Assembly (NCBI GenBank): GCA_964035545.1
Contig: OZ037772.1
Coordinates: 6,680,889 to 6,744,888, forward strand
DNA: 64,000 nucleotides
DNA from: Bugula neritina
Lineage: Eukaryota; Animalia; Bryozoa
Direction: 5' to 3'
The notes beneath the pieces are model-generated. The model made no database searches, was not told the origin of the DNA, and was given only the letters and a program-made list of their open reading frames with translations. How positions within the stretch are numbered: position 1 is the first letter of the stretch; each line of letters opens with the position of its first letter. The translations under genes were made by a program, and so were the position numbers. Shown here in pieces: positions 1 through 64,000 of the stretch.

Positions 1-2822
1 AACACAAGCTGAGGTGCATCGTCTGCTGAAAGAGGGTCATGTGACTGAGAAGATCAGAGAAAAGAAGAGACTAGCCAAAGAGATGGAAAGGCATGATGTA
101 GAAAATCTGGGTGATTGTAATCTCACTGATCTACCAACCTTAATAGAGACAGGTTTGTGATGTTTTCAATTGACAATTAAGTAACATCTGCCAATTAGTT
201 GGCTCTTTCAAGAAATGACTTGCAAAATGTTATCTCTCTCTCTCTCTTTCTCTCTCCCTTTTTCAGTCAGTCGATGCAAATGTGAATGTTTCACAATTTG
301 GTCTTGAATTTGGTTGCAGCCTTTCACGCAACTCTGTACTGCCAGTGGTCTGTTTTCAGGAACTCAAGTTGATTATTCTCCCTTTCATATTTTTCTTAGC
401 AACATCTTCAAGTCTGAGTCTAAGCTGCCCTCCATTCCTTTTGCCGTTTTTCAGCTGAAAGTGAATCAATTTTCTTCGTAGCTGGCTATCTTCCTTCCTG
501 TGCACATGGCTTACCCGTCTCAGGTTATTTTCAAAAAGAATGTCAGCCATGCTTGGCAAGTTGTAACATCTTAGTATTTCTTCATTCATAACTTTGTCAC
601 ATCATTTTACAGCAAATGTCTCTACTTTGCCGCATCATGAAAGCGCTTAGATTCTTCACCTGTGTCCTTTATAATGTCCATGTTTCTGCTCTATGCAGCA
701 GACCTGAGAACACCATGAAGTGTTCTGTAGACTTTACACTTCACCCTTATAGATACTCGTCTGCTGTTCTAAAGTCTCTGCTGCAATTCTCCGTAAGCCA
801 CACTTGCTTTGTCCAGTCTGTTCCGCAGCCCTTTATCTATTTTTGCCAAACAGGAAACAGTGATTCTTAGATTAGTACAAGTACAGCTGGTTCATCATCT
901 ATTTTGATAACCTCAAGTTAATATGGAGAGTGAATAAGTTTGATTGGCTAGTACATGCATCTACCTTCTGAATGTTGATTTTTTACATTAGTACCTACAT
1001 ACAATATCTTATGTGAGCAGTGAAATACATTTACACACTGTATAAGCTGAAAGATCATTTAGCTATTTCTCTAAAAAGCTGCTAAAGACCCACAACTGTT
1101 AGTCATTACATTTCATGTGTCGCCACCACTGCAAGACAACATAGTTTACTTTAAACCATGTCGATAACTCACTTAACGGTTTGTTTATTGTAGTTGAAAA
1201 ATTAAATTATAAATAAATTATTATTCTTCCTTTGTATGACAAGCACCATAGTCATGCAGTGTGTTAATTTAATACTTCTTAAAAAACCATTACTATGCTA
1301 TATACTATATATGTGCACACATATCACACATATGTACACATACATATACATACACACATACATACATATAATATTATACTGTATATACATAAATACATAA
1401 CATGCATATATACATGTATGCATCTTATATTCACATATAACACACATAAATTGCACATATGAACATATATAATAATTATAGGAGTTACAGACATCTATAA
1501 GCAAAAATGTACAAAACTTATAGAAATTGCATCAGATACCCATCTAATTTTCTTAGTTATAGGTTTATGGTAACTATCATAAAATCAGGAAATATTTTTG
1601 AGCAAATAAATGCTTTCTAATAAAAATTGATTTCTAATAAACAAACTGAATGATTAACTCTATATTTCATCTTACAGGTCAAAACACAAGTAGACTGTTG
1701 AATCTCAGTCTAGTAATAGTTCCTTCTTCACTGAGATTCATATCTGAACATGAGACAAGTATTGGGTGTTACTCAGCCAATCACAGACAAGACGGTGACA
1801 TACTCATAGGTACTTATAATGGAATACAGTTACTGAGCAGAAATAGTAATGAACTGAGTGGATACAGTACAAGTGAGAAGATAGTAACAGGAGTAGTTGA
1901 GACCCTTCAGAATGCATTCATTCTACACAGAGAAGGTGACATATCTAAGGTAGACATGTGTTTAGCTGGTGACATCACAAAGAGACAACAACTGTTTCAG
2001 TTTGATAGAACAGGTAATGGTGCAGCAGTAATGGCAGTCTCTGACAGATATGTTGTGGTGGATCATCCAGATACTAAACAGCTGATCATCTATGATTTCA
2101 TCACTAAACAGACAGAGACTATTCGTCCTGATGTGTATCCACTTGGTCTACACTTTCTACCAGATGGTCATCTGCTAGTAGTTGGTGGAGAAAAACTGAT
2201 CAAGTACAAAGTAGAGAATGGAAAGCTGACTACAGTATGGAGATGTGATGGTGTAACAGATGGATACGGTGTCTGTGCAGATTCTAATGATCTCATCTAC
2301 GTTTCTGGAAGAAGCTTGAAGTTGCTTTACATCATTTCTCCATCAGGTGCGGTTGCTTAAGCATGTGTATGCTGCGAGTAGAAAACTCCAAATATAATTT
2401 CAGAGTTCATCAAAAGTTTTGGAAATAACGAAAAATCTTAGCAAAACATATATTGAAAGTTTTGGAAATACTGTGTTCTGCTGTATCAAATTACTGCGTC
2501 TCCATAATAATATAGTCACATTAAGCTGAAATCTAGGTTTGCGCATTCCCACATTTTTCCCCAATTCACATGCAAACCTTGTCTATAAATTATGAAGTAA
2601 ATTGAGTGCACTTTCGATAAAATTTCTTATAAACCTATTAGGTTTACTTTGTTTACATTGCTAGTGTATATTTGTATATATTAAACAGGTGCTCTTCTCA
2701 AGACACTGACTCATGATAAATTACCATCTATTTTTTCTGGAGTACCGAGTATCAGAGATGGGATACTGGCTGTACCTGGTTGGGATGAGAAAAAGTTGTA
2801 TCTTTTTGAAATAAAAACCTAA
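1..2822 (+). CDS. TRIM-like gene copy A (5' part outside window): coiled-coil exon 2, beta-propeller exon, terminal exon
   Basis: Exons <1-152, 1678-2346 and 2689-2822 have GT-AG boundaries and phase-1 junctions, and read open: ...LIETG|QNTSRLL...IISPSG|ALLKTLTHDKLP...GWDEKKLYLFEIKT*. Exon sizes (669, 134 nt) match copies C and E. Confidence 0.88.
232..900 (-). mobile_element. RTE-clade LINE 3' fragment in intron 5 of copy A
   Basis: Minus-strand translation NEEILRCYNLPSMADIL...LRRVSHVHR...QLKNGKRNGGQLRLRLEDVAKKNMK resembles the RTE C-terminal region. Ends in a (GA)n tail. Absent from the equivalent intron of copy E. Boundaries approximate. Confidence 0.75.
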
Positions 2823-3879
2823 GTAATATGCTAAGCAAATGGTAAACTTGGTTTTTAATATGCTCTATGTTTTACATTTTCATTCATATTGTTCAAAATT
2901 TGGATTTATGGCAAAATTTGTTGCTCTTATAACTGAATGAGTTAGCTTTTCACAAGTCTAATGACATTTTTTAAACATTCGTTATGAATATGGTTTCAAA
3001 AAGTCTGAAAACAGCCAAAAAAAACATTTTTATTATGATTCTTGCCACAAATACTTATCCTTGTTTGATTGATAACGACACATTGAATCGTATCTAATAA
3101 TTATGTTTGTCATGTTGCCTTTTATAGTTAGTCGAGCCTAATCAGAGCCGGTTACCAAAATAATCACTTCCCTAATACATCTTTTTTGCATATATTATAT
3201 TATATAAGTATACTCATATTCAAAAGTTGCTTGTTTAGCGTAACATCCAAGCATGTACACATATCATATTATATTACTATTAAAAAAGTATATTAATATA
3301 CTATATATAGCAGTCTGCTTGTTATAATTATTTACTTCTCAAACAAATTTGAAGTTTTTTTCACAATTTTTTTTAAATATTTGATAAAAACTAAAAAAAA
3401 ATAAAACACACAAGTTTAAAGCTATAGATATGTGGCCATTAATTGTTGTCACTGAGCTAGCTAAAACTATAGCATGTGTTTGCAAATAGTTCTTGTCATA
3501 ACTTATAGTAGACAGAATGTTTGCAACTGTCTATTGCTGCATGTGAATAAGAAATTTATAAAAGAATTTGGCGTTTCCATACATAGTATTAAATAGTTTG
3601 TATAGAAAAGCTGCATTTTAAGACATGGAATACTAACCACTTTATAATCTATAATCTATATGTGATTGCATACAACTAAAATCTTTATACTAATTAATAT
3701 TTAATAATCGAGACTAGCATAGAAGTTTTTCAAGTAGTAAAAGGTGGTAGGTAACTAATATTCACAAACCTTGTCTATAATTAGTTATGAAGTAAATTGA
3801 GTGCACTTTGAAATATTTTTTATAAACATTCCAGTTTACTTTGTTCCCATTGCAGTGTATAGCTGTAAATATTAAACAG

Positions 3880-4010
3880 GCGTTGTTCTCAAGAGACTGA
3901 CTCATGATAAGTTACCAACTGCGTTTGCTGGAGTAACAAGTATCAGAGATGGAATACTGGCTGTACCTGGTTGGGGAGACAAGAAAGTGTATCTGTTCAA
4001 TATGCAGTAG
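3880..4010 (+). CDS. Second, duplicated terminal exon of copy A (candidate alternative last exon)
   Basis: ttaaacag acceptor preceded by ~120 bp of duplicated intron-6 sequence. Same phase, open frame (G)[42 protein letters not shown]. Confidence 0.7.
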
Positions 4011-5980
4011 AAATCTCCAGCATTGTAAAGCTTGACAATTCAATAATTCCTGTTTCAAACAATTATTTATCTGTATTATCCTAAATATGTTTCACCTTCC
4101 ATCTGAATATATGTGCGAGTGGATTATGTCCTGCTCTCCCTTCATATATATAAGATTATCAATAACTATTTCGGTAAATAAACAATTCAATAATTCCTGT
4201 TTCAAACAATTATTTATCTGTATTATCCAAAATAATTTCTGTCCTCTATCTAAAAATATGAAGTTATATCCTACTGTCACTTCATATATATAAGATTATC
4301 AATAATCATTTCGGTGGATAAACAAGTGTTAATAAGAAATTACATCATAATTATGTTTGATATATATTTACAAAGTAATTCAATTACATCTTCATGTTTT
4401 TGAATACAAGATTGCTAACAATTACTCTCCGAAATTTATATTTAATTTTACTACCGTCACAACGTTTCAACAGTAAATCATTTCAAATATTATTATACTG
4501 TACTGACTAATCTTTTATGCTGGTTATTTTGTTTAAATTTTCACTTTTACATTTATTGAAACACTTTTAATTTTGAATTCATATGCATGCATTCAGAAAG
4601 ATCATTTATAAATCAATTATTTTAACATTGTTATCATTAGCCTATATATTAAAATATATTTTGTAAAAAGAAATATTCCATCTAATTAACGTTACCAACC
4701 ATGCATGTTAATTCATATAACTTGAATATGTTGTAATTGTTATAATGCTATATCTCTTTACTTGCTAATTTATTTATAAATTTCAAGATTTTTTCTTTCA
4801 TCAAGCTTGATGATAATATTGTCCAATCAAGTTCGGCGAAAAACAACAACGTTGAAACAAGGCCAAAAAATATAACACTATAAATGGAAGTTCGCTGCAT
4901 TTTTTAAAAAGTGGAGACATACAGATATAAATGCATGTGCCTCTTTCAGCACAGTTTCTTTCTACAATTGCTGAGAACACACAATACCAAGATATATTAT
5001 ATATACTACGAAATACCACATTCTTCAGAAAAGCACAAAAGGGGTTCTATAATAGCTATACAAAAAGCATTGGAAATACCACTGCAAAACTGTATAGCAC
5101 TATAAATAGTAGAAACTATTCTGTTATAAGTTACAAAGGAATTAAAAAAATGTTGTGTTTCGATGCCATGCATGATTACATGATTATATTAGATTGCGGT
5201 TCTGCGAAGCTTTTTATTATTGTGTGGAATGTTTAAAAAAAGTAAAAAAAGCTACTTATATAAATAAACACTAAATTAAAATGTAGTTTATTATTTTATA
5301 AGCACATGGTAAGCTTTATATAGGCAGAGTAAAATGTATTTTATTTCTTATCTAATACATAGTTTGGCTGTGTGTGAAACCTGCATAATTTGTGATCATT
5401 GGGTGTCTCAAAATATGCAAGATTAGCTATATACCAACACAAAATTACAGCTATACATTACATAACTATCAATTGGCAAAAGCTTGCTATAGTAACATCT
5501 GTCTTTCTTGCTCATTGTAATACTCACTATAGCATATGCATTTGTGATTACATAAAACAACTCATTACATATTGTATCATAACATTATTTGATTGATTCA
5601 ATAAAATTAATGCTTTTGGCAACAAAAAATGCTGAGCTAGCTGTGGGTACTATAGCTCTCAGCTTGTACTGAATATACAAAGGCTATACTGATTAACTTA
5701 TATTATTGTCTCAGACAGCTCCTAGTATATATGTAAAGCAGTAGGAGCAAAGGCTGTTGATACAGATACTAAAGCAATACTAATTGATTTCTTTTGATTC
5801 TATTATAACTAAATGCTTGCAATTACAAAAAATTAATATGTTTTATAGAATAAAATTCTAAGCCAGCATTATTATGATTAAAGCTATAGACATGATAAAT
5901 ACGGATACAATTTTGCATATTACAGAGTGCAGTAAGTCCAGAGGAGACAAAAGAACCTACCAGAAGACAAAGACAAAAAC

Positions 5981-6133
5981 AAATGAAACTGACTGCCGTT
6001 TTGTATGTAGGTTACTCCTTCAACTGTTTTCTGCTTCAGTATAGCTACATACCATCTACTGTATCACTCCACTGCTTACTACTCTAGTATAACTATACAC
6101 CAATTACTGTATCACTGATAAGGAAAGGTGAGT
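5981..6133 (+). promoter_or_regulatory. Repeated promoter/non-coding first-exon-like module M1
   Basis: AAATGAAACTGAC, then conserved cagtatagctac...tactgtatcact repeats, then AG|GTGAGT donor at 6128. Homologous to 10 other modules. Function is inferred. Confidence 0.45.
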
Positions 6134-7198
6134 TGAAAACATGAACACGTTTCCTTTTCCATATTTCACTTGACTTCTTTTGAGGTCGAGGTATAGATAT
6201 GCTCTGGTGATTAGCTATTCATAATTTTTCCTACAAATTGTCTATTTATCAATCTTGATGTCATATTTCTGATTTAGTCTTGGTTTGAAATTTTCCTATA
6301 TTATCATATTATAACAATTTCTTTTTATATTAAACTTGGACTGCATATGTTTTTTTTCATTTTAACCAAGTACACTTAAATCAAATTTATGATTCTAATA
6401 TTTTAGTTTAATAAAATTGGGGCAACGTACTGCATCTTTTATCTCATCATTTGCTTGTGAAATGTACTTTTGAATGAAAAACAAAAGTATAATAAATTTT
6501 AGAAAATGCATAAATATTGGCATTCAATAATTCATAATCAATTTATTAGATAAATGTTATTAACATGCTACATATGTAGCAAAACAGTCTATAGCTATCT
6601 GGCTTATAGTATAACTACCTGGTAGAAACTGACGCACTTGTGTCTTATTCAAAAATAGAAGCTGCGCAAACTATTTGCAATTAGTAAGAAAACTGGAAAA
6701 TTATAAGTATTGGAACATTCTTGGCTATATAACTTGAATACAGATCATTAATAGTAATGCAAAAATCAATATCATAATCTAAATATTGCAGAAAGAATTG
6801 AAGATAAACATAGAGAACATATTAAAATGTTGCTTCATAGTTTTTGACACTAACGTAGCTGCAGTATTCAAATACAGACGCCATCATATTGTCTCCCCAA
6901 CATTTGGATGTTTGTGTTTTATAAAATGTTCTACCAACATTCTGTAAGCACATAAAATAAATATTTGCATAATGCTGCATAAGTGTGTAATGCTGCTGGT
7001 ATAAAATGTTGTGAGTCAACATCAATATACTATAAAGTGTAGACATGTTATGTTCTATAGATATCGAGCAAGGTTTTGAGAAACGGTGCCAACAAAGTTT
7101 TTCATCAACAACTCTGTATGACTGTCACTATATATGATGTAGCATTAAATATATGCAAGGTTTTTTAAAGCAGTTGTAAACTATTGTTATTAGAACAC

Positions 7199-9499
7199 TG
7201 GTTTACAACTGTTTTTACAACTATGCAGCATTATGCAAACATTTATTTTATGTGCTTACATTGCTGCACTTTATCTAATAAAAGCTTGCCCATTCGCTTT
7301 TGCACATGACCTACGCATTCAAGTTTCTCAACAACAACATCTGGGCCATAGGGTTGGGCATTACTTACAGCACTATAAGACTTGGAGTCTCTATCCCCTA
7401 AATATTTTACAAACCGTACTCCTCTCTTTTCGACTGACCTCCTGAAAATTCTAACCATACCTACCGGCTCCATACCACTAGCTGAACCCTCATGATTTTT
7501 GACACAACTATGCTCTGGTGGTATACTATCTTTATGACTGGCACATGTAAAACAATAACTAGAGAGAACTTCAGTATCAACTACTTTACCTGGTTTTCCT
7601 ACTGAGTGGGTAATAACAGTAGCTACCCCATTCTTACTACTAAAGCCCCTACGCTGCCAGGTAACATCACAAGATACTGTTATATCACTACTGTTACTCA
7701 TACTAGCAGCTTCCCTGGCAGCCTGGTCCATTGACTTACTAGCTAGCTCCTTAGTAATTTTACCAAGTCGCTCTACATCCTTGGCCCACTCACTAAAAGC
7801 AACAGGTGGGGGCAAACCTAGATGAGCAGAAATAGTTGCAGCAGTACTTCTATGCCCACCTGCCAAGGTTGTACCAAAAGCCAACCGAGTATTCAAAGAA
7901 AACCTATGATCTACATCACGATCACTCATTACACTACTTTCAATAAGAACACCACAAACAGAACAGGTAAAATCAAAAGCTGGTACAATTCCACTATGGC
8001 ATTTTACACTAATTCGCAAGGACATAGCAGGGTGATCTTTACAAGCAATACTACCAGATGACAACCTACCCATAAGTTCTAAAACTAACTTAGTCTGCAC
8101 TATAATACTGTCAGGCTGAGAATTTGCAGAACTAAATAAGAAATTTGAAGTACTTAGCTGATCATTTAGTTTAGCAGAGCTGGCAGTTGCAGCAGGAGTA
8201 GTGCCGGTAACTGTAGGTGTAGCATCACTAGTCAGACTCAAAGAGCTGGAGGCAGTCGGTGGTATAAGTTGATGGTCAGATGCAGCAGACTGGGGCTCCA
8301 ATTGAAAGTCCATAGTACTAACTGAAAAGCTTGTAGATGCACTTAGATGTGCAGTAGAGTTAGTTACATTAGTGTTACTAATAGTAGTAGCGATAACTGG
8401 CGTAGCGATAACTGGCGTAGCGGTGCTGGCAATAGCTAGTAGTAGTAGTAGTAGTAATCGTCATGGGTGGTCTAGTAGTAGGCGTAGTTGTGGGCGTCGT
8501 TGCACTTGCAGGCGTCGTAGCACTTGCAGGCGTCGTAGTAGTAGTACTAGTAGTAATATCAAGTAGTACTGGGTCAGCTTTTCTGTACTGATTTCCTCGA
8601 AACTGCCTTTTTTTAACCTTAGGCATGTTTACTGTGTCTGTAGTATACGTGCTGCTATGTTAGAGACTTATATAACGAGTCGGTACGAATATAAATATTA
8701 TGTAATATTACTAATGTCAAAATAAGTAAATCACGGCACTTCGTAAAACAAAATGTTGATAAATATAAAGTCAAATATGTCTTCTCTTTATTTTCACCGG
8801 TTGTAGAAGATCTAGATGAAGGATTGATGGTAAATTATCAGATTGTTTTGGCAGTTTGGAATATTGCGTGTAGCTTCTTTGTTCGTTTTGGCAAACAGGA
8901 TGTGCGTCACAGATCACGCGATAAGCACAGCCAATAAATGAAGTGAATCACGGGTCACGGGGTCAGGGTAATAAAATTCGACAAAACTATGCCAAATCAA
9001 TTATCTTTGTTTTGCCTCAATGCGCTTACTGAGAGGTGTTATACACGGCCCATTAGTAAAGTAGACTTTTCTGAAACTAATGCTGTACAGTGCAACTGAG
9101 AATGCCGAGTTGAAAACAGTTAACAATGGTGCTAAAGTTAGTGATTATGGCTGCATTTTTTTTGTTTTTCACACCAGTTGCAACAAAGGGGTAACTTTAA
9201 ATACACAATTTTAATAGAAAGAAAAGTAGAATATCAAAAAGAATCACATCACTCGAATCTGGAAATTTTAGAGTTTTTATGCATAGTAAAATCAAAATAT
9301 GGCCAAATTGACCACAATTTCTTAATTTTTTAATCATAGAATGTTGGTGGAAAATTTTATAAAACATCAATTTCCAAATGTTTGGGGAGACAATATGATG
9401 GCGTTTGTATTTAAATACTGCAGCTACATTAGTGTCAAAAACTATGAAGCAACATTTTAATATGTTCTCTATATGCTTCTCTTCAATTCCTTTTTAAAA
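7199..9499 (-). mobile_element. 2.3-kb insertion carrying a truncated DNA transposon plus an inverted host fragment
   Basis: Absent from paralogous sites (~19070, ~45900). Flanked by an 11-bp direct repeat TATTAGAACAC (7188-7198, 9500-9510). Contains the transposase pseudogene. Confidence 0.75.
7243..8626 (-). pseudogene. DDE transposase (Mutator-like PF20700 / Kolobok-type), frameshifted and C-terminally truncated
   Basis: Motifs VSCDVTWQRRGFSSKNG, GKVVDTEVLSSYC, NHEGSASGME, YLGDRDSK and LECVGHVQKRMG in ORF 7243-8313. The basic N-terminus MPKVKKRQFRGNQY lies in a separate frame (8378-8626) across a T/P/A low-complexity tract. Usual DG motifs read DV and DR. Confidence 0.85.
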
Positions 9500-9938
9500 T
9501 ATTAGAACACGTATTTTCACTTTAGCTGACAATGTTGGCAGATATTTTGTTAGAAGCGCTTTCTAATCGTTGTAGTAAAATATGCGTATCACACTTTAAT
9601 ATTTTGTGTGGTTTGATAATTTTATGGTTCAAAAACTATGAGCAATTATTACAAAAATAAACTATAAAAAACAATCATAACACCATATATAAAGCTTTAT
9701 TCAATATTTCAAAAATAAATTTTTTAATATTTATTGGAATAATATTCCAGATTTAAGAAAAATGTAATGCAGCTACTATATTGACAGCATGAAAACTTCT
9801 CAAAGGCAACTAAGAGATTTCTCTGCCGTCCTTCTTCGAACAACCATTTTTTGAGATTAAAAGTAGATACTCAGATATAACAACTTTACAGAAGAACAGA
9901 ATGTCGCTGTAAATTACTTTTGTATTGCGTCTTCTTTT

Positions 9939-10359
9939 GGGTCAGTTTACTTCATTTAGTACACACCAGCAAATTATGACCTAACATTAAAGTTTGCTCC
10001 AAATCCATTGAAATTTACTATACATGGTATTTTTATGTGCTGGTTTTAATTACGCATAACAGCAAAGGCTGGGAGGGGATTCCCCAACATTAAAGCACAG
10101 GTCATTGTCATATGCACTTAATATTCTATATGCACGGACCGTTACGAAAAACCGTAACGGTCCGTAACCAAAACTAGCTGAATAATTAGGGAAAAACGTG
10201 GGAAATGAAACAAAATTAAAAAGAACTTTGATTATTTAGGTATATTTATTGGTGCTTAACTAGTTTTGGCCAAAAAACCATGCTCATTACCAGCTAAATT
10301 GTGAAAAATAGCTAAAAACTGAAGATTTCGAGTGTGTACTAAATTAAGTAAAATGACCC
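9939..10359. mobile_element. MITE with ~27-bp TIRs (GGGTCA.TTTACTT.ATTTAGTACAC), 4-bp TSD TTTT; possibly Sola2-type
   Basis: TIRs visible at both ends. Empty site cttcttttctgatg in the paralogous region at ~46325. GRG termini with a 4-bp TSD fit Sola2 (family call tentative). Confidence 0.85.
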
Positions 10360-11119
10360 TTTTCTGATGCACCACAATCCAGTACACAATCCTACACAAC
10401 CTACTACAAAGTCTTATGAATGTGAAAACTTAATGACTTGCACTATAAATACCAGGATTAGTCAATTCTTGACACCTACATTGAGATGCTTTCCTAGATG
10501 TAACAAGTAATGGCTACTCAAAGTAATGCTAAGTTGAAATAAATCTATAGTCAAATATTGGCTTTTGCAATAATGTTATGCTATCTTGTAATGTGGCGCT
10601 TTGAAGATAAGGTAATTGGTTGTTATAGTGTGCTCTATAGCTCTAAACTGTTTTCTTGCATAACGAGTTTTTTTGTTAGAGCTTAAGTACCATAATAATC
10701 ATCATCCCTGGAATTTGCTTATCACAATATATTGTTTGCAATGCATGAGTTTTATGGCTTTGACATTTGCATTTCAATCACCGGTAACTTTCAGATTGCA
10801 TTGGTATTTGAGTAATTGTTACAGGGTTGCAGCGTCAATTTGTTAGAGTTTTAGCTTGTAATTAGGCAGTAACTTGTTTCATTTAGTTTTTTTCACCTAA
10901 TCTTTAGATATGATAATTGTTTGAAAGCATAGCCCCTGTTCCTTTTGTTTAAATGGCAGCCATGATGCATCTTTTTTATATTAATAATAAAAAGTATTGT
11001 ATATAAGTATTGGTTAGCATTGCCTGGGTTTAGTGCCAAGCAGTTGAACAACGATGTTGTTTTTTTAGTTTCAAAATGTATATAGGAATTCTGCCACATT
11101 GCCACATCTGCCACATTAG

Positions 11120-11288
11120 ATATAAAATATAAAAAGTCAGGCAAAATAAGAAAAAAATTGAATTATTTAGTTGTATTTGTTATTATTCTATTAGTTTAAA
11201 GCAAAACATATATATTAGCAGCAAAATTGTAAAACAAAAGGTACAAACTAGAGTAATTTGGTGTGTAACAAATTAGGTAAAATGACCC
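11120..11288. mobile_element. Degenerate right end of the same MITE family (also at ~47085-47248)
   Basis: Ends gtgtaacaaattaggtaaaatgaccc, matching the right TIR at 10335-10359. No left TIR found. Confidence 0.5.
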
Positions 11289-11932
11289 ATCTCTACATTA
11301 CTGCAGACTTTCTTACTCAGTTTATGGCAGAATGTTGCACGAAAATACCTAAAAGCTTGTTCTAATTATTGCACAAATAGATAACAAGCAACAAAAGTCC
11401 TAACCAACTACATACAGTTTTATAGCATTGGGACTGCTGATAACCTATAATAACTAAGTACTTTCTCACAATTGAATATAAACTATAGGCTAAGTAATAA
11501 AGAAACTGGCGTATAGAGTTATTGATAACAAGATTAAGTTTAATTTAGAGTTTAGACATTGGGTTCATGCAATCAAAACATTTAAGAGGCAAGCTCAGCG
11601 GACATTCTAGCATAGAACCGCCCTGCAGTTATACAACTTGTTATAGTAAGTTTACCTTGGTGATGTGTGATAACATATTACAAACTAAAATATAATAATA
11701 AAGAAAAGCTAATTAGAAGAAAGTTATTAGCTGCTTATCTTTTGTTATTTGCACACACCACTTTAGCTGATCATAATTATATATTAATAATTCAAAATAC
11801 GTGCGAACATAGTATGTTTACATTACCATTACAATGTTTTATCTGATGGATAGCCTAGGATACTCTAACATAGACTAATCACAAGATATACTAGGTGGTA
11901 AGCTAAATAGTTTTGTTACATTTTCTAGTATC

Positions 11933-12083
11933 TGAATGAAACTGAACTAAGAACAGAGGCTATGTTGATAAAAGAAAACTGGCCATACTGCGCTTTGTAA
12001 TTAATTCATTTAGCAGTCAACTGCTTTAAAATAGCCTCGTACAATAACTATACTGTATTTTTGATTTGAAATTTGAGGTGAGT
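11933..12083 (+). promoter_or_regulatory. Proximal promoter/5' UTR exon module of copy B
   Basis: GAATGAAACTGAACT and GATAAAAGAAAACT motifs, AG|GTGAGT donor at 12078, short intron, and AG acceptors at 12257/12262 just before the ATG at 12275. Confidence 0.6.
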
Positions 12084-14025
12084 TTTTACATTATTTTTAG
12101 TTTAAAATAGATTGAGTCGCAGATAACTGAATTACAAGAATTGAAAATTTAATTCTGTTTAATGTAATGGATAGGGCATTTCTGTTGATAGAGTATACAC
12201 AACTAAAACAATAATGAGCGGATTGTGGCGAATAATATGTGTTTTCTGTTATGATAGTTTAGAGAAAAATAAAGATGGCTGCCCAGCAACTAACAGAATG
12301 GTATGAGTGTGGTTATTGTGTCTCTAAGAGAGATGACATGAGAGATCCAAGAGAGCTGCCTTGTCAGCATGTATTCTGTTTGAGTTGTATTCAAGGACAT
12401 TACAGTAAACATAGAACTGTGACCTGCCCTATTAACACTTGTGGGTAAGTACTATGTATATACTGATCGTGTCTTTAAAGTACTTATGTTGTAGTAATAC
12501 TATTAACAAAAGAGTTCTTAGTTGTCTTTGTAAATCTATATGTGTTGACTTTGAACTACTTATTGTAAACTTCATGTGCTTACTCTCAGCTAATTTGCAA
12601 AAGACTACAATCTGTGAACTTGGATGTTTAATAATTTTAGGGTTTTACTCAAAATTAAATTTATAAAGATTAAAATTAAAAAGTACATTTTTACACACAT
12701 GCAAACATATTATTATTGTATGAGATTGAAAAGAGGCTTAAATACTACGAAAAACAGATAAGAATGATTTCATCAGTGTCATAGCAAAATTAATTTGTTT
12801 ATACAGGATTGCTAAATTTATTTGCGTATTTTTTTTTCAAAATCTCAACACTAATCAATTTTAGAGAAGTGTATGAATCAATAGAGTTTGAAAGTCTGCC
12901 AAAGATTACCATAGCAGTATGTTACTGTGTGACATGCAAAGACAAGTTCTGTTCTCATCATCAGCAGGTAAAATTATATTCTCTCTTAGTCTCATATAAA
13001 ATAGGGATGTGAGCAAATAGTATTTAAACTATTTATAGTGCATTTTGATAAACAATTTCAGTTTATAGTTATAATTTTGTAACCATATGGAATGGTCATA
13101 TTGAAAATTGAAGTCTGAAATGCAACAGTGGATGAAAAAGTTCTTATGGTAAAATCATTTACTTTTCATTTCACCTTTATATATCAAAAAGATGCTTGTA
13201 TTACAGAGTTGCTCCTCTTGGTTGTTTTAAAACATGTAACTGACCAATTTCTTCTACTAATTGAATTTATAGAAGCGTTTTTTGTTCGTTATATGGAGAT
13301 AGTATATTAAAATAATGCAAAGTAAAGTTGAGTCTATTAAACAGCACTTGTTACTGCTCATCTCTTCATTTAAATGGTTCACTTATACTTATAATCAGCT
13401 GAAAAGAGCATATATTTTAGATTAAAGTTAATGATAATTTTTAATTATGTGTCTAGCTTTTGAAGTGATGCTTTGAAGTTGGAAGCAGAATACATTGTTG
13501 AAAGAAATTGGTCCGTTTTTGAATGTGCACTCCGTAGTAAGTCATTGACTGCACATGACAAATACACTGTAAATTATACAACAATAAGCTAAATGTCTCA
13601 TGTGATCATATACATAGCGCAGACATTTTTTAAAAATATGCTTCTGCTTTTTCAACAACTTTAATAAAGTCACTTCAAAAAAATACTATCTCACATTCTA
13701 GGTGCATCAGACACTTCATAGTGATTCTCACAAGGTCGTGGGCATTGATGTCTACAAGAGATCACCTGCTAGTTATGACAAACCAATATGTGAACATCAT
13801 CAAGAGGTTCTAGTAAAAGCTTGTAAGAAATGTGACAAACTGATCTGCTTTGAGTGTGAGATAGATGGCTATGACTGCACAAGTGAGTAGCGAAGTGTAC
13901 ACATATAAAACAGATAAATTAAACTTAGAGTATTGTTGGTTGCAATACAAATTGATGCCGCTTATTTAAACAAATGAAATTATACTTGACTTTGCTGTTG
14001 TTTTTTTAAAGAATAAGCTAACATA

Positions 14026-14321
14026 GTGTAATGGATTCTCATCCTCTATATCAGTTCTGAAATAACTGCAATTTGTGGTCCAAGTCTTGGCTCTGCCAAA
14101 TTTTGGAGCTGCCAAATTTCGGACCACAAAAGCTCCTTTGTCTACATGTTCTCTTGTTCTCTGTGTATAAAAGCAGGCGAGTTCCAGTGTAGATTCAGTC
14201 TACTACTAGAGCTCGCCTGGGTAAGTCAAAGTTATTTCTGCTACAATAAAACATTTTGAACTCTACTACCTCAACTTTTCTTGTTCTGCACTAAGTTACA
14301 TTCAACCCACAAGTTTATCAC
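14026..14321 (+). mobile_element. Internally deleted solo LTR (same insertion as 50576-51059)
   Basis: TGTAATGG...TATCACA ends with TATAAAA and AATAAA inside. About 190 bp shorter than the copy in E. Confidence 0.6.
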
Positions 14322-15198
14322 AATATTTATAAAGTTTAAGTTGTGAGATTTTTCCACCTTTTAATGGTTGTTACAGTTATATTACATGTGCTCAGCCAAC
14401 AACAAATAAAAAAAATACAGCTTATATGTAGACTACTGAATGTCAGTCTAGTAACAGTTCCTTCTTCACTGACATTCATATCTGAACATGAGACAAATGG
14501 TCAGTGTGTGGCAGCTCATCACAGACAAGATGGTGACATACTCATAGGTACTGCTAATAGAATACAGTTACTGAGTAGAGATGGTAATGATCTGAGTGAA
14601 TACAGTACAAGTGAGAAGAGAGTAACAGGAGTGATTGAGACTCCTCAGAATGTCTTCATTCTACACAGAAAAGGTGACGTATCTAAGGTAGAGATGTGCT
14701 TAGCTGGTGACATCACAAAGAGACAACAGCTGTTTCAGTTTGATAGAACAAGTGCTATTGCAGCAGTAATGGCAGTCTCTGACAGATATGTTGTGGTGAA
14801 TCATCCAGATACTGGACAGCTGATCATCTATGACTTTATCACTAAACAGACAGAGACTATTCATCCTGATGTGTATCCACTTGGTCTACACTTTTTACCA
14901 GACGGTCATCTGCTAGGAGCTGGTGGATATAAACTGATGAAGTACAAAGTAGAGAATGGAAAGCTGACTACAGTCTGGACATGTGATGGTGTAACAGATG
15001 GATACAGTGTCTGTACAGATTCTAATGGTCTCATCTATGTTTCTGGAAAATTCCTAAAATCAATTTACATCATTTCTTCATCAGGTACTGCTTGTAATAA
15101 ACGCCAATTAAGATATTTGATGTGGGGAATATAAATATAAAACTTGATGAAAGCTTCTGAATGTAGGAGCTGGCTGAATCAAAGTATATATTGAATAT

Positions 15199-15624
15199 GA
15201 GTCATTTTACTTCATTTAGTACAAATCAGCAGATTGTGATTACCTAGCATTAAAGTTTGTCCAAAATCTATTAAAATTTACCATAAATGATGTTTAAGTG
15301 CTAGTTTTAATTACATGCATAACAGAAAAGACTGAAAAATAATTTCCCAACATTAAAGCAGCAGTCATTATTATATGCACTAAATGTTTTCTTTGTGCAA
15401 TTGTCCCAAAAACTGTGACATTCGCAAATCCAAGCTACCTAAATAATTAGGAAAAAACATGGGAAATTAAGCAAAATTAAAAGCAAGTTTGATTATTCAG
15501 TTGTATTTATGAATAGGCTATTAGTTTTGAGTGCAAACCCATATATATACATAATTAGCAAATAAATTGGGAAAAATAGCTAAAAACTGGAGATTTGGAA
15601 TCCCTAAATTTAATAAAATGACCC
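15199..15624. mobile_element. MITE (same family as 9939-10359) in intron 6 of copy B
   Basis: GAGTCATTTTACTTCATTTAG...CTAAATTTAATAAAATGACCC, ATAT target duplication on both sides. Confidence 0.8.
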
Positions 15625-17832
15625 ATATGAGGTTGGTGTGAACTCATCTTATGAAGAATGTTAATTTTTTCAATATATTTTTCCTATGACAATATATTAG
15701 ACTCTAGTGTATTCAATACTAATTTTTCTGTATATACTTTACCAATGCTTGATATAGAGGACTAATATAATGTTTGGCTTCCTAGAGTATTGCTCATATA
15801 TGTACAGCATATTATTTTCTTTTGTTATATTATACTTAGTGTAATTCAGCATCATCGTAGTATATTTCTTTATACGTGTATACATGTATTAAACAGGTGT
15901 TCTTCTCAAGAAACTGACTAATAGTAAGCTGCCATCTGAATTTGCTGGAGTACCAAGTATCAGAGATGGAATACTGGCTGTACCTGGTTGGGGAGATGAG
16001 AAAGTGTATCTTTTCAACATGCAGTAGAAACTTCAAGCACTGTAAAGTTGAACAATTCAATAGTTCCTGTTTCAAACAATTATTTATCTGTATTATCCAA
16101 ACCAATTTCTGTCCTCTATCTAAAAATTAATAACTTATATCCTACTGTCACTTCATATATATAAGATTATCAATAATCATTTCGGTGGATAGACAAGTGT
16201 TAATAACAAATTTTATCATAATTACATTTGATAACAATTTCCAAAACAATTCAATTATATTGTCGTGTTTTTGAATTATACAAGATTGTTAACAATTATT
16301 CCTGCAGAAATGTATATTTAATTATACCATTGTCACAACGTTTCAACAGAAAATAATTTCAAATGCTATTATACTCCACCAACTAATATTTTATGCTGGT
16401 TATTTTGCTTGAGTTTTCACTTTTACATTTATTAAAACACTGCTATATAATTTTGAATTTCTATGCATTTATAGACACCATTCATAAATCAAATATGTTA
16501 ACATTGTTGTAATATGTTAAAACATATTTTGTAAAAAAGAAAGATTTTATCTAGTTGACCTTACCAACCATGCATGCACATTAGTTGATATAACTGAAAT
16601 ATGTTGTATTTGTTATAATGAGTAGTATATCTTTACTTGCTAATCTATTTATAAATTGCAAGATTTGTTCTTTCATCAAGCTAAATGATAATATTGTCCA
16701 ATCAAGTTCAGCGGAAAGCTACAATGTTTAAAACAATGCCGAAAAATACAGCAGTATAAATAGAAGTTTGATGCATTTTAAAAAAGTGGAAACATACAGA
16801 TATAAATGCATGTGCTTCTTTCAGCACAGTTTCTTTCTACAATTGCTGAGAACACACAATACCAAGATATATTATATATTATACTACGAAATACCACATT
16901 CTTCAGAAAAGCACAAAAGGGGTTCTATAATAACTATATAAAGTGCATTGGAATTTTTACTGCAAAGCAGTAGCACTAATGGTAGAAATTATTCTGTTAT
17001 AAGTTACCGAAGAATTAGAAATTGTTGTGTTACGATGCCATGCATGAACACATGATTATATTAGCTTGCAGTTCTATGAAGTTTTTTTATTATTGCGTGG
17101 AATTGTTTAAAAAAAGTAAAAAAGCTATTTATATAAATAAACGCTAAATAAAAGTGTAGTTTATTATTTTATAAGCACATGGTAAGCTTTATATAGGCAC
17201 AGTAAAATGTATTTTATTTTTTATCCAATAAATAGTTTGGCTGTGTGTGAAACATGCATAATTCGTGATCATTGGGTGGCTCAAAATATGCAAGATTAGC
17301 TACAGACTAACATAAAATTACAGTTATACATTACATAATTATCAATTGGCAAAAGCTTGCTATAGTAACATCAGTCTTTTTTGCTCATTGTTATACTCAC
17401 AATAGCATAAAAGAACACATTACATATTGTATCATAACATTATTCGACAGATTGAATACAATTATTGTTTTTGGCAACAAGAATACTGAACTGTGGTTAC
17501 TGTAGCTCTCAGCTTGTACTGAATATACAAAGGTTATGCTGTATAATTTATCATTGTCTCAAACAGCTCCTCTTGTATATTTGTAAAGCAGTAACAGCAA
17601 AGCCTTCCATACAGATGCTGAAGAGAAACTAATTGATTTCTTAGGACTCTTATAACTGAATGCTTGCAATTATATACAAAAACATCAATATGTTTTGTAC
17701 AATAAAATTCTAAGCCAGCATTATTACGATCAAAGCTAAACATGATAAATATGGATACAATTTTGCATATTACAAAGTGCAGTGAGTTCAGAGGAGACAA
17801 AAGAACCTACTAGAAGGCAAAAAGTTATTGTT

Positions 17833-17990
17833 TGATAAAATGAAACTGACTACCATTTTATATGTAAGTTACTCCTTCAACTGTTTTGTGCTCCAGTATA
17901 GCTACATACCATCTACTGTATCACTCCACTGCTTACTGCTCTAGTATAACTATAAATCAAATACTGTATCTCTGAGTGAGGGAGGCGTGT
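17833..17990 (+). promoter_or_regulatory. Module M2 (donor position reads AG|GCGTGT)
   Basis: GATAAAATGAAACTGAC plus the conserved body. The GTGAG donor is altered. Confidence 0.4.
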
Positions 17991-19442
17991 TAAAACTGTA
18001 ACATGTTTTTTTCCATATTCTACTTGACTTCTTTTGAGGTTGAGGTATGGATATGCTCTGGTGATTGGCAATTCATAATTCTTCCTACAAATTGTCTATT
18101 TATAAATCTTGATGTCATATTTCCGATTTAGTCTTGGTTTTGATTTTTCCTATATTATCATATTATATCAATTTCTTTGTATATTAAACTTGGACTGCAT
18201 ATGTTTTTCTTTTCATTTTAACTAAGGACACTTAGATCAGAGTTGTGATTCTAATCTTTTAGTTTAATAAAATTGGGGCAACGTATTGCTTCTTTTATCT
18301 CATAATTTGCTTGTGAAATGCACTTTTGAACAGAAAACAAAGTATAATAAGTTTCAGAAAATGCCTAAATATTGACATTCAATAATTCATAATTAATTTA
18401 ATAAATAAATGATGCTTTGCTATTAACATGCGGCCATTGTAACAAAACATTTTATAGCTATCTGACTTATAGTATGAGTATGACTATCTAGTAGAAACTG
18501 ATACACTTGTGTTTTATTTAAAAAATATAGAAGCTGCAAACTATATTTGCAATTAGTAAAAAAAGCGGAAAAATTGTATTAGAATATTATTGGCTATAAA
18601 TTGAATACAGATGATTAATAGTGATGCAAAAATCATTCTTATAACTTAAATATTGTAGAAAGAATTGAAAAAAACATAGAGAACGCGTTGAAATATTGAT
18701 TCATTGTTGTTGAAACTAATTACGTAGCTGCAGTATTTAAATACAGATGTCATCATAATATTGTCTCCCCAACATTTGGAAGTTGATGGTTTATAAAATG
18801 TTCTACCAACATTATGTAAGCACATAAAATAAATATTTGCACAATGCTGCATAGGTGTGTAATGCTGCTGGTATAAAATGTTGTGAGTCAACATCAATAT
18901 ACTATAAAGTGTAGACATAATATGTTATAGATATCAAACAATGTTTTGAGAAACGTTGCCAACAAAGTTGTTCCATCATTTTGTCAACAACTCTGTAGGA
19001 CTGTTGCTATATGATATAGCATGAAATGTATGCAAGATTTAGAAAAAAAACTTTGTAAAGCACTGTTATTAAATCATCTATGTTCACCTCTCAGCTGACA
19101 ATGTTGGCAGATATATTGTTTTCTAATCAATGTGGTAAAATATGAATATTGTAATTTATTATTTTGTGTGGTTTAATGATGTCATGGTTCAAAAACTATG
19201 AGCAAATATTACAGAAATTTGCAGAAATTCTATAGTGCCTTGTTATCTAGATCTTTGAAGATGAGATAATTGGTTTTGAGTGTGCTCTAAAATATTTTAT
19301 TGCAAACAAGCACTCTTGTTAGGACTCAAGCATGGAGGTTACTCTTTCCTGGAATTTGCTTATCACATCATGTTTTTGCAATGCATGAATTTTACTATAT
19401 GGCTGTCACGTTTGCGTCGAAATCACTAGAAGATTTCAGAAT

Positions 19443-19990
19443 CTGTAATATTGTGTCTAAACCTCTGCTGAAAAAAGTACCGAGTTTCAATGAATAATGC
19501 TTGTGCGGGTACCCTTTTTTATAGTCAAACTGAAAATCATTGAAATCATATTGATGCGGAAGCACACTTTCAAAAATTGAAATCTTACCCGGCTAATCGC
19601 TATTTGATGCCCTTTGTAAACATCGTGGCTCGGCTAATCGCTATTTGATGCCCTTTGTAAACATCGTGAATTAGGGAAGTTGACAGCATAAAAGCGATAG
19701 TTGAGAAAGCGTAGGCAATATAATTATTAACATATTATAAGTACCTCATCATATTGCCAAAGTGATAGCTAAATAACAATGCTTACAAAGGGTTATTACT
19801 CTTTTTGAGTATTATTCTGAAAATGGCCGATTACGTTCTCACAGTACAAAAAATTTACGAGTGGCTTTTACAATGCAAATTTCAACTTGGCCAAATTGTA
19901 TTTCTGACTGAAATCGTGAAGCTATGAAGGCAACTTAAGTAATCGAGACATATTTCTAACCACTTTTTAATAGAGAGTAGTATATACACT
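19443..19990. mobile_element. ~550-bp insertion of unknown class with an internal 38-bp duplication
   Basis: Absent from the paralogous region (~10795-10830). cggctaatcgctatttgatgccctttgtaaacatcgtg occurs twice (19590-19627, 19631-19668). Ends not resolved. Confidence 0.4.
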
Positions 19991-20631
19991 GTAGTGTTAG
20001 TTTGTAATAGTTTTAACTCGCATTCAGTAACTGGCTTTAATTTGTTCTTTTCACCCAGTCTTTTGTGTTATTTTACTATAATTATAATTTTAAAGTATAG
20101 CCCTTGTTCCCTTTGTTTGTTGTAGCCATATTTGCATCCTCTTTATATTATTGATAATAAAACATTTTGTAGTATTGCTTAGCATCACCTGGGTTTAAGG
20201 GCTAAGCAGTTGAACAACATGATTTACTCATCTCCAACTTAAGACAGTAATTCTACCAGATTACAATAATGATACAAAGGTTAATCAGTGTCGCTATAGC
20301 AAAGTAAGTAAATACTATGTCATAAAACTGGTGGTTATAGGCAACTTCCTTTGCTATCATTTGCAATGGGTTCAGTATAAAGCTATAGCTTGGGTAAAAA
20401 GTTGTCTTCTTGAAGATTTCATGATCAGCATATACTGAAACACAGCAAACTTCTTCGACCACCAAATTATTTTCTCTATTTTTACGATGACTACTAAAAA
20501 TAGAACAGGTTAAAAAGGTGCTGGAAATAACGGCACAAGTGATAATAGCAGAAAAAGTAGATAAAACTGCAGCACTTCTTTAATACTGTTGGTTGGGCTT
20601 TGGAGAAATTTAACATATTAACATGTATCTC

Positions 20632-20843
<212 letters not shown>

Positions 20844-20954
20844 TTTTATGCATACTCAGTTTAGATGCATATTTAACCTAAGGAACTCCCACATTTGAAA
20901 TTCCTTTGTAATCAGAGGTTATGTTGCAGCACACTATATTTACATAATTATGAT

Positions 20955-21137
20955 AAGAACAAAGGCTATAAAACTGACAAAATGAAACTTCCTGTTACTC
21001 CCCCTGCCCTTCGCACACTTAACTGCTTACCGCTCTATTATAACCATCTACTAACTACCCACTGCATCAGTTCACTACTTACTGCTCCAGTATAACCACC
21101 TACTATAGCTACTGCGACATTGCATACAAAGGTGAGT
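20955..21137 (+). promoter_or_regulatory. Module M3
   Basis: aagaacaaaggctat...AAAATGAAACTT, ctccagtataac body, AG|GTGAGT donor at 21132. Confidence 0.45.
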
Positions 21138-21246
21138 AGAAACCATGTCTTTGTTTACAATATCAATAGCTGACTTTGTAGTCTATATGCAGTTTGAAAA
21201 TAGTCACTGTGTGTCTGTCTGTGCTAACATGTACACATGTGGCTTC

Positions 21247-21339
21247 TGTCTCTCCCTCTCTCTCCCCTTTTACGCTCTCTCTCTCTCTCCCCCTCTCTCT
21301 CTCTATCTCTCAATTTTTTTTCTTTCTATCTTTCTGTAT

Positions 21340-21393
<54 letters not shown>
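21247..21393. repeat. (CT)n microsatellite
   Basis: Compound CT repeats. Confidence 0.95.
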
Positions 21394-21394
<1 letters not shown>

Positions 21395-23639
21395 ATACCA
21401 TATTCTGCAGCTTACACTCAGAGAGATTTAGATATATTGCTAACCAGTTAATATATTTAACTTTGTTGTTTTCTTACAACATAACAAGTAATATAGCTAA
21501 GATACCGGGAAATTATTTATAGATACTAAAAAGCAGTGTTTGAAAAACTGGTGACCCTATCCACTGCTAATGTTGAAAGGTCAACAGCAATGTAGGTTCT
21601 GTATATGTATATGACTGTGACCTATTCTAATTTCAGAGTGCATTGTGATATAATCACGTTACAAAATACAAAGGCCATAAAATGATTGGGAGAATGAAAT
21701 GAAACTTCATTCTGTTTACTGCTCTACTTGCTACTCTGCTAGTATAACTACATCCTAACTACAGCAGCACATGACTACTTCCCATAACTCTAGTATTGTA
21801 ATGGCATAGGGAATGTATGCCCTTCATTCATCTGGCACATAAACACTTACATGCAAAGCTTAAGTGTATTATAGTCATATAGGTATTATAACATTCCCTT
21901 CGTAATGCTCGGGCTAACATTGTAAAATACCGCACTCTCTGCAGTAGTGGCGCAGGGTTCCCACCGTCGGAACATACCGGCCAATCCAAAGACAGCCTCT
22001 CCTTATAAGGCGGGCCTCACAGACGTCCTGACTCATTTTACGTTTTTAGACGTCTTATAGAGCTCACTACTGTATTGAATCTCTGTGTTATATATTTCTT
22101 CATATTGATGTAGTCTTTTATAATTAGTGTTTCAAATATATCTATTCATTCAACCATAACAACTACTCGGTTCTCTCCAGCAAACCTCGAATAAAGGTTA
22201 TGCTGTAGCAGTGCAAACACCGAATATAATCCACACTGGTAGTAATCCGCAAAACTAGAAAAGTGGTGGCAGCGGTGAGATAATTATGTGTAGATACAAC
22301 TGCGACTACTCTGTATGGAAAGATGATTATCGATGGCTAAAGCTGGACAATAAAGTGCCAAAAGAGAAGCTGTCAGTGGAGAAACAGAACCACTGTTGGA
22401 GCCCGCAAAACTGACAAAGACTGCAAGCCCTTTTGAAGGTGAGCCCAAAACTCTTGAGAGTCAGAATAATCCGATACTGCGGGTGAGGAGGCAGATAGCG
22501 AAATATCTGGTGAGAGACACTTTCTGAAAGCCCCCGTCTCTAATGTTAGTGAAGCTGTAGAGCAATTTCTTTAAGAGTTTAGCAACTTGATGACTGTCTC
22601 TAAGTGACCGCCTAGGGCTGTACTCTTACAACTGTGGTTGAGAATCGCCGTCCACAGCATTTTTGCTGCCCTATGAGCCCAATTTGGCCTATCAGCTATT
22701 GACACTAGGGTTTGCTGTCAAGGGTTGTGACGCAAACCGTGCACACTCTTGCAAAAGCAGGCAGCCACGGTTAAACTGTTGGCACAAACCGCACATAGCG
22801 AATTGTCACCGACAAACCGGGAGCGTTACAACTCTGATGCCACTGTGCAATCATTGGGCGACTTAAAACTCCACCACCAATTCCTGGCAAAAAGAGGCAA
22901 AGCAAGGTGAGGGAAAGTGAGGTTTATTTGCAGGCTAAACAGTTGCACAGGAGACGTATGAGCTCTCATCAGATTGGGACGAAATTACGGGGCCCACCCG
23001 AGTCTGAACTGACCACTCACGTAGCCGTAACTGCAAGCCCTTCTTTAGCTGCTGAACCAGCTTACATGGTGGAGGTAGCAAAATAATTAGTGGTGGGACT
23101 TGCACAGTTCTAGAAGGCTGGCCTGCTCAGAGACTTAAGAGATCAAAGCAGACTTTGCCTTCGGATGGGTTACTGCATGTTGAGAATGAGGTAGTTGCAG
23201 ACGTCTTTGCAGGGAGTGTCTGCAAGTCTTGCAACAGGAGTTAAGCCACCTCAGCCCAAAGCTTCATTTGCCAGTCGCAGGCCAGAGGTAAATCACTGGT
23301 TAAGGGAAAGCTATTTAAAATCCCCAAGGATGTCACGAGCGCCCCCAATCAAATGGCAGGTGCCAAGGAGGACTGGCAAGCCGTATGACAGGCCTGTTGC
23401 TCCACTCAACCTGGCCACGTCAGAAAAATTTTAACGGACTGCAAAAAGAGTGGTCTGATAAAGAGGTCAGGCAGGACCATAAGTTTGCAAATGTGCCTCT
23501 GCAACCTCTGAGACCATCTCGTAGCCGTTGGACGCAGGCCTCGCCCAAACTCAAGGCTCCAGAAGTGTTACATTTAGAGGTCGAGAGCGCTCAGAGAATT
23601 AAAGTACAACTCTATGGCAGCAGCCATTTCTTGCTAGAC

Positions 23640-24720
23640 AAAATAGCGGGCAGAGCTGTTACCATCCTGCTGGATTCAGGATGTACTACGAACCTTTTGA
23701 GACGCCGACTCTTCGACACACTCAGCATAAAAGACCAGGCGGCCTGGGAATTATGGCATGTTGGCGGACAGGTCATTGATTATTTTGGCATCAATGAGCT
23801 TGCTGGTAGAATTCGATATTAGGCAATTAGTAAGGCATTTATCGTCAGCCAGCTCAAGGAAGACGCTATCCTTGGGAGGAATGCGGGAATAACAGGGAAT
23901 GCCTGATAATGGTGCAGTTACTTAGTGAGGACAAAGACGTGTTCAGCAGGGGGCACCATGACGTGGGCTTGACCAAGACTATCCATCATGAAATTCCTCT
24001 GGCTGCGAAAATGGTCCCAATTCAGCAAGCTAGCTGCGGGTTGGGCTGGGAGAGGAAGAAGGAGGTGAGCCGGTAAGTCCACAACCTTCCGGACCGTGAC
24101 CTGATAGAGCCTGCCCACGGAAGACGCATGTGAGCTGGCAATTTTGTGTGGATTACCACAAGTTGAACAGCGTTACCATACAGGACACATGTCCCTTTCT
24201 GTATTGATGAGTCCCTAGACACTCTGACCGGTAGCAAGTACTTCAGTACGCTAGAATTGCTGAACGGGCACGTGCAGGTGCCTCTCAGTCCTGATGCTCA
24301 GGACAAGATCGAGTTCATCACCAGTGATGGGCTCTAGAAATGGAAATTGTTACCATTTGGGTTCACCTCAGCTCCGGCAGTGTTTTAAAGACTCATGGAG
24401 TAGGTTCTTAGTGAGCTGCACTGGGAAACCTTGCTCATCTACCTTGATGACATCATCATGATCTCCCCAGAATTTACGACTCACTTCAGCGATTTGTGAG
24501 AAGTTTCCGAGAGGCTTCGAGGAGCCGGTCTAAAACTGAAACTTTCCAAGTGCGCTCTGTTACAGCTGGAGGTTAAATAACTGGGCTATGTTGTTGGCCG
24601 GGACAGTGTAGCTACCGACCGCGATAGGGTGCGGGCAGTGGAAAACTGGGCTACCCCTTAGTATCTCACAGGACTACATCTTTTCCTGGGGCTAGTAGGT
24701 ACCACCGGCAGTGCATACTG
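23640..24720 (+). pseudogene. pol: Gypsy pol remnant (aspartic protease + reverse transcriptase)
   Basis: DSG protease motif. IDESLDTLTGSKYFSTLEL...KLLPFGFTSAPAVF*RLME*VL...LLIYLDDII. RNase H and integrase mostly missing. Confidence 0.88.
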
Positions 24721-25899
24721 GACTCTGTGGAGATAGCGCAGCCCTTAAATTGGCTAAACACAATGGGGGCCTACCGGCAACCGCTGTCCACTCGCCAGGA
24801 CATTGTATTTGATTGTTTGCAAAGCGACAACATAAAGCAAGGTGGAAGTCGCCACAGTGAGCCACTGCGGGCGGTGTGGGAGTTGTGCGACCAACAGAAA
24901 ATTTTTTTCTGAACAAAAAAAAGTGAAGTAATGGGGGGGAGTAATTATACCTATAACACAAAGGTCACACCACTTGCAGCAACCAAGCTGCCCAGCCTTT
25001 TCATGTTCAACAGTCGATAGAACTAGATGTTCGCTGACTGTTAACCCTTACGCGATCAATGGACCATACATGTCCTTGAAAGCGACACTATCCACAGATC
25101 AATGGACGATATATGGTCTTTCACGTATACAAACAATAGCGCTTACTTCAAACCTCTAGTTTTCAACTGAATGGCCTAAAAGTTTTTGTAATTTATGTTG
25201 ATGGTGCAGCTTAGTAATTTTGAGATAATTATAGCCAATAAATTGTATTAAAAGAATAGCTACCAAGCCAGCTATTTGCTTTTCAATTTAATGCCTGAAT
25301 TTCAAAATTGTCGGTAAAATTTTATGCTACTTTCAAATGCAACAAACTGCTATCAACTTATATAGAGCCAGTTTATTTTATTCAGAATAAAGTTAGAAGA
25401 ACATCTAAATAGATAGAAATGTTGAAATCACAATATTTTGAATCATATTTTAAATTTATTTTATCATTTTCAATTTTCAATTTTTAAACGGCGGGTTTGA
25501 GCGGTCAAATTAAAATGACTGATTTTAGTTAGAGTTTCGATCTCCTGTCACTTTTAAAAGTTTTTTATAATAGAAAATACACTTAAAATTATAATACCCA
25601 GTTTATTTAAGGCCAAAATCTAGTGTAACTTTTCAATAATGAAATTGAAACTTACTCAAAATTTGCTAACACATTTTGCGATAAACTCAAACGAGCCATA
25701 AAATTACGCAACTTCAAAGTTGATCGCGAAAGGGAGAAAATAATAATTATTTTTAATTATTCAAGTATAAATTTAAATGCTGGTATTGGGGGTAAAACAC
25801 TCAAATTAAGTTGTTCTATAATTATAAAGACTGATCTGATGTCAGTTCAGTTCGACTCAGTCAATCAGTTTGAGTTAGACTTAGTGAAGACTTTGACAA

Positions 25900-27060
25900 C
25901 CGACATTGAAAAAAGAACTTGGTAATGACCGATAATCTATTAGATCAAAATCTGGAATCCATATTTCTCTGTCAGTCTAAGCAGTTGTCAACAGTCTCGT
26001 GAGTGCCATAAAAAAAGATAAGTGATTCGTAGACTGGTAAAGGTTGTGAATCACGTGCTTTAGGATATAAAAATCCCAGTAGAACTACTCCTGATTAGGC
26101 TTTTTTAATTCCACTCCACCTGCAACGGCGGGCGCTCTGTCTTCACTGGAGATGACCTAAGATGACAAGCTTGTACCCAAGACACAGCCGTTACCCTCGG
26201 TAGATAGCCAACATATTTTCAGAGACTGCATGCTGCCAACACCACTTAATTATCAGGTTGAATGGACTTTGCTCTCAACACGTAAAGACAATATTGGTAC
26301 ATTGGGAAGTTCAAATAACATAGCCGGCCATCGATGTCAATAAAAATTCACTACCAACCGTCGCCTGAGATATCATGTTCTCTTACACTAGATAACCACG
26401 TTCTGTCCTTGCAGAAAACTCAGCTATATCGTGATTATTTTCGCCGTCACCAGATGACAATGAAATGTTACCTGGGTTATCTCTTTGAAATAAATGCCTC
26501 TACTTTAAACCAGTTCTTTGAACTCATCCACTCTCTTGTCTAACATCAAGGCAAACTGTCCCAGCCCACCAAAGGTTTCCCCTCCTCTGCCCATCGTGGC
26601 TGGCTCCTTGCCTATCATTGAAAACATAGCCTCCTGCTCATCCCTCAGCCGGAGACCACCTGTGTCATAGTCAGACGCCTCAACCCAGCTGAAAATGTCA
26701 GGTCCTTACACTTCGACAAACTACTGCCAGGCCTGCAAGGAAGAAAAAGAGACACTCCTTTCTTTCAACCACCCCAGCTTGTCTAGTACCATACACAACT
26801 TAGGTCTTAGAGAAAAGTATCTACAGACTCAAGAGTAAAATGAACCAGCTGCCCTTCCCCGCTGCTGGCTGTCACTACTGAGCTAACCAGTGTCAAAGAT
26901 GCCCTTGCCAGCCATGAGCGTAAGAATCGACAATCTTGACAGGGAAGATAATTGTAGCCTGTGTTCTTTCAGCAGACCATATATGTTGCTTAAGGTAATG
27001 TTACCGTAACTCTTGTTCAGACAATAAGTAGTGATGCCTACCTCTACAGAATTAGTCTCG
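25900..27060 (+). mobile_element. Possible degenerate non-LTR retrotransposon 3' fragment nested in the Gypsy 3' LTR
   Basis: GC-richer decayed coding-like sequence. YCQACKEEKETL (~26720-26758) resembles the C-terminal CxxC...ET zinc knuckle of LINE ORF2. No other motif recognised. Confidence 0.3.
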
Positions 27061-27439
27061 GTGCCTAGGTTAACTATATGCATTGCAGTGAATTTATAAT
27101 TAGTGTTTAAAATAAATCTATTCATTCAACCATTACAACAACTCGGTTCTCTCTAACAAACCTTCTATAAAGGTTATGCTCCAGTAGTGGAAACACAAAA
27201 TATAATCCACACTGGTAGGAGCCCGCAAAACTACCACAGTATAACTAAGCACTAACTGCTGCATCACTAAAAGAAAAGGTGAGAAAAGACCAATTTATTA
27301 TGCTATAGTTTACCCTGGCTACAAGTTAGAGCTACAAACAAGTTTTAGCAATTTTTTTTTTTTCTGGCCTGTATTTTGTATGATAATTATATTAAAACGT
27401 AAACATGCAGATTGCTAAGTATTTGATAAGAAAAGTTAT

Positions 27440-27618
27440 AAAATAGATAAAATGAAACTGGTTGTCACTCCCCGTGCCATTTGTTCACTTAGCTACGCGC
27501 TACTCCAGTATAACTATCTACTGTAGCTATACTGCACCACTTCACTACTTACTGCTCTATAGCACATGTAGCCACCTAATAGCTACTCTATCATTTCATA
27601 TAACAAAGTTGGGTAAAG
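27440..27618 (+). promoter_or_regulatory. Module M5, closest module to the ATG exon of copy C
   Basis: GATAAAATGAAACTGG, ctccagtataactatctactg body, GG|GTAAAG donor at ~27613. Confidence 0.45.
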
Positions 27619-28290
27619 ATCATATATTTTTCTTTACTATTTTTATATTATAGGATACTAATTAATAGAGTAGAATAGCAGATCTAATTTTGGTGGTTGC
27701 ATATTAACTATAATAAAAACATTGCCTCCTTCATAAGTTTGCTGCTAGAAATGTATACAATTTATAGGTCAATTGGTAGAGAAAATATTATGCTTTGTGT
27801 TGTGCGATGAACTTGAAAAATTTTGTAGCCTTTATAAATTGTCTTAGTTTATCACCTATTTCAACATTGCATCGGGTTTTAGGAATGGTGAATCAGTGAG
27901 TTCTTTTTCTTTTGTGGCATTCTTCTGTAGATTAATCTGGAGATTACATCTGCTTGTAAAATTGTAAATATCTGTCTGCTTCCACTATAGCAAGTGCATG
28001 GGTGGTTATTTGTGTATCTGTGTAAACATAAAATTTGTTTGCACAATTTGTACAGACCATACCAAAACCATCATTCTTATACTATTATAGAAAAATGAGG
28101 TTCCTTTTCCCTCTATATCTCATTTTTTATGCTCTTTTTGTTTCTCTCTTTCTCTCTCTTTCTCTCTCTCTCTCTCTTTCTCTTTCTCTGAATGTTGTTT
28201 ATTTTTCTCCTTGTGCCTGGCAAAAACTATATATTTTGCCTCAGAATTTTCCCCAACAAAATAAAAATTGTTTTATATTGCAAATTCAAG

Positions 28291-31200
28291 ATGGCTGCCC
28301 AGCAACTACCAGAATGGTATGAGTGTGGTTATTGTGTCTCTAGAAGGGATGGCATGAGAGATCCAAGAGAGCTGTCTTGTCAGCATGTATTCTGTTTGAG
28401 TTGTATTCAAGGACATTATAGTAAACATAAAACTGTGACATGCCCTACTTGTGGGTGAGTAGAAATTATCCAGCGTGTACTAGATTGATATTTTCTAAAT
28501 TCATCCAAGCAATTATTTTAAATTGTCTAAAATATCTTGAAGCTATTATAAATATGCAAGATACTGCACAAGCAAATCTTGAGTATTACCAGTTACATGT
28601 AGTGTGATCTCGAAACATGTAATGCAGTAAAAGCTTTACAATAATGATGGTGCTATGCTTTTCATATTTATTGTTAATAAAAAATATTCTGCACTTTTGA
28701 AGCCATGCTAATAGCATTAATTTCTATGATTTTATTGATGATGGTGGTCATGTATTCAAGTCCTGCCTAGAAGTTGTTGGTATATTTTTTGGTATTTTTC
28801 ACATAATGGAATGTCATGAATTATACTGGTAACATCATGGGCTGTAATGAAATTATTGCAGAGAAGTGTATGACTCACTGCAGTTTGAAGAATTACCGAA
28901 GGTTGTCATAGCAACTGGTGATTCTAGTACTCTGTACTGTACAGCTCATGGATGTCAAGGTCAAATGGCTACATGCTACTGTGTGAAGTGTGAAGTTATG
29001 TTCTGTACTCAACATCAACAGGTATATTATACCTCAACTACTGCATGTCCAAATTCCAAGGCCAGGAATCAGTACAATATTGTGTTACTTGTAAATATCT
29101 GTTTTATTTTTAACATCAACAGGTAAAATAATGCACGAGTAAATTTATAATAAATTTCTTAGATATTACACTCCAAAGCTATACACATGTACGCACACAC
29201 ACACACACGCACGCACGCGCACGCACACGCACGCACACGCACGCACACGCACGCACACGCACGCACACGCACACACACACACATACACACTTAAACACTT
29301 ACACTTACGCACACACACACCCACACCTAGTATATGAATTATACATGGTTGCTACACTTATGCACGCACACACATGCACACACACATGCATACACACATG
29401 CACACACACATGCATACACACATGCACACACACATGCATACACAGATGAACACACACACACGCACACACAGGCACACACACGCACACACACGCACACACA
29501 CGCACACACACGCACACACACGCACACACACGCACACACTTACACACACGTAGTATATGAATTATACACGATTGCTACACACATGCACACACACATGCAC
29601 ACACACATGCACACACACACACACACATACACACTTACACACGCACACACTTACACACTTACACACACACACCTAGTATATGAATTATACACGATTGCTA
29701 CACACATGCACACACACATGCACACACACTCATGCAGACATACAAATGCCCAAAGGCATGTATGAGGAGACATTTGCCTGTGAATGCAAGTATATGTATA
29801 TGTGCATTTGCATGTGCAAGTGTGTCTCAACTTTCTTTTACATTGTTTTATTTTCAAACTTTTGGATACTGCTTCAAATAAAAATATTGGAGTTATATGG
29901 TTATCTATTATGTTAGATTCCACTGAAATTTGATTTTAATTACAGGCACACAAAGCAATGTATGGTGAGTCTCACAAGGTAGTGGACATTGATGTCTACA
30001 AGAGATCACCTGCCAGCTACAATAAACCAACATGTGAAAATCATCAAGAAGTTTTAGTGAGAGCTTGTAAGAAATGTGACAAACTGATCTGCTTTGAGTG
30101 TGAGATTGACGGATATGACTGCACAGGTATGTAAAATAGTGTTCACATATATAACCGAAAAGTAAAATTGAAAGTATTGCTTCATGGTTGCAATACAGAG
30201 TACAATTTCACTGAATAAAAATAACAAAATCGCTATATTATAGTTTTTGCAGTTTATCTAAATAATATAAAATCATTATAAAAATAAAGTTGCAAGATTT
30301 TTTGTCATCTACTGATCTGTAGATGAACATTAGGTGTGTATTTTAGCTAAAAACAAATTGTGTTAGCAATGCAGTGTGTCTTTTGATTTAACAGTCATTT
30401 TGTGCCAACTTTCTATGAGCTCAGCAGTATAGTTGTGTAGATTTACAAGACTATTTGACAATAAGGTTTAATAAGGTTTAATAAGCCCTTTAGCCAAACT
30501 GATCTTTTATAATTTACTTTACAGTTATACTTAAATGAATAATCGATTACTTGATGTTTGCAAGTGAGTGATGAAAATTTATACTAGACACTTTCCTTTT
30601 ACGTTTTGCTGGGTGTCAAAATACTAAAAATGGAAATGCAGTATATATAGGGTGATGGGCTTTATTTGCTGTTTGTATGTGAATTTTGGCATTCAGTTTC
30701 TGATTGATTACTACATTCGGCATAATATTTTTTTTATAGATCAAGAAAAACATGATTTTAAATCTCTCACATCACTGAAAGAAGAGGTAAACACCTACTT
30801 TTCTACACAGCTGAAAGTAATTGCTGAAAAGATTACCAAGATATGTACTTTGGACAAGAAAGTTTGGAATGATCTTGACGATCAAGAACAAAAGTGTTCC
30901 GTTGTTATAAGAGAGATAGAGACAGTTAGAGATGAGATGGTGAGTGGTTAGTCAAAGTTTCTTTTTGTGATAGATTTTTAAATTACCAACATTTCTATAC
31001 ATGTACGTATCCTTAAATGATTAAACTTTAGAAAAAAATTTAGGTCAACATTAACAATGTGTAATAAATTTAATATCACTATCTTTCGAATTCATATATA
31101 TTGTCATTAGGTCGTTAAGATCCGTAATGGCTATATGCAGTTTCACACAAGTTTGGCTCACTAAACAAAGTGATAAATGAAGTATTTGTGATGGCATCTT

Positions 31201-34200
31201 TTGCACTTTTTAATAGATAACAATTAAAGTTGATATGTTCTTGAAAATTGATTACGATGATACTGTGTTCTAAAATTAGACAGCAACACTTATAAAATGC
31301 AAGAATAAAATAATGCTTCATACATATACTAAAACACAAAATTAACTTCTCACAACTAAGAAACTATTCCATGTTAGCCAATAAACTAAATTGAAAGTTT
31401 TGTGGGTGAAAACAAAAGTATATTCAGTGAACCCAAAGCAAACCTTTCTCACAAAACTCTTAGTTAAAACTAATCCAGAAATGTAAAAATTTAAATTGAA
31501 CATTTCCCCTCAAGAGATTTTGCATTTTTGCTAAATATGTTCAAACCAGATAGAAAGGCATGTGTAAATATTAAAATAATTATTTTTCACTAAATCAAAA
31601 TTTCCTGCAACTAAAACGCTTTTCTTTGAATTAATCAAAGTTTGTCATATAAAGTCTGAGCTTGAAACAAAGCTGAGATGTAATTAGGTCAAAATGCATT
31701 CATATAAATCAAGTAAATTGTTTTTTTGAATTCACATTATTTTGTTTACACAACAGCAATATTTTAGATAAAAATAATAACCAATGAGAGTCAAGAGCTG
31801 ATTGACAGAGTTGCAACCCACAAAGTCAAAGTGACCAATCAGGTGGAGGATTTTTACAACAAGCTGATGCTGAAGAAAGATGGGTTGGAGAAGACACAAG
31901 CTGAGGTACATCATCTGCTGAAAGATGGTCATGTGACTGAGAAGATCAGACAGAAGAAGAGAGTAACAGAAGAGCTAGAGAGACATGATGCAGATAAACT
32001 GGATGATTGTGAACTTGTTGATCCACCAACTGTAATAAATACAGGTTTGTGAAGTTTTCATTTGAAAATATCTTCTGACACTAAGTCCAACCTGTACAGA
32101 AAAATTGCTGACTATCTCAAAAAGATGGAAGGATAAAGGCAGGTAACAAGTGCTCTCCAAATGCAACCTGATTACTTTAAATAACTAATAAACAGAAAAC
32201 GTGCGTTGGTTATTTATAAAGAGCAATTTTAATCGATAACTTATTGGCAAGCAGAACTTGGTTGAAAACCTATTTGGAGTTTATTAGAGTACTAGTCTAA
32301 TCCACAAGGTGACTCCGCCACACCTCCTTACACACAATAAAGCACACCCAAGAAGAGTATGTTAACTTAGTTTTAAAATAAAACCCCTGAGCTTCCACTA
32401 GATACATCAAGAAAATATACCCCAAAAGAACAAATTTGACAGGTTTAATATGTGTTAACCTAGAAGATGGATAAATGTAAAGCCAGACGTTGGTACAATT
32501 AAACATAAAAGATTACTTATGGTAGTGTACAGTTTGCAAAACCTTATTGCATTGACAAATAACATGCAATTACGCTAGGTTTTCGACCAAAATGTGGATA
32601 TAGTACCTGTAGACCTCAGTGATAAATTTTCATTAGCCTCTCCTACACACCTGGTACTGTTTCTTGAAGACACTTTGATTTTATTTTTGGATTTCGTGTT
32701 GGTTTTTTTCAAATTCGATTGCTTATTGACAAACTGCAAGTCCACGCAAGATAGATAAGGGAAACCTTTTAGCTTTCACTGCCTTGCTGAAGCCACATTA
32801 TTGGTATATTAAAAGAATTTAGTCCAGCCAAATAAAACCTCACTTAATTGTACTAGAATTAAAATTTAAAAACCGTGTTTTAGATCTTTCTGTTCTTCAG
32901 AGCACTTGCTTTTTTGAGTTGTCAATATTTTTTTGCAAAGGTATAGACAAAAGTCTACCCATTTTTGGCCAATTTTACCTGAAAAATATATTTTTCAATC
33001 TCTGCCAAATATCTCAGCAGGAAAGCATGGTATTCGAATAAAACAAACACTGTAGGAAACCTGAGAAATATATTATGCTTTGCAAATTTTCTAATCTTTT
33101 CAATAGCTTTCATAGATTTTCTACAAGTTAGTGATTTATACACCGAAAATGGAAGATTTTTTCCTTAGTAGTCACCAATGCACAGCACTTTGCGCTTCAG
33201 TGAACACGTAGAGATAAGAAGATGGAATGTTGATAGCTGCATATTATTCATAGTGTAATCTCAGGCTAAACAATCACAAGTAGGCAACACACATGCCACC
33301 CACATAGCATTAACATAACAAGAACTTAAACTAGATTGTGAGCGAAATTTATGATATTCTCAGTGAGGATGCTCTAACTATCCTGTGCACTAATCATGTT
33401 TCAAAAATATGCCCATACGGGCGTATGGCCTAGAACAGTCTATTTTCTTCTAGGCCATACGGCGTATGGGACCGTATGGGTACCACTAAATCCCTGCATA
33501 CACATAGGCCTATACCTGACATGCATGTTATATATGCATGTACATACTAAATTAGACATATGTATATAATCTTTAGTAACTACAGGCATATATAAGCAAA
33601 AATATACAAAATTTGTAGCAATTACATCAGATGATTTTCTCATTTTCTTATTTATAGATTTATTCTAACCATCTTAACATCAAGAAATATTTTTGAAAAA
33701 ATAGAATATACTTTCTAAAAAAAATTGATTTCTAATAAACATTAAATGATAAACACTATTTAGCATTTTACAGGTCAAATCACAAGTAGACTGTCGAATG
33801 TCAGTCTAGTAACAGTTCCTTCTTCACTGACATTCATATCTGAACATGAGACAGATGGTGGGTGTTTCTCAGCCAATCACAGACAAGATGGTAAAATACT
33901 CATAGGTACTGGTAATGGAATACAGTTACTGAGTAGAGATGGTAATGAGCTTAGTGAACACAGTACAAGTGAGAAGATAGTAACAGGAATAATTGAGGCT
34001 CCTCAGAATGTCTTTATTTTACACAGAGAAGGTGACATAGATAAGGTAAAGATGTGTTTAACTGGTGACATCACGAAGAGAAAACAACTGTTTCAGTTTG
34101 ATAGAACAAGTACTGATGAAGCAGTAATGGCAGTCTCCGACAGATATGTTGTGGTGAATCATTCAGATACTAAACAGCTGATTCTCTATGACTTCATCAC

Positions 34201-34880
34201 TAAACAGACAGAGACTATTCATCCTGATGTGTATCCAGTTGGTCTACACTTTCTACCAGATGGTCATCTGCTAGGAGTTGGTGGAGGTAAACTGATAAAG
34301 TACAAAGTAGAGAATGGAGAGCTGACTACAGTCTGGACATGTGATGGTGTAAAATGTGGATACAGCGTCTGTAATGATTCTACTGGGCTCATCTATGTTT
34401 CTGGATTGAACTTGAAGTTGCTTTACATCATTTCTCCATCAGGTGCTGTTGCTTAAGCATGTGTATACTTCGAGTGGAAAACTCTAAATATAATTTCAGA
34501 GTTTATCAAAAGTGTTAGAAATGTCGAAGATTATTAGCAAAACCTATATTGAAAGTTTTTGAAATACTTTCTCCATAATATAGTCACACTGCTGAAATCT
34601 ATTTTTGGGTACCCCCACATTTTTCATATAATTCACAAATCTTGTCTATAAATTATGAAGTAAATTGCTTGCACTTTGATATTTTTTTATAAACTTTCCA
34701 GTTAAGTTTGTTTTCATTGCAGTGTATATTTGCATATATTAAACAGGTGTTCTTCTCAAGAAACTGACTCATGATAAGTTACCAACTGAATTTGGTGGAA
34801 TACCGAGTATCAGAGATGGAATACTGGCTGTACCTGGTTGGGAAGAAAAGAAGTTGTATCTTTTTAAAATAGAAACCTAA
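28291..34880 (+). CDS. TRIM-like E3 ligase copy C (RING-Bbox1-Bbox2-coiled coil-six-bladed NHL-like propeller), 594 aa, intact
   Basis: Exons 28291-28454, 28862-29021, 29946-30126, 30740-30939, 31768-32044, 33774-34442 and 34747-34880 total 1785 nt, all GT-AG and in frame. RING CGYC-x14-CQH-x2-CLSC-x12-CPTC. B-boxes CTAHGC...CYCVKC...FCTQH and CENH...[13 protein letters not shown]. Blades such as [13 protein letters not shown] and [15 protein letters not shown]. Confidence 0.93.
29180..29740. repeat. Compound (CA)n/(CGCA)n microsatellite with three copies of tagtatatgaattatac in intron 2 of copy C
   Basis: Directly visible. Confidence 0.95.
33412..33496. repeat. Hairpin at the end of a probable hAT-like non-autonomous element in intron 5 of copy C
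   Basis: cccatacgggcgtatggcctagaa / ttctaggccatacggcgtatggg near-perfect inverted repeat, then a ...CCCTG terminus. The region ~32075-33496 has no counterpart in the introns of other copies. Confidence 0.45.
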
Positions 34881-35993
34881 GTAATGTGCTAAGCAAATGT
34901 TAAACTTGGTTGTCAATATGCTCTATATTTTACATTTTTATTCATATTGTTCAAAATTTGAATTTAACGGCATAATTGGTTGCTCTTATAACTATATATT
35001 CTGAATGATTTGGCTTTTCACAAGTCTAATGACATTCTTTAAACATTCCCTATGAGTGTAATTTTATCAACTCGCGAGAAACATTTTTAATACGATTCTT
35101 GCCACAAATACTTATCATTTTTTGACTGATAACGGCACATTCAATAATATCTAATAGTTATATTTGCCATATTGCCTTTTATAGTTAGTTGAGTTTAATC
35201 AGAGTCAGTTACCAGAATAATTATGTCTTTAATACATCCCTGCTTTTGCAAATGTTATATTATATTATATAACTAAACTATTATGCAAAAGTTGCTTGTT
35301 TAGCAAAACATCGAAGCATGTACTGCACATATAATATTTTATTAATAATAAAAAGTATTTCTATATATAGAATTTATAATAATTTACTTTCCAACTGAAG
35401 TTGAAGGTTTTTTCACAAAATCTTTTTTAAATATTTGATGAAATGTAATAAGAAATAAAACACAAAAGCTAGATATGTTGCCATTAATTGTTTTTATCAA
35501 GCTAGCTAAAGCTATAGTATGTGTTTGCAAATAGTTCTTGTTTTACCTTATATAGTAGATAGAATGTTTGCAACTGTTTATTGCTGCATGGAAATATTTT
35601 TATTTGAATTCATAAAAGAAATTTATAAAAAATATATCATTTCAATACATGCTTATATTTAAACATGAAATACTAACAGTTTTATAATCTATAATATATA
35701 TGATTGCATACAATTAAATTAATTAATAATGAACTGGCATAGAAGTTTTTTTAAAATAATAACCAAGCGGTAAAAAGTGATAGGTTACTAATATGGAATG
35801 ATACAGTATAAAGTTTGATGCTATTAATTTATATAACATATCACACAAAGAACACTAAGTAATTATCATTATGTTATATACAATTGCATTTATAACTTCA
35901 TAATTTATAACATGCTATATTTTTGAAGGTTATATATAACTAACAACATTCAAACTAGTTGATTTATATTCAATAGTGCTAGAATTTTATTAC

Positions 35994-36039
<46 letters not shown>

Positions 36040-36389
36040 AGTTCCTATAACACATAAAATAACAAAATTGTGAGATGTTATTGTTGATTATAAAAAAAAA
36101 TTTTTCACACAGTCTGTACTCTAGGTTAGCAGAGCTTTTTATATAAGAAAAAATACAGTGTACATTATGTGTACATGATGTTGTTAAACCATTCTTATAT
36201 AAAGCAGTTATTTTTAGGTATATGATGACATATTAAAATTTAGGGTTAAAACGTGGTGTTCTATATTGATCATCACATGCTTAATGGATATATAACAAAA
36301 TTATTGATCACAAAAGACCAGAACCATATAAAGCAAGTTTGATATAAGAGGTTAACATTGATCAATAGACAGTTATGCATAAATTATTA

Positions 36390-36550
<161 letters not shown>

Positions 36551-36802
36551 CTTAGAAAATAGATGTTTAATAACTTTAGGGTTTTACTCAAAATTAAATT
36601 TATAAAGAATAAAAATAAAAAGTACATTTTTACACACATGCAAACATATTATTGTATGAGATTGGAAAGTGGCCTAAATACTACCCAAAACAGATGAGAT
36701 TTATTTCATCAGTGACATAGCAAAATTAATTTTTTTTATACAAGATCGTTAAATTTATTTGCTCAACTTTTTTTTTGAAATCTCCCCACTAATGAACTTT
36801 AG

Positions 36803-39800
36803 AGAAGTGTGTGACTCACTGGAGTTTGAAGGTCTGCCAAAGGTTACCATAGCAGCTAGTGACTCTAATACTCTGTTCTGTACAGCTTGTGAATGTCAAG
36901 GTCAAATAGCTACATGTTACTGTGTGACATGCAAAAACAAGTTCTGTTCTCAGCATCAGCAGGTAAGAGAATATTCTCACTTTACTCCATTTTGTATATA
37001 TAGGGCACAGAAGAAATAGTATTTAAAAACTATTTATAGTGCATTTTGATAAAATATTTGAGGCTATGGTTATAATTTTGTAAAAATGTTGATAGGCCAT
37101 GTTAAAAATTAAAGTCCGGAATGTAACAGCAAATAAAGAAGTTTTTTATTTCCCATTTCACCTTTATAACAAAAATTGTTTACATAGAGAATTACTCTTG
37201 ACCGTTGTTTCAAAACTTATATTTAAACTGACTAAAGTTTTCAATATTCAAATCAGAGAATTTTTTTCTCTTCCAAATGTATAAGAGTTATATTTTAACA
37301 ATAAGCAAAGTTAGGTTGAGTCCATCAAACAGCATTTTTTTCTGCTTATATATCTTTATTTAAATTCTTTGCATATCAGCTGAAACAAGTATCTTTTAGA
37401 TGAAATTTGTTTTTTAATTTTGTATGAAATGTTTAGCTTCTACAGCATATGATGCTTTAAGAGGTTTCAAGCAGAATACATCTTTGACAGAATTTGTTCT
37501 ATTATTGAACGTGCACTGAGTTATAGTAAGTCATTGACCGCACATGACAATTACGCAGTGCAAATTATACAATACACATAATGTGTCAAGTGATCATATA
37601 AGTATAGCACAGGCGTTAAAAAAAGAAGTTTGGTTTCTAACATCGTTACTAAAACTACCTCAGAAAATGTTATCTTATCATTCTAGGCACACAAAACACT
37701 TCACAATGATGTTCACAAAGTGGTGGACATTGACGTCTACAAGAGATCACCTGCTAGTTATGATAAGCCGACTTGTGAACATCATCAAGAAGTTCTAGTA
37801 AGAGCTTGTCAGAAATGTGACAGACTGATTTGCTTTGAGTGTGAGATTGATGCAGAAGACTGCACAGGTAATATTTGGTAATTCACTGTTGAAAAATTGT
37901 TTCTAAAGAACACTTTTCACTGAGGTGTATCACTACATTCACAAAACTTCGAATAGATCAGTACGGGTGCTGATATGTATGTATTTGTGATTGCAGTTTG
38001 TATTAACTTATAGTTCTGGCTTCAATAGGTGCAACTGCTTTCAAACTATGCAAAAAAAAAAAATTCCATAATTTGAAGCTTCAAATTGCAGTGATGCTTT
38101 AAACCACTCAGCTATCCTTTGTTTTCTAATGATAATATGACAAGTTTTCACATGAGCTTGTAAACACAAAATGATCAACAATTTAGTCCTCAAAGTAAAA
38201 ATGGTTTTGCTTATCTTTTAAGATCAGTCAGTATCTTTATGTATCCATGAGAATTTTTTAAATTTTTGAACACTTATTTTATTTATTCATTGATTATTAC
38301 TCTTAATCACTTGAACAAAGCTCATACACTGTCATTTTATAATTAAATAATATTTTCCAGTTTCAACATCTGACTGAACAAAAAATAACTCACCACTTGA
38401 GAGTCTATATTGTTGTTAATTGGTTATAGCAAATGTGGAGTTTATTCTAAACTATAATGTACAATGCAATGGGCTACGCAAATGTAAGATTAAACAACAA
38501 TTTAGTAAACGTATAACAGATAACTGCTGCCCGATCTTAATTTAATTAAATGATAATTGTGACTTACAATTTAAAATAACTTAGTACCCCGGAAAAGTTC
38601 CTATTGAATTTTGACTCAATAGAAAGTCAAGTTATTGTATGATCAATAAATCTGCAACAATATAACAAGGAAATATTTTATTTTGGTGCTTACCGAAAAC
38701 AAACTTTGCTTGGTGAAATTTACATATGTTCAATGCTTTAGACTGTTTTGAAACACTGCATTACGTAATCAAATCAAAACTTTAGATCAAGAAAGACATG
38801 AGTTTAAATCTCTTACATCACTGAAGGAAGAGGTGAACACCTACATTTCCAGTCAGCTGAAAGTAATTGTTGAAAATATTACCAAGATATGTTCTTTGGA
38901 CAAGAAGGTGTGGAATGATCTTGATGATCAAAAAGAGAAATGTTCATATGTCATAAGAGAGATAGAGACAATTAGAAATGAAATGGTGAGTTTGTCAGTT
39001 AACTGCCTTTCACATATCATTGCTTGTTTTAAGTCTCATCACAATCATCACAGAATTATTTACAGTATTCAATTAGCTAGTATTGAAATTGCCTGGAAAC
39101 CACAACCATCATCATAATTATTTTCATGTTTATGAGAGCAGTCAACAAACGAGTTGTATAGTAATTTTATAAATTAAATTATGGTTTGTTCAAAAAGGAA
39201 AATATTTCAAGACATGCAGAGTATGTATAATATCACATTAGTTTCTATTTTGAAAGTAATAAATAAGCAAAGGAATTATCTTTCAATCCGTTTCTGCTTT
39301 AAGTATCTTTTACAGAAAATCAGAAGTTACTTTCTTACAAGTGCTGCGGATGAAAATAAATTTAAGTTATTTAAGGTCCAAATATTTTTTAACACGACAG
39401 CTATATAATATTCCTATCTGAGTTTTAAATGTTTATATATTGGGCTCAAAAATTTCTGCTTTTAGATCCAAAGAATAACTAATGAGAGTCAAAAGCTGAT
39501 TGACAGAGTTATCAATCACAAAGAAGAAGTGACCAATCAGGTGGAAGATTTCTACAACAAGCTGATGCTGAAGAAAGATGGGTTGGAGAAAACACAAGCT
39601 GAGGTGCATCGTCTGCTGAAAGAGGGTCATGTGACTGAGAAGATCAGAGAAAAGAAGAGACTAGCCAAAGAGATGGAAAGGCACGATGTAGAAGATCTGG
39701 GTGATTGTAATCTCACTGATCTACCAACCCTAATAGAGACAGGTTTGTGATGTTTTTAATTGACAATCAAAGAACATCTGCCAATTAGTTGGATCTTTCA

Positions 39801-42800
39801 AAAAATGACTTGCAAAATATTCTCTCTCTCTTTCTCCCTCTCTCTCTCTCTCTTTCAGTCAGTCGATACAAATGTGAATGTTTCTCAATTGGTCTTAAAT
39901 TTGGGTGCAGTTCTTCACGCAACTCTGTTGTCAGTGGTCTAGCTGTTTCCAGGAACTCAAGTTGATTGATCTCCATTTCATATTCCTCTTAGCAACATCT
40001 GTAAGTCTGAGTCTAGGCCACCCTCTTTTCCTTTTGCGATCTTTCAGCTGAAAGTAGAGCAATTTTCTTGGTATAACCGGCTAGCTTCAATCATGTGCAC
40101 ATGGCTTACCCATCTCAGGTTCTTTTTTATAAGGATGTCAGCCATGCTTGGCAAGTTGTCACGTCTTAGTATTTCTTCATTCAGAACTTTGTCATACCAT
40201 TTTACAGCAAATGTCTCCAATTTGCCGTATCATGCAAGCGCTTAGCTTCTTCACCTGTATCCTTTATAATGTCTATGTTTCTGCTCCATACAGCAAACCT
40301 GAGAACATCATGAAGTGTTTTGTAGACTTTACACTTTACCCTTATGGATACACGTCTGCTGTTCTGAAGTCTCTGCTGCAATTTTCCGTAAGCCACACTT
40401 GCTTTGCCCAGTCTGTTCCGCAGCTCTTTATCTATTCTTGCCAAACAGGAAACAGTGCTTCCTAGATTAGTACAAGTACAGCTGGTTCATCATCTGTTTT
40501 AGTAACCTCTGGTTTATATGGAGAGTAAATAAGTTTGATTGGCTGGTACATGCATCTACCTTCTATAAATGTTGATTTTTTATATTAGTACCTATACATA
40601 CAAGATCTTATGTGAGCAGCGAAATACATTTACACACTGTATAAGCTGAAAGATCATTTAGCTATTTCTCTAAAAAGCTGCTATAGACCCACAACTGTTA
40701 GTCATTACATTTTATGTGTAGCCACTACTTCAAGACAACAGATTTTACTTTAAATCATGATGATAACTCACTTAACGGTTTGTTTATTGAAGTTGAAAAA
40801 TTAAATTATAAATAAATTATTATTCTTCCTTTGTATGACAAGCACCATAGTCATGCAGTCTGTTAATTTAATACTTTATAACAAACCATTACATGTATTA
40901 CTATGATGTACTATATATGTGCACACATATCACACATATGTACATGCATACACACACATACATATAATATTATACTGTATATACATAAATACATCACATG
41001 CATATATACATGTATGCATCTTATATTCACATATAACACACATAAATTGCACATATGAACATATATGATAATTATAGGAGTTACAGACATATAATATAAG
41101 CAAAAATGTACAAAACTTATAGAAATTGCATCAGATACCCATCTAATTTTCTTAGTTATAGGTTTTTGGTAACTATATCATAAAATCAGGAAAAATTTTT
41201 GAGCAAATAAATGCTTTCTATAATAAAAAATTATTTCTAAGGAACAAACTAAATTATTTACTCTATATATCATCTTACAGGTCAAAACACAAGTAGACTG
41301 CTGAACATCAGTCTGGTAACAGTTCCTTCTTCACTGACATTCATATCTGAACATGAGACAAGTGATTGGTGTTACTCAGCCAATCACAGACAAAATGGTG
41401 ACATACTCATAGGTATTGAAAATGGAATACAGTTACTGAGTAGAGATGGTAATGAGGTGAGTGAATACAGTACAAGTGAGAAGAGAGTAACAGGAGTGAT
41501 TGAGACTCCTCAGAATGTCTTCATTCTACACCGACAAAGTGACATAGATAAAGTAGACATGTGTTTAGCTGGTGACATCAGAAAGAGACAACAGTTGTTT
41601 CAGTTTGATAGAACAAGTAGTATTGTAGCATTCATGGCCGTCTCTGACAGATATGTTGTGGTGAGGAATCCAGATACTAAACAGCTGATCATCTATGACT
41701 TCATCACTAAACAGAAAGGGACTACTCGTCCTGATGTGCTTACACGTGGCATACACATTTTACCAGATGGTCATCTGCTAGGAGTTGGTGAAGATAAATT
41801 GAATAAGTACAAAGTAGAGAATGGAAAGCTGACTACAGTCTGGACATGTGATGGTTTAACAGATGGATACAGTGTCTGTACAGATTCTAATGGTCTCATC
41901 TATGTTTCTGGAAAATTCCTAAAATCAATTTATATCATTTCTTCATCAGGTACTGCTTGTAATAACAACCAATTAAGATATTTGATGTGGGAAATATAAA
42001 TATAAAACCTGGTGAAAGCTTCTGAATGTAGGGGCTGGCTGAATCAAAGTACATATTGAATATGAGTCATTTCACTTCATTTAGTACAAATCAGCAGATT
42101 GTGATTACCTAACATTAAAGTTTGTCCAAAATATATTAAAATTTACCATACATGATGTTTTGTGAACCAGTTCTAATTACATGCATAACAGAAAAGACTG
42201 AAAGAGGATTTCCCAACATTAAAGCAGCAGTCATTATTATATGCACTAAATGTTTTCTTTGTGCAATTGTCCCAAAAACTGTGACATTCGCAAATCCAAG
42301 CTACCTAAATAATTGGGAAAAAACATGGGAAATTAAGCAAAATTAAAAGCAACCTTGATTATTCATTTGTATTTATGAATAGGCTATTAGTTTTGAGTGC
42401 AAACCCATATATATACATAAATAGCAAATAAATTGGGAAAAATAGCTAAAAACTGGAGATTTCGAATCCCTAAACTTAATAAAATGACCCATATGAGGTT
42501 GGTGTGAACTCATCTTGTGAAGAATGTTAATTTTTTCAATATATTTTTTCTATGACATTATATGGGACTTTAGTGTATTCATTACTAATTGTTCTGTATT
42601 TATTTTACCTATGTTTGCCTATAGAAGCCTAATATAATGTTTTGCTTCACAGAGTATTGCTCATATATGTACAGCATATTATTTTCTTTTGTTATATTGT
42701 ACTTAGTGTAATTCAGCATCATCGTAGTATATTTCTTTATACGTGTGTATACATGTATTAAACAGGTGTTATCCTCAAGAAACTGACTCATAGTAAGCTG

Positions 42801-42896
42801 CCATCTGAATTCGCTGGAGTACCAAGTATCAGAGATGGAATACTGGCTGTACCTGGTTGGGGTGATAAGAAAGTGTATCTTTTCAATATGCAGTAA
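36803..42896 (+). CDS. TRIM-like gene copy D lacking promoter and RING exon; remaining six exons intact
   Basis: Exons 36803-36962, 37687-37867, 38786-38985, 39466-39742, 41281-41949 and 42766-42896 have canonical sizes (160, 181, 200, 277, 669, 131), GT-AG sites and no stops. No MAAQ/RING exon upstream. May be a pseudogene. Confidence 0.8.
39822..40500 (-). mobile_element. RTE-clade LINE 3' fragment in intron 5 of copy D (same insertion as in A)
   Basis: ARIDKELRNRLGKASVAYGKLQQRLQNSRRVSIRVKCKVYK on the minus strand, with a (GA)n tail. Confidence 0.78.
42064..42490. mobile_element. MITE in intron 6 of copy D (same insertion as in B)
   Basis: GAGTCATTT...AAAATGACCC with ATAT TSD. Confidence 0.8.
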
Positions 42897-44685
42897 AAAC
42901 TTCAAGCACTGTGTAGTTGAACAATTCAAAAATTCCTGCTTTAAGCAATTATTTATCTGTATTATCCTAAATATGTTTCACCTTTCATCTGAATATCTGC
43001 TCTCCCTTCGTTCTCCCTTCGTATATATAAGATTATCAATTATTATTTCGGTAAATAAACAAGTGTTAATAACAAATTATGTCATAATTATGTTTGATAT
43101 ATATTTACAAAGCAATTCAACTATATCTTCGTGTTTTTTAATACAAGATAGCTAACAAATATTCTCATAAATTAATATTTAATTATATAACTATAGTCAT
43201 AACTTTTCAACAGTAAATCATTTCAAATATTATTATACTCTACCAACTAATCTTTTATGCTAGTTATTTTGTTTAAATTTTCACTTTCACATTTATTGAA
43301 AAAAATTGCTAATTTTGAATTTCTATACATTTAGAAAGATCATTCATAAACTAACATTGTTATCATTATATGTTGAAATATATTTCATAAAAAAGGAATA
43401 TTTCATCTAATTAACGTTACCAACCATGCATGTTAGTTGATATAACTGAAATATGTTGTATTTGTTATAATGAATAGTATCTCTTTACTTGCTAATTTAT
43501 TTATAAATTGCAAGATTTGTAATTTCATCAAGCTATATGATAATATTATTGTCCAATCAAGTTCAGTGGAAAGCTACAATGTTAAAACAAGGCTAAAAAA
43601 TACAACGATAAAAATGGAAGTTCGTTGCATTTTAAAAAGTGGAGACATACAGATATAAATGCACGTGCTTCTTTCAGCACAGTTTCTTTCTACAATTGCT
43701 GAGAACACACAATACCAAGATATATATTATATAATTACGAAATACCACATTCTTTAAAAAAGCACAAAAGGGGTTCTATAATAACTATACAAAAAGCATT
43801 GGAATTACCACTGCAAAACTGTATAGCACTATAAATAGTGGAAACTATTCTGTTATAAGTTACCGAATAATTAGAAATTGTTGCGTTACGATGCCATGCA
43901 TGAATACATGATTATATTAAATTGCGGTTCTTCGAAGCTTTTATTATTGTGTAGAACGTTTAAAAAAAGTAAAAAAAGCTACTTATAAAAATAAATACTA
44001 ACTTAAAATGTAGTTTATTATTTTATAAGCACATAGTAAGCTTTATATAGGCAGAGTAAAATGTATTTTATTTCTTATCCAATAAATAGTTTGGTTGTGT
44101 GTGAAACATGCATAATTTGTGATCATCGGGTGTCTCAAAATGTGCAAGATTAGCTACAGACTAACACAAAATTACAGCTCTACATTACATAACTATCAAT
44201 TGGCAAAAGCTCGCTACATTAACATCAGTCTTTCTTGCTCATTGTTATGCTCACAATAGCATGTATTTGTGATTACATAAAATAACTCAATACATATTTG
44301 ATTGATTCAATAAAATTAATGCTTTTGGCAACAAAAAATGCTGAGCAAGCTGTGGGTACTATAGCTCTCAGCTTGTACTGAATATACAAAGGCTATAGGC
44401 CTACTGATTAACTTATTATTGTCTCAGACAGCTCCTAGTATATATGTAAAGCAGTAGGAGCAAAGTCTGTTGATACAGATACTAAAGCAATACTAATTGA
44501 TTTCTTTTGATTCTATTATAACTATATGCTTGCAAATACAAAAAATCAATATGTTTTATAGAATAACATTCTAAGCCAGCATTATTATGATTAAAGCTAT
44601 AGACATGATCAATAGATACAATTTTGCATATTACAGAGTGCAGTAAGTCCAGAGGAGATGAAAGAACCTACCAGAAGACAAAAAC

Positions 44686-44838
44686 AAATGAAACTGACTG
44701 CCGTTTTGTATGTAGGTTACTCCTTCAACTGTTTTGTGCTCCAGTATAGCTACATACCATCTACTGTATCACTCCACTGCTTACAACTTTAGTATAACTA
44801 TACACCAATTACTGTATCACTGATAAGGAAAGGTGAGT
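44686..44838 (+). promoter_or_regulatory. Module M7 (paralog of M1)
   Basis: AAATGAAACTGAC, conserved body, AG|GTGAGT donor at 44833. Confidence 0.45.
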
Positions 44839-47800
44839 TGAAAACATTAACACATTTTCTTTTCCATATTCTACTTGATTTCTTTTGAGGTTGAGGTATA
44901 GATATGCTCTGGTGATTAACTATTCATAATTTTTCCTAAAAATTGTCTATTCATTAATCTTGATGTCATATTTCTGATTTAGTCTTGGTTTGGATTTTCC
45001 CTATATTATCATATTATATCAATTTCTTTTTAGATTAAACTTTTTTCATTCTAACTAAGTACACTTAGATCAAAGTTATGATTCTAATATTTTAGTTTAA
45101 TAAAATTGGGGCAACATATTGCATTTTTTATTTCATCATTTGCCTGTGAAATGTACCTTTGAACAGAAAACAAAAGTATAATAAATTTCAGAAAATGCCT
45201 AAATATTGACATTCAATAGTTCATAATTAATTTAATAAATAAATGATGCTTTGCTATTACCACGCTGCCTCTGTAGCAAAACAGTCTATAGCTATCTGGC
45301 TTATAGTATGAGCATGATTATCTAGTAGAAATTGATACCCATTTGTTTTTTTCAAAAAATAGAAGCTGAAAACTATTTGCAATTGGTAAAAAAGGCTGAA
45401 AAGTTGTAAGTATATTAGAATATCATGGCTATAGATTGAATACAGATAAGTAATAGTAATGCAAAAATTATTCTTATAACTTAAATATTGTAGAAATAAT
45501 TGAAAAAAAAACATAGATAACATGTTAAAATATTGCTTCATAGTTGTTGACACTAACGTAGCTGCAGTATTCAAATATAGACATCATCATATTATTTTCT
45601 CCCTAACATTTGAAATTTTATATTTTGTAAAATGTTCTACCAACATTCTGTAAGCACATAAAATGAATATTTGCATAACTCTGCATAAGTGTGGGATGGC
45701 GTTAGTAAGATGTGGGCCAACATCAATATACTGTAAAGCGCATGTAGACATATGTTCTAGATATATCAAACAAGGTTTTGAGAGACGTTGCCAACAAAGT
45801 TGTTCCATCATTTCATTAACAACTCTGTAGGATTGTTACTATTATATAATGTAGCATGAAATATATTCAAGATTTTAAAAGAAGTTGTAGACAAGTGTTA
45901 TTAAAACCTGTATGTTCACCTCTCAGCTGACAATGTTGGCAGATATATTGTTTTCTAATCAATGTGGTAAAATATGCATATTGCACTTTAATATTTTGCG
46001 TGGTTTGATAACTTCATGGTTCAAACACGATGAGCAATTATTACAAAAATAAACTATAAAAAGCAATTGTATCACTATATATAAAACTTTATTCAATATT
46101 TCAGATATAAATTTTAAAATATTTATTTGAATAATATTTCAGATTTACAAAAAAATGTAATGCAGCTTTTATCTTGACAGCATGAAAGCTTCTCAAAGGC
46201 AACTAAAGGATTTCTCTGCCGTCCTTATTCAAACAGCCATTTTCTGAGATTAACAGTGAACACTCAGATATAGCAACTTTACAGAAGAACAGAATGTTGC
46301 TGTAAATTACTTTTGTATCACTTCTTCTTTTCTGATGCACCACAATCCAGTACACAATCTTACACAACCTACTACAGAGTCTTATGAATGTGAAAAGTTA
46401 ATGGTTTGCACTATAAATACCAATATTAGTCAATTCTTGACCCCTACATTGAGATGCTTTTCTGGATGTAACAAGTAATGGCTACTCAAAGTAATGCTAA
46501 GTTGAAATAAATCTATAGTCAAATATTAGCTTTTGCAATAATGTTATGCTATCTTGTACTGTGGTGCTTTGAAGATAAGGTAATTGGTTGTTATAGTGTG
46601 CTCTAAACTGTTTTCTTGCATAACTAGTTCTTTTGTTAGAGTTTAAGTACCATAATAATCATCATTCCTGAACTTTGCTTATCACAATATATTGTTTGCA
46701 ATGCATGAGTTTTATGGCTTTGACATTTGCATTTCAATCACCAGTAACTTTCAGATTGCATTGGTATTTGAGTAATTGTTACAAGGTTGCAGCATCAATT
46801 TGTTAGAGTTTTAGCTTGTAATTATGCAGTAACTTGTTTTATTTAGTTTTTTTCACCTAATCTTTAAATATGATAATTGTTTGAAAGCATAGCCCCTGTT
46901 CCTTTTGTTTAAATGGCAGCCATGATGCATCTTTTTTATATTAATAATAAAAAGTATTGTATATAAGTATTGGTTAGCATTGCCTGGGTTTAGTGCCACG
47001 CAGTTGAACAACGATGTTGTTTTTTTAGTTTCAAAATGTATATAGGAATTCTGCCACATTGCCACATCTGCCAAATTAGATATAAAATATAAAAAGTCAG
47101 GCAAAATTAGAAAAAAATTGAATTATTTAGTTGTATTTGTTATTATTCTATTAGTTTAAAGCAAAACATATATATTAGCAGCAAATTTGTAAAACAAAAG
47201 GTACAAACTAGAGTGATATGGTGTGTAATAAATTAGGTAAAATGACCCATATCTACATTACTGCAGACTTTCTTACTCAGTTTATGGCAGAATGTTGCAC
47301 GAAAATACCTAAAAGCTTGTTCTAATTATTGCACAAATAGATAACAAGCAGCAAAAGTCCTAACCAACTACATACAGTTTTATAGCATTGGGACTGCTGA
47401 CAACCTATAATAACTAAGTACTCTCTCACAATTGAATATAAACTATAGGCTAAGTAATAAAGAAACTGGCGTATAGAGTTATTGATAACAAGATTATGTT
47501 TAATTTAGAGTTTAGACATTGGGTTCATGCAATCAAAACATTTAAGAGGCAAGCTCGGCAGACATTCAAGCATAGAACCGCCCTGCAGTTATACAACTTG
47601 TTATAGTAAGTTTACCTTGGTGATGTGTGATAACATATTACAAACTAAAATATAATAATAAAGAAAAGCTAATTAGAAGAAAGTTATTAGCTGCTTATCT
47701 TTTGTTATTTGCACACACCACTTTAGCTGATCATAATTATATAATAATAATTCAAAATACGTGCGGACATAGTATGTTTACATTACCATTACAATGTTTT

Positions 47801-47892
47801 ATCTGATGGATGCCTAGGATACTCTAACATAGACTAATCACAAGATATACTAGGTGGTAAGCTAAATAGTTTTGTTACATTTTCTAGTATCT

Positions 47893-48043
47893 GAATGAAA
47901 CATGAACTAAGAACAGAGGCTATGTTGATAAAAGAAAACTGGCCATACTGCGCTTTGTAATTAATTCATTTAACAGTCAACTGCTTTAAAATAGCCTCGT
48001 ACAATAACTATACTGTATTTTTGATTTGAAATTTGAGGTGAGT
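47893..48043 (+). promoter_or_regulatory. Proximal promoter/5' UTR exon module of copy E
   Basis: As for B: donor AG|GTGAGT at 48038 and acceptor just before the ATG at 48235. Confidence 0.6.
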
Positions 48044-48234
48044 TTTTACATTATTTTTAGTTTAAAATAGATTGAGTCGCAGATAACTGAATTACAAGAA
48101 TTGAAAATCTAATTCTGTTTAATGTAATGGATAGGGCATTTCTGTTGATAGAGTATACACAACGAAAACAATAATGAACGGATTGTGGCAAATAATATGT
48201 GTTTTCTGTTATGATAGTTTAGAGAAAAATAAAG

Positions 48235-51200
48235 ATGGCTGCCCAGGAACTACCAGAATGGTATGAGTGTGGTTATTGTATCTCTAAGAGGGATGACATG
48301 AGAGATCCAAGAGAGCTGCCTTGTCAGCATGTATTCTGTTTGAGTTGTATTCAAGGACATTACAGTAAACATAGAACTGTGACCTGCCCTATTAACACTT
48401 GTGGGTAAGTACTATGTATATACTGATCGTGTCTTTAAAGTACTTATGTTGTAGTAATACTATTAACAAAAGAGTTCTTAGTTGTCTTTGTAAATCTATG
48501 TGTGTTGACTTTGAACTACTTATTGTAAACTTCATGTGCTTACTCTCAGCTAATTTGCAAAAGACTACAATCTGTGAACTTGAATGTTTAATAACTTTAG
48601 GGTTTTACTCGAAATTAAATTTATAAAAATTATAATTAAAAAGTACATTTTTACACACATGCAAATATATTATTATTGTATGAGATTGAAAGGAGGCTTA
48701 AATACTACGAAAAACAGATAAGAATGATTTCATCAGTGTCATAGCAAAATTAATTTGTTTATACAGGATTGCTAAATTTATTTGCGAATTTTTTTTTCAA
48801 AATCTCAACACTTATCAATTTTAGAGAAGTGTATGAATCAATAGAGTTTGAAAGTCTGCCAAAGATTACCATAGCATCTGGTGACTCTAATACTCTGTTC
48901 TGTACAGCTCGTGAATGTCAAGGTCAAATAGCAGTGTCTTACTGTGTGACATGCAAAGACAAGTTCTGTTCTCATCATCAGCAGGTAAAATTATATTCTC
49001 TCTTAGTCTCATATAAAATAGGGATGTGAGCAAATAGTATTTAAACTATTTATAGTGCATTTTTATAAACAATTTGAGTTTATAGTTATAATTTTGTAAC
49101 CATATGGAATGGTCATATTGTAGTAGATTTGTGGGTTATAGAATGAAATCAGGCAGAGAACATAACTCCTTGCTATAAAAGAGACAAGAGAGGTGTGACT
49201 TCGTGTGTGTATAGTGATCTTTATTATAACAAAGATGTATACAGCTCAGACTCCAGCGCTGAAGTGCTGAGCTGGGCAAAAAACGCGTGCTTTTATACTA
49301 ACAAAAGACGGGGATTTGGGCCTTTCAGAACATTCCATCGACAGCGGAGCCAATATTCGGCAGGGGTACCAACATTCGTCGTGTCGGTTACCGACATTCG
49401 TCGTGTCGGTTACCGACACTGGACATGTCGGTAACCGACATTCGGTCTGCCTGTAGCCACCTGCCGATATCGGTACATCTGTCGGTTTACAAGTATAAAG
49501 AAAAGGATCAACCAAGAGTATTGTAATAAGTTATTGTTGTAAGAATAAAGAAAAGGGTAAACCATAAGTATTATAATAACTGAGACTGTGTCTGTAATAC
49601 TAGTTATGGGAATGGGGCAAAGGGGGATAACTTGATATCTAGATATTTACTACAATATTAAAAATTGAAGTCTGAAATGCAACAGTGGATGAAAAAGTTC
49701 TTTTGGTAAAATCATTTACTTTTAATTTCACCTTTATATATTTAAAGGATGCTTGTATTACAGAGTTGCTCCTCTTGGTTGTTTTAAAACATGTAACTGA
49801 CCAATTTCTTCTACTAACTGAATTTATAGAAGCGTTTTTTTTGTTCGTTATATGTAGATAGTATCTTAAAACAATGCAAGGTAAAGTTGAGTCTATTAAA
49901 CAGCACTTGTTACTGCTCATCTCTTCATTTAAATGGTTCACTTATACTTATAATCAGCTGAAAAGAGCATATACTTTAGATTAAAGTTATTGTTAATTTT
50001 TAATTATGTGTCTAGCTTTTGAAGTGATGCTTTGAAGTTGGAAGCAGAATACATTGTTGAAAGAAATTGGTCCATTTTTGAATGTGCACTCCGTAGTAAG
50101 TCATTGACTGCACATGACAAATACACTGTAAATTATACAACAAGCTAAATGTCTCATGTGATCATATATATAGCGCAGACATTTTTTAGAAATATGCTTC
50201 TGCTTTTTCAACAACTTTAATAAAGTCACTTCAAAAAAATCCTATCTCACATTCTAGGGGCATCAGACACTTCATAGTGATTCTCACAAGGTCGTGGGCA
50301 TTGATGTCTACAAGAGATCACCTGCTAGTTATGACAAACCAATATGTGAACATCATCAAGATATTCTTGTGAGAGCTTGCAAGAAATGTGGCAAACTGAT
50401 CTGCTTTGAGTGTGAGATAGATGGCTATGACTGCACAAGTGAGTAGCAAAGTTTACACACGTAAAACAGATAAATTAAACTGAAAGTATTGTTGGTTGCA
50501 ATACAAATTGATGCCGCTTATAATGAAATTATACTTGACTTTGCTGTTGTTTTTTTAAAGAATAAGCTAACATAGTGTAATGGATTCTCATCCTCTATTA
50601 GTTCTGAAATAACTGCGCTTATTGTAATTACTGTTGCGTATCGTTTTGAATTCTGTAATTGTAGTAAGCTAGCTTGCTAATGCCCAATTATTGTGATTAC
50701 TGTTAAAGCTTTCAACATAATGTAATTTTGCTGAAATATGCATTCCGGGGTTATTTTCTTTTGCGTTGCTATTTTATCGTTTTGCATTAATACTGATACT
50801 GGACATTTGTGGTCCGAGTTTCGGCTCTGGCAAATTTTGGAGCTGCCAAATTTCGGACCACAAAAGATCTTTTGTCTACATGTTATTTTGTTCTCTGTGT
50901 ATAAAAGCAGGCGAGTTCCAGTGTAGAATCAGTCTACTACTTATAGAGCTCGCCTGGGTAAGTCAAAGTTATTTCTGCTACAATAAAACATTTTGAACTC
51001 TTCTACCTCAACTTTTCTTGTTCTGCACTAAGTTACATTCAACCCACAAGTTTATCACAATATTTATAAAGTTTAAGTTGTGAGATTTTTCCACCTTTTA
51101 ATGGTTGTTACAGTTATATTACATGTGCTCAGCCAACAACAAATAAAAAAAATACAGCTTATATTTCGATTAAGCAACAATTTCATTCCAAATTCCTATG

Positions 51201-54200
51201 TGATGAATTATTTTGTGTATTGCATTTAAAATAATACTTAGCTGTAATTGGTAACTGACAAAATACTAATAATGAGGTAAATAAGCCTTGCATCCTAACT
51301 TCTCTCTCATAATTTATAACTTGACGTGATTTACTTGCCTAATTATTTGATCACTCATTTTTTTTAAGAAATGTGTAATATATGTTATACTGGTCTAATA
51401 GGTCTTTTGGGCTGTAAAAAGCTGAACATAAAAACATATAGTAGTCATGGGCTTCATGCGCATTATGGGTATCCAAACTAAAGCTTCTATGTAGTTGCAG
51501 CTACAATTATTTAAATACTGAAAATTTAACTAGTAATGTATTTTCTATATGCAGATCAAGAAAAACATGATTTCAAATCTCTCACATCACTGAAGGAAGA
51601 GGTGAACACCTACTTTTCCAGTCAGCTGAATGTAATTGCTGAAAAGATTACCAAGATTAGTTCTTTGGACAAGAAAGTTTGGAATGATCTTGATGATCAA
51701 GAAGAGAAATGTTCAGATGTTATAAGAGAGATCGAGACAGTTAGAAATGAGATGGTGAGTGGTTAGTTGTAGTTTCTTTTTGTGATTCATTTTTAAAACA
51801 CCAACATTTTTGAAAGTGTATGTATCCTCAAATGATTAAACTTTAGAAAAAAATTTAGGTCAACACTAACAATGTGTAATAAATTTAATATCGCTATCTT
51901 GCGTATTTATATATATTCTCATTAGGTATTTAAAATCCGTAATAGCTATATACAACTTCACACAAGTTTGGCTTACAAAACAAAGTGATAATAAAGTATT
52001 TGTAATAGTATATTTTGCATCTTTTTAATATATAACAATTATTGTTGATATGTTCTTGAAAATTGATTACCATATGATACTATATTCTAAAATTAGACAG
52101 CAACACTTATAAAATACAGGAATAAATGCTTCATACATGTACTAGAATGCAGAATTTATTTGTGACAACTAAAAAACTATTCCATGTTAGCCAATAAACT
52201 AAATTGAAAGTTTTGTGGGTGAAAACAAAAGTATCTTCAGTGAACCCAAACAAACTTTTCTCAAAAAACTCTTAGTCGGAAACTAATCTAGAAATGTAAA
52301 AATTCAAATTAAAAATTTCACTCCAAGAGATTTTTCATTTTTGCTAAATATTTTCAAAACAGACAGGAAGGCAAGTGTGAATATTAAAATAATTATTTTT
52401 CACTAAAAATTAAAACTTTTTGCGATTAAAAAACTTTTCTTTGAACTGATCAAAATTTGCCATATAAAGTTTGAGCTTAAAACAAGCTGAAAATGTAATT
52501 AAGTCAAAATGCGTTCATATAAACATATAAACCAATTAAATTGTTTTTTGAAATGCATATCTTGTTTACACAGCAGCAACATTTTAGATCCAAAGACTAA
52601 CTAATGAGAGTCAAGAGCTGATTGACAGAGTTACAAACCACAAGGCTAAGGTGACCAATCAGGTGGAAGATTTCTACAACAAGCTGATGCTGAAGAAAGA
52701 TGGATTGGAGAAGACACAAGCTGAGGTACATTGTCTGCTGAAAGATGGTCATGTGACTGAGAAGATCAGACAGAAGAAGAGAGTAACAGAAGAGATGATC
52801 AGACATGATGCAGATAAACTGGGTGATTGTGAACTTGTTGATCCACCAACTGTAATAAATACAGGTTTGTGACGTTCTTTTTGAAAATATCTTGGCTATA
52901 ACAATCAGAAAACATCTGCCAATTAGTTGGCTCTCTCAAAATGATGACTTACCAAACTTTATTACAGTAGATTATAAACAATAAAGTAGGATGTATATTA
53001 TATCACTACCTACATACAATTATATGCTGTGGGCAGCAAATTACATTTGCACACTATATATGCTGAAAGACCATAATTATTTCTCAAAGAAGCTGCTAGA
53101 GACCTACAACTGTTAGTCATTACATTTCATGTGTAGCCTCTACTGCAAGACAATAACCTTTACTTTAAACCATGTTGATAACCCAATTTACAGTTTGTTT
53201 ATTGAAGTTAAAAAGTTAAAGTATGAATATATTATTATTCCTTCTTTGTATGACAGTCAAACACCATAGTCATGCAGTGTGTTAAATTAATACTTTATAA
53301 CAAACCATTACATGTATTACTATGTTATACTATATACGTGCGCACATATCACACACATATATAGATGCATACATACACACATACATACTGTATATAGACA
53401 TATACATGGCAGGCATATATACATGCATGCATATTACATGCATGCATATTAAATGCACATATAACATACATAAATTGCGCATATTATAGACATATATAAT
53501 CTTTATAGTTTTTACAGGCATATATAAGCAAAAATGTACGAAACTTGTGGCAATTTTATCAGATAATCATCTCATTTTCTTAGTTATAGGTTTATGCTGA
53601 CAGAAATAAAATTAGGAAACATTTGTGAAAAAATAAAATTATGCTTTCTGATGAAAATTGATTTTCAATAATTGTACTTAATGACTAACTATATATTATA
53701 TCTTAATGTCACAACGCAGGTCAAAACGCAAGTAGACTACTGAATGTCAGTCTAGTAACAGTTCCTTCTTCACTGACATTCATATCTGAACATGAGACAA
53801 GTAGGTGGTGTTACTCAGCCAATCACAGACAAGATGGTGACATACTCATAGGTACACAGAATGGAATGCAGTTACTGAGTAGAGAGGGTAATGAGCTGAG
53901 TGAATACAGTACAAGTGAGAAGAGAGTAACAGGGGTGATTGAGACTCCTCAGAATGTTTTCATTCTGCACAGAGAAGGTGACATAGATAAGGTAGAGATG
54001 TTTTTAGCTGGTGATATCACAAAGAGACAACAACTGTTTCAGTTCGATAGAACAAGTACTGTTGCAGCAGTAATGGCAGTCTCTGACAGATATGTTGTGG
54101 TGAATCATCCAGATACTAAACAGCTGATCATCTATGACTTCACCACTAAACAGACAGAGACTATTCATCCTGATGTGTATCCAGTCGGTCTACACTTTCT

Positions 54201-54847
54201 ACCAGATGGTCATCTGCTAGAAGTTGGTGGAAATAAACTGATAAAGTACAAAGTAGAGAACGGAGAGCTGACTGCTGTCTGGACATGTGATGGTGTAACA
54301 GGAGGATACAGTGTCTGTACAGATTCTAATGGTCTCATCTATGTTTCTAGAAGAAGATTGAAGTTGCTTTACATCATTTCTCCATCAGGTACGGTTGCTT
54401 AAGCATGTGTATGCTGCGAGTAGAAAACTCTAAATATAATTTTAGAGTTCATCAAAAGTGTTTGAATTGTTGAAAATTATTAGCAAAACATATTTTGAAA
54501 GTTTTTGAAATACTGTTTCTGCTGCATCAAATTACTGTCTCCATAATATAGTCACACTGCTGAAATCTAAGTTTGTGTATCCCCACATTTTTTCACATAA
54601 TTCACACACCTTGTCTATAAATTATGAAGTAAACTGAGTGCACTTTGATATTGTTTTAAACCTTCCAGTTAACTTTGTTCCCAAGGCAGTGTATATTTTT
54701 AAATATTTGACAGGCGTTATTCTCAAGACATTGACTCATGATAAGTTACCAACTTGTTTTGCTGGAGTACCGAGTATCAGAGATGGAATACTGGCTGTAC
54801 CTGGTTGGGGAGACAAGAAATTGTATCATTTTGAAATAGAAACCTAA
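48235..54847 (+). CDS. TRIM-like E3 ligase copy E (RING-Bbox1-Bbox2-coiled coil-propeller), 596 aa, intact
   Basis: Exons 48235-48404, 48825-48984, 50258-50438, 51555-51754, 52588-52864, 53720-54388 and 54714-54847 total 1791 nt, GT-AG, in frame, MAAQELPEWYEC...KLYHFEIET*. Confidence 0.93.
49119..49654 (-). mobile_element. Solo LTR (536 bp) in intron 2 of copy E
   Basis: TGTAGTA...TACTACA ends, ATAT TSD, empty site in copy B at ~13100. TATAAAA and AATAAA on the minus strand. Internal gtcggttaccgac repeats. Confidence 0.88.
50576..51059 (+). mobile_element. Solo LTR (~484 bp) in intron 3 of copy E
   Basis: TGTAAT...ATCACA ends, imperfect TSD ATAG/ATAT, TATAAAA at ~50900 and AATAAA at ~50982. 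Confidence 0.68.
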
Positions 54848-56993
54848 ATAATGCGCTAAGCCTATGTTGGACTTGATTGTTAATATATGTTCCACATTTT
54901 ACATTGTCATTCTATTGTTTAACATTTGGATTTAATGGGATAATATTTTGTTCTTATAACTACAATATATTCTAAATGAAATGACTTTTCACAAGTCTGA
55001 CAACACTTTTTTAAACGACCCATATAATGGATGTGATTTCATAAACTCTTCAGCAGTCACAGAAACCATTTTCAGTATGATTCTTACCCATAGTACAAAT
55101 CCTGATAAACTCATGTTCAATACTATCTAAGTAATTGTGTTTGTGAGATTGCTTTAAATTGTATTTAGGTTGAGCTTAATCAGAGTTGGTTACCAGAATA
55201 ATTATTACTCTAATATATAATTTTTGCATATATATTATGCTATCTAACTATATTAAACTAATATTGGGAAGTTGCCTGTTTATAGCATAACATCAAAGCA
55301 TGTACACATATTATATTATATTATTAATAAAAATTATACTATATAGCACTCTATTATACTATATAACAGTATATTTGTTATAATTATTTACTTTTCAACT
55401 GAAGTCGAAGCTTTTTCACAAAAAGCTGTTTTAACACTTAACGAAAATAAAAAGGAATAAAACACACAAGTTTAAAGCTAGTTATGTGGCCAATAATCAT
55501 TTTCAGTGAGCTAGCTAAAACTATAGTATGTGTTTGCAAATAGTTCTAATCTTAACTTATATAATGCTCGCAACTGTTTATTGCTGCATGCAAATGTTTT
55601 TCATTCTAATTTATAAAAGAAATTTATAAAGTAATGTAGCTTTTCTATACACACTGTTTAAACATCCAATACTAACCGTTTTACAATCTTTAATAATATA
55701 TGCGATTGCATACAACCAAATTCTTAAATAATGAATACGTAATGATCAGCAAGACTGGCATAGAAGTTTTTTAAGGCAATAATAAAGCAGAAAAAAGTGG
55801 CGAGTTACTATAATATGGAGTGAAAAAGCGTGATGCTATTTATAACATATCGCACAAAAAAATCTCAGTAATTATCATTATATGTTATATACAATTACAT
55901 TTATAACTTCCTATAGATCTCAATAACTGTATAATTATAACATGGGAGCATAACTGCTATAATTTTGGAGGTTATATATAACTAAAAATATTCAAACTGG
56001 TTGACCTACATTCAATGGTGCTCTAGATTATATTTTACTACAAAGTTTCTATAAAGATATAATTTTTAAATTGTGAGATGTTGTAAATATTGATTATAAG
56101 TTTTTTTCTACACAATTCGTACCAAGGTAAAATATTTTTTTATGGAAACTAATGCGGTAGGCCTATGTACATGTATGTGTGCATGATGGTGTAAAACCAT
56201 TCCTAAAGTAATTATTATCAAACAATTGGTAGCATATAACAATAGGATTAAAATGTGGTGTTCTACATTGATCATCACATGCTTATTGAATATAAAATAT
56301 TATTGTTGATCACAGCTAGAAGACGAGAACCATATAAAGCTGTTTTGATATAAGAGGTTATTATTGATCAATAGAAAGTTATACATGAATCAATAAATAT
56401 ATATACAGATTGAGAACAGTTAGTATAGCCTGAGTCCTGTTAATTATACCAACAAACCTTTCTTCTTATCATAATGGATGTTATTGAAAAACGACTATAT
56501 ACAAATAACATATTATACTCTGATGAAAAGAAATAAAACTGCCATTAACTAAACCTCTTCATTTTTTGTCAATTGACATATTGTATTGCATTTGGTATAA
56601 TATAAGTTGACATGCATGTTGTAATGAAGTAATTTGATAAAGCCTCAATAACTCGATATTATATATAGTCAATAACTATAGCTAGTACAGGTTCAACCTT
56701 AAACAACCCACTAACTTAGCAGAGTATAGTCTATACATACAAGCACTAACTATATATAAAATTAATCAATTATAAAAGCCACACAGAGTGAGCATTCAAC
56801 AATCTTTGTTGGAGAAAGAATTGTTTGAAGCCACAGCTAAACTAATTAGGATTACAAAACTTATGCTAGTACCAGCAATGGGTTCTATGCTCATTGTATA
56901 ACACTCACAATACTCTATATTCATGTATTTGCTATGACAAAAAGTAATTCAATAGAGTTCCTTTAAGAAAAAAACAATGCTAAATGGCAAGCA

Positions 56994-57003
56994 GGGAATT
57001 CCC
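56994..57003. promoter_or_regulatory. Palindromic NF-kB-type site GGGAATTCCC (also 59089-59098, 61172-61181)
   Basis: Exact match to the GGGRNNYYCC consensus, unchanged in all three repeat units, ~340 bp upstream of each module. Binding is untested. Confidence 0.5.
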
Positions 57004-57339
57004 CATTTAGACTAAGTAACAGCTTTTCCAAATCAGTTTTATTGTCGTAGATGATTTTCCAATAAGAACTTACCAAGATTGTAAGAGCATAGGCTACAAT
57101 GCTATTATAAAAATAAAACTGCTTGATCTTTTCTTGACTACTTTCAAATGAATGCCTGCTCAATAAATCAATATTATGTTTTATAGTATGAGATTCTAAG
57201 CCAGCTTTATTATGGTCAAAGCTAGACTTGATTAAAATATAGATTTTGGCACATTGTGGAGTGAAGCATTCAATAGAGTCAAAGGCTAGGTAAATATTGA
57301 AAAAGAAAGGAGTCTACTGAAAGATAAAGGGTATACGTT

Positions 57340-57498
57340 GATAAAAGGAAACTGACCACCATTTTATATGTAAGTTACTCCTTCAACTGTTTTCTGCTCC
57401 AGTATAGCTACATACCATCTACTGTATCACTCCAGTGCTTATACCACTCTAGTATAACCAAACACAAATTACTGTACCATTGAGTGAGAGAGGTGAGT
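57340..57498 (+). promoter_or_regulatory. Module M9 (M10 at 59436-59593, M11 at 61517-61693)
   Basis: GATAAAA..AAACTGAC, conserved body, AG|GTGAG donor in each unit. Confidence 0.45.
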
Positions 57499-60400
57499 TA
57501 AAAACCTTGACATGTTTTCTTTTTGATATTCTACTTTAGTTCTTATGAAATTGAGCTAAAGATATGCTCTGGTGACTATAGCTATTTTTCTTTTTTTCCT
57601 ATAACCTGCCTATTGTAATTTTGTTTTCTAATTTATTGCTTGGATATTGTATATAACTAACAGCTTTCAAACTATTTGACCTACATTCAATAGTGCTGGA
57701 AGCTTGTTACTCCAATATATAGAGAATTCTCATAAGACATAAAATGACTAAATTGTGAGACTTTATTGTTGATATGTTTACACTTTGAATACTAACTCTT
57801 TTATAATCTATAATCTATGCTATTGCATACAACAAGATTCGTTATTAATGAATATTCAATAATCAGCAAGACTGGCATGGAAATTTTTTTAAAACAGTAA
57901 CTAAGCGGTAAAAAGTGGCAGGTTACTAAAACATGGCATGATAAAGCGAGATACTATTTATGAAATATTACACAAAAGACATTCAGTATTCATTATTATT
58001 ATGCAATGTACAATTGAGTTTATGACCACCTATCTGAATAACTGTATAATTATATCATGAGAGCATAACTGCTATAATTTTGGAGGTTAAATATAATTAA
58101 CAACATTTAAACTGGTTGACCTACATTCAATGGTGCTCTAGATTATATTTTACTACAAAGTTCCTATAAAACATATCATTTTTAAATTATGAGATGTTAT
58201 AATTATTGATTATAAGTTTTTTTTCACACAATCCGTACCAATTAGGTAAAATCTATTTTATGGAAACTAATGCGGTATGTACATGTATGTGTGCATGATG
58301 GTGTAAAACCATTCTTAAAGCAATTATTATTAAGCAATTGATAGCATATAACAATAGGGTTAAAATGTGGTGTTCTATAACATTGATCATCAAATGCTTC
58401 TTGAATATAAAATATTATTGCTGATCACAGCTAAGAGACGAAAACCATATAAAGCTGTTTTGATATAAGAGGTTTATATTGATCAATAGAAAGTTATACA
58501 TGAATCAATAAGTATATATACATATTGAGAACAGTTAGTATAGCCTGAGTTCTGCCAATTATACTAACAAACCTTTCTTATTATCATAATGGATGTTATT
58601 GAGAATCGATTATATACAAATAACATATACTCTAACGAACAGAAATGAACCTGGCTTTAACTAAACTAATCTTTTCTATCAATTGACATATTGTATTGTA
58701 TTTTATATAATATAAGTTGAGATGCACGTTGTAGTAAAGTAAATTGATAAGGCCTCAATAGTAAATAGCTATATAGTGCATGCAGTTTAAACTTTAAACA
58801 ACCCACTAACTAAGCAGAGTATAGTCCATACATACAGGCACATACTATATATAAAATTATTAAATTATAAAAGCCACACCAAGTGAGCATTTAACAAACT
58901 TTGTTGGAGTAACACTTGTTTGAAATCACAGCCTAAATAATTATGATTAAAAAACATTATGCTAGTACTAATGATAGTCTCCACGCACATTGTAACGCTC
59001 ACAATAGTCTATATATACATGTGTTTGCTATGAGAAAAAATAGTTCAATGCAGTTCCTTTAAGAAAAAACAATGCTAAATTGCAAGCAGGGAATTCCCCA
59101 TTTAGACTAAGTAACATCTTTTTCAAATCAATTTTATTGTCGTTGATGATTTTCCAATGAGAACCTAACAATATTGCAAGAGCAAAGGCTGCAATGCTAT
59201 TACAAAAAGAAACTGCTTGATTTCCCCTCGAGTCCTACTAATGAATGCCTGCTCAATAAATCAATATTATGTTTCACAGCATGAGATTCTAAGCCAGTTT
59301 TGTTGTGATCAAAGCTAGGCTTGATCAAAAGATAAAGTTAGGCATATTGCATTATGAAGTATTCAATAAAGTCAAAGGCTACGTAATTATTGAGAAACAA
59401 AAAAGTCTACTGAAAGATAAAGGGTTATATACATTGATAAAACAAAACTGACTACCATTTCATATGTAAGTTACTCTTTCAGCTGTTTTCCGCTCCAGTA
59501 TAGCTACATACCATCTACTCTATCACTCCACTACTTACTACTCTAGTATAACTAAGCACCAATTACTGTATCACTGAGAGGAGAGAGGTGAGCTAAAACC
59601 TTAACATGTTTTCTTTTCCATATTCTACTTGACTTCTTTTGAGGTCGAGGTATAATAGATATGCTCTGGTGATTAGCTATTCATAATTTTTTTCCTATAA
59701 CCTGCCTATTGTAATTTTGTTTTCTAATTCAGTGCTTGGATATTGTATATAACTAACAGGTTTCAAACTAGTTGACCTATATTCAATAGTGCTGGGAGTT
59801 TGTTACTCCAATATATAGAAAATTCTCATAAGACATAAAATGACTAAATTGTGAGACTTTATTGTTTATATGTTTACACTTTGAATACTAACTCTTTTAT
59901 AATCTATTGCATACAACAAGATTTGTTATTAATGAATATTCAATAATCAGCAAGACTGGCATGGAAGTTTTTTTAAAACAGTAACTAAGCGGTAAAAAGT
60001 GGCAGGTTACTAAAACATGGCATGATAAAGCGAGATACTATTTATGAAATATTACACAAAAGACATTCAGTATTTATTAATATTATGCAATGTACAATTG
60101 AGTTTATGACCTCCTATCTGAATAACTGCGTATAATTATAACATGAGAACATAACTGATATAATTTTGGAGGTTATATATAATTAACAACATTCAAACTG
60201 GTTGACCTACAATCAATGGTGCTCTAGATTATATTTTACTACAAAGTTCCTATAAAACATATAATTTTTAAATTATGAGATGTTATAATTATTGATTATA
60301 AGTTTTTTTCCATACAATCCAGACCAATTAGGTAAAATATTTTTTATGGAAACTAATGTGGTATGTACATGTATGTGTGCATGATGGTGTAAAAGCATTC

Positions 60401-63400
60401 CTATTAAGCGATTGATATCATATAACAATAGGGTTAAAACATGATGTTCTATATTTATCACCACATGCTTATTAGATTTGCAATATTATTATTGATCACA
60501 GCTAGGAGACGAGAAGCATATAAAGCTGTTTTGATATAAGAGGTTAATATTGATCAATAGAAAGTTATACATGAATCAATAAGTATATATACACATTGAG
60601 AACAGTTAGTATAGCCTGAGTCCTGTTAATTATACCAACAAACCTTTCTTATTATCATAATGGATGTTATTGAGAAACGTTTATATACAAATAACATATA
60701 CTCTAATGAAAAGAAATGAAACTGCCATTAACTTGACCTTTTTCTTTTCTGTCAATCGACATATTGTATTGTATTTTACATAATATAGGTTGACATGCGT
60801 GTTGTAATGAAGTAAGTTGATAAAGCTTCAATAGCTAGTACAGGTTCAACCTTAAACGACCCACTAACTTACCAGAGTATACAGTCCTTACATGCAGACA
60901 CATACTATGTATAAAATTATTAAATTGTAAAAGCCACACCTAGTGAGAAATTTATTAACTTAGTTGGAGTAACAATTGTAGGCATACAAACTTTAGTTTT
61001 AAGCCACAGTTAGAATAATTATGATTACAAAAATTATGCAACAGTATCTACCAACAAAGGTCTCCAGGCTCATTGTAACACTCACAATAGACTATATTAA
61101 TGTATTTGCTATGACAAAAAGTAATTCAATACAGTTCCTTTCAGAAAAAAAACAATGCTAAATGGCAAGCAGGGAATTCCCTATTTAGACTAAGTAACAG
61201 CTTTTCCAAATCAGTTTTATTGTCGTAGGTGATTTTCCAATAAGAACTTACCAATATTGTAAGAGCATAGGCTACAATGCTATTACAAAAATGAAACTGC
61301 TTGCTTTTTTCTTGACCACTTTCAAATGAATGCCTGCTCAATAAATCAATATTATGTTTTATAGCATGAGATTCTAAGCCAGCTTTATTATGATCAAAGC
61401 TAGACTTGATTAAAATATAGATTTTGGCATATTGTGGGGTGAAGCATTCAATAGAGTCAGAGGCTATGTAAATATTGTGAAACAAAAGAGCCTACTGAAA
61501 GATAAAAGCTTAGTTTGATAAAATGAAACTGACTGCCATTTCATGCAATGTAGGCCTACAATAAGTGCAAGTTACTCCTTCAGCTGTTTTCCGCTCCAGT
61601 ATAGCTATATACCATCTACTGTATCACTCCATTGCTTCGTACTCTAGTATAACTGTACACCAATTACTGTATCATTGAGTGAGAGAGGTGAGTTAAAAAC
61701 CTTAACATGTTTTCTTTTCCATATTCTACTTTAGTTCTTATGAAATTGAGCTAAAGATAGGCTCTGGTGACTATGGCTATTTATATTTTTTTTCCTATAA
61801 CCTGCCTATTGTAATTTTGTTTTCTAATTTATTGCTTGGAGGTTATATATAATTAACAACATTCCAACTGGTTGACCTACATTCAATGGTGCTCTAGATT
61901 ATATTTTACTACAAAGTTCCTATAATACCTATATATAATTTCTAAATTGTGAGATGTTATAATTGTTGATTATAAGTTTTTTTCCACACAATCCAGACCA
62001 AGGTAAAATATTTTTTATGGAAACTAATGCCGTATGTACATGTATGTGTGCATGATGGTGTAAAACCATTCTTAAAGCAGTTATTATTAAGCAATTGATA
62101 GCATATAACAATAGGGTTAAAATGTGGTGTTCTACATTGATCATTACATGCTTATTGAATATAAAATATTATTGTGGATCACAGCTAGGAGACGAGAGCC
62201 ATATTATAAAGCTGTTTTGATATAAGAGGTTAATATTGATCAGTAGAAAGTTACACATGAATCACTGAGTATATATACAGATTGAGAACAGTTAGAATAG
62301 CCTGAGTCCTACCAATTATACCAACAAACCTTTCCAATTATAATAATGGATGTTATTGAGAAATGACTATATACAAATAACATATACTCTAATGAAAAGA
62401 AATGAAACTGCCATTAACTAAACCTTTTCCTTTTCTGTCAATTGACATATTGTATTGTATTTGATATAATATTAGTCGACATGAGTCTTGTAATGAAGTA
62501 ACTTGATAAAGGTTCAGCAGTCAATAGCTATTACATGCAGGCTCAAATTGCTCTGGTAGGGTAAATTAACATTGCTTGTTTAGCACGCTTTTGTGTGGCA
62601 TTGCGTATGCTAAACTAATGGCCAGTTTTGCAGTAGCTTCACCATTACCTTCAAAAGAATGCAAATATCATCTAATTATTGTAAGCTTTTCAAGTTAATT
62701 TGTCCTGCAGCTGACACGAGTAAAACTATTATCGTATTTCATTTTCATGATATACATAGCTCTAATTCTGAAAAAGCACTAGATAGAGTTGAAATTAAAC
62801 TTGATCTATTCATTGCTAAAGCATTACAGCTATGAATAATATATACATGATTACCTGAGTGATACCACAATAATAACTTGCAAATATAGTTTAAATGTAA
62901 TAAAAAAACAATCTGGCGAAAGATTATATATGAGAAGCTGTTTTTGTAATAATTCCCTGCTCTAGGGTGAATTAGAAAAGTTGTTTTAGAGCAAAATTTT
63001 TGTATAAATTAATTGAATAAAATCATTGGGAGTTTTATGAAGGTCTATTTGTGTATGAGTATGTAACAACTCAAGTTCTTAGATTTTATGTAATTTGTGA
63101 TGCAAGGTTGCAAATAAGAATCCTATTTTAATGAAACTTAGACATATGTAAGCAATAAAGATAATGAAAAAAAACTATTATAGTTGCTAATTAGCCAATA
63201 TATTACTTGCATATGGTACAAATAATTGCGTGCATGCATGTTCAGTTTATTAGCATTGGTTAGGTATAATTGGAATATATATTATATTGATTTGATGGAG
63301 ATTGGAGAAAATCATTATACGTTCTGTTATGTAATGTTCTTTTACTACAATACAACCACTTTTTTACATTGGTTTGGTAATTACTTTGTAAATCATTTAT

Positions 63401-64000
63401 TACTTGATGCAATATTTGTTCCTGCAACTTTGGAGAGTGGCAAAATGCATTTCAAAGACATATATTATGTGATTTTAATTATACAGCATGGTAACAATAT
63501 ATTATATATACAGGTATATATTTTGTATTATATTAAATTTAGGCTATACATAGCAAGACATTTATAATTAAATGAATTAATGGCTAAGTTCAAATATCTT
63601 AGCCTTATAGATTACATTTTTATGAGCAATAAAAATGTAACTCTTTTGTTACGACATTTGTCCATGCATAAAAGCAAAACTTACAGCAAGAAATCCTTAG
63701 CTAGAAAGATAAATAATAATTATTTACTTTTATTACATCAAAAGCTAATAGCAGCAAGCATTCAATAAATAATGGCAATTTACCTAGTGTAATTTTTCTT
63801 AAACTAGCTGAGTTTGCTAGGTATACTTTATTAAATTTATTAGCGTAGTATATTATGTCACTTATATATTTTTAAGACTTTAAGAAAAATAATGTTTTAG
63901 CTGCGTTATTCCTAATGCAAGACTTATAAATTTACAATATATATTCGATGTCTTGGTGGGAAGAGCTAAAATATTATATTTGTGATTAGAAAGAAAACAA

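Follow-up and report, generated by a model that had tools for sequence, protein, structure and literature searches.

In vertebrates, antiviral innate immunity is known to rely in part on diversified families of TRIM proteins, in which the B30.2 domain is the module that varies. TRIM proteins of the NHL type are known as a small number of conserved developmental regulators of RNA. For the Bryozoa, we know of almost no immune genetics of any kind. The fish finTRIM, btr and trim35 genes and primate TRIM5α and TRIM22 encode B30.2 TRIMs that bear signatures of diversifying selection at C-terminal surface loops, and the multigene B30.2 TRIMs form large lineage-specific tandem expansions whose paralogs differ at these recognition loops (PMC3137616). 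In the TRIM-NHL proteins (TRIM class VII: Brat, Mei-P26, LIN-41/TRIM71, TRIM2/3, TRIM32 and NHL-2) the C-terminal domain is a six-bladed propeller whose top face, defined by the D-A and B-C loops, is the functional surface (PMC4015489).

Here, we describe five members of a bryozoan-specific tandem multigene family encoding predicted TRIM-type E3 ubiquitin ligases. The family has the predicted order of domains and, by structure prediction, the six-bladed C-terminal propeller of the TRIM-NHL proteins, and the face that serves as the functional surface in those proteins is the one that varies here. It also resembles the multigene B30.2 TRIMs in its large lineage-specific tandem expansion and in the divergence of its paralogs at C-terminal loops, but its putative recognition domain is a β-propeller rather than a B30.2/SPRY domain, and selection is less firmly shown than it is for those genes.

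The window, by which we mean the whole 64,000-nucleotide stretch of Bugula neritina DNA that was analysed, carries copies designated A to E (Table 1). A preliminary description of this DNA had placed five copies between positions 1678 and 54847, and the placement was borne out: the first position is the initial base of the copy A propeller exon and the last belongs to the stop codon in the final exon of copy E. The genes are organised as a RING exon, a putative B-box exon, two putative coiled-coil exons, a propeller exon and a terminal exon, with an annotated Bugula neritina protein (P0004) confirming the splice that joins the last two. The RING exons of copies B, C and E score above the Pfam cut-offs for both zf-RING_UBOX (29-32 bits; cut-off 25.2) and zf-C3HC4 (26-28 bits; cut-off 21). 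The B-box exon, conserved in copies B to E, matches zf-B_box at 22.2 bits (E = 1.6e-4), slightly below the 24.1-bit cut-off, and the two conserved exons between the B-box and the propeller give only a faint TRIM_CC match (E = 0.12). All five propeller exons are intact and spliced. The 5' end of copy A lies outside the window, and a search of the window for a RING exon belonging to copy D found none. Copy B has no coiled-coil exons, a deletion relative to copy E, and the 5' end of its propeller exon is uncertain because the homologous acceptor has been lost. A duplicate of the copy A terminal exon lies at approximately 3882-4010.

Table 1. Exons of the five TRIM-propeller gene copies, in window coordinates
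Copy	Feature	Position	Strand	Remark
A	Propeller exon (blades 1-5 and velcro strand)	1678..2346	+	Frame intact
A	Terminal exon (blade 6)	2689..2822	+	Includes stop codon
B	RING exon	12266..12445	+	Pfam zf-RING_UBOX 32.4 bits, over cut-off
B	B-box exon	13705..13887	+	
B	Propeller exon	14427..15084	+	5' end uncertain
B	Terminal exon	15897..16027	+	
C	RING exon	28249..28455	+	C3HC4 pattern
C	B-box exon (29946-30125) and coiled-coil exons (30739-30939, 31768-32043)	29946..32043	+	Position is the span
C	Propeller exon	33774..34442	+	
C	Terminal exon	34747..34880	+	
D	B-box exon (37687-37866) and coiled-coil exons (38785-38985, 39466-39741)	37687..39741	+	Position is the span
D	Propeller exon	41281..41949	+	
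D	Terminal exon	42766..42896	+	
E	RING exon	48226..48405	+	
E	B-box exon (50258-50443) and coiled-coil exons (51554-51754, 52588-52863)	50258..52863	+	Position is the span
E	Propeller exon	53720..54388	+	
E	Terminal exon	54714..54847	+	Includes stop codon

The C-terminal domain is predicted to be a six-bladed NHL-type propeller whose fold is nearest to those of the TRIM-NHL domains; since it is a β-propeller, it does not belong to the B30.2 (PRY/SPRY) class. An AlphaFold2 model (pLDDT 94.2, pTM 0.90) contains 24 strands arranged in six blades. In an exhaustive structure search with VIA-align, the NHL domains of Brat, TRIM2, Mei-P26 and Lin41 occupied ranks 1-4 (Z 25.6-26.2), with rmsd values of 2.6-3.9 over 239-249 aligned residues and a sequence identity to these solved domains of 9-14%. 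The margin in favour of the NHL fold is small, because other six-bladed families follow at Z 22-24. Sequence searches with the propeller exon returned sub-threshold generic propeller matches from Pfam and nothing useful from the PDB, and the Pfam NHL repeat (PF01436) matched neither the window exon, nor P0004, nor relatives, even at E values up to 1. The low identity, the lack of a Pfam NHL match and the lack of a filamin domain distinguish these proteins from the described TRIM-NHL proteins. Language-model features pointed to NHL clusters, which we treat as a lead only. A Foldseek search against the PDB was uninformative, its list being filled by seven-bladed WD40 and G-beta chains (TM ~0.6-0.68), and the fold was settled by VIA-align.

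The window copies belong to a cluster of at least 34 close paralogs that extends over about 600 kb (G000:C8:6.63-7.21 Mb), in which they correspond to loci L023 (A), L001 (B), L016 (C), L013 (D) and L006 (E). The propeller exons of all 34 are open reading frames with canonical splice sites, including GT donors. A second cluster of 11 further paralogs, two of which contain a TAG stop, is found at 9.31-9.42 Mb of the same genome; with at least 34 and 11 members, the family is a lineage-specific tandem multigene expansion of the finTRIM and TRIM5α type. Only 185 clusters (50% identity) among 1.84 billion proteins match it, and those that carry a species name are all bryozoan. The nearest named full-length relatives outside Bugula, XP_067933727 ('TRIM25-like') and XP_067941719 of Watersipora subatra, possess a RING, a B-box, a coiled coil and the same propeller, with an identity of only 36-43% over the propeller. 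Logan contigs over the repeat family were too fragmented for allele calls or paralog-specific expression. Literature searches returned no earlier report of diversified invertebrate NHL TRIM families or of Bugula gene-family work, which does not prove that none exists.

The hypervariable strings that had been listed for copies A to E (SIG/NGQ/DGG/SDW/SRW, TY/TA/TG/IE/TQ, GNGA/SAIA/STDE/SSIV/STVA and others) were all reproduced exactly from the translations, and the same columns are the most variable across the 34 genomic paralogs, where the IG-Tx-N position, for example, shows 11 distinct residues. In the model, the loops of the series L1, L5, L9 and so on were identified as the inter-blade D-A links, because only that series never falls under 4 residues; the B-C loops are those of the same parity. 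Variable columns proved to be concentrated in every second loop rather than scattered over the structure. In cluster 1, hypervariable columns make up 24 of 61 top-loop columns and 2 of 41 bottom-loop columns (odds ratio 12.6, Fisher p = 5.5e-5), and the independently diverged cluster 2 repeats this one-face pattern, with 26/85 and 6/63 respectively (p = 0.002). All nine patches singled out by the preliminary description lie inside or adjoin D-A or B-C loops. On the predicted fold, it is thus confirmed that the variable sites lie on a single side of the propeller. The classical TRIM-NHL proteins are a small set of conserved developmental regulators, each encoded by a single-copy gene and having a positive top face; this family, in contrast, comprises dozens of tandem paralogs with a hypervariable top face whose charge, counted from sequence, also varies. 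The claim that the scaffold is nearly invariant even at silent sites was overstated, as dS in the core strands is 0.20; even so, divergence is lower at the exon's silent sites than in the introns on either side.

Gene conversion among the paralogs is rampant. A PHI-type test detects recombination at p < 0.0005, 30% of site pairs fail the four-gamete test, and flanking identity among the copies forms a patchwork. dN/dS is elevated on the top face relative to the rest of the propeller, with values of 1.00 (0.69-1.44) in the top loops, 0.51 in the bottom loops and 0.51 in the core strands. It had been proposed that this surface is under diversifying selection and is CDR-like. We regard diversifying selection on the binding face as probable, not proven, and infer that ω is truly above 1 there; the likeness to CDRs holds as an analogy only: this is germline-encoded diversity, which gene conversion reshuffles. 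The main competing explanation, which we consider unlikely, is that constraint has only been relaxed: free top loops would drift at an ω of about 1, the scaffold would be kept alike by purifying selection together with exon-focused conversion, and values of ω above 1 would be artefacts of recombination, of bias in the picking of sites or of an understated dS.

Several estimates are compatible with relaxed constraint. The top-loop class, defined a priori, does not have an ω above 1. The sites named in the preliminary description have a dN/dS of 4.4 in copies A to E, a circular estimate, and of 1.81 in the other 29 paralogs; the latter was rejected as proof of selection, since neutral simulations that apply the same site-picking rule reach mean ω values of 1.6-2.1 through ascertainment alone. 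In the independent cluster 2 the same sites have an ω of 1.10 (0.69-1.85), and hypervariable sites picked in one cluster and evaluated in the other yield 0.96 and 1.40, neither significantly greater than 1. Furthermore, exon dS is about 0.19, below intron divergence, and dS may therefore understate the neutral rate and inflate ω.

Site models and calibrated tail tests favour a small class of codons with ω above 1. The comparison of models M1a and M2a gave a 2ΔlnL of 276 on a single tree, which is not evidence by itself because recombination inflates the test, and of 87 on six segment trees, with ω2 at 3.2-4.0 and a selected class (p2) of 7-9% of codons; in the six-tree M2a analysis, 12 of 12 sites with a posterior above 0.9 are on the top side. 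Null simulations with heavy recombination produced values of 18-64 under a Kingman genealogy (n=6), a range that lends relaxed constraint some support, and only 0.6-12 under a null that fits the synonymous-site pattern (n=4). The observed 87 exceeds all ten recombination-aware replicates (0.6-64), but ten are few and one type of null came up to 64. The family thereby illustrates in practice how far standard site-model tests can be inflated by gene conversion. Tree-free tail tests against a neutral null calibrated on synonymous variation also argue against relaxed constraint, as expectation is exceeded both by top-k nonsynonymous diversity and by the count of sites that show at least eight amino acids (p ≤ 0.02), and no single neutral genealogy that was tried reproduced pairwise diversity and allelic richness together. 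Neutral loop codons flanked by conserved ones should, moreover, be made uniform by the conversion tracts that cover them, yet the loops remain diverged. As neutral nulls, a pure Kingman genealogy and a fixed ML tree were both rejected, neither fitting the synonymous-site pattern; minimum-state (spanning-tree) counting of changes was dropped because synonymous states saturate before amino-acid states.

The explanation that we favour, with some reserve, is a germline repertoire of tandem TRIM-propeller ligases in which a conserved scaffold presents top-face loops diversified by conversion and selection. The paralogs have the strand scaffold and bottom face in common and differ chiefly at the twelve D-A and B-C loops, on the face with which NHL domains usually bind their ligands. 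The family would have expanded through tandem duplication. Frequent conversion between paralogs would keep the exon scaffold similar while reshuffling loop variants into mosaics, and loop differences would be retained or favoured, with diversifying selection acting on perhaps ~7% of codons. The most likely outcome would be a set of intracellular receptors or adaptors, each with its own binding specificity, that direct the ubiquitination of their targets much as the variable B30.2 loops of TRIM5α and the fish finTRIMs do; an immune-like role is suggested by this analogy. If this explanation is true, recognition repertoires have been built on the TRIM scaffold more than once; in this case the repertoire would occupy the top face of the NHL-like propeller and combine tandem expansion, hypervariability of a single binding face and mosaics created by gene conversion. 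The array also amounts to a natural library in which many propeller surfaces sit on one constant scaffold. More tentatively, it is possible that the Bryozoa evolved an innate recognition repertoire on an NHL-type TRIM independently of B30.2 TRIMs, LRR receptors and immunoglobulins, with the scaffold supplying the homology for conversion, the twelve loops recombined as 'cassettes' and the resulting diversity preserved by selection, the repertoire possibly being directed at viruses or at bacterial symbionts of the animal.

A germline recognition repertoire must also be weighed against the improbable case that these proteins are diversified RNA-binding regulators, in which the top face would recognise different endogenous or transposon-derived RNAs instead of pathogen proteins. 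The best structural matches include the RNA-binding TRIM-NHL domains of Brat, LIN-41 and Mei-P26, whose top face is the platform for RNA; that surface is uniformly positive (PMC4015489), whereas the top-loop residues here carry a mean net charge of -2.3 (from -9 to +4) in a count made on the sequence rather than on a modelled surface. That the array is merely decaying, its members being young pseudogenes or non-functional duplicates and the patches the places where mutations show most, is very hard to credit: exons are missing from copies B (coiled coil) and D (RING) and stops occur in cluster 2, but 34/34 cluster 1 propeller exons are open, purifying selection acts on both the core strands and the bottom loops (ω 0.5), each of the two independent clusters varies on one face only, and in one run that is probably RNA (Logan) coverage is restricted to exons and ends at splice junctions.

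The window has a G+C content of ~31% and hardly any long ORFs, which marks it as eukaryotic. Self-comparison revealed five copies, A to E, of a 660-nt propeller exon, 89-90% identical and each followed by an exon of ~130 nt (Table). The propeller exon is open in all five, and their translations reproduced exactly the residue strings of the preliminary description, whose limits fall on the opening nucleotide of propeller exon A and on E's stop codon. The propeller exon ends at CAG/GT and the next begins after ACAG/, completing a split Gly codon; this junction is identical in the annotated Bugula neritina protein P0004. Mapping by tblastn with copy E's exons as queries gave RING, B-box, two putative coiled-coil, propeller, and terminal exons for C and E; B lacks the coiled-coil exons, the 5' end of A lies beyond the window and its terminal exon is present twice, and no RING exon was found for D in the window. 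The RING exons pass Pfam cut-offs, and the B-box scores 22.2 bits, slightly under its 24.1-bit cut-off. RING, B-box, coiled coil, and propeller occur within a single 619-residue protein, the relative P0108 from Watersipora. In a probable RNA run, coverage is confined to exon bins, and loose contig ends join the last bases of one exon to the first bases of the following exon; this supports the gene models weakly, because the contigs are short and possibly derive from paralogs. The doubled terminal exon of A could represent alternative last exons or a duplication remnant. The 5' region of B joins directly to its propeller exon, with ~2.5 kb including both coiled-coil exons lost.

Coordinates of features in the window and on its contig
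Feature	Position	Observation
Window	G000:C8:6680889-6744888	216-Mb assembly
Propeller exons A, B, C, D, E	about 1690, 14428, 33786, 41293, 53732	
First base, propeller exon A	1678	
Stop codon of E	54847	
Terminal (blade 6) exons of A	2689-2822, 3882-4010	both 79-81% identical to E terminal exon
5' region of B, with B-box exon	13001-14435	95-98% identical to 5' region of E; propeller exons just ~90%
5' region of E	49018-51172	
356-residue ORF	7243-8313 (-)	between A and B; Mutator-like transposase family, PF20700, E = 4.4e-49
G+C-richer block	about 22000-30000	39-47% G+C
ORF in this block	23385-23822	weak gag/aspartyl-protease match
Long microsatellites	20494-21522, 29334-29923	TA/TATA-, CT-, and CA-type
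Single-base differences, propeller exon E	53803, 54104, 54184	contigs from other samples
Cluster 1	C8:6.63-7.21 Mb	34 paralogs, 72-88% identity
Cluster 2	C8:9.31-9.42 Mb	11 paralogs, ~58% identity; some fragments besides
L035, L036 (cluster 2)	G000:C8:9.36-9.37 Mb	one in-frame TAG each, propeller exon

The window belongs to a larger array, in which all 34 paralogs retain an open propeller exon and a GT donor. In the second cluster, the in-frame stop codons of two loci mark them as likely pseudogenes. Just 185 clusters among 1.84 billion representative proteins matched; the nearest named proteins are hypothetical proteins of B. neritina (83-85% identity), and full-length relatives at a greater distance belong to another bryozoan, Watersipora subatra. 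No earlier account of such a family was found in the searchable literature. Nine loci (L004, L010, L026, and L029-L034) carry a distinct blade 5 end and terminal exon (for example ...PMG / KLLRKLIHDKLPKV-VGAISVKDD...), sharing about 45-54% identity with the common version, which suggests that the array has two exchangeable C-terminal modules.

An AlphaFold2 model of P0004:17-281, built from a 68-row alignment, has 24 strands (pLDDT 94.2, pTM 0.90). Foldseek returned WD40 proteins only (TM about 0.6-0.68); in an exhaustive VIA-align search the NHL domains of Brat, TRIM2, Mei-P26, and Lin41 ranked first (Z 25.6-26.2), followed by other six-bladed propellers (Z 22-24). Since the Pfam NHL profile gave no match from the propeller domain, we term it NHL-like by fold rather than a proven sequence member. 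Loops L1, L5, L9, L13, L17, and L21 (4, 7, 8, 7, 5, and 12 residues) were assigned as inter-blade D-A links because theirs is the sole series of four possible without a 2-3-residue hairpin; it follows that the N-terminal strand is predicted to close blade 6 and that L3, L7, and so on are predicted B-C loops. In NHL domains, these two classes of loop, D-A and B-C, form the top surface by definition (PMC4015489).

Variation among the 34 paralogs is concentrated on this surface. Column entropy peaks at model residues 26-28, 30, 45, 67, 111-114, 127-128, 132, 152-154, 169-170, 193, 209-215, 235-236, and 254-256, and each of the twelve top loops holds at least one hypervariable site. All nine patches listed from copies A to E carry at least one high-entropy site; the list did not include the top-loop site at residue 67 in blade 2 or blade 6's B-C loop. 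Hypervariable columns make up 24 of 61 top-loop and 2 of 41 bottom-loop positions (p = 5.5e-5), and, with one flanking residue added, 26 of 85 and 6 of 63 in cluster 2 (p = 0.002), so the proposed restriction to one face is borne out in both clusters. Among the single-base differences in copy E, that at 53803 changes the hypervariable Arg of 'SRW' to Gly; these could be alleles or cross-mapped paralogs, the contigs being short.

The paralog alignment is visibly mosaic. The four-gamete test is failed by 30% of biallelic informative site pairs, and incompatibility grows with distance (PHI-type permutation p < 0.0005). Flanks form a patchwork of similarity: A and D diverge by 4% upstream and 27% downstream, B and D by 31% and 6.5%. 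Flanking introns are alignable in just 29-45% of paralog pairs, and there intron divergence (0.24-0.28) exceeds exon dS (0.17-0.20), indicating that exon silent sites are somewhat homogenised or constrained. With a core dS of 0.20, the scaffold is not nearly invariant at silent sites, contrary to what had been stated.

Across the whole domain, pairwise comparison puts omega (dN/dS) at 0.66 and M0 at 0.73. In structural classes picked blind to variability, it is 1.00 (0.69-1.44) for top loops and 0.51 for both bottom loops and core strands. The 27 sites for which dN/dS above 1 was originally proposed give 4.4 in copies A to E, a circular result. For the remaining 29 paralogs the value is 1.81 (1.27-2.73), and for cluster 2 it is 1.10 (0.69-1.85); the value of 1.81 proves nothing, because neutral simulations with the same picking rule yield means of 1.6-2.1. 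The case for a small top-side class comes from site models and tail tests. In our own implementation of M1a and M2a, a single tree gave 2dlnL = 276 (omega2 4.0, p2 8.7%), with 17 of 19 sites at posterior > 0.9 on the top side; six segment trees gave 87 (omega2 3.2, p2 7.2%), with 12 of 12. Simulations under M1a, with a mean conversion tract of 12 codons, produced 2dlnL of 18-64 for Kingman genealogies (n=6) and 0.6-12 for genealogies calibrated to observed synonymous richness and diversity (n=4), so that the observed value exceeds all ten of these few replicates. Tree-free statistics agree: the ratio of top-10 nonsynonymous diversity to pS, 2.92, lies above the calibrated null 95% range of about 1.9-2.8, and at least 8 amino acids occur at seven sites, where the null averages 2-3 such sites (p from 0 in 160 replicates up to 0.02). 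Data simulated under an M2a alternative agree with both observations. Two caveats apply: none of the neutral genealogies simulated matched pairwise and richness statistics together, and omega would be overstated should the introns represent the true neutral rate. On balance, a small set of top-face codons is probably under diversifying selection, with pure relaxation of constraint as the main rival explanation.

The family shares with diversified B30.2 TRIMs (PMC3137616) a RING-dependent ligase architecture, tandem expansion, and a conserved scaffold bearing a hypervariable canonical binding face. By analogy, it may have a similar recognition function or immune role. Top-loop charge varies among paralogs and is negative on average, which argues weakly against uniform Brat-type RNA binding.

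Probable mobile sequences lie among the copies. The transposase-like ORF separates A and B, and the G+C-richer block resembles a retrotransposon insertion, situated between B and C's RING exon. The repetitive ORFs in the long microsatellite tracts are spurious.

Follow-up and report, generated by a model that had tools for sequence, protein, structure and literature searches.

A tandem array of TRIM-NHL-like genes in the bryozoan Bugula neritina as a candidate ligand-recognition repertoire

Gene structure of five tandem paralogs

The window, a 64-kb stretch of the Bugula neritina genome, harbors five tandem paralogs (A to E), located by tblastn at positions 1-54847 and all on the + strand, as the initial annotation had proposed (Table 1). 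The gene comprises seven coding exons of 170/164, 160, 181, 200, 277, 669 and 134/131 nt, with phases identical across copies and AG..GT at every junction, which confirms the matching exon sizes and phases claimed for the array. C and E are intact, encoding 594 and 596 aa with no internal stop, and A is truncated by the window start. Two copies are indeed damaged, as had been noted earlier: B carries two deletions, of which one (2.56 kb, corresponding to E 51165 to ~53731) removed exons 4 and 5 together with the acceptor and first 12-13 nt of exon 6, and D, which lacks the RING exon, begins within intron 1, right after (TA)79.

Table 1. Exons and other features of copies A to E (positions in the window)
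Feature	Position	Strand	Remarks
A exon 5 (coiled coil b), lacks its 5' part	1..152	+	98% identical to D exon 5 (aa); frame open; GT donor
A exon 6 (blades 1-5 and part of 6), 669 nt	1678..2346	+	AG..GT; frame open; 91% identical to E (DNA)
A last exon, version 1 (C/E type, ends ...FEIKT)	2689..2822	+	
A second last-exon copy (B/D type, ends ...FNMQ), where two 3'-flank kinds meet	3880..4010	+	
B exon 1 (RING; last Cys pair C-x4-C)	12275..12444	+	97.9% DNA identity to E exon 1
B exon 2, 57-nt in-frame deletion removing first Cys pair of B-box1	12865..12967	+	
B exon 3 (end of B-box1, B-box2)	13702..13882	+	
B exon 6 remnant	14428..15084	+	left by 2.56-kb deletion
B exon 7 (D type)	15897..16027	+	
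C exon 1 (RING; last Cys pair C-x2-C)	28291..28454	+	
C exon 2	28862..29021	+	
C exon 3	29946..30126	+	
C exon 4 (coiled coil a)	30740..30939	+	
C exon 5 (coiled coil b)	31768..32044	+	
C exon 6 (propeller)	33774..34442	+	
C exon 7	34747..34880	+	full model 594 aa, no internal stop
(TA)79 microsatellite	36392..36550	.	junction of C 3' flank and 5'-truncated D
D exon 2, no exon 1 upstream	36803..36962	+	
D exon 3	37687..37867	+	
D exon 4	38786..38985	+	
D exon 5	39466..39742	+	
D exon 6	41281..41949	+	
D exon 7	42766..42896	+	exons 2-7 fully open
E exon 1 (RING; last Cys pair C-x4-C)	48235..48404	+	above Pfam cut-offs
E exon 2 (linker and first half of B-box1)	48825..48984	+	RNA joint 48985>50261
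E exon 3 (rest of B-box1, B-box2)	50258..50438	+	zf-B_box 22.3 bits; RNA joint 50436>51555
E exon 4 (coiled coil a), donor ATG/GTGAGT	51555..51754	+	RNA joint from 51754
E exon 5 (coiled coil b), absent from ORF-only model	52588..52864	+	aligns to P0132 251-342
E exon 6 (propeller)	53720..54388	+	
E exon 6 hypervariable codon starts	53806, 53857, 53923, 54058, 54061, 54184, 54232, 54301, 54349-54355, 54364		
E exon 7 (rest of blade 6)	54714..54847	+	full model 596 aa; splice seen in P0004

Three junctions are visible in spliced RNA contigs of family members (48985>50261, 50436>51555 and 51754>52627), which come from one RNA-like run and from paralogs about 10% different and so document splicing at the family level; the exon 6-7 splice is contained in the B. 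neritina protein P0004. The 277-nt coiled-coil exon was revealed by the last of these joints and is backed by the order in which the exons tile P0132, a protein of Watersipora subatra. Earlier models with five and then six exons (466 and 506 aa open), built on the weak donor G/GTTAGT at 51761, were wrong: the RNA joints and the Watersipora protein replaced them with a seventh exon and a strong donor at 51754, and the apparent 'lost donor' of copy D was an artefact of the early gene model.

Collapsed or duplicated haplotypes could in principle mimic such an array, and the repetitive nature of the region is all that speaks for this. The exons of the copies differ by 5-25% and the introns by more, and the copies have their own intron lengths, lesions and intervening transposons; this divergence and the unequal introns argue against an assembly duplication. 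Moreover, independent DNA contigs (run X2) are identical to copy E. The assembly collapse envisaged in the initial annotation is thus scarcely credible.

Domain architecture and relatives

Exon 1 of E matches zf-RING_UBOX (32.6 bits), zf-RING_2 (29.9 bits) and zf-C3HC4 (28.1 bits) in Pfam, and all eight RING ligands are present, with two spacings of the last pair among the copies. The B-box2 of exon 3 stays below the zf-B_box cut-off of 24.1 bits, but its Cys/His patterns are present. Residues 11-172 of the Watersipora relative align to the RING-B1-B2 region of TRIM28 (E = 5e-9), and window exons 1-3 align to the same stretch. Exons 4 and 5 align to P0132 178-342, where the structural model shows one uninterrupted helix (185-298, pLDDT 80-94) followed by another (301-318); of the 158 aa that these exons encode, 37% are charged, and there are 2 Pro and 3 Gly among them. 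The helix of ~115 residues probably forms the TRIM coiled coil, and ~25-35 residues lie between the last helix and the first propeller strand. Pfam searches of the window copies and their relatives returned no match to a filamin domain or to SPRY. The RING, B-box and coiled-coil parts had been described as near-constant, which holds for the RING exon (89-95% aa identity among copies) and not for the B-box1 (62-97%), B-box2 (77-92%) and coiled-coil exons (68-98%); identity in the propeller exon is 76-85%.

The predicted N-terminus leads directly into the RING, with no obvious signal peptide or membrane segment when the sequence is read by eye, which makes allorecognition at the cell surface unlikely. 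In a colonial animal, a multigene family that looks polymorphic does invite the idea that these genes are determinants of colony self/non-self recognition. However, all identified domains are cytosolic TRIM modules and nothing in the sequence links the array to fusion or rejection, so we consider this reading very improbable.

The C-terminal domain is modeled as a six-bladed NHL-type propeller, in line with the propeller of the initial annotation: the propeller model has 24 strands in six blades (pLDDT 96.2). Structure prediction covered a paralog from B. neritina with 82% identity and the Watersipora relative, with searches and folding run on exon pieces and on the database relatives P0004 and P0132. 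In an exhaustive structural alignment against 48,161 chains, the five best matches were all NHL domains, namely those of Brat (Z 26.1), Mei-P26 (25.9), TRIM2 (25.8), Lin41 (25.3) and TRIM71 (24.4), with an rmsd of 2.7-3.0 over 233-245 residues and with other six-bladed propellers within 2 Z units of the top NHL matches. By E-value, a Foldseek search of the PDB placed generic WD40 propellers at the top, an order that the exhaustive aligner did not reproduce. Searching with the sequence profile recovers the NHL domains of TRIM3, TRIM2, Thin and TRIM71 (6e-21 to 4e-15) as well as that of Brat, while Pfam NHL itself was hit only at E = 0.65, below threshold.

The family formed 81 clusters at 90% identity in a first search and 381 clusters at 50% identity in a profile search. 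P0132 (XP_067933727), together with its kin P0106 and P0234, belongs to W. subatra; among the relatives found, it alone is annotated and full-length, and it has the same architecture from end to end. Its automatic RefSeq name, 'E3 ubiquitin/ISG15 ligase TRIM25-like', is misleading, since it lacks a SPRY domain. Its propeller is only 30-35% identical to those of Bugula, whereas the Bugula paralogs are 55-85% identical among themselves, which points to lineage-specific expansions; dozens of paralogs were found and no one-to-one orthologs between the two species. By language-model features alone, the nearest proteins were unnamed NHL-repeat clusters of molluscs in the ESM Atlas (score 0.95), 52-96% of whose members carry Pfam NHL; these clusters were absent from the best 150 profile matches. 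A search of metagenome contigs with the propeller profile yielded nothing usable. Our literature search retrieved no relevant paper on TRIM-NHL expansions in bryozoans or other invertebrates; in PMC8382680 and PMC12257675, 'trim' refers to sequence trimming only.

The predicted domain order of RING, B-box(es), coiled coil and six-bladed NHL propeller is shared with the TRIM-NHL proteins TRIM2, TRIM3, TRIM32, TRIM71/LIN-41, Brat, Mei-P26, Thin and NHL-2. The Bugula family differs from this group in having no filamin/Ig domain before the propeller, a domain that is also missing from TRIM32 and Brat. TRIM-NHL proteins constitute class VII, or subfamily C, with a small set of canonical genes that keep one-to-one orthologs (Marin 2012, PMC3503706). 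In contrast, the Bugula family numbers from dozens to about 100 genes in a genome, arranged as tandem arrays, where the canonical group has 3-5 conserved orthologs; the face presumed to bind its ligands is hypervariable and, as judged from the pI of the whole domain, not basic.

Mosaic ancestry, spacers and selection on the propeller

Which copies are closest to each other changes along the gene, and introns and flanks show the same patchwork, implying that the copies are mosaics; the mosaic introns reported earlier are therefore confirmed and extended to the flanks. Homogenisation specific to the propeller exon, suggested by a seemingly low dS, was dropped because the flanking introns are similarly diverged (K 0.12-0.30 versus dS 0.13-0.21).

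The spacers are filled with transposon insertions and microsatellites, and the transposons between copies are distinct. In the GC-rich stretch at 22-28 kb, eight short ORFs had no Pfam match, and tRNA and Rfam scans of the window gave no match. The claim of immune-type motifs in the spacers did not survive closer inspection. The kB-like pattern GGGRNNYYCC matches 12 times in the window versus ~1 expected, but the sites are palindromic and each is counted on either strand and again in overlapping registers, and the matches reduce to two independent places: one at 10075 and one site repeated at 56994, 59089 and 61172, once per unit of a tandem repeat with a 2.1-kb period. The ISRE-like pattern has 1 match in the window versus 0.57 expected. 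These motifs are no evidence for an immune function.

Change in the propeller is concentrated in alternate (odd) loops, which all lie on one face; the odd loops were assigned to the 'top' face by strand parity and the NHL motif register rather than from coordinates. The loop-variable propellers of the initial annotation are thus substantiated. Omega, estimated by a counting method with parsimony on one tree although the copies recombine, is 1.3-1.55 in odd loops, 0.39 in even loops and 0.4-0.58 in strands (odd loops versus the rest, Fisher test P = 1.6e-5), and 12 of the 14 most variable sites fall in odd loops. For the odd-loop class as a whole, omega does not exceed 1 significantly (P = 0.125). 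At 25 hypervariable sites defined by 34 other paralogs, omega in the window copies is 2.44 (P = 0.015), or 2.9 against the exon-wide dS (P = 5e-8), with 0.46 at the remaining sites. Across variants of the analysis, omega was 2.4-3.3 at hypervariable sites (P 0.015-0.03 against the sites' own dS and <= 6e-6 against the exon-wide dS) and 0.46-0.58 elsewhere, and the result stands without pseudogene B and with 10 copies. The excess of non-synonymous change anticipated for a diversifying family is therefore present at independently defined sites. In the B-box and coiled-coil exons, omega is 0.15-0.5, which, like the values for strands and other-face loops, indicates purifying selection.

These values bear on whether the array reflects largely neutral segmental amplification, in which most copies would be dispensable and relaxed constraint with patchy gene conversion would vary the loops. 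Damage in two of the four judgeable copies (B and D), the transposon- and microsatellite-rich spacers and the lack of significance for the whole loop class fit such a scenario, but it does not account for the purifying selection just described or for the ~595 codons held open in both C and E. Moreover, relaxation alone cannot yield an omega of 2.4-3.3 at independently chosen sites, and we regard neutral amplification as improbable.

A candidate ligand-recognition repertoire

The closest folds of the propeller are precisely RNA-binding NHL domains, its profile matches include TRIM2, TRIM3, TRIM71 and Brat, and its variable loops lie, by motif register, on the face that those proteins use. The paralogs could accordingly be diversified RNA-binding regulators, the top face of which would bind endogenous or transposon RNA motifs for post-transcriptional control rather than pathogen recognition. 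However, RNA-binding NHL faces are basic, as in Brat, whereas the Bugula propellers are near neutral or acidic (pI 6.0-7.8, a value for the entire domain rather than the face). An omega above 1 would be unusual for housekeeping regulators, as would the size of the family beside the small one-to-one set of canonical TRIM-NHL genes, and we see this alternative as possible but rather doubtful.

The reading that we favor, with a probability of about 0.6, is that the window covers part of a large tandem array of TRIM-NHL-like genes forming a candidate ligand-recognition repertoire. Each gene would produce a cytosolic predicted RING E3 ubiquitin ligase with two B-boxes, a helix and a six-bladed NHL-type propeller, and unequal crossing-over and gene conversion would leave the mosaic ancestry. 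The variable face appears to be the 'top' face, formed by the d-a and b-c loops, through which canonical NHL domains bind their ligands; if so, each paralog may recognize a different ligand and bring the RING to it. The repertoire could be kept diverse because its ligands, be they viruses, transposons or resident microbes, evolve fast. As judged from the sequence, an intracellular recognition repertoire is plausible, and we infer that the array may have an immune role.

In mammals, the TRIM5alpha/TRIM22 clusters, and in teleosts the finTRIM and bloodthirsty-like TRIMs, are class IV genes with a B30.2/PRY-SPRY domain; they form tandem, lineage-specific arrays that include pseudogenes and recombinant copies, with positive selection confined to surface loops of the C-terminal domain. 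We know of no interferon system on record for bryozoans. The Bugula array resembles the TRIM5 and finTRIM arrays (for finTRIM, van der Aa et al., cited in PMC3503706) in being a tandem RBCC array with selection on loops and with decayed and recombinant copies; it differs in that its recognition domain would be an NHL-type propeller instead of SPRY, and in being known here from sequence. The mechanism would thus follow the TRIM5/finTRIM logic on another fold. The birth-and-death TRIM array of the initial annotation, with a propeller replacing SPRY, is upheld as far as tandem duplication, recombination, decay and one-face selection are concerned, its recognition function being what we propose here.

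A more speculative extension, to which we give little weight, is a germline repertoire of ~100 genes, with a positively selected top face, for sensors that would discriminate foreign RNA (or protein) by sequence or structure, each carried on a ubiquitin ligase. It takes its cue from the NHL propeller being the RNA-binding module of canonical TRIM-NHL proteins and, if true, would amount to an intracellular 'restriction factor library' of an invertebrate on a fold not known to be so used.

A hallmark of intrinsic immunity in vertebrates is the presence of lineage-specific TRIM arrays that evolve under diversifying selection and that, to our knowledge, always use SPRY for recognition. The NHL propeller is otherwise familiar from developmental regulators, in which it is a conserved module for RNA binding. 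The same evolutionary pattern now appears in a lophophorate on an NHL propeller. With 12 loops differing among paralogs that are similar elsewhere, the family offers a natural mutagenesis series for binding by the NHL face. If recognition of foreign molecules proves true, the array would represent an independent invention of a TRIM-based restriction repertoire and would provide a testable candidate immune system for bryozoans, animals with vertically transmitted symbionts and an almost unknown immunity.

Turnover and mosaicism of the array

The window consists of AT-rich animal DNA (28–35% GC), in which tblastn searches with exon-sized open reading frames (ORFs) revealed a single gene in five plus-strand copies (A to E). 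Gene models built from ORFs and splice signals, with five and then six exons, were overturned by RNA joints on copy E, obtained by aligning to it the contigs that come from an RNA-type library labeled 'symbiont metagenome' (run X1). These joints connect exon 2 to exon 3 (48985>50261) and exon 3 to exon 4 (50436>51555); a further joint (51754>52627) exits exon 4 at a strong donor (ATG/GTGAGT) and enters a 277-nt exon within the former 'intron', which is kept in C, D, and A. The final model comprises seven coding exons of 170 (164 in C), 160, 181, 200, 277, 669, and 134 (131) nt, with the same phases in all copies and AG..GT at 100% of the junctions. The five paralogs of conserved exon size and phase described in the initial annotation are thereby borne out, apart from the size variants of the first and last exons. 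Translated in order, the seven exons tile a 619-aa protein of Watersipora subatra (XP_067933727) end to end, including the exon 4/5 boundary, and the exon 6/7 splice is also present in a Bugula neritina database protein (P0004). Since the X1 contigs differ from copy E by ~10%, they show transcription for the family only, not for copies A–E.

Copy A is clipped at the window start, with exons 5 (part), 6, and 7 open, and carries two open, splice-competent versions of its last exon (2689–2822 and 3880–4010), one for each type of 3' flank; the point near 3760 where both flank types meet looks like a recombination junction. The two damaged copies recognized earlier are B and D. Copy B is broken by a 57-nt in-frame deletion, which takes out the first Cys pair of B-box1, and by a 2.56-kb deletion that fuses E-equivalent position 51165 to ~53731 and removes exons 4 and 5 together with the exon 6 acceptor. 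Copy D is missing the RING exon: its homology to E begins within intron 1, right after the (TA)79 tract, upstream of which lies the 3' flank of C. Exons 2–7 of D are open throughout, and there is no ATG ahead of exon 5, so that D alone cannot yield a protein. The donor of C exon 1 (28454) and the acceptor of D exon 2 (36803) are phase-compatible, and a transcript joining the C RING to the D body would be possible in principle.

The relationships among the copies change from part to part of the gene, in agreement with the mosaic introns reported earlier. B and E are 93–98% identical over the stretch that begins in the 5' flank and ends with intron 3 (K of the introns 0.024–0.026), while B joins D in intron 6, in exon 7, and over 4.2 kb of the 3' flank. 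For exon 5 as well as intron 5 (K 0.085), A falls with D; for the first of its two exons 7 and for the flank, it falls with C and E. C joins E in intron 4. This mosaic pattern is interpreted as the trace of unequal crossing-over and gene conversion within the array. An assembly artefact, which the initial annotation had named as a possible undoing of its proposal, is excluded by the divergence of the copies from one another and by DNA contigs that match copy E exactly.

The spacers contain mobile and repetitive sequences. The Mutator-like element between A and B may have been recently active, and the GC-rich block between B and C, which includes a weak retroviral-type aspartyl-protease hint (23385–23822), is probably a decayed retroelement. 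Every unit of the ~2.1-kb repeat bears the palindrome GGGAATTCCC (56994, 59089, 61172), and pieces of the unit recur in the sequence that flanks A, B, and D on the 3' side. The immune-type spacer motifs noted initially did not survive closer counting: kB-like motifs number 12 against ~1 expected, but reduce to a pair of independent palindromes, of which one has been multiplied with the tandem repeat, and ISRE-like sites in the window are at chance level. Both motif types are uninformative on function. Contig depth is very high at 49070–49269 and 50470–51069 (E introns 2 and 3) in RNA-type and DNA runs alike, and these stretches probably consist of repeats with a high copy number or of fragments of transposons.

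Intact gene copies, ORFs, and repeats in the window
Feature	Position	Strand	Remarks
Mutator-like transposase ORF	7243-8313	-	Intact, 356 aa; Pfam PF20700, 4.4e-49; A-B spacer
Thr/Pro-rich ORF	8378-8626	-	82 aa; just upstream of the transposase ORF, same strand
Microsatellite (AT)104	20635-20841		
GC-rich block	22000-28000		B-C spacer; 39-47% GC vs ~30% around; short ORFs only
Copy C	28291-34880	+	594 aa, zero internal stops
CA-rich array	29183-29729		In C intron 2
(TA)79	36392-36550		Exactly on the C/D junction
Copy E	48235-54847	+	596 aa, zero internal stops
Tandem repeat, ~2.1-kb unit	55660-62540		3' of copy E

Architecture, fold, and relatives

The RING scores above the Pfam cut-offs and B-box2 slightly below (22.3 vs 24.1 bits), and the RBCC region of the Watersipora protein matches the RING-B1-B2 of TRIM28 (5e-9). 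Structure models are those of close or distant relatives of the window proteins. In the Watersipora model, a single helix spans residues 185–298 (pLDDT 80–94), where exons 4 and 5 align. The C-terminal 265 residues match zero Pfam families at cut-off. Their AlphaFold2 model, built with 84 aligned relatives from a B. neritina paralog (82% identical), is a propeller of six blades and 24 strands (pLDDT 96.2); a propeller at the C-terminus had been anticipated in the initial annotation. An exhaustive structural comparison placed five NHL domains on top: Brat (Z 26.1), Mei-P26 (25.9), TRIM2 (25.8), Lin41 (25.3), and TRIM71 (24.4), with other six-bladed propellers, e.g., PknD (24.4), close behind. 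The family profile matches the NHL domains of TRIM3, TRIM2, Thin, and TRIM71 (6e-21 to 4e-15) and also a repetitive WD40 protein, and the closest ESM Atlas clusters are Pfam NHL-bearing and mainly molluscan. Together with the helix and the NHL-type propeller, the RING and RBCC matches identify the predicted protein as a TRIM-NHL-like ligase that lacks a filamin domain; the label 'TRIM25-like' that RefSeq gives the Watersipora protein is mistaken as regards the C-terminus. A role in allorecognition at the cell surface is unlikely, since the protein has cytosolic TRIM modules only. In the RING, the final pair of zinc ligands has the form C-x4-C in E (48388–48404) and B (12428–12444), from 6 extra nt, and the canonical form C-x2-C in C (28444–28454) and Watersipora; both forms are present in B. 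neritina loci.

The propeller exon matches 81 protein clusters at 90% identity; all named clusters among them are 'hypothetical protein' of B. neritina, with identities reaching 85%. Five loci of a B. neritina draft (GCA_010799875.2) carry the same seven-exon genes and are 80–92% identical to the window at the DNA level, which assigns the window to Bugula. When 1.84 billion representatives were searched with a profile, the result was 381 clusters at 50% identity (E <= 1e-3), in which full-length annotated relatives came from Watersipora only. Propeller identity is 30–35% for these relatives compared with 55–85% among the Bugula paralogs, hence there is no one-to-one orthology, and the stable ortholog set considered in the initial annotation as evidence against diversification was not found in the comparison with Watersipora.

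Localized excess of replacements in the propeller

The RING, B-box, and coiled-coil parts had been described as near-constant. This stands for the RING exon, the sole near-constant one (89–95% aa identity), but not for the B-box and coiled-coil exons, which have diverged as much as the propeller exon (62–98% vs 76–85%). The mode of divergence differs between the N-terminal exons (omega 0.15–0.5, dS up to 0.8) and the propeller exon (omega 0.5–0.9, dS 0.13–0.21), in which differences cluster in about twelve short patches. The loops of the model, read from its DSSP string, were sorted by parity; in a four-stranded blade, one loop and the next emerge on opposite faces, and therefore all odd loops lie on one face. 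The selection tests use counting methods on a single tree. Omega in the odd loops is 1.55 for the window copies, 1.30 for ten copies pairwise, and 1.29 for ten copies on a tree, compared with 0.39, 0.41, and 0.39 in even loops and 0.41, 0.57, and 0.58 in strands (odd loops vs rest, Fisher P = 1.6e-5); for the odd-loop class as a whole, omega does not exceed 1 significantly (P = 0.125). So that the sites would be chosen independently of the data under test, hypervariable sites were set from 34 other Bugula paralogs (entropy >= 1.5 bits, 25 positions). At these positions the window's five copies show an omega of 2.44 (P = 0.015), or 2.9 relative to exon-wide dS (P = 5e-8), against 0.46–0.47 at the remaining 182 positions, a result that holds without pseudogene B and also with ten copies. 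The odd loops hold 12 of the 14 most variable positions. Both the loop-variable propellers and the excess of non-synonymous change foreseen earlier are thus upheld, and neutral amplification of the array is contradicted by purifying selection everywhere but at the hypervariable sites.

The observed architecture, fold, turnover, mosaicism, and localized excess of replacements most likely represent a birth-and-death array of predicted cytosolic RING E3 ligases, in whose NHL-type propeller positive selection has diversified a single face. The main rival, a diversified family of RNA-binding regulators, has the mechanism in common and differs in purpose; it appears rather improbable, and the near-neutral propellers (pI 6.0–7.8) argue mildly against it. 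A conserved 'D-x-G plus hydrophobic strand' motif is in register with two elements of the NHL repeat, its a-b loop and its b strand, which suggests that the odd loops correspond to the d-a and b-c loops and thereby to the top face. Brat and LIN-41 bind ligand through the NHL top face. On the favored reading, the variable face of the propeller would be the ligand-binding one, the paralogs would differ from each other in ligand, and the ligands would be fast-evolving non-self.

Follow-up and report, generated by a model that had tools for sequence, protein, structure and literature searches.

The genes in and around the 64-kb stretch of Bugula neritina DNA analysed here (the window) that carry a short repeated cassette belong to a private subfamily with about 30 members of RING/B-box/propeller (TRIM-NHL-like) type, and the locus raises the question of what this cassette does and why it often stands more than once in front of the same gene. 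A sequence-only reading of the window had listed eleven copies, each described as an IRF motif followed by a non-coding exon and a splice donor, and had proposed that every gene can start from several stacked, inducible promoters that splice to a single ATG exon.

A profile search with nhmmer identifies 12 cassette copies in the window, the eleven listed sites among them and every one on the gene strand (Table 1), so that the repeated, gene-oriented cassette is real. Homology of the copies was confirmed in three ways, by alignment, by blastn and by the nhmmer profile. Eight copies, with donors at 6128, 17985, 21132, 27613, 44833, 57493, 59588 and 61688, are clear homologues (E 1e-41 to 1e-62). 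Of the remaining three listed sites, those with donors at 12078 and 48038 represent a diverged version that has a single sub-repeat and shares 95% identity between the two copies (E about 1e-8), and the homology of the copy with donor 27279 is restricted to its 3' half; the listing had also overlooked a truncated copy. The number of cassettes per gene is as stated earlier, with two each for genes B and E and four for gene C, to which the truncated copy has to be added. Gene D has neither a cassette nor a RING exon, and the trio of copies at 57-62 kb lies upstream of a gene beyond the window edge. Two short words mark the repeat: the window has 10 instances of AAATGAAACT, always on the plus strand (0.64 expected), and 8 of AGGTGAGT, likewise always on the plus strand (1.42 expected), with seven of the eight being cassette ends.

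Table 1. Cassette copies and ATG/RING exons in the window, with E values from the nhmmer profile.
Feature	Position	Strand	E value	Details
Cassette type I, distal	5981..6133	+	1.5e-60	Motif 5981-5990; donor AG/GTGAGT 6126-6133; 6.1 kb before gene B ATG, within 3-kb block 4181-7192 after previous gene
Cassette, diverged, one sub-repeat, gene B proximal	11934..12083	+	1.6e-8	Two IRF-like motifs, 11934-11947 and 11967-11980; donor 12076-12083; donor to ATG exon 197 bp
Gene B ATG/RING exon, 57 codons	12275..12445	+		AG immediately 5' of ATG
Cassette type I, gene C distal	17838..17990	+	1.1e-60	Donor changed to GC
Cassette type II, gene C distal	20980..21137	+	2.2e-45	Intact motif and donor
Truncated cassette	21665..21796	+	2.7e-8	Motif and first part, without donor
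Cassette type IV	27091..27286	+	2.5e-5	Decayed motif; TATAAAGG 27166-27173; donor AG/GTGAGA at 27279
Cassette type III, nearest gene C ATG	27450..27625	+	5.3e-41	About 660 bp before ATG; old GT gone; possible shifted donor GG/GTAAAG 4 nt downstream
Gene C ATG/RING exon	28291..28455	+		AG preceding ATG examined
Cassette type I, gene E distal	44686..44838	+	7.4e-58	3.4 kb before ATG
Cassette, diverged, gene E proximal	47909..48043	+	5.7e-8	Donor 197 bp before ATG
Gene E ATG/RING exon	48235..48405	+		AG preceding ATG examined
Cassette type I, unit 1 of 2.1-kb tandem repeat	57344..57498	+	5.6e-62	Next ATG exon 16.4 kb downstream, outside window
Cassette type I, unit 2 of 2.1-kb tandem repeat	59440..59593	+		Motif variant AAAACAAAACT; donor GTGAGC
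Cassette type I, unit 3 of 2.1-kb tandem repeat	61521..61693	+	2.2e-61	20-nt insertion 3' of motif

The position of the cassette relative to the genes is equally regular. Within 250 kb, the profile yields 36 cassettes, all 36 on the gene strand, and each of the 13 RING/ATG exons in this region is preceded by a cassette at a distance of 170-1060 bp, in line with the earlier claim that the element lies upstream of, and co-oriented with, TRIM genes. Across the whole array, 22 of 30 ATG exons have a cassette less than 1.1 kb upstream among the matches listed (150 candidates scored); the eight genes without one among these matches are minus-strand genes. Homology between the ATG exons of different genes begins at the ATG itself, and an AG directly precedes the ATG in 11 of the 13 exons of the 250-kb region.

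Each unit measures approximately 170 bp and consists of the motif, followed over some 135-155 nt by a sub-repeat of about 45 nt in one or two copies, and then a GT donor, which terminates most copies. The sequence is poor in G (10% G, 29.5% C), and across the diverged subtypes the conserved island spans the interval from motif to donor, with the bases preceding the donor varying among copies. Cassettes differ by indels of 2, 4, 14 and 20 nt and keep no conserved frame; as these lengths are not multiples of three, the cassette is non-coding, and the description of it as a non-coding, donor-terminated unit is thereby upheld. An upstream open reading frame starting at an ATG in the motif was also considered and rejected, since its frame is disrupted by the indels and its peptides show no conservation. 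A structured or small RNA was ruled out as well: the cassette has no match in Rfam, it folds more weakly than shuffled sequences (z = +1.8), and a consensus fold is predicted to contain just 8 pairs (-0.58 kcal/mol), so that no conserved structure was found. Position and anatomy together make it well supported that the cassette is a promoter with a 5' leader exon.

How this promoter is used is best accounted for, in our judgement, by a scheme that we hold to be probable, in which the cassette would be the proximal promoter and untranslated first exon of the private TRIM subfamily, the copy nearest each ATG exon would be the working one, and the extras would be duplicates. Transcription would start shortly 3' of the motif, and splicing would remove a 0.2-1 kb intron and join the leader to the RING exon, whose acceptor would directly abut its ATG. 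Unequal exchange within the array would have copied the promoter/leader region, either as 2.1-kb tandem units, which appear to carry about 140 bp of intron 1 along with it, or as 3-kb blocks. Upstream copies that are intact may act as alternative first exons, whereas copies with a GC donor, truncated copies and those lacking the motif would be decaying by-products.

The original proposal goes further and holds that most upstream copies are in regular use, as stacked inducible promoters whose non-coding first exons all join one ATG exon. Duplication accounts for the extra copies, in 3-kb segments or 2.1-kb tandem units, and the flanks were duplicated together with the cassette. Roughly half of the distal copies retain both the motif and a canonical donor, as regular use would predict; within the 3-kb and 2.1-kb groups, however, cassette and flanks are about equally conserved, so that the youth of the duplicates can explain why upstream copies are still present. 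Three copies, those at 17985, 21665 and 27279, are damaged, the first of them by the GC in place of GT that had already been recognised as an altered donor. A single cassette is enough for 3 of the 13 genes in the 250 kb, and 12-16 kb separate the 57-62 kb trio from the nearest downstream ATG exon, in front of which stand two further cassettes. Pfam matches were found neither in the GC-rich stretch at 22-26 kb nor in the ORFs between this trio and the next gene. That each gene starts from several promoters is a conjecture, and we consider regular use of most upstream copies unlikely.

Evidence for use of a second leader comes from the type IV cassettes. At least five diverged genes are preceded by two cassettes, with type IV upstream of type II or type III, and diverged type IV copies show 84-89% conservation in the donor region against 30-50% in the flanks, a pattern suggestive of constraint on a second leader exon. 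With its donor kept across diverged genes, some second leaders of this subtype may indeed be used. Counting against our preferred scheme, the proximal cassettes are in no better condition than those further upstream: the original GT has disappeared from four of them, a GC occupies the donor position in one, and in one the donor region is missing. The possible shifted donor of the copy nearest gene C is a variant that also precedes three other genes.

Among 19 diverged copies, no 10-mer is better conserved than AAATGAAACT (96%), which resembles the IRF/ISRE half-site type. GAAA is the half-site bound by IRFs and GAAACT its extended form, and an ISRE comprises two GAAA half-sites with 2-nt spacing (GAAANNGAAA, extended ...GAAACT) (PMC6954429). 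The cassette motif combines one canonical half-site, GAAACT on the 3' side, with a degenerate 5' half that reads TAAA or CAAA in most copies, and the exact full ISRE, GAAANNGAAACT, occurs in none of the cassettes in the 250 kb. The genome has two IRF-domain loci (C3:5.606 Mb and C1:11.78 Mb), at both of which the two Pfam IRF halves score above the cut-off, and oyster IRFs were shown to activate ISRE reporters (PMC5557890). What had been termed the IRF core therefore stands as the most conserved, IRF-type element of the cassette in a genome that has IRF genes, but as a half-site with a degenerate partner rather than as a full ISRE. Judged by its sequence, the motif most probably serves as a binding site for an IRF-family factor, and such binding would make the array inducible.

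Alternatively, the conserved block could be a TATA-like box (ATAAAA) or an element of the initiator region, in which case the promoter and leader would be constitutive and not IRF-inducible. Most copies read GATAAAATG, an A/T-rich sequence of TATA-like character, and the adjacent ATAAAA could itself be such a box; two type IV copies have a TATA-like string some 20 nt upstream of the motif, which would place the motif near +1, and the degeneracy of the 5' half-site would also fit this reading. Conservation is distributed the other way, however, with the TGAAACT bases at 90% or more and the ATA part only at 60-80%, and GAAACT is a canonical extended IRF half-site (PMC6954429). Searching for a TATA box or initiator conserved across the cassette subtypes, we found no position that is kept. 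A constitutive TATA or initiator element is, to our mind, a doubtful account of the motif.

Genome-wide, a model search in which 150 candidates were scored gives 42 strong matches, all on one chromosome-scale contig (C8), and 40 of them fall within the 0.6-Mb array of the TRIM subfamily at C8 6.62-7.20 Mb, the other two lying 1.7 Mb away. A BLAST search of the cassette against the genome returns 18 matches, all 18 on the same contig. The array contains four orientation zones, and throughout them the strand of the cassette agrees with that of the gene in 100% of cases. The cassette is hence linked to TRIM loci and not dispersed, and a transposon was rejected. Other TRIM arrays of the genome, including one of about 100 copies at C8 0-4.7 Mb, gave no cassette in the model search. 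Four cassette-like matches lie at C8 4.953-4.962 Mb; the family exon was not found near them. A mobile or dispersed repeat (SINE or MITE), or a small-RNA or spliced-leader gene, that lies near TRIM genes by chance is a scarcely credible reading. In its favour, the unit is short, multi-copy and ends in a GT donor, and tandem arrays in other parts of the genome weakly match its sub-repeats (E 1e-5 to 1e-2). Against it stand the confinement and strand agreement of the strong matches, the co-duplicated flanks, the lack of an Rfam family or structure and a pre-donor sequence that varies, unlike a spliced leader.

Gene searches were run exon by exon. A scan of metagenome contigs with the RING exon recovered only distant RING relatives, none with a cassette; these are at most 47% identical across most of the exon, and reach up to 65% on short fragments only. 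The protein homologue search with the same exon returned just two short ORFs of genomic type.

If the promoter and leader assignment is confirmed, a defined motif and promoter would offer a handle on the switching of a fast-evolving, probably immune, TRIM array in a phylum with, to our knowledge, almost no functional immunology, and an IRF-type site as the best-kept element in about 30 bryozoan TRIM promoters would argue for an ancient IRF-to-TRIM link that vertebrates share. The array also illustrates how unequal exchange multiplies promoters along with genes. It seems quite improbable to us that the cassette banks actually serve to regulate a hypervariable TRIM receptor array by providing several inducible starts per gene or promoter choice among them. 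Were this nevertheless the case, either arrangement would adjust the dose of the receptor genes or their selection from cell to cell, the array would represent a non-coding counterpart, in an invertebrate, of variable-first-exon promoter choice, and there would be evidence that an IRF-to-TRIM regulatory link predates vertebrates.

The structural class to which the cassette belongs, a duplicated promoter with its leader exon, is ordinary. NR3C1, CYP19A1 and BDNF each have several alternative untranslated first exons with their own promoters, spliced to a common ATG-bearing exon. The Bugula units resemble these in being same-strand, donor-ended promoter and non-coding exon units before one ATG exon, but differ in being near-identical recent duplicates instead of distinct tissue-specific promoters, and in that their use is presumed. 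Spliced-leader RNA genes likewise have a short non-coding exon, a GT donor and tandem repetition; the cassette exon, in contrast, is variable at the donor, is without Rfam match or structure and exists in few copies in one gene array. Clustered protocadherin and UGT1A loci, the former invoked as a loose analogy in the sequence-only reading, share tandem promoter and first exon units with a conserved element and a donor before shared exons. There, however, coding variable exons give protein diversity, and on this point the analogy fails: the cassette lacks a conserved frame, the ATG lies in the next exon, and diversity in Bugula resides in separate whole genes. We know of no interferon in this bryozoan. 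With the vertebrate TRIM genes induced by interferon or IRFs (TRIM5, TRIM21, TRIM22 and the fish finTRIMs), which have ISREs near the start site, the array has in common that its TRIMs are tandemly expanded, that a GAAACT-type half-site is the most conserved element and that the genome encodes IRFs, while its motif, as read from the DNA alone, pairs a canonical with a degenerate half-site in place of the full element.

The recurring module on the gene strand, a cassette of about 170 bp that combines a candidate promoter with an untranslated leader exon and comprises a motif, one or more sub-repeats of about 45 nt and a GT donor, was recovered in agreement by profile, blastn and alignment. Together, alignment, blastn and an nhmmer profile identify 12 copies in the window, named here by the position of their donor. 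All eleven copies of the sequence-only reading are amongst them; the total, however, rises by one truncated copy absent from that list, and copy 27279 is only partial. The donor at 17985 is altered as that reading had stated, with GC replacing GT, while at 27613 the old GT is gone and GTAAAG is found 4 nt downstream. The diverged copies 12078 and 48038 are located 197 bp upstream of the ATG exons of genes B and E, respectively. The motif AAATGAAACT occurs 10 times in the window, always on the plus strand (0.64 expected), and AGGTGAGT occurs eight times, likewise all plus, seven of them at cassette ends.

Features of the window, with cassettes given by donor position
Feature	Position	Strand	Remark
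Gene A	1680-2366	+	last exon alone inside window
Gene B	12275	+	ATG
Gene C	28291	+	ATG
Gene D	41283-41996	+	last exon; RING exon not detectable
Gene D region	34477-36768		B-box and propeller exons; no detectable RING/ATG exon, no upstream cassette
Gene E	48235	+	ATG
Full-length cassettes (n=8)	6128, 17985, 21132, 27613, 44833, 57493, 59588, 61688	+	
Diverged cassettes	12078, 48038	+	single sub-repeat
Partial cassette	27279	+	profile match restricted to 3' half
Truncated cassette	21665-21796	+	
Paralogous 3-kb blocks	4181-7192, 16051-19071, 42920-45907		hold 6128, 17985, 44833
2.1-kb tandem repeat	55655-62000		holds 57493, 59588, 61688
Mutator-like transposase	7243-8313	-	intact 356-codon ORF; PF20700, E 4e-49
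GC-rich stretch	22000-26000		G+C 40-47% vs about 31% around
Long low-complexity tandem repeats	20500-20935, 29173-29751, 36262-36600		8-14 nt periods; the last a simple repeat at the gene D break
Stand-alone AAATGAAACT motifs	60714, 61289, 62400	+	no leader exon; inside 2.1-kb units

Indels of 2, 4, 14 and 20 nt between copies mark the cassette as non-coding. It is poor in G (10%, with 29.5% C; local background 17% each), and across the diverged subtypes conservation forms an island that begins at the motif and ends shortly after the donor. In a set of 19 copies with pairwise identities below 90%, AAATGAAACT is the 10-mer with the highest conservation (96%). No TATA box or initiator conserved across the subtypes could be placed, no conserved RNA structure was found in the cassette, which folds more weakly than shuffled controls, and an Rfam search of it returned no family match.

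The assembly used, in which the window occupies C8:6680889-6744888, comprises 216,009,554 bases with a G+C content of about 31%; the published Bugula neritina assembly has 9 pseudomolecules and 216.00 Mb (PMC11480708). The TRIM-type genes of the window, whose exons were searched singly without joining them into a spliced protein, form a tandem series on the plus strand, each with a RING/ATG exon, two B-box exons, coiled-coil exons and a final beta-propeller exon of about 230 codons. Gene D is probably a 5'-truncated copy. Comparison of gene B (13890-14435) with gene E (50446-53722) shows that about 2.6 kb holding the coiled-coil exons of gene E (about 51536-51766 and 52651-72) is absent from gene B, which is therefore a deletion variant or pseudogene. 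The GC-rich stretch between genes B and C, whose sole feature is a 145-codon ORF with a weak aspartyl-protease match (E 0.006), may be a decayed retroelement. Two of the three low-complexity repeats adjoin cassettes or the gene D breakpoint.

To place the cassette relative to the genes, the window and 20 further pieces were assembled into 250 kb (C8 6,620,001-6,870,000). In this stretch the 36 profile matches share the strand of the genes without exception, and each of the 13 RING/ATG exons is preceded by a cassette at a distance of 170-1060 bp. By gene interval, the cassettes number 2, 1, 1, 2, 2, 5, 0 (gene D), 2, 5, 5, 1, 5, 2 and 3. Across the whole array of about 30 such genes (C8 6.62-7.20 Mb), a listed cassette is found less than 1.1 kb upstream of 22 of 30 ATG exons (18/18 on the plus and 4/12 on the minus strand); the eight exons without one are all on the minus strand, where 150 candidates were scored. 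Homology between the genes' ATG exons starts at the ATG, directly preceded by AG in 11 of the 13 exons and with AG at -7 in the other two, as would be expected if the coding exon begins at an acceptor.

Genome-wide BLAST of the cassette, the check proposed in the sequence-only reading, gave 18 matches, all in the TRIM array on C8 (6.667-7.092 Mb). When 17 copies were used to build a covariance model from sequence alone, the genome search with it returned 95 matches at E up to 0.01, of which 57 lie in C8 6.62-7.20 Mb (40 with E below 1e-10), their strand following the gene strand in every orientation zone. A dispersed repeat is rejected, as BLAST matches are confined to the C8 array and strands follow the genes. 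Four further matches lie at C8 4.953-4.962 Mb (C8:4953248-4961619, plus strand), 1.7 Mb from the array, two of them strong, with E of 5e-28 and 6e-22; none of the TRIM subfamily's RING, B-box or propeller exons was found around them. The rest, 34 in number, score weakly (E 1e-5 to 1e-2); they cover the sub-repeat part only and lie elsewhere, in apparent tandem arrays. Those at C8 13.12 and 13.22 Mb, C6 0.06 and 14.6 Mb, C3 0.51 Mb and C4 23.66 Mb are closely spaced and minisatellite-like, and the 45-nt sub-repeat of the leader is possibly a relative of some tandem-repeat family. The model search gave no match in the sister sub-clusters at C8 9.3 Mb and C7 8.1 Mb or in the roughly 100-copy TRIM array at C8 0-4.7 Mb, and a scan of metagenome contigs yielded distant relatives only, none with a cassette.

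Self-comparison of the window places three cassettes in paralogous 3-kb blocks, each following the preceding gene's last exon, and three in a 2.1-kb tandem repeat, a spacing that is also found ahead of gene A and at other places in the array. Distal copies are homologous to a proximal one along the cassette and for about 140 bp into the intron behind it, beyond which the homology is lost. The extra copies are therefore duplicates of the promoter/leader region. The gene E paralogous interval lacks the sequence corresponding to 7196-9500, so the Mutator-like element was inserted, between the distal and proximal cassettes of gene B and later than the cassette duplication.

We take the copy nearest to each gene as its putative working promoter. 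That upstream copies are in regular use, as a general stack of alternative promoters per gene, is unproven. Motif and donor are both kept in about half of the distal copies, and at least five diverged genes share an order in which a type IV cassette precedes one of type II or III, the last 25 nt and donor of type IV being 84-89% conserved against 30-50% in the flanks; from this pattern, a second leader exon for part of the TRIM subfamily is plausible. In the 3-kb and 2.1-kb groups, however, cassette and flanks are conserved to about the same degree, so that retention of the cassette needs no selection; copies 17985, 21665 and 27279 are damaged, three genes have a single cassette, and a distance of 12-16 kb separates the trio at 57-62 kb from the next ATG exon (window coordinate 73931), an exon with its own pair of cassettes.

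All six stand-alone motifs in the 250 kb lie on the plus (gene) strand; two of the three in the window lie in a longer GAAA-rich context. The IRF half-site is GAAA, the extended half-site GAAACT and the ISRE GAAANNGAAA (PMC6954429). The downstream half of the cassette motif is a canonical extended half-site and the upstream half a degenerate one (TAAA or CAAA); exact GAAANNGAAACT is absent from all cassettes in the 250 kb. Reading the ATAAAA next to the half-site as TATA-like is a live rival. The genome carries two loci with both IRF-domain halves above the Pfam cut-off, and IRFs of the oyster, another lophotrochozoan, activate mammalian ISRE reporters (PMC5557890); together with the half-site, these make a putative IRF site the leading reading of the motif.
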